64,000 bases of DNA from Macrostomum lignano (GCA_002269645.1 NIVC01000105.1:39992-103991); one strand, 5' to 3'. Counted from the stretch's first letter, positions 1 to 64,000 are shown. A program made the numbers and translations. The notes: a model not told the origin generated them from the sequence alone.

Positions 1-757
1 GATCACGGCTTGGAACACTCAGAGACGACCGAAGACGGTTGAACCTGACCAAACAATGTGTAAAGAGCCGACTTTCGTGGAAAGCAGTCAGTGAATGACA
101 GGCATGTTCTACTATTTCTCAAGCAAACACTAATTGAAAACCAAAAAAATTTTTTTGAAATCGGACTGTGAATTTATCTTTTGAATCCGTGGTGTTCCTT
201 GGTTTTACTATTTGCATTGATAATCTCATAGCTACGTTTTCATATTTATGCAGATCATGCAGTCATGACTAAGCTCTTGTGCACAACATTTAATTGAGTC
301 TATCGAATATTTACCATTGAATACATGTATACGAATTCTATAAATTATCAGACATAAAAAGATTACATACTCGTAGCTAGATACTTGCTTCATTTTCAGA
401 TCAAAATTCTAAAGGAGATACATCGAAGCGACAATACAGTGTGATATAGGGCAAAACAATACAATTTCTAACTCGTTATAGAACTTTGCAGTAAAACAAA
501 TCTACAGTTAAAAATTGCTACGTGATTAATTACGCTATACGCTCGTACGCCTGCTTGCGAAAGCAAGTTGACTTATGAGCGCGTAGATAAAGCCTATGCA
601 AACGGTGTGAGCTCACACAAAACCAATATGAGTCTATGATTTGCGCAATGGTTCAGCAATACATGTACATTCCCACTGCAGCAGTCTGTCTAGTTTGATT
701 ACTAAGTCTGTCAACTTCCCGATACGCAACCAATCGATATCAACCAGCGTATTTGAG

Positions 758-764
758 TATATAA
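758..764 (+). promoter_or_regulatory. Candidate TATA box of channel copy 1
   Basis: TATATAA about 75 nt upstream of ATG 836. A similar AGTATAACC lies about 65 nt upstream of copy 3 (6666-6674). Confidence 0.3.
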
Positions 765-835
765 CCAATTAACTGTCCAACACACTAGTTAGCCAGACGC
801 TTTATCCTCCTAGGCTCGCAATATTACCGAACAAA

Positions 836-2452
836 ATGAAGCAGCAAGTCAAGGCGGCCTTAGAATCGACCTCAGCTCACGGTCTACCGAGAACCGTGAG
901 CAGTAAACCGCTGCTCATCCGTCTAATATGGGTGGCTTTATTTCTTCTCATGGCCGGCTGCTTTTTGCGAGGATTGTTTCTGTTTTCAATAAAGTTTGCT
1001 GCAAATCCGCAAACTAGCACTTTAGAGGCGAACAAAGTGGTGTTCCAGTTTCCCGATATTTACGCCTGTCACGAGACTGCTTTCTCTGCCAGCTACGCAG
1101 TCAATGTGGACAGGATTGCTGCAAATGCGATTAATTCAATAATGAACTCCACAACGCCATCCATACGGGAATACTTAGCAAAAAAGTATCTAAACGAGGC
1201 AGACGAAAGCAAAACCATGCCGCCAAATACATTCTTCTATGTATTCTCTCTACCATACTCGCTTATGGTCGACGCGCTGGCCCACAGAGCCGAGCAATCT
1301 GTCATCTCAAGTGGTGTCCTGTACAGGGAAAAACGCGGCACTCCCCACTACGAACATGTTGAAGCGACCAGCTTCTTTCACCCAATGTACCTTCGGTGCT
1401 ACAAGTGGACGCTGGACAAAGACTTTCAGACTGCCGTGTTGAAGTCCGGCTCGTGGGCCGGCATCACTGCAACGCTGCTCATCGATTCGAGCGCATCGGA
1501 GATCGAATCCAATGGCGCGCCAATTCAGCGCATGGTGTACTCAAACTACAGCTTGCTCTCAGTCTGGGAGTGGTCTCTTTCGCTGCGCGACTACTTCGAG
1601 GCCGACAGGAGCGCCGGAATTCGAGTATTCCTCGCACCGCAAGGCGAATACCCGTCCGAGTTCGTGAGCTCGTTCGTCCTGGGTCCGGGAAAGCACCACA
1701 CAGTTGAAATCGAGATGCTGCAGCAGGAGTACACAGCTGGCCAGTTCTCGTGTCGCGGTGACAGTCCCGCAGTGCAGTTTGTGAATCCGTATGATGACAC
1801 TCCGTACAATCACACCTACAGCTATTCCTACTGCTTCTACAAGTCATATCATGAAATCATTCAAAGATTGTATAATCTCTCGGGCGATATAGGACCTTTG
1901 CCATGGCCTCTTCGAGGTAAAAAATATGTCTTTAACCTGACTGGAGAGCCAAACTTTGCCAGGCTGAAGTTGAACCATTCTGACTATTCGACCATAGAAG
2001 ACGCCATTGCTAATGTCGAGGAAAACTGCCAGTTGGATCGGCCGTGCAGCAGCCTTCAGTACCGCTCGAGCGTCTCCAGCGCTGACTGGCCCATAGACAG
2101 CTCCATCTTCTCCTTCATCAACAGCACGGTCAGGGAGGCCTGGACTCAAGCCAACGCCAGGAACCTCAGCGTGCCTGCTCTGGACTTTCTAATGACTGGA
2201 AACGATTCGGTTGTGTCATCGTATGTTCGTAAGAACCTGCTTAAAGTGCACTTTAAACCGTCGCAAACGCTAAGCGATAAAATTGTGTTCTCAAGGGACT
2301 ATGGACTGGAGAACTTTGTTGCAGAAATTGGCGGCACTATGGGAATCTACCTGGGCATGTCGCTGCTCACCTTGTGCGAACTATTCGAACTAATTTACAA
2401 TATTGTCGCTATCTACAAGTCGAAGAAGTCGCAGCAACAAGTTGAAAACTGA
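836..2452 (+). CDS. DEG/ENaC-family ion channel subunit, copy 1 (538 aa, single exon)
   Basis: N-terminal STSAHGLPR (HG motif), hydrophobic TM1, FQFPDIYAC, YLRCYKW, GIRVFL..GEYP..F.LGPG, SSADWP, and TM2 NFVAEIGGTMGIYLGMSLLTLCELFEL with the GxS filter. Uninterrupted ORF. Confidence 0.93.
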   Translation: MKQQVKAALESTSAHGLPRTVSSKPLLIRLIWVALFLLMAGCFLRGLFLFSIKFAANPQTSTLEANKVVFQFPDIYACHETAFSASYAVNVDRIAANAINSIMNSTTPSIREYLAKKYLNEADESKTMPPNTFFYVFSLPYSLMVDALAHRAEQSVISSGVLYREKRGTPHYEHVEATSFFHPMYLRCYKWTLDKDFQTAVLKSGSWAGITATLLIDSSASEIESNGAPIQRMVYSNYSLLSVWEWSLSLRDYFEADRSAGIRVFLAPQGEYPSEFVSSFVLGPGKHHTVEIEMLQQEYTAGQFSCRGDSPAVQFVNPYDDTPYNHTYSYSYCFYKSYHEIIQRLYNLSGDIGPLPWPLRGKKYVFNLTGEPNFARLKLNHSDYSTIEDAIANVEENCQLDRPCSSLQYRSSVSSADWPIDSSIFSFINSTVREAWTQANARNLSVPALDFLMTGNDSVVSSYVRKNLLKVHFKPSQTLSDKIVFSRDYGLENFVAEIGGTMGIYLGMSLLTLCELFELIYNIVAIYKSKKSQQQVEN

Positions 2453-3050
2453 GTAGGGCAATAATATATTTTCAAAACGAATGTCGTCACTATATTGGTC
2501 ATATGCCGGATTTCATCATTCATATTTTAATATTTCACACGTAAAATTTCGTTGGGGTACTTTTCAATAGTAGATATAAAGACAAAACTTGCTAATCATT
2601 AAAATTCACTCATATAGAATTGTATTTCTGTAACATAAGTCAAAGTTTTGTTATTATTTGCCTCCTAACATGAATGGGAAATTTCGTTCGTGTTTTCTAC
2701 CACTCACGAACAGTGGCCAGTGCAATAAAGGTTTATCGCGTCCTTTTCAACCCATAGTCCAGTGACATACAGCAGATATGTTGCTAAGCAACGAATAGGC
2801 AAACAATAGACGCTTCCGACAATAACTGAGAGATGGAGACAATGCTGGGATTAAGTGAAGAGGGAAATTGGCGTTCCTAATTTGGCACCGAGTGGGCATC
2901 GGTCAATTGATTACTAACTCTAATAAGGCAAATTACTCACATCAGCCTCGCAGAGAGATACGAGGACAAAGCAAGCCAGTTCATCTGCTAATATATTTGA
3001 GTCAGGCATACTCTGAGCCACCTTGTCGCTAAAGACCCATAACAGAAGGC

Positions 3051-4694
3051 ATGCATCACCTGAGAGCTGCTCTCGAGACCACTACGGCTCACGGCCTGTC
3101 GCGCCTTGTCACCGGCAAGCCCCTGTACGTGAGAGTCGCCTGGCTACTGCTGTTCTGCGTCACCATGGCGCTGTTTCTCCGCGGTTTCGTCGAGTTTGTT
3201 GGGAAGCTTCGATCCAATCCGGCAACAAACTCGCTGGAAGTGAACGGCGCCAGCTTCCAGTTTCCTGACGTGTACGTCTGCTTTGAAAATCCGATCTCGG
3301 GCAGCTATGCCGCTAATCTCCATCCCTATTCAGCTGCCGAAATTAACAAGAGAATCACTCAGACCTTTGATATACTGTCAGCATACAGCTACCTGGGAAG
3401 CAGTGACCCCGATTTATTGATTAGAGGCTTTTCGTTTGTTCAGCCTCACTCTTTACCGTATCAACTGCTGGTGGATACTTTAGGAAAAAGGCATGAGCAG
3501 AGCATTTTAGTCGGCGGCATAGTTTACAAAGACTCGGCTGGAATGCCGCACTACCGTAAGTTGAATAGCAGTATATTCTATCATCCGATTCACCTGGGAT
3601 GCGCCAAATTCGTGCTCAGTGGCGCCGAAGCCGAGCTTTTAGGAAGAAGCGGAGCCAATTCCGGACTGCTACTCAAAGTTCTACTCGATGAAAACTCCTC
3701 ATATATACCGGCGAACGGAGCGCCCATCAGAGACGCCGTGTACACGATGGAGTCTGCAATACCGGTCTCCGACTGGAGCCTCTCGTCCGGCGATCTCTTA
3801 GCCCCGGACCGAGCATCGGGACTTCGAATCTACTTGGCGCCTCCCGGCGAGTACCCGACCGACTTTGTGACCTCATTTTCACTCGGCCCGGGAAAGTATC
3901 ACACCGTGGAGATTGACATGAAGCAGCAGGAGTACAAGGCTGGCCAGTTCGACTGCCTGAGCCCGATGCCGGATGTGCAGTTCTTGAATCCGTACCACCG
4001 GACGCCGTACAATCATTCTTACAGCTACTCATACTGTTTCTACTATGAGTACCAAAGTCTCTACCAGAGAGCGCTGAACATGTCCGGGGATAAGACCCCG
4101 ATGCCTTGGGAACTGAGACACAAAGATTACATGTTCAATGTCACTTCAACGCCGAATATTCTTGATATTTACCCGAACTCAGAGTTAATCAATAATATTG
4201 ACGATGTTCAACAGCATGCAACAAAAGCTTGCGAGTCCAAGAGACCCTGTAGCACTCTTGAATACAGCGTGAGAATATCCAGCTCCGACTGGCCAACACA
4301 AGGATCGCTCACTGGATTCGTCAACAGCACAGTAGGAGCCGTGTGGCTCCAAGCAAATATGTTTCACCTGGAAGTGCCAGTGCTTGACTTTTTATTCAAC
4401 GGTAGTGACGTTGACGTGCTCACTTACCTGAGAAAGAATCTTCTTAAAGTGTTTTTCAAGCCGAAGAGTCTGCAATGCGACAAGGTCAGCTTTTCTAGAG
4501 ACTACGGAGTGTCCAATTTCATATCGGACGTTGGCGGAATCATGGGCATCTACTTGGGAATGTCGATTCTAACTTTGTGCGAGGTTTTCGAACTAATCTA
4601 CGATCTGATTAGCTATTGCAACTCACAGCGCAAAGCAAAGAGTTCCACTTCGGTGGCAGCTTCGTCCGAGATGTCAGTCAAAACACTGCATTGA
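3051..4694 (+). CDS. DEG/ENaC-family ion channel subunit, copy 2 (547 aa, single exon; appears the most divergent paralog)
   Basis: TTTAHGLSR, TM1, FQFPDVYVC, HLGCAKF, YSYSYC, SSSDWP, TM2 FISDVGGIMGIYLGMSILTLCE. Confidence 0.92.
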   Translation: MHHLRAALETTTAHGLSRLVTGKPLYVRVAWLLLFCVTMALFLRGFVEFVGKLRSNPATNSLEVNGASFQFPDVYVCFENPISGSYAANLHPYSAAEINKRITQTFDILSAYSYLGSSDPDLLIRGFSFVQPHSLPYQLLVDTLGKRHEQSILVGGIVYKDSAGMPHYRKLNSSIFYHPIHLGCAKFVLSGAEAELLGRSGANSGLLLKVLLDENSSYIPANGAPIRDAVYTMESAIPVSDWSLSSGDLLAPDRASGLRIYLAPPGEYPTDFVTSFSLGPGKYHTVEIDMKQQEYKAGQFDCLSPMPDVQFLNPYHRTPYNHSYSYSYCFYYEYQSLYQRALNMSGDKTPMPWELRHKDYMFNVTSTPNILDIYPNSELINNIDDVQQHATKACESKRPCSTLEYSVRISSSDWPTQGSLTGFVNSTVGAVWLQANMFHLEVPVLDFLFNGSDVDVLTYLRKNLLKVFFKPKSLQCDKVSFSRDYGVSNFISDVGGIMGIYLGMSILTLCEVFELIYDLISYCNSQRKAKSSTSVAASSEMSVKTLH

Positions 4695-6283
4695 AATGTC
4701 GATTAAAGAGACTCTGCTTTTAATTAATCAGACAATTACCTCTCTGAGAAATCAAAGCTTCAATAATTCTCTTATAATCAAGATTCGTGTGGGCTGAAAT
4801 TAATTTTTACGAAAACTAAATTAAAACCGTTTGTTCAGATAATGTAACCAGTGGTTCAAACGAGTTTGTAGGCGTGCCCTTTAATTTCAATAATTCAAAT
4901 GTGCAAACTTATTCAGCCGTGGATACGTCGCTCTAATGATCACGGCTCGTTCCTAACTTCCCATGGGAATGAGGCGTCAAGTCACTTTACATGAAGTATC
5001 CCCAGTCTTTACTTGCATGCGAGCACTTCCTTGGGCACCGATATGTATTGTTGAAGTCTGGGTTATTTTGTGTCCTATAAATGCAAACTCTACTAGATTG
5101 TTCGATTCCTTAATTTGCATCCCAGTGACTTCGCACACTTTTGTCTTGTTATTTCCTTTATGCAACGATTACTCTTCATTTAGGCCTTGCTATAATTAAC
5201 TATTGCTGTAGCCTACACTAAGCAACAGTATCAATTTTCTTAGAATGCTTTTCTGATACAGTAAATTTATTCTGCACCCCGTAATTCAGGTATTTCACTT
5301 CTACATGCTAAAGCAATTTCGATAAAAGATTATTTTTAGAAAACAGCTTGATTCACTCGTACATTGCAAGTTCCTCAGTAGCATACAAATGTTTAACAAT
5401 GAAGATGCTTTCTACATGTTGTTGACGACGATAATATAATATAACAACGACCATAACGACAAAGACGATGTCCATGTTTTCAAATTAACCTGTCGACTCA
5501 TTGGCTCATTGGACATTATTTTGTCAACTAGCTCGTACAGCTAGTGACGACCTTTTCTAAAAGTGTTCTTTGTTACATTTATAAATGAGCTTAAGGGATG
5601 AGGGTTCACAGGAATCATATCCGAGCTGGATAAACACTCAATAGATAGTTCATAATTTAATTTTACTCGTTACTAGATGCTTCGGTCCTCTTCTAGCCCT
5701 CCGCTTCTTTGAGATAGCGATGATGTGTCTCCGTTGGCAGCGTCAGGTTGTCTGGTAGCGGCGGGGGGATGTCAGCGCGTTAACAATGGCGTCGAAGTCA
5801 ATAATCTGAGGTAGAGGTTGATTCATTCATAAAATGCTACTGTGAGTGAGTAATAAAACACTCGAAGTACAAACACTATCCTTGAAACGATTTCGATACC
5901 CTAAGAGGATTTATTAATTTTTGATTAACGATTGGTTTCTTTACTCTAGAGTTAAAAATTGGTGAACTCAACTCCAATTCCGTTATTTCTAAAAGAAGAC
6001 GTCCTTTCTGTTTTTTTCTTGTATTATTAGGCCACATCTCTGATTTCGCTTACTGAACTCAAGGAATAACGCTAACGCCGACGAGTTGAACTGTTTCGTA
6101 AACTAACATCGGTCTTGTATACGGCAACTGTCAGAATTAAAGAAGAGAACACCGCGCGCAGAAAAACCAGAACAACAGGAAGAGGAGCACGCTAGATCGC
6201 TAGAAGTAAGTGATTACAAAATTTTGTTCCCAGACTTGCGGTCTGAAAGTGGGAGTTCGTGCGTTTAGACATTCTTACATAAT

Positions 6284-6286
<3 letters not shown>

Positions 6287-6313
<27 letters not shown>
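6287..6313. repeat. (CT)n microsatellite
   Basis: Run of ct dinucleotides. Confidence 0.9.
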
Positions 6314-6318
<5 letters not shown>

Positions 6319-6516
6319 ACTCTCCGGTGTGCTAAAGCGATCTCTTCATGGCCACTTTTAAATACTGCTGAGAGCGAATGATACGACAGAGCAATAGAAA
6401 ATGTAGCTGACCAGTCTGCAAAATAGGTTTATCAGTGACGCGCACACACAGGTTTTTTATTTCTACAATAATGGAAATCAATTAGCTGCACTGACACACG
6501 CTTTTGCTTGTGATTT

Positions 6517-6526
6517 GGCAAACAAT
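6517..6526 (+). promoter_or_regulatory. Forkhead-like motif (GGCAAACAAT) shared among channel upstream regions
   Basis: Identical 10-mer at 2798-2807 upstream of copy 2. The GCAAACA core is found upstream of all seven copies and fits the RYAAAYA forkhead consensus. Confidence 0.3.
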
Positions 6527-6733
6527 CGGTAGATTTGATGAGTATTTTATGCTATTAACTGAGCTGGTCATTAATTAGCATGACATTAGCTCAACAAATA
6601 AATCCTTTCAACTGAACTTTTCGCAAATAGATTGTTTGCAATCAGCCAGAAAACCGGGGCTAAAAAGTATAACCGATCTGTAGAGCAAGCAGTTAAGTAG
6701 ATTTGTTCCTAGCAAAAACCTCAACTGAGCAGC

Positions 6734-8395
6734 ATGAAGCAGCTGTTTCGATCAGCGCTGGAGTCCAGCAGTGCTCATGGACTGCCGAGAACGGTCAGCA
6801 GCAAGAAACCACTGTTTGTCAGGCTGATCTGGTTGGCTCTGTTCGCCTTCATGCTTGTCTTGTTTTTAAACAGCCTAGTTCGATTCACTGAGAAACTCAT
6901 CGCGAATCCGCAAACCAGCTCGATTGAGGCGAACTCCGTCACCTTCCAGTTTCCGGATATTTACGCCTGCCATGAAACTCCCGTGTCGGCCAGCTACGCG
7001 GTAAATGTAGACAAGAAGATGGCACTGGAGATCAACTCTCTATTAAGTAATACAACAAGGAAAATTCGACAATTTTTTACAACTAGAAATCAGTCTGGTA
7101 GGGACGAAAACATTCGGCCGGTTACATTCGCTTACGTGCATTCGCTTCCCTACTCGCTTTTGGTCGACGCGCTGGCCCACAGGGCCGAGCAATCTGTCAT
7201 CTCAAGTGGCGTCCTGTATAGAGGAAAACGCAGCACTCCCCAGTACAAACATATTGAAGCGACCAGCTTCTTTCATCCCACGTACCTTCGGTGCTCGAAG
7301 TGGACCCTGGACAAAGACTGGCAGAAAACCGTGTTGAAGTCCGGCTCGTGGGCCGGCATCACTGCAACGCTGCTCATCGACTCGAGCGCATCGGAAATCG
7401 AATCCAATGGCGCGCCAATTCAGCGCATGGTGTACTCAAACCACAGTCTGCTCTCGGTCTGGGAGTGGTCTCTATCAATGCGTGACATCTTTGAGCCAGA
7501 CAGGAGCGCCGGAATTCGAGTATTCCTCGCACCGCAAGGCGAATACCCGTCCGAGTTCGTGAGCTCGTTCGTCCTGGGTCCGGGAAAGCACCACACAGTC
7601 GAAATCGAGATGCTGCAGCAGGAGTACACAGCTGGCCAGTTCTCGTGTCGCGGTGACAGTCCCGCCGTGCAGTTTGTGAATCCGTACGATGACACTCCGT
7701 ACAATCACACCTACAGCTATTCCTACTGCTACTACGCGTTGTATAACAAAGGTCTTCAAGAAACGCTTAACATGTCCGGAGGGATCGGTCCTCTGCCATG
7801 GCCTTTGAGAGGGAAGAACCATGCATTCAATTTTACCGGCGAGCCCAGCCTGGCAGACACGTCCGCGGCTGAGGTGAAGCCCGACTTTTTTACTGAACTG
7901 CTTGACAATATCGATAAATACTGTCAGCTGCAACGTCCGTGCTCCAGCCAGCAGTACAAGGCTAGTGTCACCAGTGCTAAATGGCCAACTCAAAGCTCGC
8001 TTGCTTCCTTCATCAACAGCTCGGTGAAGCAGACCTGGACTCAAGCCAAGGCCAGGAACCTCAGTGTACCTGCGCTAGACTTTCTGATGACAGGAAACGC
8101 ACCCAGTGTCGCTTCGTTTATTCAAGAGAATGTTTTGAAAGTGCAGTTTAAGCCGCTTGCTGCACTCTGCAATAAAGTGGTGTTCTCAAGGGAATACGGC
8201 TTGGAAAACTTTGTATCGGATATCGGAGGCGTCATGGGAATTTATCTGGGCATGTCACTACTAACTCTTTGCGAACTGCTTGAGCTGCTGTATGACACTC
8301 TTGCTTGGTGCACTTCAAAGAGTAGACATTCCGCGAATGCAGTTGGGAGTCATGTCGCCTCCTCGAAAGCCACATCTGTTCTAGAAATAAGCTGA
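6734..8395 (+). CDS. DEG/ENaC-family ion channel subunit, copy 3 (553 aa, single exon; closest to copy 1)
   Basis: SSSAHGLPR, FQFPDIYAC, YLRCSKW, YSYSYC, SAKWP, TM2 FVSDIGGVMGIYLGMSLLTLCE. Confidence 0.93.
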   Translation: MKQLFRSALESSSAHGLPRTVSSKKPLFVRLIWLALFAFMLVLFLNSLVRFTEKLIANPQTSSIEANSVTFQFPDIYACHETPVSASYAVNVDKKMALEINSLLSNTTRKIRQFFTTRNQSGRDENIRPVTFAYVHSLPYSLLVDALAHRAEQSVISSGVLYRGKRSTPQYKHIEATSFFHPTYLRCSKWTLDKDWQKTVLKSGSWAGITATLLIDSSASEIESNGAPIQRMVYSNHSLLSVWEWSLSMRDIFEPDRSAGIRVFLAPQGEYPSEFVSSFVLGPGKHHTVEIEMLQQEYTAGQFSCRGDSPAVQFVNPYDDTPYNHTYSYSYCYYALYNKGLQETLNMSGGIGPLPWPLRGKNHAFNFTGEPSLADTSAAEVKPDFFTELLDNIDKYCQLQRPCSSQQYKASVTSAKWPTQSSLASFINSSVKQTWTQAKARNLSVPALDFLMTGNAPSVASFIQENVLKVQFKPLAALCNKVVFSREYGLENFVSDIGGVMGIYLGMSLLTLCELLELLYDTLAWCTSKSRHSANAVGSHVASSKATSVLEIS

Positions 8396-9224
8396 GTTTT
8401 TTGCAGCTGAAATTCAAGTTTGAATCAGCTTTTTAAACTTATTATACGACTCATTAATGCCGTAATGAGCGCATGCAGCGCTGCATCCTTTATACTTTTT
8501 TTATAGCCTTTAACTTTGCAATGTTTATCATTGACAAGGCCTTTAATAAAGCATTAAGTGGTTTTTTATTGTTTATCGATGCTACCCTAACTTCTCTGAC
8601 GAGACTTCTTATTCGAGAATTGTCTGACGAAAAATGTACTGTTTTCTATTTACGTATATATATTATCCAAACAAAGGTTTTTCCCAACAAAAGCGTAATT
8701 GTAGCAAAAATCGTGTGTATCAGACCTGATGTGATGCGAGCCAGTGAAATTTACTTTCTATCCTGACTTACTGATCACAAATGTCGAAAGATTTAATAAT
8801 ACTGCTAAAGCTGTACAGGAAAAGATGAAGTTAATGCAATGAGTTTGGCAAACATATTCTATCAACTGCCAATCTATCAAATCTATTGCCGAGGCCGCTT
8901 CTATCGGCAATAAATTCGATTATTGGCAATAAAAAATGAGCTATTATCAGAAAGGCAGACCAGGGAAAAGGAAATGTTTGACGTATAAATCAAAGCCATT
9001 ATTTATTCAGTAAATATACGCTTACAAGAATTGATTGCAAAGCACTCAAGGCCCTCGTATGTGAATTTAACATTGATAAGTTTCTGTTCATGCTAATTCC
9101 GATTAATTTAAGCACTGGCTCAAAACGAGAACCGTTGGTGTGCGCAGTATTAGTACAACTCATTGACACATCATCAGTTTCTCTCCTAGAATCAAAGTAT
9201 TAAATACACTGCGCCAAGAGAAAT

Positions 9225-10910
9225 ATGCAGCAAGTGAGAATAGCTGTGAGCTCTACGACTTCGCACGGACTGCCAAGAGTCGTGTCGAACAAGCCTGTGT
9301 ATGTGCGGATAGCCTGGCTCCTGCTGTATCTGCTCATGCTCAGCCTGTTTCTCAAGAGCTTCTTTGAATTCGTTCAAAAGCTACAGTCGCAGAAGGTGAC
9401 AACCTCAATAGAATCGGGCGTTGAGACTATCCGTTTCCCGGATGTGTGCATTTGCTTTGAAAATCCGATATCGGGGAGCTACTCCAGCGTCATTGACAAC
9501 AGCACCGCGGCAACAATTAATGCTACCTTCAGCGTTGTGGACGAAGAAATTAGAAGTTTTGCGATCAGGCATAACTATACTGAAAAGAAGCTTCAAGAGC
9601 TAAAAGTAGAAAGCAGCTTCTTATATGTGTTCGGTCTGCCCTACACGATTTTATTTGACAGTCTGTCTCATAGAGTCGAACAGAGCGTCATATCGAGCAG
9701 CATCATCTATATTAACGACGTTGGTGAGCCAACTTATGCTCAGATTGACACAAGAGCTTTTAACCATCCGCAGTACCTTCGATGTCTACAGTGGACAATC
9801 AACAGCACCTGGCAAGAGAAAATGACCACGACCGAGTCGTGGGCTGGACTCACCGTCACCTTGCTGTTGGACACTGACTCGTCATTCTTCGAGCAGAATG
9901 GCTCTCCAATAAAGAAGCGGACATTCATTCCAGATGGCACTGAAGTCCCGATGTCCGATTGGACCTTCTCAATTAGCGGCTACAGAGAGTCGGACAGACT
10001 TGCCGGACTGAAGGTGTTCCTGACTCCGCCTGGCGAGTATCCATCGGACTTCGTGCACTCGTTCTCTCTCGGTCCGGGTAAATATTATACAGTTGAAATT
10101 GGCATGAACCGGCATTGCCTAACTGAAAATCAGTTCGACTGTGTTGGAAGCGGCCATCCAGAAGTCCAGTATGTCGATCCGTACGATATGTCACCGATCA
10201 GCCATGCCTACAGCTATTCCTACTGCTTTTACGAGGCTTACCACCGCTTGACCCAGCAGCTTTTTAATCTGTCCGGGCATATTGGTCCGCTGCCATGGCC
10301 CCTGAGAAGTCGGAAGTATCTGTACAATATCTCTGCCCGACCGCACTTTGCCAGCGTTGACCACGACAGCTCAGTATGGCTTGAACAGACAAAACTAACG
10401 GAAAAGATCCAACAAGCTTGCAAACAGAAGCGGCCCTGCAGCACACTGGACTATGCTGCCAGCATCTCCAGTACCAACTGGCCGACCCAGAACTCCCTCT
10501 TTTCCTTCATCAACAGCTCAGTAAGGCGGACTTGGACTAGAGCCAAATCCAGGAACCTTAGCGTACCAGCGCTCGACTTCCTCATGACCGGAAATGCGTC
10601 CAGTGTGGCGTCGTATGTTCGCAACAATTTGCTGAAGGTGCACTTCAAAGCAAAAAGCGTCAGTGGCGACAGGATCGTTTTTTCTATCGACTATGGATTC
10701 TCGAATTTTGTTTCTGAAGTAGGCGGCGTCATGGGTATCTACTTGGGCATGTCACTATTGACATTATGCGAGCTGCTGGAGCTGCTGCACGACTTTGTTG
10801 CCCGGTTTTGCCGACGGCGCGATGCAGACACATCTCATGGAAGTACTAGTAACGTCGAAGTGTGTAATGTACATGTACAATCGCCTAATTGTAAAATTTC
10901 TCCTCAGTGA
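9225..10910 (+). CDS. DEG/ENaC-family ion channel subunit, copy 4 (561 aa, single exon)
   Basis: STTSHGLPR, IRFPDVCIC, YLRCLQW, YSYSYC, STNWP, TM2 FVSEVGGVMGIYLGMSLLTLCE. Confidence 0.93.
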   Translation: MQQVRIAVSSTTSHGLPRVVSNKPVYVRIAWLLLYLLMLSLFLKSFFEFVQKLQSQKVTTSIESGVETIRFPDVCICFENPISGSYSSVIDNSTAATINATFSVVDEEIRSFAIRHNYTEKKLQELKVESSFLYVFGLPYTILFDSLSHRVEQSVISSSIIYINDVGEPTYAQIDTRAFNHPQYLRCLQWTINSTWQEKMTTTESWAGLTVTLLLDTDSSFFEQNGSPIKKRTFIPDGTEVPMSDWTFSISGYRESDRLAGLKVFLTPPGEYPSDFVHSFSLGPGKYYTVEIGMNRHCLTENQFDCVGSGHPEVQYVDPYDMSPISHAYSYSYCFYEAYHRLTQQLFNLSGHIGPLPWPLRSRKYLYNISARPHFASVDHDSSVWLEQTKLTEKIQQACKQKRPCSTLDYAASISSTNWPTQNSLFSFINSSVRRTWTRAKSRNLSVPALDFLMTGNASSVASYVRNNLLKVHFKAKSVSGDRIVFSIDYGFSNFVSEVGGVMGIYLGMSLLTLCELLELLHDFVARFCRRRDADTSHGSTSNVEVCNVHVQSPNCKISPQ

Positions 10911-11525
10911 ATTTTTATTAGGAAATTATAGCAGAACGTTTAAACAAAAAAGCTATCTATGTGTCAGAGAATTAGTGTCCGTTATATACTCTCGTACGTT
11001 GTTTTGATTGTAAACGCGTAAAATTTAGGCTTGTATTTTATACTGATAAGAACTTTAGTAATGTAATTTTAAAAACAAAAAAATCAATAGAAATTCTATT
11101 TTAAAGAATTTGAAGCGATTCAAGGTGTCGCATATTTAACGTTTTATACACTATAGTCTCTAGTTAGTTTCACTTTAGCTTACCTGTCAATCATCTGCCT
11201 ACTGTGTATTAAGTAGAAGTGTATATAAAAGCGTATTGCAAAAATTAGCAGCTCATGTTGACATAGATTTGAGAATCAAAGTCCATTTGCTTTGCCAACA
11301 TTGCGCTAGCAGTTTAAAATTCGCTAAAACTTTGCTATGACACCTCAGTGCAGATAGCTGTTTGCTCGGCTTATGCAAACAGAAGATAGGTAAATGAGTC
11401 AGCAAATTCTGATATTTGCATCACAAAGCAAACGTAAATGGGATTATTAAATAGACCAAAAACCGTTAGAGAAGCTAAAGTTAAACCAGCTTGTGTTTCA
11501 CGAACAGCCTTGGAGAGGCCACAGC

Positions 11526-13163
11526 ATGCAGAAGTTGCAGCTAGCGCTCACTCAGTCCACATCTCACGGACTGCCTAGAGTGGTCTCAAACAAGCCCATC
11601 TACGTGAGAATAGCCTGGCTGTTACTCTTTCTGCTCATGTTTAGCCTCTTCCTAAAGAGCTTCTTCGACTTTGTCAACAAGCTTAAATCTCAGTTGGTGA
11701 CGTCTTCTATTGAATCGCGGAGCGAGAAGTTCCAGCTCCCGGATGTGTACGCTTGCTTTGAGAATCCTGTGTCTGGAAGCTATTCCGGTAACATTGGTGG
11801 CAGCACCGCCAGAGCCATCAATGACAGCTTCAATAGTCTAGATGAAGAGCTAAGGAACATTAAAGTTAAACACGGATTTACTCAGAAGCAGCTGCAAGCG
11901 CTTGTCATGCAAAACAGTTTCGCCTACGTGTTTAGTCTGCCCTACAAACTGCTATTCGACAGTCTGACTCACCGAGTCGAGCAGAGCGTCATATCTAGCA
12001 GTGTCAGCTTCATCAGCGCCAACGGAGAGCTGAGACGAGCTGAATTGGAAGCCAATGAGTTCAACCATCCGCAGTACCTTCGCTGTCTGCAGTGGGCCAT
12101 CAACAGCACCTGGCAGGAGAAAATTATCTCAGACGAGTCGTGGGCCGGACTCACGGTCACTTTGCTTCTAGATAACAACTCGTCCTTCGTAAAGTCAGGA
12201 GGATACCCGATTCCGCTGAAGGCTTTTCGACAAGACGGCACAGGCGTACCAGTCTCTGACTGGACTATGTCAGAGAAAGGTTACTCAGAAGCTGACAGAG
12301 TGGCAGGGCTGAGGGTGTTTTTGAGTCCAGCTGGAGAGTACCCGTCGGATTTTGTGAACTCATTCGTTTTAAGTCCAGGAAAATTCCACTTGATCAAGAT
12401 AGAACAGATTCGGAACGTACTCGCCGAAAATCAGTTCGATTGTGTTAAAAGCCGGCACGAAGTTCAGTTCGCCAACCCGTACGATCTCTCAAAGTACAGT
12501 CACTCGTACAGCTACTCCTACTGCTACTACTATGAGTACCACAAGCTTTTCCAGCAGTTCTTCAATCTGTCTGGCGAAATAAGTCCACTTCCGTGGCCTC
12601 TAAGAAGTAGGAAGTATCTATACAACTTTTCTAGTTCACCAAATTACATGGATTTGGATCCGTCTGTGTTGATCAATCAGGCAACCATTACAGAAAAGGT
12701 TCGACAAACCTGTTTGACAAAACAGCCTTGCAGCACACTGGACTACAGCACCAGCATCTCTGGCGCTGACTGGCCTACTCAGAGCTCCCTTGCTTCCTTC
12801 ATCAACAGCTCAGTGAGACAGGCCTGGACTCGAGCGAATTCCAGGAACCTCAGTGTACCTGCGCTTGACTTTCTGATGAATGGGAAGGCATCCGATGTGG
12901 CCGCATATGCTCGAGAAAACCTGTTGAAGGTGCACTTTAAACCTAAGAGCATTAGAAGTGACAAGATAACTTTCTCCATTGACTACGGTGTTTCTAACTT
13001 TGTATCGGATGTTGGCGGCATCATGGGGATCTATTTGGGCATGTCGCTGCTGACTCTTTGCGAACTGCTAGAGCTGCTGTTCGACCTTGCTGCCTGGAGT
13101 TACTCAAAGAGCGATAAAGTCAAGTCGGCTTCGGAAGAAACTGATCCTGAGACAGCGACTTGA
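11526..13163 (+). CDS. DEG/ENaC-family ion channel subunit, copy 5 (545 aa from ATG 11526, single exon)
   Basis: The ORF-track start at 11493 is non-ATG. ATG at 11526 (MQKLQLAL) aligns with paralog starts. STSHGLPR, FQLPDVYAC, YLRCLQW, GADWP, TM2 FVSDVGGIMGIYLGMSLLTLCE. Confidence 0.92.
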   Translation: MQKLQLALTQSTSHGLPRVVSNKPIYVRIAWLLLFLLMFSLFLKSFFDFVNKLKSQLVTSSIESRSEKFQLPDVYACFENPVSGSYSGNIGGSTARAINDSFNSLDEELRNIKVKHGFTQKQLQALVMQNSFAYVFSLPYKLLFDSLTHRVEQSVISSSVSFISANGELRRAELEANEFNHPQYLRCLQWAINSTWQEKIISDESWAGLTVTLLLDNNSSFVKSGGYPIPLKAFRQDGTGVPVSDWTMSEKGYSEADRVAGLRVFLSPAGEYPSDFVNSFVLSPGKFHLIKIEQIRNVLAENQFDCVKSRHEVQFANPYDLSKYSHSYSYSYCYYYEYHKLFQQFFNLSGEISPLPWPLRSRKYLYNFSSSPNYMDLDPSVLINQATITEKVRQTCLTKQPCSTLDYSTSISGADWPTQSSLASFINSSVRQAWTRANSRNLSVPALDFLMNGKASDVAAYARENLLKVHFKPKSIRSDKITFSIDYGVSNFVSDVGGIMGIYLGMSLLTLCELLELLFDLAAWSYSKSDKVKSASEETDPETAT

Positions 13164-14445
13164 CAGTCTTTGCCTAATATTTGCTACCATGACGGGTGGC
13201 CTTGGTATTGTATAAATAATTTGTTTATTGTTTACGAATCCTTGACTAAAATTTGATGTAAAATGAGCTGGAAGAGGCCTGCTATTGACCTCTTTTGTAA
13301 CTCAGAATGTATGCATTCTGATGCTGATGTCAGCATTCTCGGAGCCTACCGACAGTAGTGACTGTTGTTGCGGTTTCGATTCGGACATGTTGGACTCTCA
13401 TCCCAGACCAGTTGTAGCATAAATAAAAAAAGTAGTGCGATGCGGTGGTTTTGTTGTTTGTCGAGTCTTGTGTGAAATTTGAAAGATTGCGTGAGGATCT
13501 TGAAGATTTCGGTGGCATGTGCTGGTTAATAATACATTGTAAATCAGCTCACTGAAATTTTCTGAAGTTTGTGGGCGTTATAACAAAATACTCCTTTGTT
13601 AAAACGAATTAACATACGGTAAGTAATATGAAATGTCAATATGTCATACTAATTAAATGCTGATAAACTAATGATGCCGTATTATTTTTGAGGAACTTGC
13701 AAAATAATCTCATGACACACATTCTAGGAAAGTTTTTAAATTTAACGTGGTACTTTAGTGAGATTTTTCTTAAATTGTACAGTACGGTACGCCACAAAAT
13801 AAAGTACAGCAAGGTACGAGTAAAGCAATATACTAAAAATAAAAAGAAGATATTACTGTATACTAATAAACGCAAGCAGACTGACGCTCCTTACCTATTA
13901 TTTTTGCTTTCTTTTTTCTTCTCTACTAGCAGACAATAGGTCTTAACAGAAGTTTAAAAAGCTCGAAATTTCACACCGGTCAAAAGGAAGAATCGTTCAT
14001 AAGCTAGAGACTTCGCTTGGTCCAAATGTCTTGCTAGTTTCTTCCGTTAACGAAATTAACGAAATTTTGGGCTTGTAAAAGCAACTCGCCTAAATGAGTA
14101 TTATTTGACTAATGTGACTTGGGCTCCAGAAACTTGTGTTAGCTAACTAGCAATAATATCAATCAAACAAATTGGTTTACCAAAATGAAACTCATAGATG
14201 GAACTTAAGACGTCAGCACACAGCATCTGTTAGTCTAGATAATACTATACAAATATACTAGACGTTGTTCGCGGATGTAATTAATATTTGGCTATAGATA
14301 CCCTGACTGCAGGCTAATCAAATTCTCGAGAGTACCAAAGCAGACAAGCAGAGCAAACATTGTTGACCCTATAAGAGAAAACCCTAGGATCAAAACGAGA
14401 CAGAATATAATATATCGAATTCGTGGAAACAGAGTCTGCAAAATT

Positions 14446-16128
14446 ATGCAGCAGGTTAAGCTCGCCCTAACTCAAACGACTGCTCACGGACTGCCAAGAG
14501 TTCTCTCAAGCAAGCCAATCTATGTTAGAGTGGCTTGGCTACTTCTGTTCTTGCTCATGTTTGGTTTGTTTCTAGAGAGCTTCTGCAAGTTTGTCACTAA
14601 GCTGAGGTCCCGAAAAGTGACGAGTTCAATCGAATGGGAAGGCGAGAAGTTCCAGTTCCCGGATGTGTACATGTGCTTTGAGAATCCAGTGTCGGGCAGC
14701 TACTCCAGTTTCATGGACAGCAACACTGTGGTGGCAATCAATGATAGCTTTAGCCAATGCGTGGCCCAGCTGAAGCAGTTTGCGAATAAGCATAATTTCA
14801 GCGACGAATACACGGAACAAATAATCGCTAATAGCAGCTTAATGTTTTTACAAGGTCTACCATACAAGTTGCTATTCGACAAGCTGGCTCACAGAGTCGA
14901 ACAAAGCGTCATTTCAAGCAGCATTATGTATCTACACGAAACTGGACTGCCAACTTATGTTTCAGTAGAAACCAAGGCATTCAACCATCCGCTGTATCTT
15001 CGCTGCCTAAAGTGGACTATCAACAGTACACTGCAAGATAAAGTGACCGCGTCCGAGTACTGGGCGGGACTCACTGTTACTCTGCTATTGGACACAAACT
15101 CGTCCTTTGTAAAACCTAGCCGTAGTCATCTTTCTTTGTGGAAAACCGGCTTCCCAGACGGCACAGAGATCCCAGTGTCCGACTGGCTGCTGTCAGTGAA
15201 CGGCTTTGCAGAACCGGACAGATTGGCTGCAGTGAAGCTTTTTCTAAGCCCACCTGGCGAGTATCCGTCTGAATTTGTGAGCTCCTTCTCGCTGAGTCCT
15301 GGGAAATATCACACCGTCGAAATTGAAATGGTTAGAAATTTATTCACAGAGAACCAGTTTGACTGTCTGCCCCAACTGTCCGAAGTTCATTTTACGAATC
15401 CTTACGACCTGTCTGCGTACAGCCATGCGTACAGTTATTCTTACTGCTACTACTATGAGTACCATCGGCAGTTTCAATCGACTTACAATATCTCTGGCTT
15501 AATAAACCCTCTACCATGGCAACTAAGGAATCGTAACTATTTGTATAATTGTTCGGCTACGATAAACTATTTGACGATGGATGTCAAAAACGGTTTCCTT
15601 TCAGCAGCGATCCAGAGTGTGTCAGGCAATGTTCGGACTGCATGCAAAGGAAAACGACTTTGCAGCACACTGGACTACAGTGCCAGCATCTCCAGTGCCG
15701 ACTGGCCGACTCAAAGCTCTCTGAATTCGTTTATCAGTTTCTCTGTGAGGCAGGCCTGGTCAAGAGCCAAGGCCAGAAACCTTAGCGTACCTGCGCTCGA
15801 CTTTCTCATGACTGGCAACGCATCGAGTGTTGCCACCTATGTTCGCGACAACTTGCTTAAAGTTCACATTAAACCAGGTTGCGTTATGTGCAATAAGATC
15901 ACGTTTTCTATTGACTATAACTTCTCAAGTTTCGTCTCAGAGGTAGGCGGCATCATGGGAATTTATCTGGGCATGTCGCTGCTGACTCTGTGCGAGCTGC
16001 TCGAGCTGCTTCACGACATTATTGTATGGTATTGTAAAAGGGTCGATCGGGTGTCTTCTAAGGAGCGAGATTCTGATGGCAAAACTTCTGCATCATCCGT
16101 ATCTGTTGTTGAAATCGACATGGACTGA
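14446..16128 (+). CDS. DEG/ENaC-family ion channel subunit, copy 6 (560 aa, single exon)
   Basis: TTAHGLPR, FQFPDVYMC, YLRCLKW, YSYSYC, SADWP, TM2 FVSEVGGIMGIYLGMSLLTLCE. Confidence 0.93.
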   Translation: MQQVKLALTQTTAHGLPRVLSSKPIYVRVAWLLLFLLMFGLFLESFCKFVTKLRSRKVTSSIEWEGEKFQFPDVYMCFENPVSGSYSSFMDSNTVVAINDSFSQCVAQLKQFANKHNFSDEYTEQIIANSSLMFLQGLPYKLLFDKLAHRVEQSVISSSIMYLHETGLPTYVSVETKAFNHPLYLRCLKWTINSTLQDKVTASEYWAGLTVTLLLDTNSSFVKPSRSHLSLWKTGFPDGTEIPVSDWLLSVNGFAEPDRLAAVKLFLSPPGEYPSEFVSSFSLSPGKYHTVEIEMVRNLFTENQFDCLPQLSEVHFTNPYDLSAYSHAYSYSYCYYYEYHRQFQSTYNISGLINPLPWQLRNRNYLYNCSATINYLTMDVKNGFLSAAIQSVSGNVRTACKGKRLCSTLDYSASISSADWPTQSSLNSFISFSVRQAWSRAKARNLSVPALDFLMTGNASSVATYVRDNLLKVHIKPGCVMCNKITFSIDYNFSSFVSEVGGIMGIYLGMSLLTLCELLELLHDIIVWYCKRVDRVSSKERDSDGKTSASSVSVVEIDMD

Positions 16129-16399
16129 CGGCCAAATACGAGCGTTCCTTCGATTTAAAAAATCGAAGATATACATTCAACTAATACTACTTCTTTTGAA
16201 GCGAAAAAAAAATTAGATTGATGCATTGCAATTAAATGAAATTGCTCATGGTTTCAAACTCGCATTACGCAACAGAGAAAAAATTTCGAGCAGCTTTTAA
16301 CTTTTTTTGCTCACACGTTATGGAGACTAGGTTTCATGAAGTAAGATATTTGTAAAGTTTAAGGTTTGTGTGGTTTTGAGTATGTGAATTTTAGGGTTT

Positions 16400-16975
16400 G
16401 TGAATCTAGTGGTTTGTGAAGTTTATGTTTGTGAAGTTTAGGGTTTGTGAAGTCTAGGTTTTTTGAAATCATAGATAGGGTTTTTGAAGTCTAGGGTTTG
16501 TGAAGTCTAAGGTTTGTGAAGTCTAGGGTTTGTGAAGTGTAGGATTTGTGAAGAATAGGGTTTGTTAAGTCTAGGGTTTGTGAAGAATAGGGTTTGTGAA
16601 GGCTTGGGTTTGTGAAGTCTAGGGTTTGTGAAGAATAGGGTTTGTGAAGTCTAGGGTTTGTAAAGTCTAGGGTTTGTGAAGTCTAGGGTTTGTGAAGAAT
16701 AGGGTTTGTGAAGAATAGGGTTTGTTAAGTCTAGGGTTTGTAAAGTCTAGGGTTTGTGAAGAATAGGGTTTGTGAAGTCTACGGTTCGTGAAGTCTAGGG
16801 TTTGTGAAGAATAGGGTTTGTGAAGGCTTGGGTTTGTGAAGTCTAGGGTTTGTGAAGAATAGGGTTTGTGAAGTCTACGGTTCGTGAAGTCTAGGGTTTG
16901 TGAAGAATAGGGTTTGTGAAGGCTTGGGTTTGTGAAGGCTAGGGTTTGTAAAGTCTAGGGTTTGTGAAGTTTAGG
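16400..16975 (+). repeat. 16-bp telomere-like minisatellite TAGGGTTTGTGAAG(TC/AA), about 35 units
   Basis: Tandem units read directly. The array degenerates toward its left edge. Confidence 0.9.
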
Positions 16976-17024
16976 GCCGTGCCATCTATCGCCCATCTCC
17001 TCACAAAAACAGGCCCTCTCAAAA

Positions 17025-17215
17025 AACCAAGAGATTGGGACGCCCACCAAGAGACAGGGGCGCCCACCATGAGACAGGGACGCCCACCAAGAGACAGGGA
17101 CGCGCGCCCACCAAGAGACAGGGGTGCCCACCAAGAGACAGGGGCGCCCACCAGAGACAGGGGCGCCCACCAAGAGACAGGGGCGCCCACCAGAGACAGG
17201 GGCGCCCACCAAGAG
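17025..17215 (+). repeat. 19-20-bp minisatellite CCAAGAGACAGGGGCGCCCA
   Basis: About 9 tandem imperfect units, with degenerate copies continuing to about 17285. Confidence 0.85.
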
Positions 17216-17916
17216 CTGTCAAACAAAAGGCAGGGATGCCCAACAAGAGACTGAGCCGCTCACCATAAAGAGACAGGGTCGCCCATCTGTCTTTAATCTT
17301 CGCCCTACAAACTTTTAGAAAATTCAATCAAACAAGATAAGAAAGTTTTAGATTCTTGAGGTCTGAAGACTATAATTCAAAATAATGTTGAGAAAATACA
17401 GCTATGAAGTTTCATGTAACCAGGAATAATTTCGACAGCGATTCCGTCAAAAAAATGTCAAACAGGTGATTTATTGCAATCTTTTTTGTTGACACGCGTG
17501 TTTATTATAGCTCATGATTAGTGAGTCCATAGCCAGACATATCAGGCTCTTAAAGTGTAACATTGATGCGTTTACATAAGCAGCGAATAGGGAAAGGTTT
17601 CTGCATTATCACAAAGCAAACAACGGAAAAATTAATAAATTGGCTCATGGGACAAAGTAAATTTGTTCTTATCAATACTGGCTCATGGATTGGATCAAGC
17701 TTGATTGCCTGCCCAACTTGAATGAGTTATGGTCTGGCGCTTATTAGTTCTATCTAGAGCAGCAAGCAAATCATCGAAGTCGTTGGAACTGTGTCCACAC
17801 ACACGGAGAGTTGACACAGTGGATAGAAAACTAGACGTAAAAATCCCATGACTAGTTTAAGGAACTCGCTGCAGACGCAATATAACTGCATTGGTGTAGC
17901 CCTTGAAACACTGAAC

Positions 17917-19614
17917 ATGACAGACGACATGCAACAGCTAAAGAGTGCTTTGAGCTCTACGACGTCGCATGGACTGCCTAGAATTGTCTCGAACAGGCCT
18001 GTCTATGTCAGGGTTGCCTGGCTTCTTCTGTTTCTGCTCATGTTCAGCCTGTTTCTCAAGAGCTTCTCCGAGTTTGTCATCAAGCTGAAATCGCAGAAAG
18101 TGACCAGCTCTATTGAATCGGAGAGCGAGAAGTTTCAATTCCCGGACCTGTACATGTGTTTTGAAAACCCGTTCTCTGCCAGCTACTCGGGAAATATTGG
18201 CCTCAGCACTGCGGCAGCAATCAATTATACATTTAACCGCTGGGAGAGTCAGTATCGAGCTTTATTAGAATACTTTAATATAACTGGACCAGATGCGGCA
18301 GAAAACGTTCGTGACAATAGTCTGCTGGCCCTGCAAGGTCTGCCCTACAAGCTGCTCTTCGACAAGTTCGCTCACAGAGTCGAACAGAGCGTCATCGAAA
18401 GCAACATAATCTACATTCAGGAAAATGGAACTCCAGGTTCCGCAGCCATAAAATCTACTGAGTTCAATCATCCGATGTACCTCCGGTGTCTCCAATGGAC
18501 CATTAACAGTACCTGGCAGGGGAAAATGACAACAGCTGAGTCTTGGGCGGGACTTACAGTCACCATTCTGTTGGACACTAATTCGTCTTTATTGGAGTCC
18601 GCAGGTTATCCACCGATCCCAAGGACTTATTTCAAAGGCGGCACTGAGATCCCAGTATCTGACTGGCTCTTGTCGATGAATGGCTACACTCAGGCGGACA
18701 GAGTCACTGGACTAAAGGTGTTCTTGAGCCCGCCTGGCGAGTACCCGTCCGACTTTGTGAGTTCATTCTCATTGGGACCAGGGAAATTTCACTCCGTCGA
18801 GATCGAAATGATTCGAAGTGCTTTCAAAGAGGATCAGTTCGACTGTCTTACCAAGCAACCTGAAGTTGAGTTTACGAATCCTTACGATCTGTCTGCGTAC
18901 AGCCATGCGTACAGTTATTCTTACTGCTACTACTATGAGTACCATAAGCAAGCGCAACAGCTTTACAACCTATCCGGCAACATTAACCCGTTACCGTGGC
19001 CTCTGAGGCATAAGAAATACTTTTACAACGTAACAAATACACCAAATTGTTTTACATACTATTTTTTGGGAAAATTTTACGAAGAGGATCCTAATTTTTC
19101 GGATAAAATCCGAATTGCCTGCAAAGGGAGGCGACTTTGCGAAGCAACGGATTACAGTGCCAGCATCTCCAGCGCTGACTGGCCTACACAGAGCTCTCTG
19201 TCTGCTTTCATCAACACCTCAGTGAGGCATGCGTGGGCAACAGCAAAGTCCAGGAACCTCAGCGTACCTGCACTCGACTTTCTCATGACTGGCAACGCAT
19301 CGAGCGTAGCCTCGTATGTGCAGAGCAACCTTCTCAAAGTCTATTTCAAGCCAAGATGCCTGATGTGCAACAGAATCTTTTTCTCTATTGACTACGGATT
19401 CTTGAATTTTGTCTCAGAGGTAGGCGGCGTGATGGGCATCTACTTGGGCATGTCGCTGCTGACACTGTGCGAGCTGCTTGAGCTGCTCTACAGCATTATT
19501 GCCAGCCGTTATTGTGCGAAAGGCGACAATGCTTCGTTAGAAAAAGCTCGGGAACAAACCAACGATGGAACCGTAATGCAGTCGTCATCGAGTTCTACTG
19601 TTTTACCGGCTTAG
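17917..19614 (+). CDS. DEG/ENaC-family ion channel subunit, copy 7 (single exon; start ATG 17917 or 17929, longest ORF from 17848)
   Basis: MQQLKSALSSTTSHGLPR at 17929 aligns with paralog starts. FQFPDLYMC, YLRCLQW, SADWP, TM2 FVSEVGGVMGIYLGMSLLTLCE. The exact start codon is uncertain. Confidence 0.92.
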   Translation: MTDDMQQLKSALSSTTSHGLPRIVSNRPVYVRVAWLLLFLLMFSLFLKSFSEFVIKLKSQKVTSSIESESEKFQFPDLYMCFENPFSASYSGNIGLSTAAAINYTFNRWESQYRALLEYFNITGPDAAENVRDNSLLALQGLPYKLLFDKFAHRVEQSVIESNIIYIQENGTPGSAAIKSTEFNHPMYLRCLQWTINSTWQGKMTTAESWAGLTVTILLDTNSSLLESAGYPPIPRTYFKGGTEIPVSDWLLSMNGYTQADRVTGLKVFLSPPGEYPSDFVSSFSLGPGKFHSVEIEMIRSAFKEDQFDCLTKQPEVEFTNPYDLSAYSHAYSYSYCYYYEYHKQAQQLYNLSGNINPLPWPLRHKKYFYNVTNTPNCFTYYFLGKFYEEDPNFSDKIRIACKGRRLCEATDYSASISSADWPTQSSLSAFINTSVRHAWATAKSRNLSVPALDFLMTGNASSVASYVQSNLLKVYFKPRCLMCNRIFFSIDYGFLNFVSEVGGVMGIYLGMSLLTLCELLELLYSIIASRYCAKGDNASLEKAREQTNDGTVMQSSSSSTVLPA

Positions 19615-20094
19615 ATAAATCCATAACCGTCGCATAGCTACTTACAATATTCAAACTGATCTTGAATCTGTTGTAACGGTGTATTGATTTTTTTCAAAGT
19701 CTACGTTGGGATTCGAAGGCATGTGCATGTACTACGCGTATCTACAATGAATTACATGTACATGTACGAATTAGTATGATGCACGCGGTTTCTACAATGA
19801 TAAAAGGCGATCGTTTTTCCATATAAAAATAAATTTCTTCTATTAACAGCGAACTTTTTAAAAGGAATACTTTTAACTGGACTTTAAAATAATATCTAAT
19901 AATATGGTACATGCACGTTCATTTTACGTGCAACTTTCAAATGCCACGGCTTCTTTTTCCTTTAAGCTACTAGAAACTGTTACGACTCGTAAATGGCACA
20001 CGTGTCCATGTATCATACATGTACGTTAGCAAGCACAAAATTCTTCATGTTTGTTCTTGATTTTAAATAGCTAATTAAAACCGAAAGTGCCTTT

Positions 20095-22225
20095 AGCACC
20101 AAGGGGCGCCAAGCACCAAGGGGCGCCAAGCACCAAGGGGCGCCAAGCACCAAGGGGCGCCAAGCACCAAGGGGCGCCAAGCACCAAGGGGCGCCAAGCA
20201 CCAAGGGGCGCCAAGCACCAAGGGGCGCCAAGCACCAAGGGGCGCCAAGCACCAAGGGGCGCCAAGCACCAAGGGGCGCCAAGCACCAAGGGGCGCCAAG
20301 CACCAAGGGGCGCCAAGCACCAAGGGGCGCCAAGCACCAAGGGGCGCCAAGCACCAAGGGGCGCCAAGCACCAAGGGGCGCCAAGCACCAAGGGGCGCCA
20401 AGCACCAAGGGGCGCCAAGCACCAAGGGGCGCCAAGCACCAAGGGGCGCCAAGCACCAAGGGGCGCCAAGCACCAAGGGGCGCCAAGCACCAAGGGGCGC
20501 CAAGCACCAAGGGGCGCCAAGCACCAAGGGGCGCCAAGCACCCAAGAAAGACTTAAGTAGAAGGACGGGAAACCTCGTTTCTTAGAAAAGTTTTGAAGGC
20601 ACTTTTTCCCGAAAAAATACACTACGGAGATAGGAAGTTTTCATTTTTTCAGCACAAAAATTGTTATTGCGTTTGATAGGAGGCAGATCCAGTGTTCATC
20701 TTTTGATATGTTGTGCCTTTTTTATTGCTCTATCGATATTTACAAAGCTTTTCGTTCAGAAAACTAGGATTCTATGTTAATTTTTGATTCTACGTATATT
20801 TCCTGTATCTAAAAATCACAAAAATGCATGACACAGCTCCAATATTTGGTTCTATGAACCTATTTTATCATCTCTGTTACAAATATTTGCTACACAGTCG
20901 GGTAAGAATGCTAAAATAGACTCATAAAACCAAAGAGCCGAGCCGTGGCATTCTAATGTATTTCAAGCACAAGACACGCGAAAATATACGAAGAATAAAA
21001 AATTAACATAGAATCCTAATTTCCTGAACGAAAAGCTTTATAAATATCGATAGAGCAATAAAAAAAGGCACAACATATCAAAATATGAACACTGGATCTG
21101 CCTCCTATCAAACGCAATAACAATTTTTGTGCTGAAAAAATGAAAACTTCCTATCTCCGTAGTGTATTTTTTCGGAAAATCTTGCCTTCAAAAATTTTCT
21201 AAGAAACGAGGTTTCCCGTCCTTCTACTTAAGTCGTCCTTGCAAGCACCAAGGGGCGCCAAGCACCAAGGGGCGCCAAGCACCAAGGGGCGCCAAGCACC
21301 AAGGGGCGCCAAGCACCAAGGGGCGCCAAGCACCAAGGGGCGCCAAGCACCAAGGGGCGCCAAGCACCAAGGGGCGCCAAGCACCAAGGGGCGCCAAGCA
21401 CCAAGGGGCGCCAAGCACCAAGGGGCGCCAAGCACCAAGGGGCGCCAAGCACCAAGGGGCGCCAAGCACCAAGGGGCGCCAAGCACCAAGGGGCGCCAAG
21501 CACCAAGGGGCGCCAAGCACCAAGGGGCGCCAAGCACCAAGGGGCGCCAAGCACCAAGGGGCGCCAAGCACCAAGGGGCGCCAAGCACCAAGGGGCGCCA
21601 AGCACCAAGGGGCGCCAAGCACCAAGGGGCGCCAAGCACCAAGGGGCGCCAAGCACCAAGGGGCGCCAAGCACCAAGGGGCGCCAAGCACCAAGGGGCGC
21701 CAAGCACCAAGGGGCGCCAAGCACCAAGGGGCGCCAAGCACCAAGGGGCGCCAAGCACCAAGGGGCGCCAAGCACCAAGGGGCGCCAAGCACCAAGGGGC
21801 GCCAAGCACCAAGGGGCGCCAAGCACCAAGGGGCGCCAAGCACCAAGGGGCGCCAAGCACCAAGGGGCGCCAAGCACCAAGGGGCGCCAAGCACCAAGGG
21901 GCGCCAAGCACCAAGGGGCGCCAAGCACCAAGGGGCGCCAAGCACCAAGGGGCGCCAAGCACCAAGGGGCGCCAAGCACCAAGGGGCGCCAAGCACCAAG
22001 GGGGGCCAAGCACCAAGGGGCGCCAGCACCAAAGGGGCGCCAGCACCAAGGGGCGCCAGCACCAAGGGGCGCCAGAACCAAGGGGCGCCAGCACCAAGGG
22101 GCGCCAGCACCAAGGGGCGCCAGCACCAAGGGGCGCCAGCACCAAGGGGCGCCAGCACCAAGGGGCGCCAGCACCAAGGGGCGCCAGCACCAAGGGGCGC
22201 CAGCACCAAGGGGCGCCAGCACCAT
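20095..22225 (+). repeat. 17-bp minisatellite AAGCACCAAGGGGCGCC (20095-20542 and 21242-22225), split by an inserted element
   Basis: Near-perfect tandem units in the same orientation on both sides of the insertion. 16-bp variants (GCACCAAGGGGCGCCA) occur after about 22020. Confidence 0.95.
20543..21241. mobile_element. 699-bp non-autonomous foldback DNA transposon with ~260-bp inverted arms and 8-bp TSD (hAT- or P-superfamily-like)
   Basis: Arms 20543-~20802 and ~20980-21241 are reverse complements. Termini are CAAG(A/G)A(A/C)GACTTAAGTAGAAGG. The flanking direct repeat CAAGCACC is at 20535-20542 and 21242-21249. No ORF. Confidence 0.8.
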
Positions 22226-24424
22226 GCAATAGCACCATGCAATAGCACCATATAGTCAACCCCAATTAGGTGCAGCGAACCCATTGTGGACTGGAACTCG
22301 TGTCACAATCATACGGTGGCTTGACAAGCCTTTTTCTTTACGAAAAAACGGCATATAGTAAGCCAAATTCTGCATGCAAATTTGCATTTTCGGCATGTAT
22401 TTTTTGATTTGCTGGAAGGCGTGGCGGGACCCACACTGCCTAAAATTACCTAAATAAATATCAGTGCTTTAAAACTAACAAGGCTGCACTTGCGATAAAA
22501 AAATTTGTTTGTTTCTTAGGCAATTGTCAGTCAGCATGTTGCTCCGAATGGTTTGTTTTAATAGTAATAAGTTACTCTCCTAATATTTAAATTTATCGTT
22601 TTCCTAGACTTTAAGGAATTAGTCGACACTACTGTATTTATATGGTAGTAGATTCAGGACATCTTTAAAAAACCGTTAGGTGAATTCATGGATTTATCTT
22701 CCGTTTAGAATAGCTAAAATTTAAAACATTGTATTGTTTTTAATTACGCTTAATATTCTTGCAGCTTTGTTTTACATTGCTAGATAAATCCAAAATATCA
22801 ACATGAACATGATGTGATTGTGATGTACAAATCTTATCATATACTTTTAATATATTGTATTTGAAGAACCATTTTGTTGAATTGTTGGTTTAATTTAGAC
22901 AATATATTTAATTTGTTTCTTTTTTATTTCCTGTGGCTTAATGTTTTATAATAATTTACCTTTAGAAAAAAAATTTCTCTTGTTACGACCATCATGTAAC
23001 TTAGCCTTCAATTTATTTTGTTATCATTAGTCAAATGAGTAAAACAATTTATTTTTAGTGGAACAGACATATTTTGCTTTTAGAATGACTCAAATATAAA
23101 CGATTTTAGCTTATTACAGGGACTAATTCATGAGCTTGTATGTAAGAATGTTACGACCGACATTATATGGAATGACCTATTTGACTTGAGACAGACTATA
23201 GCTATATAATATATTTTAAATATCAGTCAATTAGTATGCCTAGTTATATAAATAATAGGGTATTTTGTTTGAATGGATCTTTGTTTAAGTAGGCTATTTT
23301 GTTATAAATTTGTTATAAAAAACAAATTTGTTATAATGATAAGAATTTTTTATGCAAATAAATTTTGTTTAAACTGATAGATGGTGTGAATTTTTGTTTT
23401 GACTTGTCCTATGCATCCCAACCTCCTTTGTCAAGCTATAAATAAAAGTGATTTTGCTGCATTGGGTTTTTTGCTTGCCATTTCTTTAATTCAGTTCAAG
23501 AAAGCAAATCATTTTGACTTAATACTCTAGAAAGCTAAATAAATAAAAGGAAGGAGAAACCCATGAGAGGACAGCAAACAAAGGAAAAATGGTCAGCCAG
23601 TTGGGCAACTCCAGTCCCAGGATAGCCTAATTTAGGACTGGATGAATTAGAAGTTGGAATATAGTTATTAAGGAAATTAAATCAATGTTTGCCATTTGAA
23701 ACTGCTACTAGGACAACTTCAATGTGCAAGGAGTCCTTAGACTAAATTTTGGATAGGAAACCTAGGCTACAATAACTTGGTTGCTAACCAGTGGAACTTT
23801 GATTAGACAGAGAGAAACCCTGGAATATACTTAAACTCATATTGTTTTTTTCTTAGTTATATTTGTTTTATCTGTTTATAAATATTTTAACTTTTATTAA
23901 TCACTGCTTCTATATATAACACTAAGACCAAAGTATTTCAAGGTTGGATTCTGTTTATAGCCAGGTACTAACTTAGGGTTCATATGAAAAATTTCCCTAG
24001 AGCTTATCTAAATATACTAAATCTAAATATACTAAATCTCTAAGGTTTGTTTGTATGCTTGTCTATATACTAAAAATGAATGTGTCTGTGTGTAAATGAT
24101 AGCTTAGAAGAAAAGTGGCTAGATAGATTTTCACCTGACTTGAGCCAATAGATCGGAAATATTACGGGAGTGTCAATGTGGGGTTTAAATGTTTAATTTC
24201 AATTAAGAAATTGGTGAATGTACAAAAACTTGTTTTTCCTATCTAATTAGTGTATTTTTCTTGCAGTGAGAGCTCAATATATCTATGGCCATAGACTAAG
24301 CTTCAACTTATTTAGCTGATGCTACGAACTATAAATAATTAAATATGAGAATTCGAAAACGTTTTTTGCATAAGGGTAGATATCAGCCAATGCACTTTGA
24401 AAGTATTGAAGTAGTGCGCCAAAA

Positions 24425-25925
24425 TGTCTGAGGGATGCTTTCTGTCTAGAGGATGCTTGCTGTCAGGGGGATGCTTGCTGTCTGGGGGATGCTTGCTATC
24501 GGGGGGATGCTTGCTGTCAGGGGGATGCTTGCTATCTGGGGGATGCTTGCTGTCTGGGGGGATGCTTGCTATCTGGGGGATGCTTGCTATCGGGGGATGC
24601 TTGCTATCGGGGGATGCTTGCTATCTGGGGATGCTTGCTATCGGGGGATGCTTGCTATCTGGGGGATGCTTGCTGTCTGGGGGATGCTTGCTATCGGGGG
24701 ATGCTTGCTGTCAGGGGGATGCTTGCTGTCAGGGGGATGCTTGCTGTCAGGGGGATGCTTGCTATCTGGGGATGCTTGCTGTCAGGGGGATGCTTGCTGT
24801 CAGGGGATGCTTGCTATCGGGGGATGCTTGCTGTCAGGGGGATGCTTGCTGTCAGGGGGATGCTTGCTGTCAGGGGGATGCTTGCTATCTGGGGGATGCT
24901 TGCTATCTGGGGGATGCTTGCTATCTGGGGGATGCTTGCTGTCAGGGGGATGCTTGCTATCTGGGGGATGCTTGCTATCTGGGGGATGCTTGCTATCTGG
25001 GGGATGCTTGCTATCTGGGGGATGCTTGCTGTCAGGGATGCTTGCTGTCTGGGGGATGCTTGCTGTCAGGGGGATGCTTGCTATCTGGGGGTATGCTTGC
25101 TGTCGGGGGTGCTTGCTATCTGGGGATGCTTGCTATCGGGGGATGCTTGCTGTCAGGGGGATGCTTGCTGTCAGGGGGATGCTTGCTGTCAGGGGGATGC
25201 TTGCTATCTGGGGGATGCTTGCTATCTGGGGGATGCTTGCTATCTGGGGGATGCTTGCTGTCAGGGGGATGCTTGCTATCTGGGGGATGCTTGCTATCTG
25301 GGGGATGCTTGCTATCTGGGGGATGCTTGCTATCTGGGGGATGCTTGCTATCTGGGGGATGCTTGCTATCTGGGGGATGCTTGCTGTCAGGGGGATGCTT
25401 GCTGTCAGGGGGATGCTTGCTATCTGGGGGTATGCTTGCTGTCGGGGGTGTTTGCTATCTGGGGGATGCTTGCTATCGGGGGATGCTTGCTGTCAGGGGG
25501 ATGCTTGCTGTCAGGGGATGCTTGCTGTCAGGGGGATGCTTGCTATCTGGGGGATGCTTGCTGTCTGGGGGATGCTTGCTATCTGGGGGATGCTTGCTGT
25601 CAGGGGGATGCTTGCTATCTGGGGATGCTTGCTATCTGGGGGATGCTTGCTATCTGGGGGATGCTTGCTATCTGGGGGATGCTTGCTATCTGGGGATGCT
25701 TGCTATCTGGGGGATGCTTGCTGTCAGGGGGATGCTTGCTGTCTGGGGGATGCTTGCTGTCAGGGGATGCTTGCTATCGGGGGGATGCTTGCTTTCAGGG
25801 GGATGCTTGCTGTCAGGGGGATGCTTGCTGTCAGGGGGATGCTTGCTATCTGGGGGATGCTTGCTGTCTGGGGGGATGCTTGCTATCTGGGGGATGCTTG
25901 CTATCTGAAGGATTGCTTGCTACAT
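24425..25925 (+). repeat. 18-bp G-rich minisatellite GGGGGATGCTTGCT(ATCT/GTCA), about 80 units
   Basis: Tandem units with variable G-run length. Explains the GGCLLS/GDACY/GMLAI repeat ORFs. Confidence 0.95.
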
Positions 25926-26848
25926 TACATAATTACATTCTTTCTTTGCTCCCCAACATACAAACTTTCTTATATATTTTTTTACTCATTACACCTGGCC
26001 TGCAGTAAGCGGCCAGAGTTACAGCGATTGGCACAGTCGTAGCTTTCTGCGTGCAGTGCGCAATGCGTCTGAGGGCTGTGTATAGATGAACAGTCTTTCA
26101 TTGACTGAGGGAGCCGCCACACCCACTTAGAGTTAGTTGATAGGTATGGTATGTTAACATCTTGTATTAGACAGATTAGAGGTATATTACAATTGAACGA
26201 GAAATTCGGAACCTGTTAAGGGCCATTGCAAAACTTAATTGTAGAGGGGCCTTTTGGTTAAGGCTTTTTGCTTCCAGTTTAAGGTAACTATACAGTACTC
26301 CGCGAGGTATTCCACTGGATGGGAGATGGGTTGATGAGACACCCGGAGGGTGGGGATACCGCCTAGTATCTCCTTTTAGTAATTTTAGTAATTCCCATGA
26401 ACCTACCAAAAAGAATGTCTTAATTCTAAATGATGATAAATAAGTTAGGGCCATTATATATGCTTAGTGATACTATATATCATGCAATTTGCATGTCTAT
26501 TTGGGGGTCACAATAACAGGAGGCATAACTGCTTGTCCTTTTGCCAACTCTCCCAAACCCAATGACCCTTTGAACTAATTAATCAACTATTAGCGCCTTC
26601 TATGTAATTTAAAAAATTCTAATATTTCGATGCTACAAAGTAACTAAAATGACATAAAGTGAATTAATAATAAACTTATCAGATGACGAGGCATTCACTA
26701 TTTACAGTTGACAAATAGTTGCTCCTGCTGTTTACCCAGTACTCCCGCTTTTCAGTCCAACATTTACAAGTGCTTGAAACTTGCTATGGTTGCTATGGTA
26801 GGGCTTTAAATTTTAACATTATTTTTAGCTTATGCTTTACACTGTCAA

Positions 26849-27153
26849 GGTTGTAGCCCAGTGGTTAGAGTGTCAGACTCATGACTTGAAGGTCGGGAGT
26901 TCAATTCTCAACCCAGTCAAAAAAAATTGTGTCCTTGAGCAATAACACTTAAATCTGCATTGCTTCAGTTCACCCAGCTGTAAAATGGGTGCCAGCATTA
27001 CCTGGGGTAATTGAGGGTGTGTGTGGCGACCCCCCAGTCCTTGGACTGAACAGCCTTACGCAGCCTTCAGATTCGCTGTGCAATAGCTGCGGCTGAGCTG
27101 TCGGTTGCACATCTGGCCCAATAGGGGCAGGTGTAATCAATTATTATTATTAT
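26849..27153 (+). mobile_element. tRNA-derived SINE with CORE-like (MIR-type) central domain
   Basis: Box A GTAGCCCAGTGG (26853), anticodon-like loop CTCATGA, box B GGAGTTCAATTC (26896). These are followed by TGTGTCCTTGAGCAATAACACTTAA...CTTCAGTTCACCCAGCTGTAAAATGGG, resembling the MIR CORE consensus, and an (ATT)n tail at ~27140-27153. Confidence 0.75.
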
Positions 27154-27660
27154 CTGCACTATGCATATTATACGAGAACTAAATTCACTGCACTTACTAT
27201 CTTAAATGCTATATTGTTTAGTGGAACACTGGATATCAGGATCTCAGATTTCCCAATACTTTACCAGTCCCTTCGTGTGCTCTCGCTCGTGTTCAGGTTA
27301 GAAAAAAAAATGATTAAAAAATTCTGCGATAAAGCCAATATGCATGTCCATTCGTTTCTTTTTGTAATTTCCTCCCAAAGACTGCACTTCCGTTCACCCC
27401 CACTGTGCGTTTGCAAATTTGATGTCGAACTCCCGGTCGAACCGAGAAGATTTATTCGAGCCAATCGATTGTCAGCCTTATAAGGACGAGAGGAAAAAAG
27501 GACGAAAAAATAGTAATTTTTAATCAAACGAACACGACTAAAAAAGTCTACTTTAATAAAAAATATATAAAAGAGATTCATTCTGGCACGAAGGCGTAGC
27601 AGAGCCGGTAGCAGTTCCACTGGAGTGTTTGCAAAACTGCAGCAACGAACCGGATCAATC

Positions 27661-28286
27661 ATGGCAGCGTCTGTATTTGTGGCTGTGCTGGTCGCTACTC
27701 TCCTGTACAGTGGCCTGTGGTCCAGCAGCCGCTCAGTAAACGGCAGTACAGGCTGTCCTGACGTAACAACCTTTGCTTCGGCTGTTGAACCATTCGATTC
27801 ATCCCAGATGAGAGCTTTACGCAATCTGTCGACGAAAGATCGTTTGATTCAACTGGCTCAACCGTTGTTAGTTGAACGTCCAGTCGGATCGAAGAATCAC
27901 GATATTGTTCGCGATTATTTAGTTAGTAGTATGCGCAAACTGAGCTGGTCCGTTAGCTTTGATAGCTTCGAACAGGACACTGTAGATGGCCGTCACAAGT
28001 TCGATAATATCATTGCTTCTCTGCATCCGAATGCACCTAGGAAGTTGGTTCTGGCTGCTCATTTTGAGTCGAAGAAAATGCCCGGGTTTATTGGTGCGAT
28101 TGATTCAGCGGTGCCGTGCGCGATCCTGCTGCAGCTAGCGGAAGCTCTGACCCCGTTGGTTCGAAGAAACGGTTCCTCGGCTAAGGCGGAGCTGGGACTG
28201 CAGTTTGTGTTCTTCGATGGTGAGGAGGCGTTTCAAGCTTGGACTGCTACCGATTCTATCTACGGGGCCAGGCACTTGGCGGCCAG
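27661..28286 (+). CDS. QPCT: Glutaminyl-peptide cyclotransferase (M28-type QC), exon 1
   Basis: ATG 27661 with a hydrophobic N-terminus. ERPVGS, LAAHFESK, GAIDSAVPCA, FFDGEEAF and DSIYGARHLA motifs. Donor CAG|GTGAGA at 28286/28287 (phase 2). Confidence 0.92.
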
Positions 28287-28469
28287 GTGAGAAAAGGGGG
28301 TTGTAGACTGGCTGTTTCAAGTGAAACACAAAAATAGGGTCAAGGAGAGAGGACAAGCTAGGTGGGGAAGAGAGGGGAATCTATCTGGTTGGAAAGAAAT
28401 TGAATGTAAGGAAAGGAAAAAGAATCTAGATGGGAGAGAGAGAGGGAGGAATCTATTTAGGAGAGAAGG

Positions 28470-29160
28470 GAATCTAGGTGGAAGAGAGGGGATGGAAATC
28501 TAGGTGGGAGAGAGGAAATGGAAATCTAGGTGGGAGAGAGGAGATGAAAATCTAGGTGGGAGAGGAGATGGAAATCTAGGTGGGAGAGAGGAGATGGAAA
28601 TCTAGGTGTGGGAGAGAGGGGAATCTATGTGGGAGAGAGGAGATGGAAATCTAGGTGGGAGAGAGGAGATGGAAATCTAGGTGTGGGAGAGAGGGGAATC
28701 TATGTGGGAGAGAGGAGATGGAAATCTATGTGGGAGAGAGGAGATGGAAATCTAGGTGGGAGAGAGGAGATGGAAATCTAGGTGGGGGAGAGGGGGAATC
28801 TAGGTGGGGGAGAGGGGGAATCTAGGTGGGGAGAGAGGGGAATCTAGGTGGGAGAGAGGGAAATCTAGGTGTGGGAGGGAGGGGAATCTAGGTGGGGGAG
28901 AGGGCGAAATCTAGGTGGGGGAGAGAGGGGAATCTAGGTGTGGGAGAGAGGAATCTAGGTGGGGGAGAGGGGAATCTAGGTGTGGGAGAGAGGGGAATCT
29001 AGGTGGGGGAGTGAGGGGAATCTAGGTGGAGGAAAGGGGAATCTAGGTGTGGGAGAGAGGGGAATCTAGGTGTGGGAGAGAGGAATCTAGGTGGGGGAGA
29101 GGGGAATCTAGGTGTGGGAGAGAGGGGAATCTAGGTGGGGGAGTGAGGGGAATCTAGGTA
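28470..29160 (+). repeat. Purine/G-rich ~20-23-bp minisatellite (GGAATCTAGGTGGGGGAGAGGG-like) filling the QC intron
   Basis: Tandem imperfect units anchored on AATCTAGGTG. Confidence 0.9.
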
Positions 29161-29344
29161 AAAGAAAAAAAATAAATTAGGTGGGAGTGAGAAATAGGGG
29201 AATCAAGGAGACGTAGGGGAATTCCAAAACAGATAAATCTATACAGGAAGCGGAACCAGGACAGCAGAGAGATAGAGAGAGGAATACTCGTAGGGAAGAG
29301 TTAAGTAGCAGCTGAACAGTCGCAAACTGAACTCTTCTGCACAG

Positions 29345-29819
29345 ATGGTCAGCTGAGAAGGGCGTCTCACCCGACTGCACCGTACTGAAGGAGATGGACA
29401 GCTTGGTGCTGCTAGACCTGATCGGCCACAAGAACACACAGTTTTGCTATCTGTCGCACGGTAGCAGCAATCGAGCTCTGGTTGACAAAGAGAAAGCCCT
29501 ATTTTCCGGTTTAGTTTCCGCTGAGACTCGGCTCAGAAAGTCCGGTCTCTTGTCGGACTCAAAGGGGGCAACGTTTTTTCAACCGGTAGTTCGATACGGT
29601 CAAATTGAAGACGATCACGTGCCATTTCGTCAACGCCAGGTGCCAGTAGTTCACATTATTGCTGTGCCATTTCCACCTGTGTGGCATAATATTAATGACA
29701 ATGCGGATAATATCAATTGGGATCAGTCTGAAGATATTGGGGCGATTGTGCAGCTGTGGACTGCCGAGATGCTTCATCTGAGACCGATTGTCAACGGTAG
29801 CGGTGGCAACGAGTTGTGA
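29345..29819 (+). CDS. QPCT: Glutaminyl-peptide cyclotransferase, exon 2 (spliced protein about 366 aa)
   Basis: Acceptor CTTCTGCACAG|A at 29344/29345 keeps the frame (HLAARWSAEK...). LVLLDLIG, IEDDHVPF and FPPVWHNIND supply the remaining catalytic and Zn-binding residues. Confidence 0.92.
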
Positions 29820-30219
29820 CTAGTTGACGGAGGGTCTCCTGGCAGCGACTCTCCTATTAGTGAAGCCAAGTCTGCCAGTGTTTTGCTGTCATCTGGTGTC
29901 GGTTCGATGTTGTGCCTAATTATTTGGCAACCGTGGCTGTTAAACTTGCAACTGCTCTGGATGGCCGGTTTGAGATTGAGCTGTTTGTTTAAGCTAACAT
30001 GAGGACAATAAACTTGATCGATCTTAAAGAAGACTTAAAGACTGAAAGCTGTTTTTCTTCTTGAAGTACACTTTTTACGCTATGTTCGTTTTCAATATGA
30101 AGTAAAGATTTGTTGAAATTATGTTTCTCCACAATTTATGCCGTCCACTTGAGTCTTAATGTATATCCTCCATCTGGGTCACTGGAATCTGGGAGGTCAC
30201 CATCCTTCCAAAACCTCAG

Positions 30220-30840
30220 TTGATGGGCCAGCTTCCCAGATTTCTCTTCATTTGCTGGGCTAGCCTCGCAGATCCTCAGTTGCTGGGCCCGCTTCCCAGA
30301 TTCTCAGTTGCTGGGCCAGCTTCCCAGATTCTCAGTTGCAGCCTTCCAGATCCTCAGTTGCTGGGTGGACCAGCCTCCCTGCAGATCCTCAGTTGCTGGT
30401 CCAGCCTCCCAGATCTTCGATCAGTTGCAGGGCCAGCCTCCCAGATCTTCGATCAGTTGCAGGGCCAGCCTCCCAGATCCTCAGTTGCTGGGCCAACAGC
30501 CTCCCAGATCCTCGGTTGCTGGCCAGCCTCCCAGATCCCCAGTTGCTGGGCCAGCTTCCCAGTGTCAGTTGCTGGGCCAGCCTCCCAGATCCTCGGTTGC
30601 TGGCCAGCCTCCCAGATCCCCAGTTGCTGGGCCAGCTTCCCAGTGTCAGCTGCTGGGCCAGCTTCCCAGAGTGTCAGTTGCTGGGCCAGCCTTCTAGATC
30701 CTCCCTCGATCAGTTGCTGGGCCAGCCTCCCAGATCCTCAGTTGCTGGGCCAGCCTCCCAGATCCTCAGTTGCTGGGCCAGCCTCCCAGATCCTCGATCA
30801 GTTGCAGAGCCAGCCTCCCGGTGTCAGTTGCTGGGCCACC
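30220..30840 (+). repeat. Degenerate ~28-bp minisatellite GCCTCCCAGATCCTCAGTTGCTGGGCCA
   Basis: Repeated CCCAGATC and GTTGCTGGGCCA blocks. Confidence 0.85.
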
Positions 30841-32424
30841 GGCACTCTCCCATATTATACTTCTTGACTAGGCCATCCTGAGTCCTGACTTATTAAATAC
30901 AATTTTTTATGGCTTTTTTCAGAATTTTCTTTGCGTGTGGACACTGAATAGTAACAAAAGATATTTTATGTATCATTCATTCGCTGATATTTAATTGTCA
31001 TGAATGCTTAGCTTCTATTGTCACTAAAGTTGCACTACATGCTTAGCTTTTATAGACTACAGGGTTTTCCATTTGTCAATGTAACAGTACATTTATATGC
31101 ATGTCACGACCAGTGACTCTTGCACTATGACAAATCAACTAGTACTTGGTTGTCAATTCACCTTCGAGATGCAACAGTAAGTGTAAATGTAATACAAACT
31201 ACATGTATTATCATGCCAGACTGATATTAACAGATCTAAGACTTAGCTGAAGTAATGCATATCCCTTTGATCCTTCAGGAATGGATTGATTCCACTACTC
31301 CTGATTATTTAGTAGCAGACACAAACTATTTTATTGGCTTTACCATAGCGTGCTAAAATTATTTAATTTGGCAGTATGTTTTTTCGTATATCAGAAACTT
31401 TGCAGTTATCGCAAAATATCGAAGCTGCTAGAAATATAGTTTATTATTGGCTGTACACCATTTTTATCAGGTTTGTTTATTTGAAGTCACAGTTTTTGTT
31501 TTTCTAGTGTCAAGCGGTAATCATAAACTCGTATGAATACTATATAACGATACTGTAATGAATTGTTTTTATTTATAAACTTGTAATCATCCGTTGATGC
31601 ATCGCACCTTTAAACAGCTAGCTATTTAACGATACTAGACAATACTGCTTCTTCGTGCCAATAAAAAACTCGTTTTGAAATACTTAGCGGAAGTCCTGAT
31701 TTTTATGTTTTGAATTGATTTGACTTTGGATCGCAATTTGAAACTACGCTCGAATTATTACAATGGGTTACTATGAATACTGGCATCATTTACAACTTAA
31801 TTTGAAATTAGGCAGTTAATAAAGCACACATTATTAATGTAAAATTTCCTTCAAAGTTCAATTGAAACATTATTCTGTAGTATCATTTTTGTTATTTATG
31901 TTAAAATTTTAACGTAACATATTTTTATTTATGACTACAAGTCATTCAGTGTCGCATGGCAAAACGAGTTTGGATATTTTGCAGTGAGCAGAACTAAAAT
32001 TACAAAATCAGTGATAGCAAATAGTGCAATTATAAAGCCAACATATCATAAGCCTCTGAGTCACAAAAGAATGCTCTAAAATACACTGCAAATTTCTTTA
32101 CATAGTAATAACAAGACTGGCACTAAACGCGTGAGAAATGTGTTGAAGCCTTTTAAAGTACAAAAAGACTAAATAATGTAAGGGGCCAAATCACACTGAA
32201 AAATATTCTTAATATTTCTAGCTCGCAAATATACCGCTACGAACTACTTATCTTTAAGTAACAATTGAAGAGAAAACTGCCTAAATGGATATAGTATAGA
32301 ATACACAGTGATTAAGATTAAAGACAAGTATCTAAATTGGCTTGCGGCTTTGTCAGCAATCTGTAATTATAATTATATTGAGTATTACTTGAATACACAC
32401 AAAGAATGATAGAGAAGACTATCT

Positions 32425-33843
32425 CTACACATTCTCAGGCCGAAGACGAAGGTGTTTAGTCAGTGTGTTCTTTTCAACTACAGGTGTCTGATTGACAATA
32501 TTGCCAGCATAATTGGCACGCTTATTCTTCAGCTCATTCGTCACAATCATTCGCAGACATTCCAAATCCATGCGAATGGGCCGCTCAAGAACGTCGCACA
32601 TTGTTTGTATAAACCAAGAGCCACTGTCCCCCACTCGGATAGCGGCAAAACCCTGGAAGGTGGCATGGCACACGTACAGATCGCAGTTATCCTGCTGACT
32701 AGTAGGGGGACTCTCGCGGGGCGCCGGACCGTCCGCATAGACTTCCCGCGGCGCACTAGTAACAGCCTGTTGAAGTAAGTCGCCTCTGCAGCATTGGAAG
32801 AAAAAGATCTTCGGTCGGTCGCGCATGCAACCGTCAAGGAAGGGCAGAACGATGTCATCCCAATACTTCAACTTTTGTCCGTCGGCGAGTTCAATGCAGT
32901 CCTCAATGCCGTGTGACATAACGAAAACAACTAGGCAGCTAAATTTTTTATTTGCCTCCATCATCTCTTTGATAAGTTTAAGAAATTTTTTTACTTCTTG
33001 AACATCTGGATCGATTCGGCAGCAGAAGTGGTACCGAAAACTATTTTGAAACAATTCTTTCAACCGCTGAACGTCCTTCTCCGAGCCGACACGAACCTCC
33101 CTACCGGGAATACGGTGCACATTGATGACGGCGCATACAGAATCAGCCATAGGATACTCGCCAATCTGTGATAGTGCATTGAAATGCGCTGACGGACTTT
33201 CCCCTATATGAGCCGTAGAAGATGGGTCAATGGCAGTAACAGCAGCAGGAGCAAAAGCAGTTGGAGCCACTGTAACACTAGCAAATCTCTGGGAGTATCC
33301 CTGGATTAAGCTGTTCACGTTTGGCGACATATCGCCGAGAAAAAGGAGAGCTTTTACATTACCATCTGTGACAACTTTTTCCTCGATTAATTGCATCATC
33401 AAATCCAGAGCATCAGTCTCAATCAATTTTCCTGTGTCTGTCAGCTTCTGCTGCAGCAGTTTGCACAGTCTGGGCACATCTCCATCAGGGAACTGGACGG
33501 CAATGTTGAATAGCAGACTTCGTAGTGGTTTAATTCGTTTTGGTGACTCTTTTACTTCTGGCAGTGTGTTTAGAATGCAACTAGCAAGCAAGGGTATGTT
33601 AGCCGCCAGCACTGCTTCATAGAGCACACCAGGAGCAGCCGATCTGCCATACCAGCGCTGCACAGCTGCCAGTAGCTGTTCACTGCTTCGAATCTCCAAC
33701 AAAGTCTTGCAGCTTGGCTCAACTGCTAATAGGAAAACAATGTCCTTGATATCCTTCAGAGATAGGAATGCCAGAAATGGTCTAATCTTGTTTCCTTGAG
33801 GATCAGGCATTGGGAAATATGCTGGTTTTAATTGCAATAACAT
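32425..33843 (-). CDS. Initiator caspase, caspase-8/10-like (two DED-like domains + caspase domain), single coding ORF; start ATG 33843 or 33810
   Basis: Catalytic His in VMSHG (32908-32916) and Cys in FFFQCCRG (32782-32796). S1 arginines in RVGSEKD and AAIR..SGSWFIQ. The N-terminal LRSLLFNIAVQFPDGDVPRLCKLL...DALDLMMQLIEEKVV resembles a DED. Confidence 0.88.
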   Translation of the reverse strand: MLLQLKPAYFPMPDPQGNKIRPFLAFLSLKDIKDIVFLLAVEPSCKTLLEIRSSEQLLAAVQRWYGRSAAPGVLYEAVLAANIPLLASCILNTLPEVKESPKRIKPLRSLLFNIAVQFPDGDVPRLCKLLQQKLTDTGKLIETDALDLMMQLIEEKVVTDGNVKALLFLGDMSPNVNSLIQGYSQRFASVTVAPTAFAPAAVTAIDPSSTAHIGESPSAHFNALSQIGEYPMADSVCAVINVHRIPGREVRVGSEKDVQRLKELFQNSFRYHFCCRIDPDVQEVKKFLKLIKEMMEANKKFSCLVVFVMSHGIEDCIELADGQKLKYWDDIVLPFLDGCMRDRPKIFFFQCCRGDLLQQAVTSAPREVYADGPAPRESPPTSQQDNCDLYVCHATFQGFAAIRVGDSGSWFIQTMCDVLERPIRMDLECLRMIVTNELKNKRANYAGNIVNQTPVVEKNTLTKHLRLRPENV

Positions 33844-34079
33844 GAAAATAAATTTTGGTTGAGTTTTTGTAGATGCATTAGCTTGATATTTAATATTTAA
33901 GCTCAACAAAGCAAAGCAAAAACATAATCAACTTAATTTTAATGCCTGCTACAGACTACAGAGGAGGCGCCAGCTACAGAGGGGTGCCAGCTATAGAGGG
34001 GTGCCAGCTACAGAGGGGTACCAGATTCAGAGGGGTGCCAGATACAGAGGGGTGTCAGATACAGAGGGGTGCCAGATAC

Positions 34080-35629
34080 GGGTCTACGACGTTTGCCTGC
34101 GGGACGTTTGCCAGCCGACGTTTGCCTGCTGGACGTTTGCCAGCCGACATTTGCCAGCCGACGTTTGCCAGCCGACGTTTGCCAGTGGGACGTTTGCCAG
34201 CCGAAGTTTGCCTGCCGGACGTTTGCCTGCGGGACGTTTGCCAGCCGACGTTTGCCAGCCGACGTTTGCCAGTGGGACGTTTGCCAGCCGAAGTTTGCCT
34301 GCCGGACGTTTGCCTGCGGGACGTTTGCCAGCCGACGTTTGCCAGCCGACATTGGCCAGCCGACATTTGCCAGCCGACGTTTGCCAGTGGGACGTTTGCC
34401 AGTCGGATGTTTGCCTGCCGGACGTTTGCCTGCCGGACGTTTGCCAGCCGACGTTTGCCAGCCAACGTTTGCCTGCCGGAAGTTTGCCAGCCAAAATTTG
34501 CTAGCCAATATAAAGCCAGTCAGTGAAAAATTTGACACTGAAACATTCGCAGTTTAGCGGTTTGACAAAAACCATTTTTACTCCAACTTTTTGACGGTTA
34601 TTCGCATGTATACAAGTTTGAATGTGAAAATATTAGATAGATAGATAGGATTTCACTTTGAATGTGAAAATATTGTTTACTTTTGACAATTGTGTATCGT
34701 TTTTCCCAGTTTGAGATGCTTGATTTTTGATGTGCGAAAGAAGACGCGCAGATTACAACGGGAATCTCCAGCGATTAAGTTATGAGGCAAACAAAAAGAG
34801 CTGCTGAGCGGTAATTCTGGCTCATATATTTCTCAGTTCATTGGGAGATCCAAAAGTAAGCAAATTGATTCCAATTCTGTTGTATTACTACTCAAGTAAG
34901 CCAGGAAACCGCGATCTCAACGTACATGTGTAGACGAGTCGAATGCGGTACGTTTGTATAGTAAGCTATATAGCTGAATAGCCAGACAAGCCGCCAGTAG
35001 CAAGCTAGTAGGATAGCAAGCGCTAGACACTACGTATGCAAAGCTTAGTCACGCCAAGGACTACTAAAGTAGAAGTACGCAGCACTCGAAATCTATGAAA
35101 AATGTTTTGAAGGCCATAGGGAGATAGGAAGTTTTCATCTTTTCAGCACAACAATTGTTATTGCTTTCATACGAGGCAAACCCAGTGTTCATCTTTTGAT
35201 ATGTTGTGCCAAAATCGTTGTTAAACTAGATATTAGACGTTAGACTGATGAACTGCATAATTTATATATTTTGCTTTCAAACCTGTATACATGCGAATAA
35301 CCGTCAAAAAGTTGGAGTAAAAATGGTTTTTGTCAAACCGCTAAACTGCGAATATTTCAGTATCAAATTTTTCACTGATTGGCTTTATATTGGCTAGCAA
35401 ATTTTGGCTGGCAAACTTCCGGCAGGCAAACGTCGGCTGGCAAATGTCGGCTGGCAAACGTCCCGCAGGCAAACGTCGGCTGGCAAACGTCCGGCAGGCA
35501 AACTTCGGCTGGCAAACGTCCCACTGGCAAACGTCGGCTGGCAAACGTCGGCTGGCAAATGTCGGCTGGCAAACGTCCCGCAGGCAAACGTCGGCTGGCA
35601 AACGTCCCGCAGGCAAACGTCGCTATCCC
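34080..35629. mobile_element. 1550-bp foldback element with long, internally tandem-repeated TIRs and 9-bp TSD (Mutator/MULE-like)
   Basis: GGG...CCC termini. The left arm 34080-34622 and right arm 35276-35629 are inverted, each made of ACGTTTGCC(A/T)GC(C/G)G 14-15-mers plus ~130 bp of unique sequence. GCCAGATAC is duplicated at 34071-34079 and 35630-35638. Confidence 0.75.
35055..35210 (+). mobile_element. Truncated terminal fragment of the same family as the 20543-21241 element
   Basis: CAAGGACTACTAAAGTAGAAGTACG matches that element's terminus at 22/25 nt. It is followed by GGAGATAGGAAGTTTTCAT...CCAGTGTTCATCTTTTGATATGTTGTGCC, shared with that element's arm. Confidence 0.8.
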
Positions 35630-37645
35630 GCCAGATACAGAGGGGTGCCAGCTATAGAGGGGTGCCAGCTACAGAGGGGTACCAGATTCAGAGGGGTGCC
35701 AGATACAGAGGGGTGTCAGATACAGAGGGGTGCCAGCTACAGAGGGGTGCCAGATACAGAGGGTTGCAGCTACAGAGGAGTGCCAGATACAGAGGGGTGC
35801 AAGATATAGAAAGGTGCCAGACACAGAAGGGTGCCAGCTATAGAGGGGTGCCAGCTACAGAGGGGTGCCAAATATAGAGGGTGCAAGCTACAAAAGGGGT
35901 GCTAAATACCAAGGGGTGCTAGCTATAGAGGGGGCAATCAATAGAGAGGGTACCAAAGAAGGGAAAATAAAAGCAATCAAGCAAATCAATATTTTGACAG
36001 GGGCTATAGCTACTTGGTTTGGCCTTCAAGATATATTTACTTTTTGAATAAAATAAGTTTTAAAATACAATACTCATATTGAATATTATATATATTATAT
36101 CTGTATAACTATACATAAAGAGGTACCCTCTTTATACCTTATATATAGGGCCCTATATCTATCTACATATACATTTATATGTTTATATTTGCTAATATGA
36201 TTATTTATATTTAAAACTTTCAACAATTATTAAAATTTTAAATAAAAAAACTTTGATTAGTATGAAATCTAATTTGAATAACTTAATCAAAGCTAGTTCA
36301 TTTATATATATTATTAGGCCTTAAAAATTGTGCAAGTTATATCCAATTGACCAAATTTAGACTAAGCCTAAAAGGAGCCTATTTAGTTTAGTAATTTACT
36401 TTACATAATAGTAGAAAATCCACATGAGGCATGGGAGGGCCACAAGTGGGAGGGATAGCCACTTCCTTTTTTGCTATGGCTAGACTTGCATATAAAGAAG
36501 ATAAGCTTCTAGGGCTTTATTATAATTTTAGGCCTATTTTAAGCCTATCCAAAAAGTTAGACTTAAAAAATCCTAGATCCCTCATTATTACTGGTATTGA
36601 TGATAATATAGTAAGTATATCTATGGCCTTGACCTAAAGGCTACATGCATGCTAAGAGGCAAGGCAAGAATATATATAAAATCAACTTGGCTTGCTATTA
36701 GAGCAAGCCTAACATTGAAATAGATATACTAATTATAGATAGGCCCTAAAACTCTTTAAAAGTCTAGGCTCATTGTATTATATATATTATTTATACAAAC
36801 AAACTTTCAAATAATTATTGAAATCTAATTTGCCTTTAGCTTTACTAGATCTAGGCCTTACTTTAAAAATAATAGGCTTACCTATAATGGTATAAGACCA
36901 ACCCACAGCAAAGATAGTAGATACAAATCTAATAGAAAGTTAGACATCTCTGATATATAACTTTTTTGGTTATAGGAACATTCTTAATATATATCCAATT
37001 TTGATGATCCTCTGAAGAATCCCTTTTTAAAAAAATGGTAGAAATAATAAAACATAATACAAGCATTATCTGTTTACTATTTTTGTTATCATTATCAATT
37101 TAGACATTTAGAGCTATGGCCTAGGCCATCTTGGTCATGTACCCCTACAACTAGGGCATACTGGCATAGGACCTAGGCCTTGAGTCTTGAGCATCCAACC
37201 AAAGCCTAGGCCAATATTTCTTAGTGTAAAAAATTAATAAATTAATAAATAGGCCTAGGCTTATCCCTTAATTCTTTGAACCATTTTTATTTCATTTTAT
37301 CTCAATCAGAACTATCAATCAAATCAAACTGTCAGTATCAGTATAACTAGTCTTAATCACATTATTATCATGCCTTACTTATCATTTCAGAAGCATGCAT
37401 TATGGGATCTAGTCACCTAGCCAAACATTACATAACAATCTGCAATCAGTCAGTGGGCTGATGGTCTGACTACTGTTGAAATGCAAACAAATTTGTCACG
37501 AGCTTCAATTATTTAAATACAAACAAACACAATTAAGTTCGAAATTAAAAATGCTCCTCAATTTACATCGACATGATAAATGCACGTAACGCTTATTGTA
37601 ATTGATCATGACGATAAATCATAAATCTATCAATTAGAGATCACA

Positions 37646-37905
37646 GGGCCTTTTCATATTGCTTGCTCTGGTTCCAGAACCAGAACCAATTTGTGAAGTA
37701 TAACTTTTTGTCTCCATAACTAGAGGGAGATACGTGCTATAAAGTTTTTATTATTGAATGACAATCGCCAAGAAGAAAGTGAAAAATTGTGCTAAGTTAG
37801 GTTGTTAAGGCAGTCAAATATTAACAGAGTTTAATAGTTATACTGCTGTTTTTCTTGGAATTCCGAACCGATTCTGGTTCTGGAATTGGTAATATGAAAA
37901 GGCCC
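37646..37905. mobile_element. 260-bp MITE, PIF/Harbinger-like
   Basis: TIR GGGCCTTTTCATATT / AATATGAAAAGGCCC, subterminal TTCCAGAACCAGAA / TTCTGGTTCTGGAA, and the 3-bp direct repeat ACA on both sides. Confidence 0.7.
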
Positions 37906-39408
37906 ACAGTGTGAGGCTGTGCCTGTGAGGTAACTGCTGGTTGCTGCTGGTGCATGCTGAAAAAAACTTAGGCCTACCCTAGGTAATATTATTATATCTA
38001 TCTCGTAAGTCTTTTCAGTGTTTTTTAGTTTCTATAAAATCTAGCTGGATGCATTTAAAACATATGCTATTGTGCAGTATTGCAAAGTTTGTTTTACTGT
38101 GCACGTTGCTTTATTCTGGAGATCGTACATTTTTAGTTTCTTTAAACCGTGGAATTTTTATCATCGTATTTCGTGCTTTTACTATTTGCTTATATAACTC
38201 GTAGAAAATTGTATAGTTCATCCGATAAAATTATCAAGAAGCAGCAAGCAGAGGCAAAGTATTTTACTGGGTAAGTTAAAACAGCGTAATTCTCTGGCAG
38301 CAATAGCAGAGCGATAGTGCATTTTTTTATGTCAACATTTCATTATTAATATTAGACGACGTAGTACCAGGTATCAGTACGACAGTATCTCAGACGCAAA
38401 AACCACGGGCAGACGTTTGCTACAGCGTATTAGGCCTATTATTAACTTCTTTTTCGAACAAATTTATTTTGCAGTCGTCAGTCTGCAAAATTAGAAAAGT
38501 ACGCATTGCTTTTTGAAAAACAACCCATCTATTTCATTTGATGAAAATTCAAAGCATTGTAATTAATAATGCGATGCTATTCCTAATCTAATTATTGTTA
38601 ATTTAAACACAGTTTTTTTTTAAAACAAATACTTTAAACAGGTAAATTGAAGGATTTGAGTCACAAATCAGAATCACTGTAAAGGTGGCTGATGTTTTGT
38701 TTTTATTTAGGTATAGCTATTTTTCATTTCTATACCTCGTGCCAAGGAATTTACACTTAAACAGTAAAATGCGAGATGGTATTTGCCACTAAACGGCAAT
38801 CAAACGAACGTTTTGCTTGTCTAGATGTCTTACTTGTGAGCTCAGCACCAAAATTGATTGATTGAAACTAGTAACACAGTTAATGAATAATGTATAAAGA
38901 TTAAAGAGCGCTGAGCTGGAATCAGTGCACTTTGCTGCAACTTGATTTTAATCTCATTATTGATTTAGTTCTTCTATAGTGTGCCCATGCAATGTAGTCA
39001 ATGATTGGTCCCTGCTGACCTACTTGAGACAGACAAACTAGGCATGTGACATTAGGGTTTTAAATTCAATGTTGAATAGAAAACGTTTAAAACGTTCTAC
39101 AGCTTCTCTATTCAACACGACTATCTTACTATCCCTTTCTGTCTATCATTTTCTCAGATTATATAAAGACTTCACTATATTCTTTCCTCTGGCGGACTTT
39201 TACGCATTCATCTCCAATCTACCTTAGTTCGTTTACTGTTTTTTTCCTTCTTGCTCTCCGTTTCTCCGTTCCTCCCTTCCTCCGCCTCCGCCTTCCCTCT
39301 TCTCGCTGCGTTAAGTCTCGATCTTTTTCAAAACTACCAAATAATTTGGAGCCAACAAATTCGTTTTTTTTCCCATTTTTTCCACATCTCACAACCGGGC
39401 ACTTTAGC

Positions 39409-39569
39409 ATGTCTACAGCGGGCTCCGTGTACGCCGCCGACAGCGCCCGCGGCGCTCCATCTTCGAGCGTCGGTCGCAAAACGTCGATGGCGACCTCGGC
39501 TGACAGCCTTAGCGCTCGAGTTATGTCAGAGATAAGCGTCATCGGTAGTCTGACTTTAAACAGCGTTGT
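39409..39569 (+). CDS. WD40-repeat protein, exon 1 (predicted)
   Basis: ATG 39409 in a GC-rich coding-like stretch (MSTAGSVYAADS...). Consensus donor GT|GTGAGT at 39569/39570 (phase 2) joins in frame to exon 2. Confidence 0.7.
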
Positions 39570-39664
39570 GTGAGTTAGCTTTTAAGGATATTTAAATGCA
39601 TTTAGAAAGTTAGTGAATACGCGTAGTTGATAACAGATTAGAAAAATTATTCAAAGAAACAAAA

Positions 39665-40090
39665 ACAACCCTAGATAACACAGCCCTAGATAACACAGCT
39701 CTAGATAATACAGCCCTAGATAACACAGCTCTAGATAATACAGCCCTAGATAACATAGCCCTAGATAACACAGCCCTGGATAACTCAGCCATAGAATATG
39801 CGCAACCCTAGATAACAGCCTTAGATAACACAGCCCTGGATAACATAGCCCTGGATAATATAGCCCTGGATAACACAGCCATGGAATATACGCAGCCCTA
39901 GATAGAACAACCCTAGATAACACAACCCTAGATAACATCAATGGATAACACAGCCCTAGATAACACAGCCATAGAATATACACAACCCTAGATAACACAG
40001 CCATAGAATATACGCAACCCTAGATAACACTGCCCTAGATAACACAGCCATAGAACATATGCAACCCTAGATAACACTGCCCTAGATTCA
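39665..40090 (+). repeat. 15-bp minisatellite ATAACACAGCCCTAG in WD40 intron 1
   Basis: Tandem imperfect units. Confidence 0.9.
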
Positions 40091-40160
40091 GAACATAACA
40101 ATATGACCAATCCTTTGTAGTAGCTATACTGCTCTACTCCTCATATTCCCTGATTTTCAG

Positions 40161-40944
40161 CGAGTTCCCAGACGAAGAATGCATGGTAGTCCGTCTGTCG
40201 CACGACAAAGCCCTATGGGCTGTGGGCCTCAGCTCTGGCAAAATCCAGTTCTTTACAACAGAAAGCTGCACTCTGGTCTATTCGTTGGACCCACCGGAGA
40301 GGAAGGAGAACGAGACGGTCACTGGACTGGTCTTCGTTCCGCCCGATCCCAGCTCGCAGAAGACCGAGCGCCAGCATCTGATCCTAGCCTGCTACGCCAC
40401 AGGACAAGTTCGCCTGTGGCACTACACAGGCGTTGCTAATCCGTTGCTATGGACGCTGCAAGTTGAAGCTCTACCGCAGGAGGGCGAGTCGCACCCCCAG
40501 CAGCAGTCGGAAAAGTCCCGACAACGCGGCGGCAAAGCCAAGGAGTCTGAGAACCAGCAGTTGCTCTGCCTGGCCTGTTCGCCGGACTCTCAGCGTTTCG
40601 TTGTTGGCGGAGTCGGCGGAGAGATTCGAGTGTACGAATTCCGCCGGCACAACCTCATCAATGTGTGCCAGTCGAGCTATTCGGTCAACCGAGTCGATGG
40701 TCACAGGAATCGAGTCTGCGCGCTGCTCTACCACCCGCTGGGCAGGCAGATGCCGGCAGACTATGGTCACGTGTTCCTGTCAGGCGGCTGGGACAACACC
40801 GTGCAGATCTGGGACGACAGGCGAGGCCACAGCCTCTGGGTGTACTTCGGCCCGCACGTCTGCGGCACTGACGCCCTGGACATTGATCCTCTGCAGAATC
40901 ACATCCTCACCAGCAGCTGGGAGAGGCACAGGGCTCTGCTGCAG
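40161..40944 (+). CDS. WD40-repeat protein, exon 2
   Basis: Acceptor TGATTTTCAG|C. Encodes GQVRLWH, GEIRVYE, DGHRNRVCAL, FLSGGWDNTVQIWD and GPHVCGTDALD. Donor CAG|GTAAGC at 40944. Confidence 0.9.
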
Positions 40945-40967
40945 GTAAGCTGTGGGATGCATTTGGA

Positions 40968-41335
40968 TCTCTGACCCTGCATTCATCTCTGACCCTGCAT
41001 TCTCTGACCCTGCATTCTCTGACCCTGCATTCATTTCTGACCCTGCATTCTCTGACCCTGCATTCTCCGACCCTGCATTCATCTCTGACCCTGCATTCTC
41101 TTACCCTGCATTCTCTGACCCTGCATTCATCTCTGACCCTGCATTCTCTGACCCTGCATTCTCTGACCCTGCATTCATCTCTGACCCTGCATTCTCTGAC
41201 CCTGCATTCATCTCTGACCCTGCATTCTCTGACCCTGCATTCTCTGACCCTGCATTCTCTGACCCTGCATTCTCTGACCCTGCATTCTCTGACCCTGCAT
41301 TCTCTGACCCTGCATTCTCTGACCCTGCATTTTCC
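40968..41335 (+). repeat. 15/18-bp minisatellite TCTCTGACCCTGCAT(TCA) at the start of WD40 intron 2
   Basis: Tandem units beginning about 25 nt after the donor site. Confidence 0.95.
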
Positions 41336-41867
41336 GAATCCTGCTCACTGATTGCAATTAATAGAAATAGAAGTAAAGTAATTTTTGAAAAATTCTACAC
41401 AACGTGTGAAACAATGTTTATCGATAAAGTTCAACGTCCTTGACATTGAAAATGTGCATCAAAAATTTACCTCTGAGATCGTCATTTCCTCAGTGGTATT
41501 TGAAGCTTGTCAATCTTGTTATAAAATGTGCAACTTTAACTGACTGACTGACACTGCATAGCCTTCCACAAAAAGGTGTTGTGACTAACAGCGCGATTAG
41601 CATTGCACAGATAACAAGTGTGATAAAATTAGCGGTAAAAAACACATTTTGCCAAAACTGTACTCACATTTATTACCCTATTCGGTAGATTTGGGGTTTT
41701 ATGATTGAATCTTTCTACATTTTTGGTTTAGTCTGTTCTTGATAGTTGAGAAGAAATTTTGGTTTCATTCTGAATTTTTTGTGACATAACATTTTTCATC
41801 TTTAGTACTTGAATAGCCGGTTTGTGTGTGATTGAGTATTAAACTCATCTGACTTAAGCACATGTAA

Positions 41868-44590
41868 TGACCTACTCAATGACCCAAGCGTGACCTACTC
41901 CACGACCCAAGCGTGATCTACTCCATGACTCAAGCGTGACCTACTCCATGACCCAAGCGTGACCTACTCCATGACCCAAGCGTGACCTACTCCATGACTC
42001 AAGCGTGACCTACTCCATGACCCAAGCGTGACCTACTCCATGACTCAATCGTCACCTACTACATGACCCAAGCGTGACCTACTCAATGATCCAATCGTCA
42101 CCTACTCCATGACCCAAGCGTGACCTACTCCAAGACCCAAGCGTGACCTACTCCATGACCCAAGCGTGACCTACTCCATGAATCAAGCGTGACCTACTCC
42201 ATGACCCAAGCGTGACCTACTCCATGACCCAAGCGTGACCTACTCCTTGCCCCAAGCGTGACCTACTCCATGAATTAAGCGTGACCTACTCCTTGACCCA
42301 AGCGTGACCTACTCCATGACCCAAGCGTGACCTACTCCATGAATCAAGCGTGACCTACTCCATGACCCAAGCGTGACCTACTCCTTTGACCCAAGCGTGA
42401 CCTACTCCATGACCCAAGCGTGACCTACTCCTTTGACCCAAGCGTGACCTACTCCATGACCCAAGCGTGACCTACTCCATGACCTAAGCGTGACCTACTC
42501 CATGACCCAAGCGTGACCTACTCCTTTGACCCAAGCGTGACCTACTCCATGACCCAAGCGTGACCTACTCCTTTGACCCAAGCGTGACCTACTCCATGAC
42601 CCAAGCGTGACCTACTCCATGACCCAAGCGTGACCTACTCCACGACCCAAGCGTGATCTACTCCATGACTCAAGCGTGACCTACTCCATGACCCAAGCGT
42701 GACCTACTCCATGACTCAATCGTGACCTACTCCATGACTCAAGCGTGACCTACTCCATGACCCAAGCGTGACCTACTCCATGACTCAATCGTCACCTACT
42801 ACATGACCCAAGCGTGACCTACTCCATGACTCAATCGTCACCTACTACATGACCCAAGCGTGACCTACTCAATGATCCAATCGTCACCTACTCCATGACC
42901 CAAGCGTGACCTACTCCAAGACCCAAGCGTGACCTACTCCATGACCCAAGCGTGACCTACTCCATGACCCAAGCGTGACCTACTCCTTTGACCCAAGCGT
43001 GACCTACTCCATGAATCAAGCGTGACCTACTCCTTGACCCAAGCGTGACCTACTCCATGACCCAAGCGTGACCTACTCCATGAATCAAGCGTGACCTACT
43101 CCATGACCCAAGCGTGACCTACTCCTTTGACCCAAGCGTGACCTACTCCATGACCCAAGCGTGACCTACTCCTTTGACCCAAGCGTGACCTACTCCATGA
43201 CTCAATCGTCACCTACTACATGACCCAAGCGTGACCTACTCCATGACTCAATCGTCACCTACTACATGACCCAAGCGTGACCTACTCAATGATCCAATCG
43301 TCACCTACTCCATGACCCAAGCGTGACCTACTCTAAGACCCAAGCGTGACCTACTCCATGACCCAAGCGTGACCTACTCCATGACCCAAGCGTGACCTAC
43401 TCCTTTGACCCAAGCGTGACCTACTCCATGAATCAAGCGTGACCTACTCCTTGACCCAAGCGTGACCTACTCCATGACCCAAGCGTGACCTACTCCATGA
43501 ATCAAGCGTGACCTACTCCATGACCCAAGCGTGACCTACTCCTTTGACCCAAGCGTGACCTACTCCATGACCCAAGCGTGACCTACTCCTTTGACCCAAG
43601 CGTGACCTACTCCATGACCCAAGCGTGACCTACTCCATGACCCAAGCGTGACCTACTCCATGACCTAAGCGTGACCTACTCCATGACCCAAGCGTGACCT
43701 ACTCCTTTGACCCAAGCGTGACCTACTCCATGACTCAAGCGTGACCTACTCCATGACCCAAGCGTGACCTACTCCATGACCCAAGCGTGACCTACTCCAT
43801 GACCCAAGCGTGACCTACTCCATGACCCAAGCGTGACCTACTCCATGAATCAAGCGTGACCTACTCCTTGACCCAAGCGTGACCTACTCCATGACCCAAG
43901 CGTGACCTACTCCATGACCTAAGCGTGACCTACTCCATGACCCAGGCGTGACCTACTCCATGACCCAGGCGTGACCTACTCCATGACCCAAGCGTGACCT
44001 ACTCCATGACCCAAGCGTGACCTACTCCATGAATCAAGCGTGACCTACTCCATGACCCAAGCGTGACCTACTCCATGACCCAAGCGTGACCTACTCCATG
44101 ACCCAAGCGTGACCTACTCCTTTGACCCAAGCGTGACCTACTCCATGACCCAAGCGTGACCTACTCCATGACCCAAGCGTGACCTACTCCATGACCTAAG
44201 CGTGACCTACTCCATGACCTAAGCGTGACCTACTCCATGACCCAGGCGTGACCTACTCCATGACCCAGGCGTGACCTACTCCATGACCCAAGCGTGACCT
44301 ACTCCATGACCCAAGCGTGACCTACTCCATGACCCAAGCGTGACCTACTCCATGACCCAAGCGTGACCTACTCCATGACCCAAGCGTGACCTACTCCATG
44401 ACCCAAGCGTGACCTACTCCATGACCCAAGTGTGACCTACTCCATGACCCAAGCGTGACCTACTCCATGACCCAAGCGTGACCTACTCCATGACCCAAGC
44501 GTGACCTACTCCATGACCCAAGCGTGACCTACTCCATGACCCAAGCGTGACCTACTCCATGACCCAAGCGTGACCTACTCCATGACCCAA
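41868..44590 (+). repeat. 23-bp minisatellite ATGACCCAAGCGTGACCTACTCC, about 118 units, in WD40 intron 2
   Basis: Tandem units ending about 17 nt before the exon-3 acceptor. Confidence 0.95.
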
Positions 44591-44607
44591 TCTAACATCT
44601 TTACCAG

Positions 44608-44829
44608 GTATGGAAATTTCAAGACGAAGCCGCCAGAGGCCGCGTTGATCTGGACGAGCCTGGCGTCCAAGAGGACATGCTAAAAGGCCGTCCGCTGGGT
44701 GAACTTCAACAGGACCCGCTGACCGCACCGTCCATGGGCTACGTGGCCCAGTGGCTGGGCGATCAGTACATGCTGTTCGCGGGGAGCAATGCAAACCTGC
44801 TCAAAATTGTCGACAGAGGCACGCTTAAT
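44608..44829 (+). CDS. WD40-repeat protein, exon 3
   Basis: Acceptor CTTTACCAG|GTA gives LQ|VWKF in frame, then YVAQWLGDQYMLFAGSNANLLKIVD. Donor AAT|GTGAGA (phase 0). Confidence 0.8.
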
Positions 44830-44874
44830 GTGAGATTATGCATTAGTAATCTTTGTTTGAGTCTTGGTATGACT

Positions 44875-46375
44875 CACTGTGTCTCAATGTTTGTCTCACT
44901 TGTGTGTCTCAATGTTTATCTCACTGTGTGTCTCAATGTTTATCTCACTGTGTGTCTCATTGTTTATCTCACTGTGTGTCTCAATGTTTATCTCACTGTG
45001 TGTCTCAATGTTTATCTCACTGTGTGTCTCAATGTTTATCTCACTGTGTGTCTCAATGTTTATCTCACTGGGTGTCTCAATGTTTGTCTCACTTGTTTGT
45101 CTCAATATTTATCTCACTGTGTGTCTCAATTTTTATCTCACTGTGTGTCTCAACGTTTATCTCACTGTGTGTCTCAGTGTTTATCCCACTGTGTGTCTCA
45201 ATGTTTATCTCACTGTGTGTCTCAATTTTTATCTCACTGTGTGTCTCAATGTTTATCCCACTGTGTGTCTCAATGTTTATCTCACTGTGTGTCTCAATGT
45301 TTATCTCACTGTGTGTCTCAATGTTTATCTCACTGTGTGTCTCAATTTTTATCTCACTGTGTGTCTCAATGTTTATCTCACTGTGTGTCTCAATGTTTAT
45401 CTCACTGTGTGTCTCAATGTTTATCTCACTGTGTGTCTCAATGTTTATCTCACTGGGTGTCTCAATGTTTGTCTCACTTGTTTGTCTCAATATTTATCTC
45501 ACTGTGTGTCTCAATTTTTATCTCACTGTGTGTCTCAACGTTTATCTCACTGTGTGTCTCAGTGTTTATCCCACTGTGTGTCTCAATGTTTATCTCACTG
45601 TGTGTCTCAATTTTTATCTCACTGTGTGTCTCAATGTTTATCTCACTGTGTGTCTCAACGTTTATCTCACTGTGTGTCTCAATGTTTATCTCACTGTGTG
45701 TCTCAATGTTTATCTCACTGGGTGTCTCAATGTTTATCTCACTGTGTGTCTCAATGTTTATCTCACTGGGTGTCTCAATGTTTGTCTCACTTGTTTGTCT
45801 CAATATTTATCTCACTGTGTGTCTCAATTTTTATCTCACTGTGTGTCTCAATGTTTATCCCACTGTGTGTCTCAATGTTTATCTCACTGTGTGTCTCAAT
45901 GTTTATCTCACTGTGTGTCTCAATGTTTATCTCACTGGGTGTCTCAATGTTTATCTCACTGTGTGTCTCAATGTTTATCTCACTGTGTGTCTCAATGTTT
46001 ATCTCACTGTGTGTCTCAATGTTTATCCCACTGTGTGTCTCAATGTTTATCTCACTGTGTGTCTCAATTTTTATCTCACTGTGTGTCTCAATGTTTATCT
46101 CACTGTGTGTCTCAACGTTTATCTCACTGTGTGTCTCAATGTTTATCTCACTGTGTGTCTCAATGTTTATCTCACTGGGTGTCTCAATGTTTATCTCACT
46201 GTGTGTCTCAATGTTTATCTCACTGGGTGTCTCAATGTTTGTCTCACTTGTTTGTCTCAATATTTATCTCACTGTGTGTCTCAATTTTTATCTCACTGTG
46301 TGTCTCAACGTTTATCTCACTGTGTATCTCAATGTTTATCTCACTGTGTGTCTCAGTGTTTATCTCACTGTGTTC
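44875..46375 (+). repeat. 24-bp minisatellite TGTGTCTCAATGTTTATCTCACTG with higher-order blocks, in WD40 intron 3
   Basis: Tandem units. The variant ...GGGTGTCTCAATGTTTGTCTCACTTGTTTG... recurs at ~45070, 45455, 45768 and 46225. Confidence 0.95.
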
Positions 46376-46946
46376 CTCGGCTTATCTCGTCTTAAAATTT
46401 AATAATTTTTGACATTTGCGTCCAAACTCTAGCAAGCTGTCTCTGAAATGTAATTTCTCACGGAGTTTTTCTTGTCTAATTTTGACACAACAATAAACCA
46501 TATCGTGGGTGCTGTCTTGTGTGGCAACAAACCGCGTATTGCCTCAACTGAGTCTAATATTCTCAAGCATGAAAATTCTCGGGTTTCACAAATACGTGCC
46601 TTCGCATTATGCAAAGAGCCTGAGCTTTCTTAGAAATAAATCTACATCTGATGTGAAATTTCATTTCTCTCCAGTTTCATCTTATAGAGTTGAGCCAAAA
46701 TGCTTTTTGAGTTTGGAATTGTCTAATTTATTGAAAACTGCTAACTAAAAACTTAGGGTCAGAATTTGCATAGTAATATGAGCTAAAACAGGGTGAATAC
46801 TTTTACAGCCTTTTTCAATTGACAGAGTTTCATTTCTGAGACCGCTGCAGTAGTTTTGCTTTGTTGCTTTAATTAGAAAAAGTTTGAAAATACCGCTTCA
46901 TACAGTCAGCTAAGAAAGAGACTGGGCCTTCTATCACCTTCTCATC

Positions 46947-48695
46947 ACACTATCCCCTGTCTAACAGGTGTGACACTATCCCCTGTCTAACAGGTGTGAC
47001 ACTATCCCCTGTCTAACAGGTGTGACACTATCCCCTGTCTAACAGGTGTGACACTATCCCCTGTCTAACAGGTGTGACTCTATCCCCTGTCTAACAGGTG
47101 TGACACTATCCCCTGTCTAACAGGTGTGACACTATCCCCTGTCTAACAGGTGTGACACTATCCCCTGTCTAACAGGTGTGACACTATCCCCTGTCTAACA
47201 GGTGTGACACTATCCCCTGTCTAACAGGTGTGACACTATCCCCTGTCTAACAGGTGTGACACTATCCCCTGTCTAACAGGTGGCACTATCCCCTGTCTAA
47301 CAGGTGGCACTATCGATCCTGTCTAACAGGTGTGACTCTATCCCCTGTTTAACAGGTGTGACACTATCCCCTGTCTAACAGGTGTGACACTATCCCCTGT
47401 CTAACAGGTGTGACACTATCCCCTGTCTAACAGGTGTGACACTATCCCCTGTCTAACAGGTGTGACACTATCCCCTGTCTAACAGGTGTGACTCTATCCC
47501 CTGTCTAACAGGTGTGACACTATCCCCTGTCTAACAGGCGTGACACTATCCCCTGTCTAACAGGTGTGACACTATCCCCTGTCTAACAGGTGTGACTCTA
47601 TCCCCTGTCTAACAGGTGTGACACTATCCCCTGTCTAACAGGTGTGACACTATCCCCTGTCTAACAGGTGTGACTCTATCCCCTGTCTAACAGGCGTGAC
47701 ACTATCCCTTGTCTAACAGGTGTGACACTATCCCTTGTCTAACATGTGTGACACTATCCCCTGTCTAACAGGTGTGACACTATCCCCTGTCTAACAGGTG
47801 TGACTCTATCCCCTGTCTAACATGTGTGACACTATCCCCTGTCTAACAGGTGTGACACTATCCCCTGTCTAACAGGTGTGACACTATCCCCTGTCTAACA
47901 GGTGTGACTCTATCCCCTGTCTAACAGGCGTGACACTATCCCTTGTCTAACAGGTGTGACACTATCCCTTGTCTAACAGGTGTGACACTATCCCCTGTCT
48001 AACAGGTGTGACACTATCCCCTGTCTAACAGGTGTGACTCTATCCCCTGTCTAACATGTGTGACACTATCCCCTGTCTAACAGGTGTGACACTATCCCCT
48101 GTCTAACAGGTGTGACACTATCCCCTGTCTAACAGGTGTGACACTATCCCCTGTCTAACAGGTGTGACACTATCCCCTGTCTAACAGGTGTGACACTATC
48201 CCCTGTCTAACAGGTGTGACACTATCCCCTGTCTAACAGGTGGCACTATCCCCTGTCTAACAGGTGGCACTATCGATCCTGTCTAACAGGTGTGACTCTA
48301 TCCCCTGTCTAACAGGTGTGACACTATCCCCTGTCTAACAGGTGTGACACTATCCCCTGTCTAACAGGTGTGACACTATCCCCTGTCTAACAGGTGGCAC
48401 TATCGATCCTGTCTAACAGGTGTGACACTATCCCCTGTCTAACAGGTGAGACACTATCCCCTGTCTAACAGGTGACTGTATTCCCTGTCTAACAGGTAGC
48501 ACTCTGCCCTGTTTAACAGGTGGAACTCTTCCCTGTCTAACAGGTGTGGCACTACCCCCTGTCTAACAGCTGTGGCTCTTCCCTGTCTAACAGCTGTGGC
48601 ACTACCCCCTGTCTAACAGCTGTGGCTCTTCCCTGTCTAACAGCTGTGGCACTACCCCCTGTCTAACAGCTGTGGCTCTTCCCTGTCTAACAGGT
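46947..48695 (+). repeat. 26-bp minisatellite ACACTATCCCCTGTCTAACAGGTGTG, about 65 units, in WD40 intron 3
   Basis: Tandem units that degenerate toward the right end. Confidence 0.95.
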
Positions 48696-48833
48696 GATAC
48701 TCTGTCCCTGCATGTTCAGGTTAACATATAATCTAAAGTCTGAATTTGTTTCTAAAATACATATGAAAATCACGTTACATTTCAAACTCAGAAAAAATAT
48801 ATTTGTTAAAATGAAACAACCGAACCTCAACAG

Positions 48834-48977
48834 ATGGTTGCCAGTGTCTCCGACCTGCCCAAGGGTGTGTACTCGGTCGCTCCTCTGCTCCCAGACAGCT
48901 CCGACTCACGCAAGCCAGCCAAGCTGTCAGTGTGCTCAGGTAACCGGCTCTATACTTTCCGGTTTGAACGGAAATAA
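48834..48977 (+). CDS. WD40-repeat protein, exon 4 (terminal; spliced protein about 436 aa)
   Basis: Acceptor CTCAACAG|ATG. Encodes MVASVSDLPKGVYSVA...LSVCSGNRLYTFRFERK-stop, in frame with exon 3. The pyrimidine tract is weak. Confidence 0.7.
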   Translation: MVASVSDLPKGVYSVAPLLPDSSDSRKPAKLSVCSGNRLYTFRFERK

Positions 48978-50238
48978 AGATCTCGAAACTCTTTAACGAA
49001 ACAAAAGTTACGTACATTTTTTGCTTAGAATTTGACACTTCCGGATATTTAGTGAAACTGTCGTGATAAATTAAATGTATTTCAAACGCATGTCAGCAAA
49101 TTATTAATTCGTCCTCTTACTTTCGTTTCACAACTTTCCTGATTTTTTCAGTTTTTTTGTCGAATAATGTGAACTTTGTTTAAATTTGTTTTTGTTTGAT
49201 TTTTTTTTAATTAAATCGCTGTTGTATTATTGTTTAATTTTTTTCGGTGTAAAATATGTTCCATTTGATTTAAAGTGATTTTTTAACGTTTTGTTTCGTG
49301 TTCAGCCTTGACAAGATAATATTATAAATTGTCACACAAACTTGTCCACAAACTTGTTTTAATTTGGGGGCCAGATGTCATATTACGAGCTACTGGAAAG
49401 TTTTAATTACGAGCAATGTATTTTGTTGAAACTATATTAAATTTCTCATTATCTGTAATCGTTTTTATCTACCATAATTCACACCTGTATTCGTTTGCAG
49501 CTAATAAATATGTATAATCTAAAATCATTTTTCCTTGTCACTACTTTCCACGACTTTACTTACAGTATAGTAGCACCCACGTGTGCCTTTGATTTCTCTG
49601 CTGAGCCAATATAAATTTTATCATAAAGCTCCTATTCATTTTCTTAATTTTAATTTCTGTAAAAATATAAACTTTTAAACAAATAAATCGTTTTGTTTAT
49701 GTGCAAAGTTTTTGTTATATCATGTGTCTACTTTTTAATATTAATAAAAAATATTGTTCAAATTCTACAAAAACTACTACAGAATGTATAGAAAAGTAGC
49801 AAGTTGAATTTTTTTCCTAGACATTTTTTCGTAGGTTTGACGTAGGTTTCAGCGTAGCTAAAAGCGTAAAAGGTATAAAAATGTCAAAACACAAAAATTT
49901 CCTGCACTTTTAAACGATCGCTATAAAGTTCGTGGAATGCGACGCTACAATAAAGTTTTGGTCCAAGTATTAATCGTTGTAGCGAAATGGCTATCAGGTG
50001 GCCATAAAAGTATTTGTTCGACTACTTAACCTATCTATAAATAGCTTATTATGATGCTTGCATGTATTTTGCCATTTTAGAAAATTGTTTCGTCTGTCTA
50101 ATAAAACCTTGCGAGCGCAGCCATCCGTTCCACAATAATTGCTCTGGAATTTATCCCTTTAGCTGTGCGATTTGCATAAAATGGGACATTGCCATGGTAG
50201 GGAAACCGTTTTCTTGCGCCAGGGTGGCCCGTTTGACT

Positions 50239-50411
50239 CCCCTTGGTGCTTGGCGCCCCTTGGTGCTTGGCGCCCCTTGGTGCTTGGCGCCCCTTGGTGC
50301 TTGGCGCCCCTTGGTGCTTGGCGCCCCTTGGTGCTTGGCGCCCCTTGGTGCTTGGCGCCCCTTGGTGCTTGGTGCCCCTTGGTGCTTGGCGCACCTGGGC
50401 GCCCCTTGGTG
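50239..50411 (-). repeat. Short array of the same 17-bp AAGCACCAAGGGGCGCC minisatellite in reverse orientation
   Basis: CCCCTTGGTGCTTGGCG tandem units, the reverse complement of the 20.1-22.2 kb unit. Confidence 0.95.
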
Positions 50412-50939
50412 TTTTGGTAAATTTTGAATTTTCTATTCCAACTGCAGAAATTAAACAAGAAAGAAGCGATGGAAAAAATTATAAGCTGTCAAGTGACTGG
50501 AGTCAGTTTTACTGAATTATTTGACAGTTTGAGGAAGTTGGAAAAGCTTATATATATAATTGTCAACCAAGAGCGTACTTTAAACGCATTCATGTTACGC
50601 TCGGTAAAAAATGTCGAGTCTCAAGTGTATCCGATTGGTATAACAACCTTGACTCTCTGGCGGCACAACACTTCAAAAAATTGTATCAAAATAACCCAAA
50701 ACTAAAACCGGTACTACAGAATTGAATTTTTGTTTAACTAAATTAAATTGTATCAAAAGATTGGCACACGTTTTTGCATCTAAAATTGGAAACTTTCTGT
50801 TAAAGTCACAGCTGTATAGTTTCGTGACAGTGAATTGCATTATGGTAATGAATTGGTTTGGCTTTTTAGAGGATTTTTTCGTTAAAACAATTTTTTAATT
50901 GAATTAAAAATTTGTAGGTTTAGATGCTAGAAAAATCTT

Positions 50940-53900
50940 TTCTGTGAGATGCTGACAATATTCAGTGTCAGAGAGATGCTGACAGTATTCTGTGTCAGAG
51001 AGATGCTGACAGTATTCAGTGTCAGAGAGATGCTGACAGTATTCTGTGTCAGAGAGATGCTGACAGTATTCTGTGTCAGAGAGATGCTGACAATATTCAG
51101 TGTCAGAGAGATGCTGACAGTATTCTGTGTCAGGGAGATGCTGACAATATTCAGTGTCAGAGAGATGCTGACAGTATTCTGTGTCAGAGAGATGCTGACA
51201 ATATTCAGTGTCAGAGAGATGCTGACAATATTCTGTGTCAGAGAGATGCTGACAGTATTCTGTGTCAGCGATTTCTGACGATCTTCTGTGTCAGAGAGAT
51301 GCTGACAATATTCAGTGTCAGAGAGATGCTGACAATATTCTGTGTCAGAGAGATGCTGACAGTATTCTGTGTCAGAGAGATGCTGACAATATTCTGTGTC
51401 AGAGATTCTGACAGTATTCAGTGTCAGAGAGATGCTGACAATATTCTGTGTCAGAGAGATGCTGACAATATTCAGTGTCAGAGAGATGCTGACAATATTC
51501 AGTGTCAGAGAGATGCTGACAGTATTCTGTGTCAGAGAGATGCTGACAATATTCTGTGTCAGATATGCTGACAGTATTCAGTGTCAGAGAGATGCTGACA
51601 ATATTCTGTGTCAGAGAGATGCTGACAATATTCAGTGTCAGATATGCTGAAAATCTTCTGTCAGAGATGCTGACAATATTCTGTGTCAGATTTGCTGACA
51701 ATATTCTGTCAGAGATGCCGAAAATATTCTGTGTCAGAGAGATGCTGACAATATTCTGTGTCAGAGAGATGCTGACAATATTCTGTCAGAGAGATGCTGA
51801 CAATATTCAGTGTCAGAGAGATGCTGACAATATTCTGTGTCAGAGAGATGCTGACAATATTCTGTGTCACAGAGAGATGCTGACAATATTCAGTGTCAGA
51901 GATTCTGACAGTATTCTGTGTCACAGAGAGATGCTGACAGTATTCTGTGTCAGAGAGATGCTGACAGTATTCTGTCAGAGAGATGCTGACAGTATTCTGT
52001 GTCAGATTTGCTGACAATATTCTGTGTCAGAGAGATGCTGACAATATTCTGTGTCAGAGAGATGCTGACAATATTCTGTGTCAGATATGCTGACAGTATT
52101 CAGTGTCAGAGAGATGCTGACAATATTCTGTGTCAGAGAGATGCTGACAATATTCAGTGTCAGAGAGATGCTGACAGTATTCAGTGTCAGAGAGATGCTG
52201 ACAGTATTCTGTGTCAGAGAGATGCTGACAATATTCTGTGTCAGATATGCTGACAGTATTCAGTGTCAGAGATGCCGAAAATATTCTGTGTCAGATTTGC
52301 TGACAATATTCTGTCAGAGTTGCCGACAATATTCTGTGTCAGAGAGATGCTGACAATATTCTGTGTCAGAGATTCTGACAGTATTCAGTGTCAGAGAGAT
52401 GCTGACAATATTCTGTGTCAGAGAGATGCTGACAATATTCAGTGTCAAAGAGATGCTGACAATATTCTGTGTCACAGAGAGATGCTGACAATATTCAGTG
52501 TCAGAGAGATGCTGACAATATTCAGTGTCAGAGAGATGCTGACAGTATTCTGTGTCAGAGAGATGCTGACAATATTCTGTGTCAGAGAGATGCTGACAAT
52601 ATTCAGTGTCAGAGAGATGCTGACAATATTCAGTGTCAGAGAGATGCTGACAATATTCAGTGTCAGAGAGATGCTGACAGTATTCTGTGTCAGAGAGATG
52701 CTGACAATATTCTGTGTCAGAGAGATGCTGACAATATTCTGTGTCAGAGAGATGCTGACAATATTCTGTGTCAGAGAGATGCTGACAGTATTCAGTGTCA
52801 GAGAGATGCTGACAGTATTCTGTGTCAGAGAGATGCTGACAATATTCTGTGTCAGATATGCTGACAGTATTCAGTGTCAGAGATGCCGAAAATATTCTGT
52901 GTCAGATTTGCTGACAATATTCTGTCAGAGTTGCCGACAATATTCTGTGTCAGAGAGATGCTGACAATATTCTGTGTCAGAGATTCTGACAGTATTCAGT
53001 GTCAGAGAGATGCTGACAATATTCAGTGTCAGAGAGATGCTGACAATATTCAGTGTCAAAGAGATGCTGACAATATTCAGTGTCAGAGAGATGCTGACAA
53101 TATTCAGTGTCAGAGAGATGCTGACAATATTCAGTGTCAGAGAGATGCTGACAGTATTCTGTGTCAGAGAGATGCTGACAGTATTCTGTGTCAGAGAGAT
53201 GCTGACAATATTCTGTGTCAGAGAGATGCTGACAATATTCTAGTGTCAGAGAGATGCTGACAGTATTCAGTGTCAGAGAGATGCTGACAGTATTCTGTGT
53301 CAGAGAGATGCTGACAATATTCTGTGTCAGAGAGATGCTGTGTCAGAGAGATGCTGACAATATTCAGTGTCAGAGAGATGCTGACAGTATTCTGTGTCAG
53401 AGAGATGCTGACAATATTCTGTGTCAGAGAGATGCTGACATATTCTGTGTCAGAGAGATGCTGACAATATTCTGTGTCAGAGAGATGCTGACAATATTCT
53501 GTGTCAGAGAGATGCTGACAATATTCAGTGTCAGAGAGATGCTGACAGTATTCTGTGTCAGAGAGATGCTGACAGTATTCTGTGTCAGAGAGATGCTGAC
53601 AATATTCAGTGTCAGAGAGATGCTGACAGTATTCTGTGTCAGAGAGATGCTGACAGTATTCTGTGTCAGAGAGATGCTGACAATATTCAGTGTCAGAGAG
53701 ATGCTGACAATATTCTGTGTCAGAGAGATGCTGACATATTCTGTGTCAGAGAGATGCTGACAATATTCTGTGTCAGAGAGATGCTGACAATATTCTGTGT
53801 CAGAGAGATGCTGACAGTATTCAGTGTCAGAGAGATGCTGACAATATTCTGTGTCAGAGAGATGCTGACAATATTCTGTGTCAGAGAGATGCTGACAGTA

Positions 53901-56900
53901 TTCTGTGTCAGAGAGATGCTGACAATATTCTGTGTCAGATGCTGACAATATTCAGTGTCAGAGATGCCGACAATATTCTGTGTCAGAGAGATGCTGACAA
54001 TATTCTGTGTCAGAGATTGCTGACAATATTCAGTGTCAGAGAGATGCTGACAATATTCTGTGTCAGAGAGATGCTGACAATATTCAGTGTCAGAGAGATG
54101 CTGACAATATTCTGTGTCAGAGAGATGCTGACAATATTCAGTGTCAGAGAGATGCTGACAATATTCAGTGTCAGAGAGATGCTGACAATATTCTGTGTCA
54201 GAGAGATGCTGACAATATTCAGTGTCAGAGAGATGCTGACAATATTCAGTGTCAGAGAGATGCTGACAATATTCAGTGTCAGAGAGATGCTGACAATATT
54301 CAGTGTCAGAGAGATGCTGACAATATTCTGTGTCAGAGAGATGCTGACAATATTCTGTGTCAGAGAGATGCTGACAATATTCTGTGTCAGAGAGATGCTG
54401 ACAATATTCTGTGTCAGAGAGATGCTGACAGTATTCAGTGTCAGAGAGATGCTGACATATTCTGTGTCAGAGAGATGCTGACAATATTCAGTGTCAGAGA
54501 GATGCTGACAGTATTCTGTGTCAGAGAGATGCTGACAGTATTCTGTGTCAGAGAGATGCTGACAATATTCAGTGTCAGAGAGATGCTGACAATATTCTGT
54601 GTCAGAGAGATGCTGACAGTATTCTGTGTCAGAGAGATGCTGACAATATTCTGTGTCAGAGAGATGCTGACAATATTCTGTGTCAGAGAGATGCTGACAG
54701 TATTCAGTGTCAGAGAGATGCTGACAATATTCTGTGTCAGAGAGATGCTGACAATATTCTGTGTCAGAGAGATGCTGACAGTATTCAGTGTCAGAGAGAT
54801 GCTGACAATATTCTGTGTCAGAGAGATGCTGACAATATTCTGTGTCAGAGAGATGCTGACAGTATTCAGTGTCAGAGAGATGCTGACAATATTCTGTGTC
54901 AGATGCTGACAATATTCTGTCAGAGATGCCGACAATATTCTGTGTCAGAGAGATGCTGACAATATTCTGTGTCAGAGATTCTGACAGTATTCAGTGTCAG
55001 AGAGATGCTGACAATATTCTGTGTCAGAGAGATGCTGACAATATTCAGTGTCAAAGAGATGCTGACAATATTCTGTGTCACAGAGAGATGCTGACAATAT
55101 TCAGTGTCAGAGAGATGCTGACAATATTCAGTGTCAGAGAGATGCTGACAGTATTCTGTGTCAGAGAGATGCTGACAATATTCAGTGTCAGAGAGATGCT
55201 GACAATATTCAGTGTCAGAGAGATGCTGACAATATTCAGTGTCAGAGAGATGCTGACAATATTCAGTGTCAGAGAGATGCTGACAGTATTCTGTGTCAGA
55301 GAGATGCTGACAATATTCTGTGTCAGAGAGATGCTGACAATATTCTGTGTCAGAGAGATGCTGACAATATTCTGTGTCAGAGAGATGCTGACATATTCAG
55401 TGTCAGAGAGATGCTGACAGTATTCTGTGTCAGAGAGATGCTGACAATATTCTGTGTCAGAGATGCTGACAGTATTCAGTGTCAGAGAGATGCTGAAATA
55501 TTCTGTGTCAGATGCTGACAATATTCTGTCAGAGTTGCGACAATATTCTGTGTCAGAGAGATGCTGACAATATTCTGTGTCAGAGATTGCTGACAGTATT
55601 CAGTGTCAGAGAGATGCTGACAATATTCTGTGTCAGAGAGATGCTGACAATATTCAGTGTCAAAGAGATGCTGACAATATTCAGTGTCAGAGAGATGCTG
55701 ACAATATTCAGTGTCAGAGAGATGCTGACAATATTCAGTGTCAGAGAGATGCTGACAGTATTCTGTGTCAGAGAGATGCTGACAATATTCTGTGTCAGAG
55801 AGATGCTGACAATATTCAGTGTCAGAGAGATGCTGACAATATTCAGTGTCAGAGAGATGCTGACAGTATTCTGTGTCAGAGAGATGCTGACAATATTCTG
55901 TGTCAGAGAGATGCTGACAATATTCAGTGTCAGAGATTCTGACAGTATTCTGTGTCACAGAGAGATGCTGACAGTATTCTGTGTCAGAGAGATGCTGACA
56001 GTATTCTGTCAGAGAGATGCTGACAGTATTCTGTGTCAGATTTGCTGACAATATTCTGTGTCAGAGAGATGCTGACAATATTCTGTGTCAGAGAGATGCT
56101 GACAATATTCTGTGTCAGAGATGCTGACAGTATTCAGTGTCAGAGAGATGCTGACAATATTCTGTGTCAGAGAGATGCTGACAATATTCAGTGTCAGAGA
56201 GATGCTGACAGTATTCAGTGTCAGAGAGATGCTGACAGTATTCTGTGTCAGAGAGATGCTGACAATATTCTGTGTCAGATATGCTGACAGTATTCAGTGT
56301 CAGAGATGCCGAAAATATTCTGTGTCAGATTTGCTGACAATATTCTGTCAGAGTTGCCGACAATATTCTGTGTCAGAGAGATGCTGACAATATTCTGTGT
56401 CAGAGATTCTGACAGTATTCAGTGTCAGAGAGATGCTGACAATATTCTGTGTCAGAGAGATGCTGACAATATTCAGTGTCAAAGAGATGCTGACAATATT
56501 CTGTGTCACAGAGAGATGCTGACAATATTCAGTGTCAGAGAGATGCTGACAATATTCAGTGTCAGAGAGATGCTGACAGTATTCTGTGTCAGAGAGATGC
56601 TGACAATATTCTGTGTCAGAGAGATGCTGACAATATTCAGTGTCAGAGAGATGCTGACAATATTCAGTGTCAGAGAGATGCTGACAATATTCAGTGTCAG
56701 AGAGATGCTGACAGTATTCTGTGTCAGAGAGATGCTGACAATATTCTGTGTCAGAGAGATGCTGACAATATTCTGTGTCAGAGAGATGCTGACAATATTC
56801 TGTGTCAGAGAGATGCTGACAGTATTCAGTGTCAGAGAGATGCTGACAGTATTCTGTGTCAGAGAGATGCTGACAATATTCTGTGTCAGATATGCTGACA

Positions 56901-59900
56901 GTATTCAGTGTCAGAGATGCTGAAATATTCTGTGTCAGATGCTGACAATATTCTGTCAGAGATGCGACAATATTCTGTGTCAGAGAGATGCTGACAATAT
57001 TCTGTGTCAGAGATTGCTGACAGTATTCAGTGTCAGAGAGATGCTGACAATATTCAGTGTCAGAGAGATGCTGACAATATTCAGTGTCAAAGAGATGCTG
57101 ACAATATTCAGTGTCAGAGAGATGCTGACAATATTCAGTGTCAGAGAGATGCTGACAATATTCAGTGTCAGAGAGATGCTGACAGTATTCTGTGTCAGAG
57201 AGATGCTGACAGTATTCTGTGTCAGAGAGATGCTGACAATATTCTGTGTCAGAGAGATGCTGACAATATTCAGTGTCAGAGAGATGCTGACAGTATTAAG
57301 TGTCAGAGAGATGCTGACAGTATTCTGTGTCAGAGAGATGCTGACAATATTCTGTGTCAGAGAGATGCTGACAATATTCAGTGTCAGAGAGATGCTGACA
57401 ATATTCAGTGTCAGAGAGATGCTGACAGTATTCTGTGTCAGAGAGATGCTGACAAAATTCTGTGTCAGAGTGATGCTGACAGTATTCTGTGTCAGAGAGA
57501 TGCTGACAATATTCTGTGTCAGAGAGATGCTGACAATATTCAGTGTCAGAGAGATGCTGACAATATTCAGTGTCAGAGAGATGCTGACAGTATTCTGTGT
57601 CAGAGAGATGCTGACAATATTCAGTGTCAGAGAGATGCTGACAGTATTCTGTGTCAGAGAGATGCTGACAGTATTCTGTGTCAGAGAGATGCTGACAATA
57701 TTCAGTGTCAGAGAGATGCTGACAATATTCAGTGTCAGAGAGATGCTGACAGTATTCTGTGTCAGAGAGATGCTGACAATATTCTGTGTCAGAGAGATGC
57801 TGACAATATTCTGTGTCAGAGAGATGCTGACAGTATTCAGTGTCAGAGAGATGCTGACAATATTCTGTGTCAGAGAGATGCTGACAATATTCTGTGTCAG
57901 AGAGATGCTGACAGTATTCAGTGTCAGAGAGATGCTGACAGTATTCTGTGTCAGAGAGATGCTGACAATATTCTGTGTCAGATATGCTGACAGTATTCAG
58001 TGTCAGAGATGCCGAAAATATTCTGTGTCAGATTTGCTGACAATATTCTGTCAGAGTTGCCGACAATATTCTGTGTCAGAGAGATGCTGACAATATTCTG
58101 TGTCAGAGATTCTGACAGTATTCAGTGTCAGAGAGATGCTGACAATATTCTGTGTCAGAGAGATGCTGACAATATTCAGTGTCAAAGAGATGCTGACAAT
58201 ATTCTGTGTCACAGAGAGATGCTGACAATATTCAGTGTCAGAGAGATGCTGACAATATTCAGTGTCAGAGAGATGCTGACAGTATTCTGTGTCAGAGAGA
58301 TGCTGACAATATTCAGTGTCAGAGAGATGCTGACAATATTCTGTGTCAGAGAGATGCTGACAATATTCAGTGTCAGAGAGATGCTGACAATATTCAGTGT
58401 CAGAGAGATGCTGACAGTATTCTGTGTCAGAGAGATGCTGACAATATTCTGTGTCAGAGAGATGCTGACAATATTCTGTGTCAGAGAGATGCTGACAATA
58501 TTCTGTGTCAGAGAGATGCTGACATATTCAGTGTCAGAGAGATGCTGACAGTATTCTGTGTCAGAGAGATGCTGACAATATTCTGTGTCAGATATGCTGA
58601 CAGTATTCAGTGTCAGAGATGCTGACAGTATTCTGTGTCAGAGAGATGCTGACAATATTCTGTGTCAGAGAGATGCTGACAATATTCTGTGTCAGAGAGA
58701 TGCTGACAATATTCTGTGTCAGAGAGATGCTGACAATATTCTGTGTCAGAGAGATGCTGACAATATTCAGTGTCAGAGAGATGCTGACAATATTCTCTGT
58801 CAGAGAGATGCTGACAATATTCTGTGTCAGAGAGATGCTGACAATATTCTGTGTCAGAGAGATGCTGACAATATTCTGTGTCAGAGAGATGCTGACAATA
58901 TTCTGTGTCAGAGAGATGCTGACAATATTCTGTGTCAGAGAGATGCTGACAGTATTCTGTGTCAGAGAGATGCTGACAGTATTCTGTGTCAGAGAGATGC
59001 TGACAATATTCTGTGTCAGAGAGATGCTGACAATATTCTGTGTCAGAGAGATGCTGACAATATTCTGTGTCAGAGAGATGCTGACAGTATTCTGTGTCAG
59101 ATTTGCTGACAATATTCAGTGTCAGAGAGATGCTGACAGTATTCTGTGTCAGAGAGATGCTGACAGTATTCTGTGTCAGATTTGCTGACAATATTCTGTG
59201 TCAGAGAGATGCTGACAATATTCTGTGTCAGAGAGATGCTGACAATATTCTGTGTCAGAGAGATGCTGACAGTATTCTGTGTCAGATTTGCTGACAATAT
59301 TCTGTGTCAGAGAGATGCTGACAATATTCTGTGTCAGAGAGATGCTGACAATATTCTGTGTCAGAGAGATGCTGACAATATTCTGTGTCAGAGAGATGCT
59401 GACAATATTCAGTGTCAGAGAGATGCTGACAATATTCTGTGTCAGAGAGATGCTGACAATATTCTGTGTCAGAGAGATGCTGACAATATTCTGTGTCAGA
59501 GAGATGCTGACATATTCTGTGTCAGATTTGCTGACAATATTCTGTGTCAGAGAGATGCTGACAATATTCTGTGTCAGAGAGATGCTGACAATATTCTGTG
59601 TCAGAGAGATGCTGACAATATTCTGTGTCAGAGAGATGCTGACAATATTCAGTGTCAGAGAGATGCTGACAGTATTCAGTGTCAGAGAGATGCTGACAAT
59701 ATTCTGTGTCAGAGAGATGCTGACAGTATTCTGTCAGAGAGATGCTGACAATATTCAGTGTCAGAGAGATGCTGACAGTATTCAGTGTCAGAGAGATGCT
59801 GACAATATTCTGTGTCAGAGAGATGCTGACAGTATTCTGTCAGAGAGATGCTGACAATATTCAGTGTCAGAGAGATGCTGACAGTATTCAGTGTCAGAGA

Positions 59901-61418
59901 GATGCTGACAATATTCTGTGTCAGAGAGATGCTGACAATATTCAGTGTCAGAGAGATGCTGACAGTATTCAGTGTCAGAGAGATGCTGACAATATTCTGT
60001 GTCAGAGAGATGCTGACAGTATTCTGTCAGAGAGATGCTGACAATATTCAGTGTCAGAGAGATGCTGACAGTATTCAGTGTCAGAGAGATGCTGACAATA
60101 TTCTGTGTCAGAGAGATGCTGACAGTATTCTGTCAGAGAGATGCTGACAATATTCAGTGTCAGAGAGATGCTGACAGTATTCAGTGTCAGAGAGATGCTG
60201 ACAATATTCTGTGTCAGAGAGATGCTGACAGTATTCAGTGTCAGAGAGATGCTGACAGTATTCAGTGTCAGAGAGATGCTGACAATATTCTGTGTCAGAG
60301 AGATGCTGACAGTATTCTGTCAGAGAGATGCTGACAATATTCAGTGTCAGAGAGATGCTGACAGTATTCAGTGTCAGAGAGATGCTGACAATATTCTGTG
60401 TCAGAGAGATGCTGACAGTATTCTGTCAGAGAGATGCTGACAATATTCAGTGTCAGAGAGATGCTGACAGTATTCAGTGTCAGAGAGATGCTGACAATAT
60501 TCTGTGTCAGAGAGATGCTGACAGTATTCAGTGTCAGAGAGATGCTGACAATATTCTGTGTCAGAGAGATGCTGACAGTATTCTGTCAGAGAGATGCTGA
60601 CAATATTCAGTGTCAGAGAGATGCTGACAGTATTCAGTGTCAGAGAGATGCTGACAATATTCTGTGTCAGAGAGATGCTGACAGTATTCTGTCAGAGAGA
60701 TGCTGACAGTATTCTGTCAGAGAGATGCTGACAGTATTCAGTGTCAGAGAGATGCTGACAGTATTCAGTGTCAGAGAGATGCTGACAATATTCTGTGTCA
60801 GAGAGATGCTGACAGTATTCTGTCAGAGAGATGCTGACAATATTCAGTGTCAGAGAGATGCTGACAGTATTCAGTGTCAGAGAGATGCTGACAGTATTCA
60901 GTGTCAGAGAGATGCTGACAATATTCTGTGTCAGAGAGATGCTGACAATATTCAGTGTCAGAGAGATGCTGACAATATTCTGTGTCAGAGAGATGCTGAC
61001 AATATTCTGTGTTAGAGATTCTGACAGTATTCAGTGTCAGAGAGATGCTGACAATATTCAGTGTCAGAGAGATGCTGACAATATTCTGTGTCAGAGAGAT
61101 GTTGACAATATTCTGTGTCAGAGAGATGCTGACAATATTCTGTGTCAGAGAGATGCTGACAATATTCTGTGTCAGAGAGATGCTGACAATATTCTGTGTC
61201 AGAGAGATGCTGACAATATTCTGTGTCAGAGAGATGCTGACAGTATTCTGTGTCACAGAGATGCTGACAGTATTCTGTGTCAGAGAGATGCTGACAATAT
61301 TCTGTGTCAGAGAGATGCTGACAATATTCTGTGTCAGCGAGATGCTGACAGTATTCTGTGTCAGAGAGATGCTGACAGTATTCTGTGTCAGCGATTTCTG
61401 ACGATTTTCTGTGTCAGA
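50940..61418 (+). repeat. 10.5-kb satellite of 27-bp units GAGAGATGCTGACA(A/G)TATTC(T/A)GTGTCA with higher-order structure
   Basis: Roughly 390 tandem units plus 25-bp deletion variants. Explains all the REMLTIFCV / QRDADNILC ORFs. Confidence 0.97.
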
Positions 61419-62037
61419 TGCAAACAGCTTAGGATATCAAAACGCTGGCTTCGCCTTAAACATTCCCCATATCTTGAATATTTGACTGACTTCGAAATCT
61501 TGACTCTAAAAACAATTTCAAAACGCTAACAGCGGTAGACTCAGGAATAGACTAAAAAAATTCTTTTGAAAGTCAATATCCCACACGCTGCCCTCAATTC
61601 TGACTGATTTATCGGTTTGTTACGCAATCTTTATTGACTCAAATTGCAGTTGAAATCGTCTTAGAAAAATCGTCTAAGCAATTATCTAGGGATGAATTTT
61701 AATCCAAAAGATTTCTCCAACTGATAAGACTCAATCACGTTCTCATTCTTTTAAAATTTATAACGAGCCAGCTCATTTTGCTACGATGAGTGGAATGAGT
61801 CAGTCATCGTCTTGTCGATGATAACATTTTTTGAGAGCTTCATTATCAGCTGTGCTTCAATGTGACGGTGTATGACTTGAACTGGTGACAGGGGCACGAG
61901 AGACTAATGCTTTTTGAGAAGAAAAGGGGAATTTGAAAGATTGAGAATAGAGGAAACTGATAAGAGGGTGGGGATGCGAGAGAGCGAGAGAAAGATAGAA
62001 AGAGCAGGAAAAAGGAAGGACAAAGGAAGGACAAATA

Positions 62038-63039
62038 CTTCGGGTGTGTCATAAGTAATGTCACTGATGTGAAAACAGACGAACTTGCAATCGCAGATGA
62101 ACAAAACTGTACCACTCAACAACATAGAGTCCCCCAACATCAATCACCCTCTGGCAGTGCTCATACAGCTTGTCCACCTCAGCCTGCAGGTGTTTTTCCT
62201 CCAACTGCCGTAACCAGTGCAACGCGGCCTGTTTGACCTCTTTATGGTTTGCGAAACTCTTCTTGGAAAAGTCAGCCTTCAGCCATTTGAACAGGAATCT
62301 CTTGCACAAGTTGAAGTCCGGGCTGTAGGGACTCTGTCAGAGCAGATTCACTCGCCATGCAGGCAGAAAATTCGAAAAAGCCTTACAGGTGTGCGGCCGT
62401 GCGGTGTCCATCTGCCACAGAACCTCGTCCAGGTGACATGGATTTGACCGGAGATTGCGCCAGAGGTCTCCAGTGTGCCGGATAAAGTCGATAAAATACT
62501 GGCCATCGACTTTGGTGTTCGGTGGAGTTGTGCAGATGGAGACTCGTTCATTTGGCGTGAAGGCTACCAGCAGCATGGTCTTCTTGTCCAAGATGGACTT
62601 CCTGGTCACAGTCGCCCTGGAGTCCCCAGCTCCCAGCCAGCAGCGATTGTCTGCCTTGCTGCCCTTGCCATCCAGGTGGAGCCAGCTTTCATCCTCAGCA
62701 ACCAGGCAGTTTAGGATGTCATTCAAGCCCCGCCTGCTGAACACCTTGCGGATCTGCTTGATGCAGGCGTCTTGTCGAGATTCATGGTGATTTTTGTTCG
62801 CTGCATAGACGATTTCTCGCACTTTTTTTTAGCACTTTAGCACCCAGTGATTTTAAGCACTTGCTAAATCTGCTTGGCGTATTCTTGCAATAGCTTGGGC
62901 CATAAACAACCTATGCACGTCTCAAATGCACTGGTATTGCTTCACTAAGTATACTTTGCAGCTACGCTACCCACAAGTCCATGTGCCTACATATTTTAGA
63001 CAGAAGCCTGCAGTGACATTACTTATGACACACCCGAAG
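62038..63039 (-). mobile_element. 1002-bp mariner (Tc1/mariner DD34D-type) element, non-autonomous
   Basis: Perfect 29-bp TIRs CTTCGGGTGTGTCATAAGTAATGTCACTG (62038-62066 and 63011-63039), flanked by TA on both sides. Confidence 0.92.
62061..62822 (-). pseudogene. Mariner transposase pseudogene (catalytic domain remnant)
   Basis: AEDESW, WQMDTARPH and QSPYSPDFNLCKRFLF motifs with D-34 spacing. In-frame TGA at 62337-62339, third catalytic Asp replaced by Lys, and no recognisable N-terminal HTH/WVPHEL region. Confidence 0.85.
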
Positions 63040-63069
63040 TACATGAGACAGACCGACTGGCAAACACAG

Positions 63070-63105
63070 AGTGAGAGAGAGGGGAGGTGGAGTGAGAGAG
63101 AGGGA

Positions 63106-63141
<36 letters not shown>

Positions 63142-63316
63142 AGAGAGGGAGATGGAGATGGGGAGGGAGGTTGAGAGGGAGAGGGAGATGGAAAGGGAGA
63201 GAGAGAGGGAGAGGGAGAGGGAGAGGGAGAGGGAGAGGGAGAGGGAGAGGGAGAGGGAGAGAGAGAGAGGGAGATGGAGAGGGAGACGGAGAGGGAGTGG
63301 GAGAGGGGGAGAGGGA

Positions 63317-63374
<58 letters not shown>

Positions 63375-63735
63375 TAGGGAGATGGAGAAGAGATGAAGAT
63401 AGAGAGGGAGACGGAGATTGGGAGGGAGGTTGAGAGGGAGAGGGAGATGGAAAGGGAGAGGGAGAGGGAGAGGGAGAGGGAGAGGGAGAGGGAGAGGGAG
63501 AGGGAGAGGGAGAGGGAGATGGAGAGGGAGAGGGAGAGAGGGAGAGAGGGAGAGAGAGAGGAGAGCCTTCAATCCTGGGCACTGACACGGTAAAAATACC
63601 AGGAGCAAAAGAATTGAACTGCTATAGTTGCCGATATTTCGAAATTATTATATTTCTTCGTCAGGGCAAGGTGAAAAGGGAGAGGGAGAGGGAGAGGGAG
63701 AGGGAGATTGAGAGGGAGAGAGAGAGAGAGGGAGA
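63070..63735 (+). repeat. Polypurine (GA)n/(GAGAGG)n tract (63070-63560 and 63678-63735)
   Basis: Read directly. Includes an internal duplicated block GGGAGGGAGGTTGAGAGGGAGAGGGAGATGGAAAGGG. Confidence 0.95.
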
Positions 63736-64000
63736 TCAGGCATCAGGCAGATATTTGCACGATTCATGGAATTCAAGAAAAAGACACCTCTTCTCTTCAT
63801 AGAAGAAGAAGAATCAAAAGAAGATTTGAATCTCTGCAAATAATTGACGACTGGCAATTATCGACCGCTGCATATCTACAGATTTGTTTGAGTTAAAATA
63901 GCAGCGCCAGCTAATGGCTGTCTGGCGATAAGACTTGGCTGTGATTTCTTGGCCATTAATCGATTTGCTTGCGACTGCGGGCCATAAATTGGCCTTTTAC

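What the first reader, a model, noticed from the sequence alone, without database searches (positions are those of the whole stretch)
1751..2047. Channels retain only 6 shared extracellular cysteines; most thumb disulfides appear lost
Seen: the Cys shared by all seven are FPDxYxC, LxCxxW, FxC, YSYSYC, the C preceding xxxRPC, and the (R/Q)(P/L)C itself. In copy 1 the thumb reads YSYSYCFYKSYHEIIQRLYNLSG where ASICs have YSxxxCxxxC...CxC, and the palm HRxEQSVISS has Ser where ASIC has LLSC. Known: ASIC1 has 14 conserved extracellular Cys (7 disulfides, 5 in the thumb). Inference: about 4 of the 7 disulfides are gone, so the thumb that couples ligand binding to gating is structurally remodelled. 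This would be a family-defining feature.
Basis: partly seen in the sequence, partly recalled or inferred. Interest (0 to 1): 0.72.

Follow-up and report, generated by a model that had tools for sequence, protein, structure and literature searches.

The report
Flatworm sodium channels with few disulfides
Seven neighbouring, intact DEG/ENaC-type sodium-channel genes, most like those of the flatworm Macrostomum, keep only six of the fourteen hallmark extracellular cysteines, so they are a natural, still unstudied case of this channel fold held by three disulfide bridges instead of seven.

Summary
The window holds seven tandem, intronless, + strand genes (836-19614). Each is a full-length DEG/ENaC subunit (Pfam ASC, E 1e-35 to 1e-42). 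Exactly six extracellular Cys are invariant. Bases 1751-2047 run from the first to the last Cys of the thumb of copy 1.

In an alignment with human ASIC1a, checked against PDB 9e4a, the six Cys fall on C93, C194, C290, C310, C361 and C367. That makes three probable disulfides. Four canonical pairs are lost: C172-C179 and three of the five thumb pairs.

The loss is stepwise (14, 10, 8, 6 Cys) within one clade. Its named members are all Macrostomum lignano proteins. Of 127 channels compared, only the ten in this clade keep just two thumb disulfides.

The genes are old and under purifying selection (dN/dS 0.13-0.24). They keep the HG, FPxxxxC and GxS motifs.

AlphaFold2 (pLDDT 92) still predicts a two-helix thumb, so the thumb has lost cross-links but is not shown to be refolded. 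An N-glycosylation site found only in this clade sits where a lost CxC was.

This is a new variant of a known family, of moderate interest. Its gating stimulus is unknown.

The parts
836..2452 (+). Copy 1 (W1): intronless DEG/ENaC gene, 538 aa, with six extracellular Cys in total
   Evidence: ORF. Pfam ASC PF00858, E 1.8e-36, profile positions 2-455 of 455. AF2 pLDDT 92.3 and Foldseek match to FaNaC1 8on8 at E 1.4e-25.
1751..2047 (+). Thumb domain of copy 1, from C306 to C404: helix 330-346, loop 347-380, helix 381-400. Only C306, C333, C398 and C404 remain of the ten canonical thumb Cys.
1067..1069 (+). Codon of C78 (FPDIYAC), equivalent to ASIC1a C93. Its inferred partner is C188 (codon 1397-1399), equivalent to C194.
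   Evidence: The C93/C194 pair is present in 125 of 127 sequences.
1874..1882 (+). N347-L-S sequon lying on the position of the lost C323-x-C325. It is present only in the nine proteins W1-W7, P0001 and P0002.
1934..1942 (+). N367-L-T sequon in the thumb loop, conserved in 18 of 23 members of the wider low-Cys clade
3051..4694 (+). Copy 2 (W2), 547 aa
   Evidence: (E 1.3e-38).
6734..8395 (+). Copy 3 (W3), 553 aa, 70% identical to copy 1
9225..10910 (+). Copy 4 (W4), 561 aa
   Evidence: (E 4.8e-42).
11493..13163 (+). Copy 5 (W5). The listed ORF starts at a GTG; the likely eukaryotic start is the ATG at 11526 (MQKLQ...). Six extracellular Cys in total.
14446..16128 (+). Copy 6 (W6), 560 aa
17848..19614 (+). 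Copy 7 (W7). The likely start is the ATG at 17929 (MQQLK...), which matches the other copies.

Best explanation
The seven genes encode functional subunits of trimeric DEG/ENaC cation channels from a lineage-specific clade whose named members are all Macrostomum proteins. In this clade the extracellular disulfide framework has been cut from seven bridges to three. The three that remain are the equivalents of ASIC1a C93-C194 (beta1 to beta-ball), C290-C367 (base of the thumb) and C310-C361/363 (start of helix alpha4 to end of helix alpha5). The thumb keeps its two-helix architecture. The tip loop, which two nested disulfides staple in other family members, is instead a conserved Pro/Trp-rich loop (N-L-S-G-x-I-x-P-L-P-W-P-L-R...N-x-T/S) carrying two conserved N-glycosylation sequons. 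Helix alpha4 is packed with aromatic residues (YSYSYC-F/Y-Y). Shown here: family membership, the Cys pattern, the stepwise phylogenetic loss, purifying selection and a confident canonical fold prediction. Inferred: the three disulfide pairings, stabilisation by packing and glycans, and that the proteins conduct Na+. Not known: what gates them. They lack the ASIC proton-sensor residue H73 and the Y71-W287 thumb-wrist pair, so ASIC-type proton gating is unlikely. The best structural match is a peptide-gated FaNaC.
For: All seven give full-length Pfam ASC hits. The PDB sequence search finds FaNaC and ASIC1 at E 8e-15 to 1e-9. The AF2 model has pLDDT 92.3 and pTM 0.87, with helices 330-346 and 381-400. 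Foldseek gives FaNaC1 8on8 at E 1.4e-25 with TM about 0.6, then ASIC1a and ENaC. HG, FPxxxxC, G-M-S, the TM2 Glu and a small Deg residue (A/S) are all present. The six Cys align to h93, 194, 290, 310, 361 and 367 in a 127-sequence L-INS-i alignment. The reference sequence was verified against PDB 9e4a. Across the 127 sequences the canonical partners are lost together: 172/179 in 33 cases, 323/345 in 15 and 325/337 in 15, with at most 2 half-losses per pair. This supports the pairing logic. The NJ tree built without the Cys columns nests the 6-Cys group with the 8-Cys M. lignano paralogs, and that group is sister to a 10-Cys group. Only these ten of the 127 keep two thumb disulfides. Between paralogs pN is far below pS; dN/dS is 0.13-0.24 over the whole gene and 0.22-0.31 in the thumb where it can be estimated. 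The N347 sequon is exclusive to nine six-Cys proteins, W1-W7, P0001 and P0002.
Against: There is no experimental evidence of expression, trafficking or current. By spacing, C398 aligns with ASIC C361, whose canonical partner C314 is absent. A register shift or a non-canonical C310-C361 pairing therefore has to be assumed. AF2 can return a family-typical fold from the alignment even if the real thumb is more mobile. ENaC work cited (Firsov et al. 1999) found the Cys-rich domains important for surface expression, so so few bridges might impair trafficking unless compensated.
Confidence: 0.72

Rival explanations
1. The thumb is truly remodelled. With three of its five staples gone and about 20 more residues than ASIC1a, it adopts a different or much more mobile structure, and this changes how stimuli are coupled to the gate.
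For: Three thumb disulfides are lost. The thumb-wrist aromatic pair is not conserved: W287 is F304, and Y71 is N, Q or R. pLDDT dips to 86-87 at residues 371-390. The thumb evolves somewhat faster than the rest of the protein: dN/dS 0.31 against 0.24 for W1-W3, and 0.26 against 0.17 for W6-W7.
Against: AF2 still predicts both helices with pLDDT of 86 or more. The thumb span of 96-99 residues equals the family median of 96, so ASIC1a at 77 is the short one. The loop motif P-x-P-W..LR..N-x-S/T is already present in the 8-Cys relatives, so change was gradual.
Confidence: 0.15
2. The copies are decaying or non-conducting, that is, relaxed duplicates, or modulatory subunits that never form a pore on their own. 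On this view Cys loss reflects loss of constraint.
For: They form a tandem array of seven paralogs in a repeat-rich region. No expression data are available. Three other M. lignano DEG/ENaCs gave no currents with the peptides tested, but those are different genes.
Against: All seven ORFs are intact although synonymous sites are saturated. dN/dS is 0.13-0.24. There are 129 invariant columns, including the whole pore motif GGxMGIYLGMSxLTLCE. The six remaining Cys are invariant across the array and in M. lignano P0001.
Confidence: 0.1
3. Alignment artefact: the canonical Cys are present but displaced.
For: The thumb is hard to align at 16-20% identity.
Against: Copies 1 and 5 contain only six Cys in the whole extracellular domain, so no alignment can recover more.
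Confidence: 0.01

Closest known systems
FMRFamide-gated sodium channels (FaNaC; Malacoceros FaNaC1 PDB 8on7-8ona, Aplysia FaNaC 7yvb/7yvc)
   Same: FaNaC gives the best sequence match (E 8e-15) and the best structural match (E 1.4e-25, TM about 0.6). It shares the topology, the HG and GxS motifs, a spiralian origin and a long thumb.
   Different: Identity is only 16-18%. Whether the FaNaC peptide-binding residues are present was not examined. The window proteins keep three rather than seven canonical disulfides. No peptide response is known for this clade. The M. lignano genes tested by Dandamudi et al. 2022 (PMC9234716) are other genes.
Acid-sensing ion channel 1 (ASIC1; PDB 2qts, 6ave, 9e4a)
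   Same: Same fold and same trimeric family. The six retained Cys map onto C93, C194, C290, C310, C361 and C367. The pore motif is GxS and the Deg position holds a small residue.
   Different: Lacks C172-C179, C323-C345, C325-C337 and one of the two alpha4-alpha5 bridges. H73 is Q, A or V; Y71 is N, Q or R; W287 is F. The thumb is about 20 residues longer.
Macrostomum lignano uncharacterised DEG/ENaC paralogs (A0A1I8GD92 = P0001; PAA48052.1 = P0002; PAA58710.1 = P0005; PAA81733.1, PAA90405.1 and A0A1I8GGQ7 = P0003, P0004 and P0007)
   Same: Same clade. P0001 is 48-51% identical to every window copy and has the same six Cys and the N347 sequon.
   Different: P0003, P0004 and P0007 still keep the C325-C337 pair (8 Cys). 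None has been described functionally. P0001 carries a misleading database name, 'Acid phosphatase'.
Centipede BRTNaC1 (PDB 8ymr and related entries) and insect pickpocket (PPK) channels
   Same: These also show variation in Cys number. A computational analysis of BRTNaC1 structures lists three thumb-region disulfides (PMC12804983). A survey of 578 insect PPK models reports 23% with nine or fewer Cys (PMC8438182).
   Different: Drosophila PPKs conserve all ten thumb Cys at over 90% (PMC3583452). Many of the low-Cys insect models are fragments: 36% have zero or one TM segment. No full-length, conserved clade with two thumb disulfides was reported.

Membership tests
DEG/ENaC (Pfam PF00858, ASC) | Full-length match to the family profile above the curated cut-off | tested here: met
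   All seven score 121-145 bits against a cut-off of 23.6. For six copies a single stretch covers profile positions 2 or 3 to 455 of 455. Copy 2 matched in two stretches, the best covering 225-455.
DEG/ENaC (Pfam PF00858, ASC) | Two TM helices, a cytoplasmic N-terminal His-Gly (HG) gating motif, and FPxxxxC after TM1 | tested here: met
   (S/T)-(A/S)-H-G-L with H15 and G16 invariant. F/L-P-D-x-x-x-C is present. AF2 helices 26-56 and 510-537 flank the ectodomain.
DEG/ENaC (Pfam PF00858, ASC) | GxS selectivity-filter motif and a conserved Glu in TM2; a small residue at the Deg position | tested here: met
   G507-M-S509 and E515 are invariant. The Deg position (hASIC1a G433) is A in copy 1 and S in the others.
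DEG/ENaC (Pfam PF00858, ASC) | Hand-like ectodomain fold (palm, beta-ball, finger, thumb, knuckle) | tested here: met
   AF2 pLDDT 92.3. The top 50 Foldseek PDB hits are all FaNaC, ASIC or ENaC, with E 1e-25 to 1e-18. This rests on a monomer prediction only.
DEG/ENaC (Pfam PF00858, ASC) | Cysteine-rich extracellular domain: 14 conserved Cys forming 7 disulfides, 5 of them in the thumb | tested here: not met
   Only 6 of 14 are present. This hallmark varies within the family: 80 of the 127 sequences compared have all 14, and the others have 5 to 13. Failing it therefore does not exclude membership, and this deviation is the finding itself.
DEG/ENaC (Pfam PF00858, ASC) | Homo- or heterotrimeric, amiloride-sensitive Na+-selective channel activity | not testable with these tools
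   Needs heterologous expression and electrophysiology.
ASIC (proton-gated subfamily) | H73 and K211 proton-activation determinants and the Y71-W287 thumb-wrist aromatic pair | tested here: not met
   H73 is Q, A or V. Y71 is N, Q or R. W287 is F. K211 is K or R in copies 1-3 only. The determinants are as listed in the bioRxiv preprint 10.1101/2022.06.28.497943.
FaNaC (FMRFamide-gated subfamily) | Placement inside the FaNaC clade and activation by FMRFamide-type peptides | not tested
   FaNaC is only the best structural and sequence neighbour in the PDB. No tree with named FaNaCs was built, and ligand response cannot be tested here.

The most novel reading that the evidence does not exclude
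The stepwise replacement of thumb disulfides by aromatic and proline packing and by a new N-glycan is adaptive. On this reading it yields channels whose gating is insensitive to extracellular reductants, which would suit an interstitial animal exposed to hypoxic or sulfidic sediment. Alternatively, a more compliant thumb tunes the channels to a new stimulus. Either way it would show that the five-disulfide thumb, treated as a hallmark of the family, is dispensable for a working channel.
Probability: 0.12. Interest if true: 0.55.

Novelty: new variant of a known kind. Interest (0 to 1): 0.36.

Why it matters
The ten thumb cysteines are treated as a signature of DEG/ENaC channels, and the thumb is a main site of ligand, toxin and proton action in ASICs. 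A conserved, selected clade that works with two thumb bridges, together with surviving 8-Cys and 10-Cys intermediates, is a ready-made natural series. It could be used to ask which disulfides are needed for folding, trafficking and gating, and what compensates for their loss. It is a family-level curiosity rather than a new kind of system. The orthologues in M. lignano are already in public databases, unnamed or misnamed.

Tried and rejected
- The word-index homology search with the seven-sequence profile returned only one protein, P0001. The exhaustive HMMER search was needed to see the family.
- Exact look-ups of copy 1 and of P0001 on public contigs found nothing. The source organism is therefore inferred only from the nearest hits, which are all M. 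lignano at 51% identity or less. The window is not from the M. lignano assemblies in the collection.
- The taxon of the 10-Cys sister group could not be established. Its members come from one Logan run, DRR639838, and from a TARA Oceans metagenome scaffold, and none carries a name.
- Model coordinates are not exposed, so S-S distances and a thumb-only superposition could not be computed.
- I checked whether the M. lignano channels tested by Dandamudi et al. belong to this clade. They do not: none has YSYSYC and their sequences differ.
- Literature searches for a described Cys-poor DEG/ENaC clade found none. They found only general statements on Cys conservation and a count of low-Cys insect PPK models.
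- The pseudogene and misalignment explanations were considered and rejected.
- The survey covers only the 150 best of 2480 hits, so it is biased toward relatives of the query. Cys-poor clades elsewhere in the family are not excluded.

Full report
**What is in the window.** Bases 836-19614 carry seven uninterrupted + strand ORFs of 538-588 aa in tandem: 836-2452, 3051-4694, 6734-8395, 9225-10910, 11493-13163, 14446-16128 and 17848-19614. Each matches the Pfam ASC (DEG/ENaC) profile at E 1e-35 to 1e-42. Six of the seven do so in one stretch that covers nearly the whole profile. The copies are 46-70% identical to copy 1. The flagged interval 1751-2047 is codons 306-404 of copy 1. It begins with the codon of C306 and ends with that of C404, so it is exactly the thumb domain.

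**The observation.** The seven-way alignment has seven invariant Cys columns: C78, C188, C306, C333, C398 and C404 in the ectodomain, and C514 in TM2. Copies 1 and 5 have no other Cys between the two TM helices. The other copies have one to four extra, non-conserved Cys. The quoted motifs are all present: FPDxYxC, YSYSYC, C-x3-(R/Q)(P/L)-C, HRxEQSVISS and YSYSYCFYKSYHEIIQRLYNLSG.

**Mapping to the canonical cysteines.**
- I recalled ASIC1a from memory and checked it against the PDB. It matched human ASIC1a (9e4a), and I used the sequence printed by the tool as the reference.
- The reference has 14 ectodomain Cys at 93, 172, 179, 194, 290, 310, 314, 323, 325, 337, 345, 361, 363 and 367.
- An exhaustive HMMER search with the seven-sequence profile found 2480 family members, of which the best 150 were returned.
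- I made a MAFFT L-INS-i alignment of 127 sequences: the reference, the seven window copies and the 119 hits of 430-720 aa. In it the six window Cys fall on 93, 194, 290, 310, 361 and 367.
- Established ASIC1 structural knowledge (Jasti et al. 2007) gives the pairs 93-194, 172-179, 290-367, 310-363, 314-361, 323-345 and 325-337. This rests on memory of the literature, not on a tool result.
- The survey supports the pairing independently, because partners disappear together. Both of 172/179 are absent in 33 sequences, both of 323/345 in 15 and both of 325/337 in 15, with at most two half-losses per pair.
- The window proteins therefore most likely keep three bridges: C78-C188, C306-C404 and C333-C398. 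They have lost four, three of them in the thumb.
- C398 has the spacing of C361 rather than C363. The same 'C.C.' pattern occurs in 29 sequences and 'C..C' in 13. The single remaining alpha4-alpha5 bridge is evidently tolerated in either register.

**How unusual it is.**
- Of the 127 aligned sequences, 74 keep five thumb disulfides, 34 keep four, nine keep three and ten keep two.
- The ten with two are the seven window copies plus M. lignano P0001, P0002 and P0005.
- A neighbour-joining tree built with the 14 Cys columns removed groups the seven copies with P0001 and P0002. P0005 falls next to the 8-Cys P0003 and P0004.
- Together with the 8-Cys P0007, these proteins are sister to a 10-Cys group: P0008, 9, 11, 12, 13, 15, 16, 19, 20 and 29.
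- The 10-Cys group comes from one unnamed sequencing run and from a TARA Oceans scaffold.
- The loss was therefore stepwise: 14 to 10 (172-179 and one alpha4-alpha5 bridge), then 8 (323-345), then 6 (325-337).
- P0001 is 48-51% identical to every window copy, and nothing closer exists in the collections. The window probably comes from a Macrostomum-related flatworm not represented there. This attribution is an inference.
- Other M. lignano DEG/ENaC lineages (P0062, P0132) also have only three thumb bridges. This suggests a general tendency in that animal.

**Are the genes alive?** All seven ORFs are intact although synonymous sites are at or near saturation (pS 0.53-0.84). Non-synonymous divergence is much lower. 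dN/dS is 0.13-0.24 over the whole gene and 0.22-0.31 in the thumb where it can be estimated. The HG motif, FPxxxxC, the GGxMGIYLGMSxLTLCE pore segment with its G-M-S filter, and a small Deg residue are conserved. These are old duplicates under selection, not pseudogenes.

**Structure.**
- AlphaFold2 on copy 1 with a 60-sequence alignment gave mean pLDDT 92.3 and pTM 0.87.
- The thumb is predicted as helix 330-346, with C333 in its first turn, then a 34-residue loop, then helix 381-400, with C398 in its last turn. C404 lies just before the next palm strand.
- Block pLDDT across the thumb is 86-97.
- Foldseek against the PDB returns only FaNaC, ASIC and ENaC chains. The best is Malacoceros FaNaC1 8on8 at E 1.4e-25, with TM about 0.6.
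- The thumb span of 96-99 residues is the family median of 96; ASIC1a at 77 is short.
- The fold appears to be retained.

**What replaced the staples.**
- In the 10-Cys relatives the tip of the thumb reads ...C-x-C...P-x-P...R-C...K-C.
- In the 8-Cys relatives it reads ...G-C...P-L-x-W-x-L-R...C-x-N-M-S.
- In the six-Cys proteins it reads Y-N-L-S-G-x-I-x-P-L-P-W-P-L-R-x-K-x-Y-x-F-N-x-T.
- The N-x-S sequon at N347 lies on the former C323-x-C325. It occurs in W1-W7, P0001 and P0002 and in no other member of the wider clade examined.
- The N367 sequon is older and is present in 18 of 23 clade members.
- Helix alpha4 is unusually aromatic (YSYSYC-F/Y-Y-x-x-Y).
- I infer that hydrophobic packing and glycans substitute for the covalent links. 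This has not been tested.

**Function.** The ASIC proton determinants and the thumb-wrist aromatic pair are absent: H73 is Q, A or V; Y71 is N, Q or R; W287 is F (the determinants are as described in the preprint read). ASIC-like proton gating is therefore unlikely. The nearest solved relatives are peptide-gated FaNaCs. Three M. lignano channels tested with peptides by Dandamudi et al. were silent, but they are different genes without the YSYSYC signature. The gating stimulus of this clade is unknown.

**Known or new.** Reviews and family surveys describe the Cys-rich thumb as highly conserved. Ten thumb Cys are over 90% conserved in Drosophila PPKs, and 11 of the 33 residues identical between the two transmembrane helices in a placozoan, vertebrate and nematode alignment are Cys. 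A survey of insect PPK models counted 23% with nine or fewer Cys, but 36% of those models have zero or one TM segment, so many are fragments. An analysis of BRTNaC1 structures lists three thumb-region bridges. I found no description of a full-length, conserved clade with two thumb bridges, nor of the Macrostomum proteins. I classify the finding as a new variant of a known family. Interest is moderate: useful to DEG/ENaC structure-function specialists, not surprising at the level of mechanism.

**Limits.** The survey covers only the 150 best hits. The tree is a simple NJ tree without support values. The disulfide pairings, glycan occupancy, trimer formation and channel activity are all inferred.

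Noticed in passing
window 836-19614: The seven channel genes are all intronless, on the same strand and spaced 0.6-2 kb apart. M. lignano P0001 is equidistant (48-51%) from all seven, which suggests the array expanded after the split from the M. lignano lineage. The NJ tree instead nests P0001 inside the array.
   Followed up: partly
window copies 2, 3, 6 and 7 (alignment A1 column 511; for example codon 476 of the ORF at 3051-4694): An extra, apparently unpaired Cys sits in the lower-palm strand just before TM2, aligned to hASIC1a Y417. It is present in 4 of 7 copies and in M. lignano P0001. Copies 6 and 7 have a C-x-M-C pair there. It could be a free thiol or an inter-subunit link.
   Followed up: no
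window 50946-61418: A 10.5-kb minisatellite of about 393 copies of a 27-bp unit (GAGATGCTGACAATATTCTGTGTCAGA), with strong GC skew of about +0.27. The long ORFs listed inside it are artefacts of the repeat.
   Followed up: partly
window 16349-16976, 20095-22224, 24427-25922, 28460-29159, 30200-30838, 34087-34506, 39665-40087, 40968-41331, 41868-44590, 44878-46373, 46947-48696, 63094-63565: There are many further tandem arrays with periods of 6-28 bp, up to 118 copies of a 23-mer. Roughly a third of the window is minisatellite DNA. The arrays explain the composition spikes and the spurious repetitive ORFs.
   Followed up: partly
window 32425-33909 (- strand): A 494-aa ORF with a C-terminal caspase domain (Pfam Peptidase_C14, E 1e-28) and a long N-terminal region without a domain hit.
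   Followed up: partly
window 27625-28290 and 40183-40974 (+ strand): Probable exons of a Peptidase_M28 (glutaminyl-cyclase-like) gene (E 7e-14, N-terminal part of the domain only) and of a WD40-repeat gene. Both look like fragments of intron-containing genes, unlike the intronless channel genes.
   Followed up: partly
L002 (TARA scaffold) 800-2215 and 3001-4569: The 10-Cys relative P0012 is also intronless. It lies next to two ORFs with a PiggyBac-type transposase domain (DDE_Tnp_1_7) on a marine metagenome scaffold of unknown eukaryotic origin.
   Followed up: no
P0001 (UniProt A0A1I8GD92, M. lignano): The closest public relative is named 'Acid phosphatase' in UniRef, although its only Pfam domain is ASC. 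Several other M. lignano DEG/ENaC entries carry unrelated names (PKD_channel, PBPe, Mab-21, DUF1553). These are probably fused or mis-annotated gene models.
   Followed up: no

Follow-up and report, generated by a model that had tools for sequence, protein, structure and literature searches.

Seven long open reading frames on one strand of the Macrostomum lignano genome raise the question of whether they represent an undescribed family of receptor channels, as the initial annotation proposed, or belong to a family that is already known. In our analysis of a 64,000-nucleotide stretch of contig NIVC01000105.1 from assembly Mlig_3_7, GCA_002269645.1 (the window), an ORF scan identified seven uninterrupted ORFs of 538-562 aa, all on the plus strand, which together span positions 836-19614. 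We conclude that this array is a real, fairly ordinary lineage-specific expansion of the DEG/ENaC channels and not a new family. The array is laid out as follows.

836..2452, plus strand: copy c1, DEG/ENaC subunit gene, single exon, 538 aa (Pfam ASC E 1.8e-36; residues 9-519 align to profile positions 2-455 of 455)
3051..4694, plus strand: copy c2, DEG/ENaC subunit gene, 547 aa (ORF, Pfam ASC, identity)
6734..8395, plus strand: copy c3, DEG/ENaC subunit gene, 553 aa (ORF, Pfam ASC, identity)
9225..10910, plus strand: copy c4, DEG/ENaC subunit gene, 561 aa, the modelled copy (Pfam ASC E 4.8e-42)
9264-9269, plus strand: HG motif of c4 (model and alignment)
about 9297-9389, plus strand: TM1 of c4 (model and alignment)
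about 10698-10832, plus strand: TM2 of c4 (model and alignment)
10746-10754, plus strand: G-M-S filter of c4 (model and alignment)
11526..13163, plus strand: copy c5, DEG/ENaC subunit gene, 545 aa from the conserved ATG (ORF, Pfam ASC)
14446..16128, plus strand: copy c6, DEG/ENaC subunit gene, 560 aa (ORF, Pfam ASC, identity)
16349..17215, no strand: minisatellites with 16-bp and 20/39-bp units, in the c6-c7 spacer and outside the genes (Tandem Repeats Finder)
17929..19614, plus strand: copy c7, DEG/ENaC subunit gene, 561 aa from the conserved ATG (ORF, Pfam ASC)

The ORF scan and the Pfam ASC matches agree with the earlier description of seven intact ORFs without coding introns; the profile is covered end to end by single ORFs, so that no coding intron is needed. 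By our own estimate the chance of an open frame of ~540 codons is ~(61/64)^540, about 1e-11, and an in-frame stop lies 6-55 codons upstream of the conserved ATG in all seven copies. The size range first given, 538-565 aa, is essentially right, and the tails after TM2 are short with no PPxY found in the seven copies, in line with the short C-tail without a PY motif that had been described. Some 12-16 residues were said to precede the HG motif. This holds in that the HG His is at residue 14-15, but in c7 the number may rise to as many as ~40 if an in-frame upstream ATG at 17848, which would give 588 aa, is used. Copy c5 has an alternative start, a GTG at 11493, giving 556 aa. No eighth copy or pseudogene remnant was found by tblastn, up to E=50, in the spacers or the remainder of the window, and the window contains no Rfam matches and no tRNAs. 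The c6-c7 spacer is long because of the minisatellites. An antisense ORF of 189 aa within c3 (7475-8044) lacks a Pfam match and was judged spurious. Signals of SL trans-splicing, a 5'UTR intron or TATA upstream of the ATGs were considered and set aside, the pattern being too inconsistent among copies; a pyrimidine-rich CCTAG precedes the ATG, by 21-35 nt, only in c1, c3 and c4, and we therefore claim neither trans-splicing nor a 5'UTR intron. A caspase gene neighbours the array on contig NIVC01000105.1.

The seven genes are members of the DEG/ENaC superfamily and add to a known family. Pfam ASC (PF00858) matches all seven with E values of 1e-35 to 5e-42 (121-145 bits, the gathering cut-off being 23.6 bits), covering profile positions 2/3-455 of 455 as a single stretch in six copies and in two stretches in c2. 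Each gene encodes a short N-terminus with the HG motif, TM1, an extracellular domain of roughly 430 residues and TM2 with G-M-S. H14 and G15 of the HG motif are invariant, as are P72, D73, C77 and E79 of the post-TM1 motif (F/L)PD(V/I/L)(Y/C)xC(F/H)E(N/T), which is present in 7/7 copies. The selectivity filter G508-M509-S510, also invariant in 7/7, aligns to GAS of ASIC1a, and the small residues G500-G501 at the degenerin site, again invariant, align to its GG. An AF2 model of c4 (pLDDT 91.8, pTM 0.85) has helices at 25-55 and 511-536, and between these two transmembrane helices the model and the Foldseek matches give the palm, β-ball, finger, thumb and knuckle fold. The best Foldseek match is 8on8, FaNaC1 (E 2.4e-23, TM 0.60/0.64), followed by Aplysia FaNaC and ASIC1a; against FaNaC1, FaNaC, ASIC1a, ASIC2a, ASIC5 and ENaC the Foldseek alignments extend over 490-576 columns at E 1e-16 to 1e-23. 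A PDB profile search returned FaNaC at 7.6e-15 and ASIC1 at 3e-13, with PPK26 weak at 8.2e-06. The DEG/ENaC identity first assigned to these ORFs is thus borne out by Pfam ASC, the PDB profile search, the AF2 model and Foldseek.

No characterised subfamily has the window genes as its one-to-one orthologues, a relationship that the initial annotation had named as counting against it: in BLASTP, FaNaC and ASIC1a are 20-26% identical to them over long alignments. The best structural and the best PDB sequence match is FaNaC (Malacoceros FaNaC1, PDB 8on7-8ona; Aplysia FaNaC, 7yvb/7yvc), which, like them, has a helical finger, an HG motif and a filter of the GxS type (GIS in FaNaC, GMS in the window genes). 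However, identity in the structural alignment is 16-18%, FaNaC has the canonical Cys set, and in a neighbour-joining (NJ) tree Aplysia FaNaC, 20-26% identical, falls outside the 41-member, flatworm-rich clade in which the window genes sit. ASIC1a has the same fold and topology, and TM2 aligns as GGxMG(I/L)(Y/F)(L/I)G(M/A)S, but identity is about 20-21% over the full length and the ASICs also lie outside the clade in the NJ tree. Support is <50% beyond that clade, and for this reason we claim no sister DEG/ENaC subfamily. We also considered identity with the three M. lignano channels of Dandamudi et al.; the translated constructs are only 20-26% identical to the window genes over long alignments (35-65 bits) and so belong to a different clade.

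The extracellular domain of ASIC1 has 14 canonical cysteines forming seven disulfides, and Cys-richness varies among accepted DEG/ENaC members. The window genes keep six of the 14 (ASIC1a positions 93, 194, 290, 308, 359 and 365) and miss eight (172/179, 312, 321, 323, 335, 343 and 361), and with them four of the five disulfides paired in the ASIC thumb. Both core pairs, 93-194 and 290-365, remain in place, and 308 and 359 would form a pair by homology. Across the clade this loss is a graded one: 10 of the 14 persist in the sister group. Variation among the seven copies is concentrated in the finger (38% identity, pN/pS 0.48), thumb helix α5 (25%, 0.61) and the C-tail (14%, 0.85), while pore, palm and wrist are conserved: the N-terminus with TM1, most palm segments and TM2 have 58-64% identity and pN/pS of 0.21-0.32, with a lower β-ball/palm β3-β8 segment (42%, 0.36). 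As pN/pS in the finger and thumb is still <1, this pattern may reflect relaxed constraint rather than adaptive diversification towards ligands.

The copies arose by old tandem duplication and have been kept under purifying selection. Pairwise identity is 42-70% at the amino acid level, highest between c1 and c3 (70%) and lowest for c2, the copy furthest from the rest (42-47%). At the DNA level the copies are similar (66-78%) only within the coding sequence, and the similarity stops at its ends. Synonymous sites are saturated among copies, and dN/dS is 0.13-0.24 where dS can be computed (dS 0.9-3.6). These three features indicate old duplicates and not assembly duplicates, and the divergence and selection that had been proposed for the copies are both confirmed. 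One later event, a gene conversion of ~580 bp, joined c1 and c3 after the duplication and left two matching tracts.

1250..1830, plus strand: gene-conversion tract, c1 side, from the β-ball/palm to the start of the thumb (nucleotide and synonymous-codon identity)
7145..7725, plus strand: gene-conversion tract, c3 side (nucleotide and synonymous-codon identity)

Nucleotide identity between these tracts is 85-100%, against 45-75% in the flanking parts of both genes, and synonymous-codon identity is 0.76-0.97 within and 0.21-0.70 outside them.

The nearest relatives of the seven genes are other M. lignano genes, at 49%, then 35-40%, then <30% identity; these sequences, P0001-P0007, are paralogs of the array genes and not orthologues from other species. 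P0001 (A0A1I8GD92, 572 aa, mislabelled 'Acid phosphatase' in UniRef) is roughly equidistant from the copies, at 48-51% identity to each, which would suggest an expansion after speciation if it belonged to another species; but the window is itself M. lignano. In P0002 (Mlig033047.g1 / PAA48052.1) the HG region is degenerate and one GT-AG intron of 77 nt is present. Both are uncharacterised and are located elsewhere in the genome, unlike the array genes, with which they share the clade, the reduced Cys set and the TM2 sequence GIYLGMSLLT(L/I)CEL. In the NJ tree the seven copies, P0001 and P0002 group with 100% bootstrap. Monophyly of the seven copies alone is not supported (0/100 bootstraps), P0001 being nested among them and c2 standing apart from a group of P0001, P0002, c1, c3 and c4-c7 (63%). 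The sister sequences from outside Macrostomum were drawn from Logan, ENA and TARA assemblies, and one gene of the sister clade, on a TARA metagenome scaffold, likewise consists of one ORF. Since the copies match Pfam ASC over its full length, sit in a clade rich in flatworm sequences and have M. lignano paralogs that databases already list, the 'undescribed receptor-channel family' cannot be upheld.

The seven proteins themselves are absent from the public set: 5.8e9 protein clusters, searched with single sequences and with profiles, yielded only the 49% paralog, and an exact look-up of the c4 protein found no match, while the caspase of the same contig was found at 100%. The GenBank annotation of M. 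lignano is RNA-seq-derived and repeat-filtered (PMC5730564), and the absence could mean that the genes are silent or could be an artefact of a filter that drops repeat-overlapping transcripts. That 0/7 copies appear in protein sets based on RNA-seq is what speaks for regarding them as transcriptionally silent relics, or as a redundancy artefact in the assembly of a hidden polyploid genome. We think this very improbable. Differences between copies of 22-34% in nucleotides and of 30-58% in protein sequence are far larger than assembly redundancy would leave, and the copies have no flank similarity, so that assembly duplication, which had been named as a possible objection, does not apply. Long-standing pseudogenes are ruled out by seven frames that each stay open for about 1.65 kb and by dN/dS of 0.13-0.24; a recent silencing of the array is possible.

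How the genes came to lack introns is a separate question. The initial annotation suggested a retroposed founder, that is, an intron-bearing DEG/ENaC mRNA that was reverse-transcribed, inserted and then tandemly amplified. This would account for seven genes without coding introns in a genome with a mean of ~5 introns per gene (PMC5730564; PMC10468722) and in a window whose other genes, an M28 peptidase and WD40 genes, are multi-exon, and there is a precedent in Hydra HyNaC12. However, no poly(A) tract, target-site duplication or flank similarity was found around the seven copies; such traces are not detectable because DNA similarity ends with the coding sequence. Introns are, moreover, uniformly scarce in the wider M. 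lignano clade, with none in P0004, one in P0002 (77 nt), one in P0005 (~73 nt) and two in P0003, one position being common to P0003 and P0005. These 0-2 short introns are accounted for just as well by a stepwise loss of introns or by a far older event, and we consider a processed retrocopy at the root of the array unlikely.

The idea of such an array is also not new. The pickpocket (PPK) channels of Drosophila are a lineage-specific DEG/ENaC expansion serving chemo- and mechanosensation; they are comparable in being such an expansion, but are very distant in sequence, mostly intron-bearing and cysteine-rich. A phenomenon of the same kind is the ENaC expansion of Tetranychus urticae, with 106 genes, 92.5% of them intronless, in clusters of up to 17, which are proposed to be chemoreceptors (PMC5203786). 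There too divergent, intronless, clustered and lineage-specific DEG/ENaCs occur beside a few intron-rich conventional ones. It is, however, a far larger expansion of independent origin in another phylum, its clusters hold many pseudogenes whereas the M. lignano array is 7/7 intact, and its genes are often below Pfam detection whereas the copies here all score 121-145 bits. HyNaC12 of Hydra is an intronless DEG/ENaC for which retrotransposition has been proposed (PMC4212090); it too has a single unbroken ORF, whereas the other genes of its family carry introns, but it is a cnidarian singleton, not an array, with no close sequence relationship. Because lineage-specific, intronless and clustered DEG/ENaC expansions are already documented, the general picture is unchanged.

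Taken as a whole, the locus is probably best explained by seven functional paralogous DEG/ENaC subunit genes, most likely encoding sensory or ligand-gated channels. The subunits would assemble as trimers, possibly heteromers, into cation channels of the amiloride family, and their diversified peripheral domains may set what opens or modulates the channels, be it a peptide, a small molecule, an ion or a proton. Expression would be low or limited to few cells, which would fit the absence from RNA-seq-derived annotation. By analogy with the intronless, clustered ENaCs of T. urticae, a sensory or ligand-gated role is plausible. The DEG/ENaC family also includes mechanosensory and epithelial channels such as MEC-4 and ENaC, and such roles are equally compatible with the sequence. 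The copies could then be mechanosensory or constitutively active epithelial/osmoregulatory Na+ channels, tissue- or stage-specific variants suited to intertidal salinity swings. Conservation of the pore and gating motifs is complete, ligand-binding residues could not be identified in the seven copies, and three M. lignano DEG/ENaCs, relatives of these genes from a different clade, showed no response to FMRFa-type or other peptides (PMC9234716). Two indirect points weigh the other way, namely that variation sits in the peripheral extracellular domains and that absence from a whole-animal RNA-seq annotation better fits cell-restricted receptors. We regard the mechanosensory or epithelial explanation as a lesser possibility than that of sensory or ligand-gated subunits. 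ASICs proper are reported to have been lost in platyhelminths, and compensating radiations have been suggested (PMC9949801). We speculate, tentatively, that the array and A0A1I8GD92 form a macrostomid-specific 'cysteine-poor thumb' branch, with three and not seven extracellular disulfides, which serves as a chemosensory repertoire in few sensory cells, is gated by ligands new to the family, partly fills the gap left by ASIC loss and was missed by RNA-seq-based annotation.

In invertebrates, DEG/ENaC channels are a main route for fast signalling by peptides, protons and mechanical stimuli, and M. lignano serves as a transgenic model among the flatworms. What the disulfides of the thumb ladder do in gating could be asked with the natural series that their graded loss provides. 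Since seven intact genes are missing from the protein sets behind published DEG/ENaC phylogenies, the flatworm repertoire is under-counted in them. The array also suggests a systematic blind spot, in which annotation that is based only on RNA-seq and filtered for repeats misses clustered gene families of low expression.

Seven uninterrupted open reading frames (ORFs) lie in tandem on the forward strand between 836 and 19614 in the ORF listing of the window, and all match the Pfam ASC domain (PF00858; E 1e-35 to 5e-42), which confirms the array proposed in the initial annotation. The copies, c1 to c7, are separated by spacers of 598-2039 bp.

DEG/ENaC genes of the array.
836-2452, + strand, c1, 538 codons
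3051-4694, + strand, c2, 547 codons
6734-8395, + strand, c3, 553 codons
9225-10910, + strand, c4, 561 codons
11526-13163, + strand, c5, 545 codons (556 from an alternative GTG start)
14446-16128, + strand, c6, 560 codons
17929-19614, + strand, c7, 561 codons (588 from an upstream ATG)

In six of the seven the ASC match spans profile positions 2/3-455 of 455 in a single stretch and in c2 it falls in two stretches, so that the whole channel domain is contained in one exon. An in-frame stop precedes the conserved ATG of every copy by 6-55 codons. The full-length single ORFs and the profile coverage support the view that the copies are intact and their coding regions free of introns. A homology search found no eighth or decayed copy elsewhere in the 64-kb window; since c1 begins just 835 bp into it, the array could extend past the left edge. 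In c1, c3 and c4 a pyrimidine-rich tract closes with CCTAG 21-35 nt upstream of the ATG (809-813, 6708-6712 and 9185-9189), a feature absent from the other four genes. They may serve as acceptors for 3' splicing or SL trans-splicing; the pattern is too inconsistent for such a claim. A 189-aa ORF antisense to c3 (7475-8044, - strand), without a Pfam match, is probably a by-product of sense-strand codon composition.

In the seven-way alignment the HG motif (residues 14-15), the GG of the degenerin site and the G-M-S filter within MGIYLGMS(L/I)LTLCE are invariant, the last aligned with GAS of ASIC1a and GIS of FaNaC, and an FPD(V/I/L)xxC motif follows TM1 in all seven. The C-tails are short and mutually unrelated, and no PPxY motif occurs in any of the seven proteins. 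An AlphaFold2 model of c4, built from a 66-sequence alignment, has a mean pLDDT of 91.8 and a pTM of 0.85; in a Foldseek search of the PDB its best match is Malacoceros FaNaC1 (E 2.4e-23, TM 0.60/0.64), followed by Aplysia FaNaC, ASIC1a, ASIC2a, ASIC5 and ENaC. A sequence search with a profile of the seven proteins matches FaNaC at 7.6e-15 and ASIC1 at 3e-13, the alignment being restricted essentially to the HG/TM1 and palm/TM2 regions. Because motifs, model, Foldseek and profile matches, those to ASC among them, agree, membership of the DEG/ENaC superfamily, as first annotated, is solid. Membership of any characterised subfamily is not supported, since FaNaC and ASIC1a are 20-26% identical to the seven over long alignments.

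The copies keep six of the 14 canonical extracellular cysteines (93, 194, 290, 308, 359 and 365 in rat ASIC1a numbering) and are missing 172/179, 312, 321, 323, 335, 343 and 361. Ten are kept in the sister group, six to nine in more distant M. lignano paralogs and nearly all in the other 103 representatives, so the loss is graded across the clade. In c4 numbering we infer by homology that three disulfides would be left, 77-187, 306-405 and a re-paired 334-399; the thumb helices are still predicted in the c4 model despite the cysteine loss. The seven would thus have a notably reduced disulfide scaffold within a divergent flatworm branch.

The best database relatives are paralogs in the M. lignano genome itself, given that the caspase protein encoded in the window places it in M. 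lignano Mlig_3_7. P0001 (A0A1I8GD92) scores 781 bits against the profile of the seven and is 48-51% identical to every copy; P0002 (Mlig033047.g1) scores 403 bits at 35-40% identity, and the paralogs P0003-P0007 score 178-259 bits at below 30%. In a neighbour-joining tree of 132 sequences the seven copies group with P0001 and P0002 at 100% bootstrap, again at 100% once four further M. lignano paralogs join, and at 78% with ten Logan/ENA sequences included. A wider, weakly supported group takes in another M. lignano protein and proteins of Echinostoma and Cichlidogyrus. This flatworm-rich grouping fits the separate, highly divergent clusters reported for some platyhelminth DEG/ENaCs (bioRxiv 10.1101/2022.06.28.497943). 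The UniRef name of P0001, 'Acid phosphatase', appears to be a mislabel; its sole Pfam domain is ASC. The P0002 model (489 aa; NIVC01004250.1, 9730-11547) seems to be cut short at the N-terminus: its homology with the window proteins runs on for about 270 bp upstream of the annotated start, with RGHLSARLS in place of the HG motif region and no ATG seen close by. Mlig033047.g1 may be decaying or have an upstream exon.

Macrostomum genes have about five introns on average (PMC5730564; PMC10468722), and two annotated neighbours show that ordinary intron-bearing genes do occur in the region.

Intron-bearing genes of the window.
27661-29819, + strand, M28 peptidase (366 aa), multi-exon
39409 to beyond 43840, + strand, WD40 protein gene, multi-exon

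The lack of coding introns is therefore a trait of the gene family, not of the genome. Introns are scarce across the whole of the wider M. lignano clade: among the paralogs, P0004 has no intron, P0002 one GT-AG intron of 77 nt at c4 residue ~289, P0005 one and P0003 two, with one position common to the latter pair. The intronless state is therefore either older than the array or the outcome of stepwise loss. The sister-clade protein P0012 (522 aa) is encoded by one intronless ORF on a TARA metagenome scaffold (L006), a kind of data in which prokaryote-style gene calling favours intronless genes. Its gene, from a marine organism, adjoins two PiggyBac-type transposase ORFs (DDE_Tnp_1_7) in the stretch 579-4569 of the scaffold. 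The retroposed founder suggested in the initial annotation is possible, and no testable trace of it is left at such divergence.

Pairwise protein identity between copies is 42-70%, with three groups: c1 and c3, c4 to c7, and c2 alone. In self-BLASTN, similarity is confined to the coding regions (66-78% nt), with none between spacers. Polyploidy-related redundancy reported for the assembly is recent and consists of blocks at 95% or more (PMC5730564); the copies are far older and are not assembly duplicates. By the Nei-Gojobori method, dS comes to 0.9 for the c1/c3 pair and, for all other pairs, ranges from 1.6 to >3 or is saturated; dN/dS is 0.13-0.24, values that bear out the proposal that selection keeps the copies intact and point to old duplicates under purifying selection. 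A stretch of about 580 bp in c1 (1250-1830) shows 85-100% identity to its counterpart in c3 (7145-7725) and differs little even in synonymous codons, against 45-75% identity for the remainder of the two genes; this tract looks like gene conversion between non-adjacent copies, across the intervening c2.

Mean amino-acid identity and pN/pS by protein region.
N-terminus+TM1, other palm segments and TM2: 58-64%, 0.21-0.32
β-ball/palm β3-β8: 42%, 0.36
Finger: 38%, 0.48
Thumb helix α5: 25%, 0.61
C-tail: 14%, 0.85

The finger, thumb α5 and C-tail have changed most rapidly. In no protein region of the seven copies does pN/pS reach 1; diversifying selection is not demonstrated.

In a collection of 5.8 billion protein clusters, neither a single-sequence search with c4 nor a search with the seven-copy profile found c1-c7; both returned P0001 alone. 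An exact look-up of the c4 protein gave no match, and the collection held no near-identical homeologs of the seven. It does include the GenBank PAA proteins of GCA_002269645.1, among them three genes a few kb away. The GenBank annotation derives from a genome-guided RNA-seq transcriptome minus transcripts overlapping repeat annotations (PMC5730564), so there are two possible causes of absence: transcription may be too low for assembly from whole-worm RNA-seq, or the repeat filter may have removed the transcripts, since a seven-copy family with spacer minisatellites could be flagged.

Much of the right-hand 44 kb of the window is taken up by minisatellites, for example a 27-bp unit x393 (10.5 kb) and a 23-bp unit x118. 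The load is consistent with the 15% simple/tandem repeats reported for the M. lignano genome, and on both strands the arrays give rise to numerous spurious ORFs of great length, besides causing marked GC/AT-skew excursions. Those within the M28 peptidase and WD40 gene spans are apparently intronic. Just downstream of c7, a 17-bp unit (AGCACCAAGGGGCGCCA) forms arrays at 20095-20542 and 21242-22224 (100% and 99% matches), and it recurs inverted about 28 kb off, at 50239-50396.

Other features of the window.
24427-25922, very large minisatellite array
28460-29159, very large minisatellite array
41868-44590, very large minisatellite array
44878-46373, very large minisatellite array
46947-48696, very large minisatellite array
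50946-61418, very large minisatellite array
32425-33840, - strand, single-exon caspase gene

The caspase (Peptidase_C14, E 1e-28; SHG and QCCRG motifs) has an N-terminal region of about 250 residues without a Pfam match. It is 100% identical to the GenBank-annotated protein P0168 (471 aa), encoded on contig NIVC01000105.1 of GCA_002269645.1; position 1 of the window falls at about 39992 of that record, in the same orientation. The nearest non-self match of the caspase is a Palaemon protein, 29% identical.

Among DEG/ENaC genes, expansions within single lineages are the norm. The nearest counterpart of the present array is found in the spider mite Tetranychus urticae, whose 106 divergent ENaCs, 92.5% of them intronless and in clusters of up to 17, are proposed chemoreceptors (PMC5203786). 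The intronless state is shared with Hydra HyNaC12, where it is ascribed to retrotransposition (PMC4212090). Platyhelminths are reported to have lost ASIC orthologues, a loss for which radiations of other sensory channels are suggested to compensate (PMC9949801); three M. lignano DEG/ENaCs of another clade gave no response in peptide tests (PMC9234716). To call c1-c7 an undescribed family was an overstatement: they add new and unannotated genes to a divergent flatworm branch within a known one. It is very probable that they are functional channel-subunit genes. Within that reading, a sensory or ligand-gated role is our best guess, with somewhat better than even chances, drawn from analogy and from the domain pattern of divergence.
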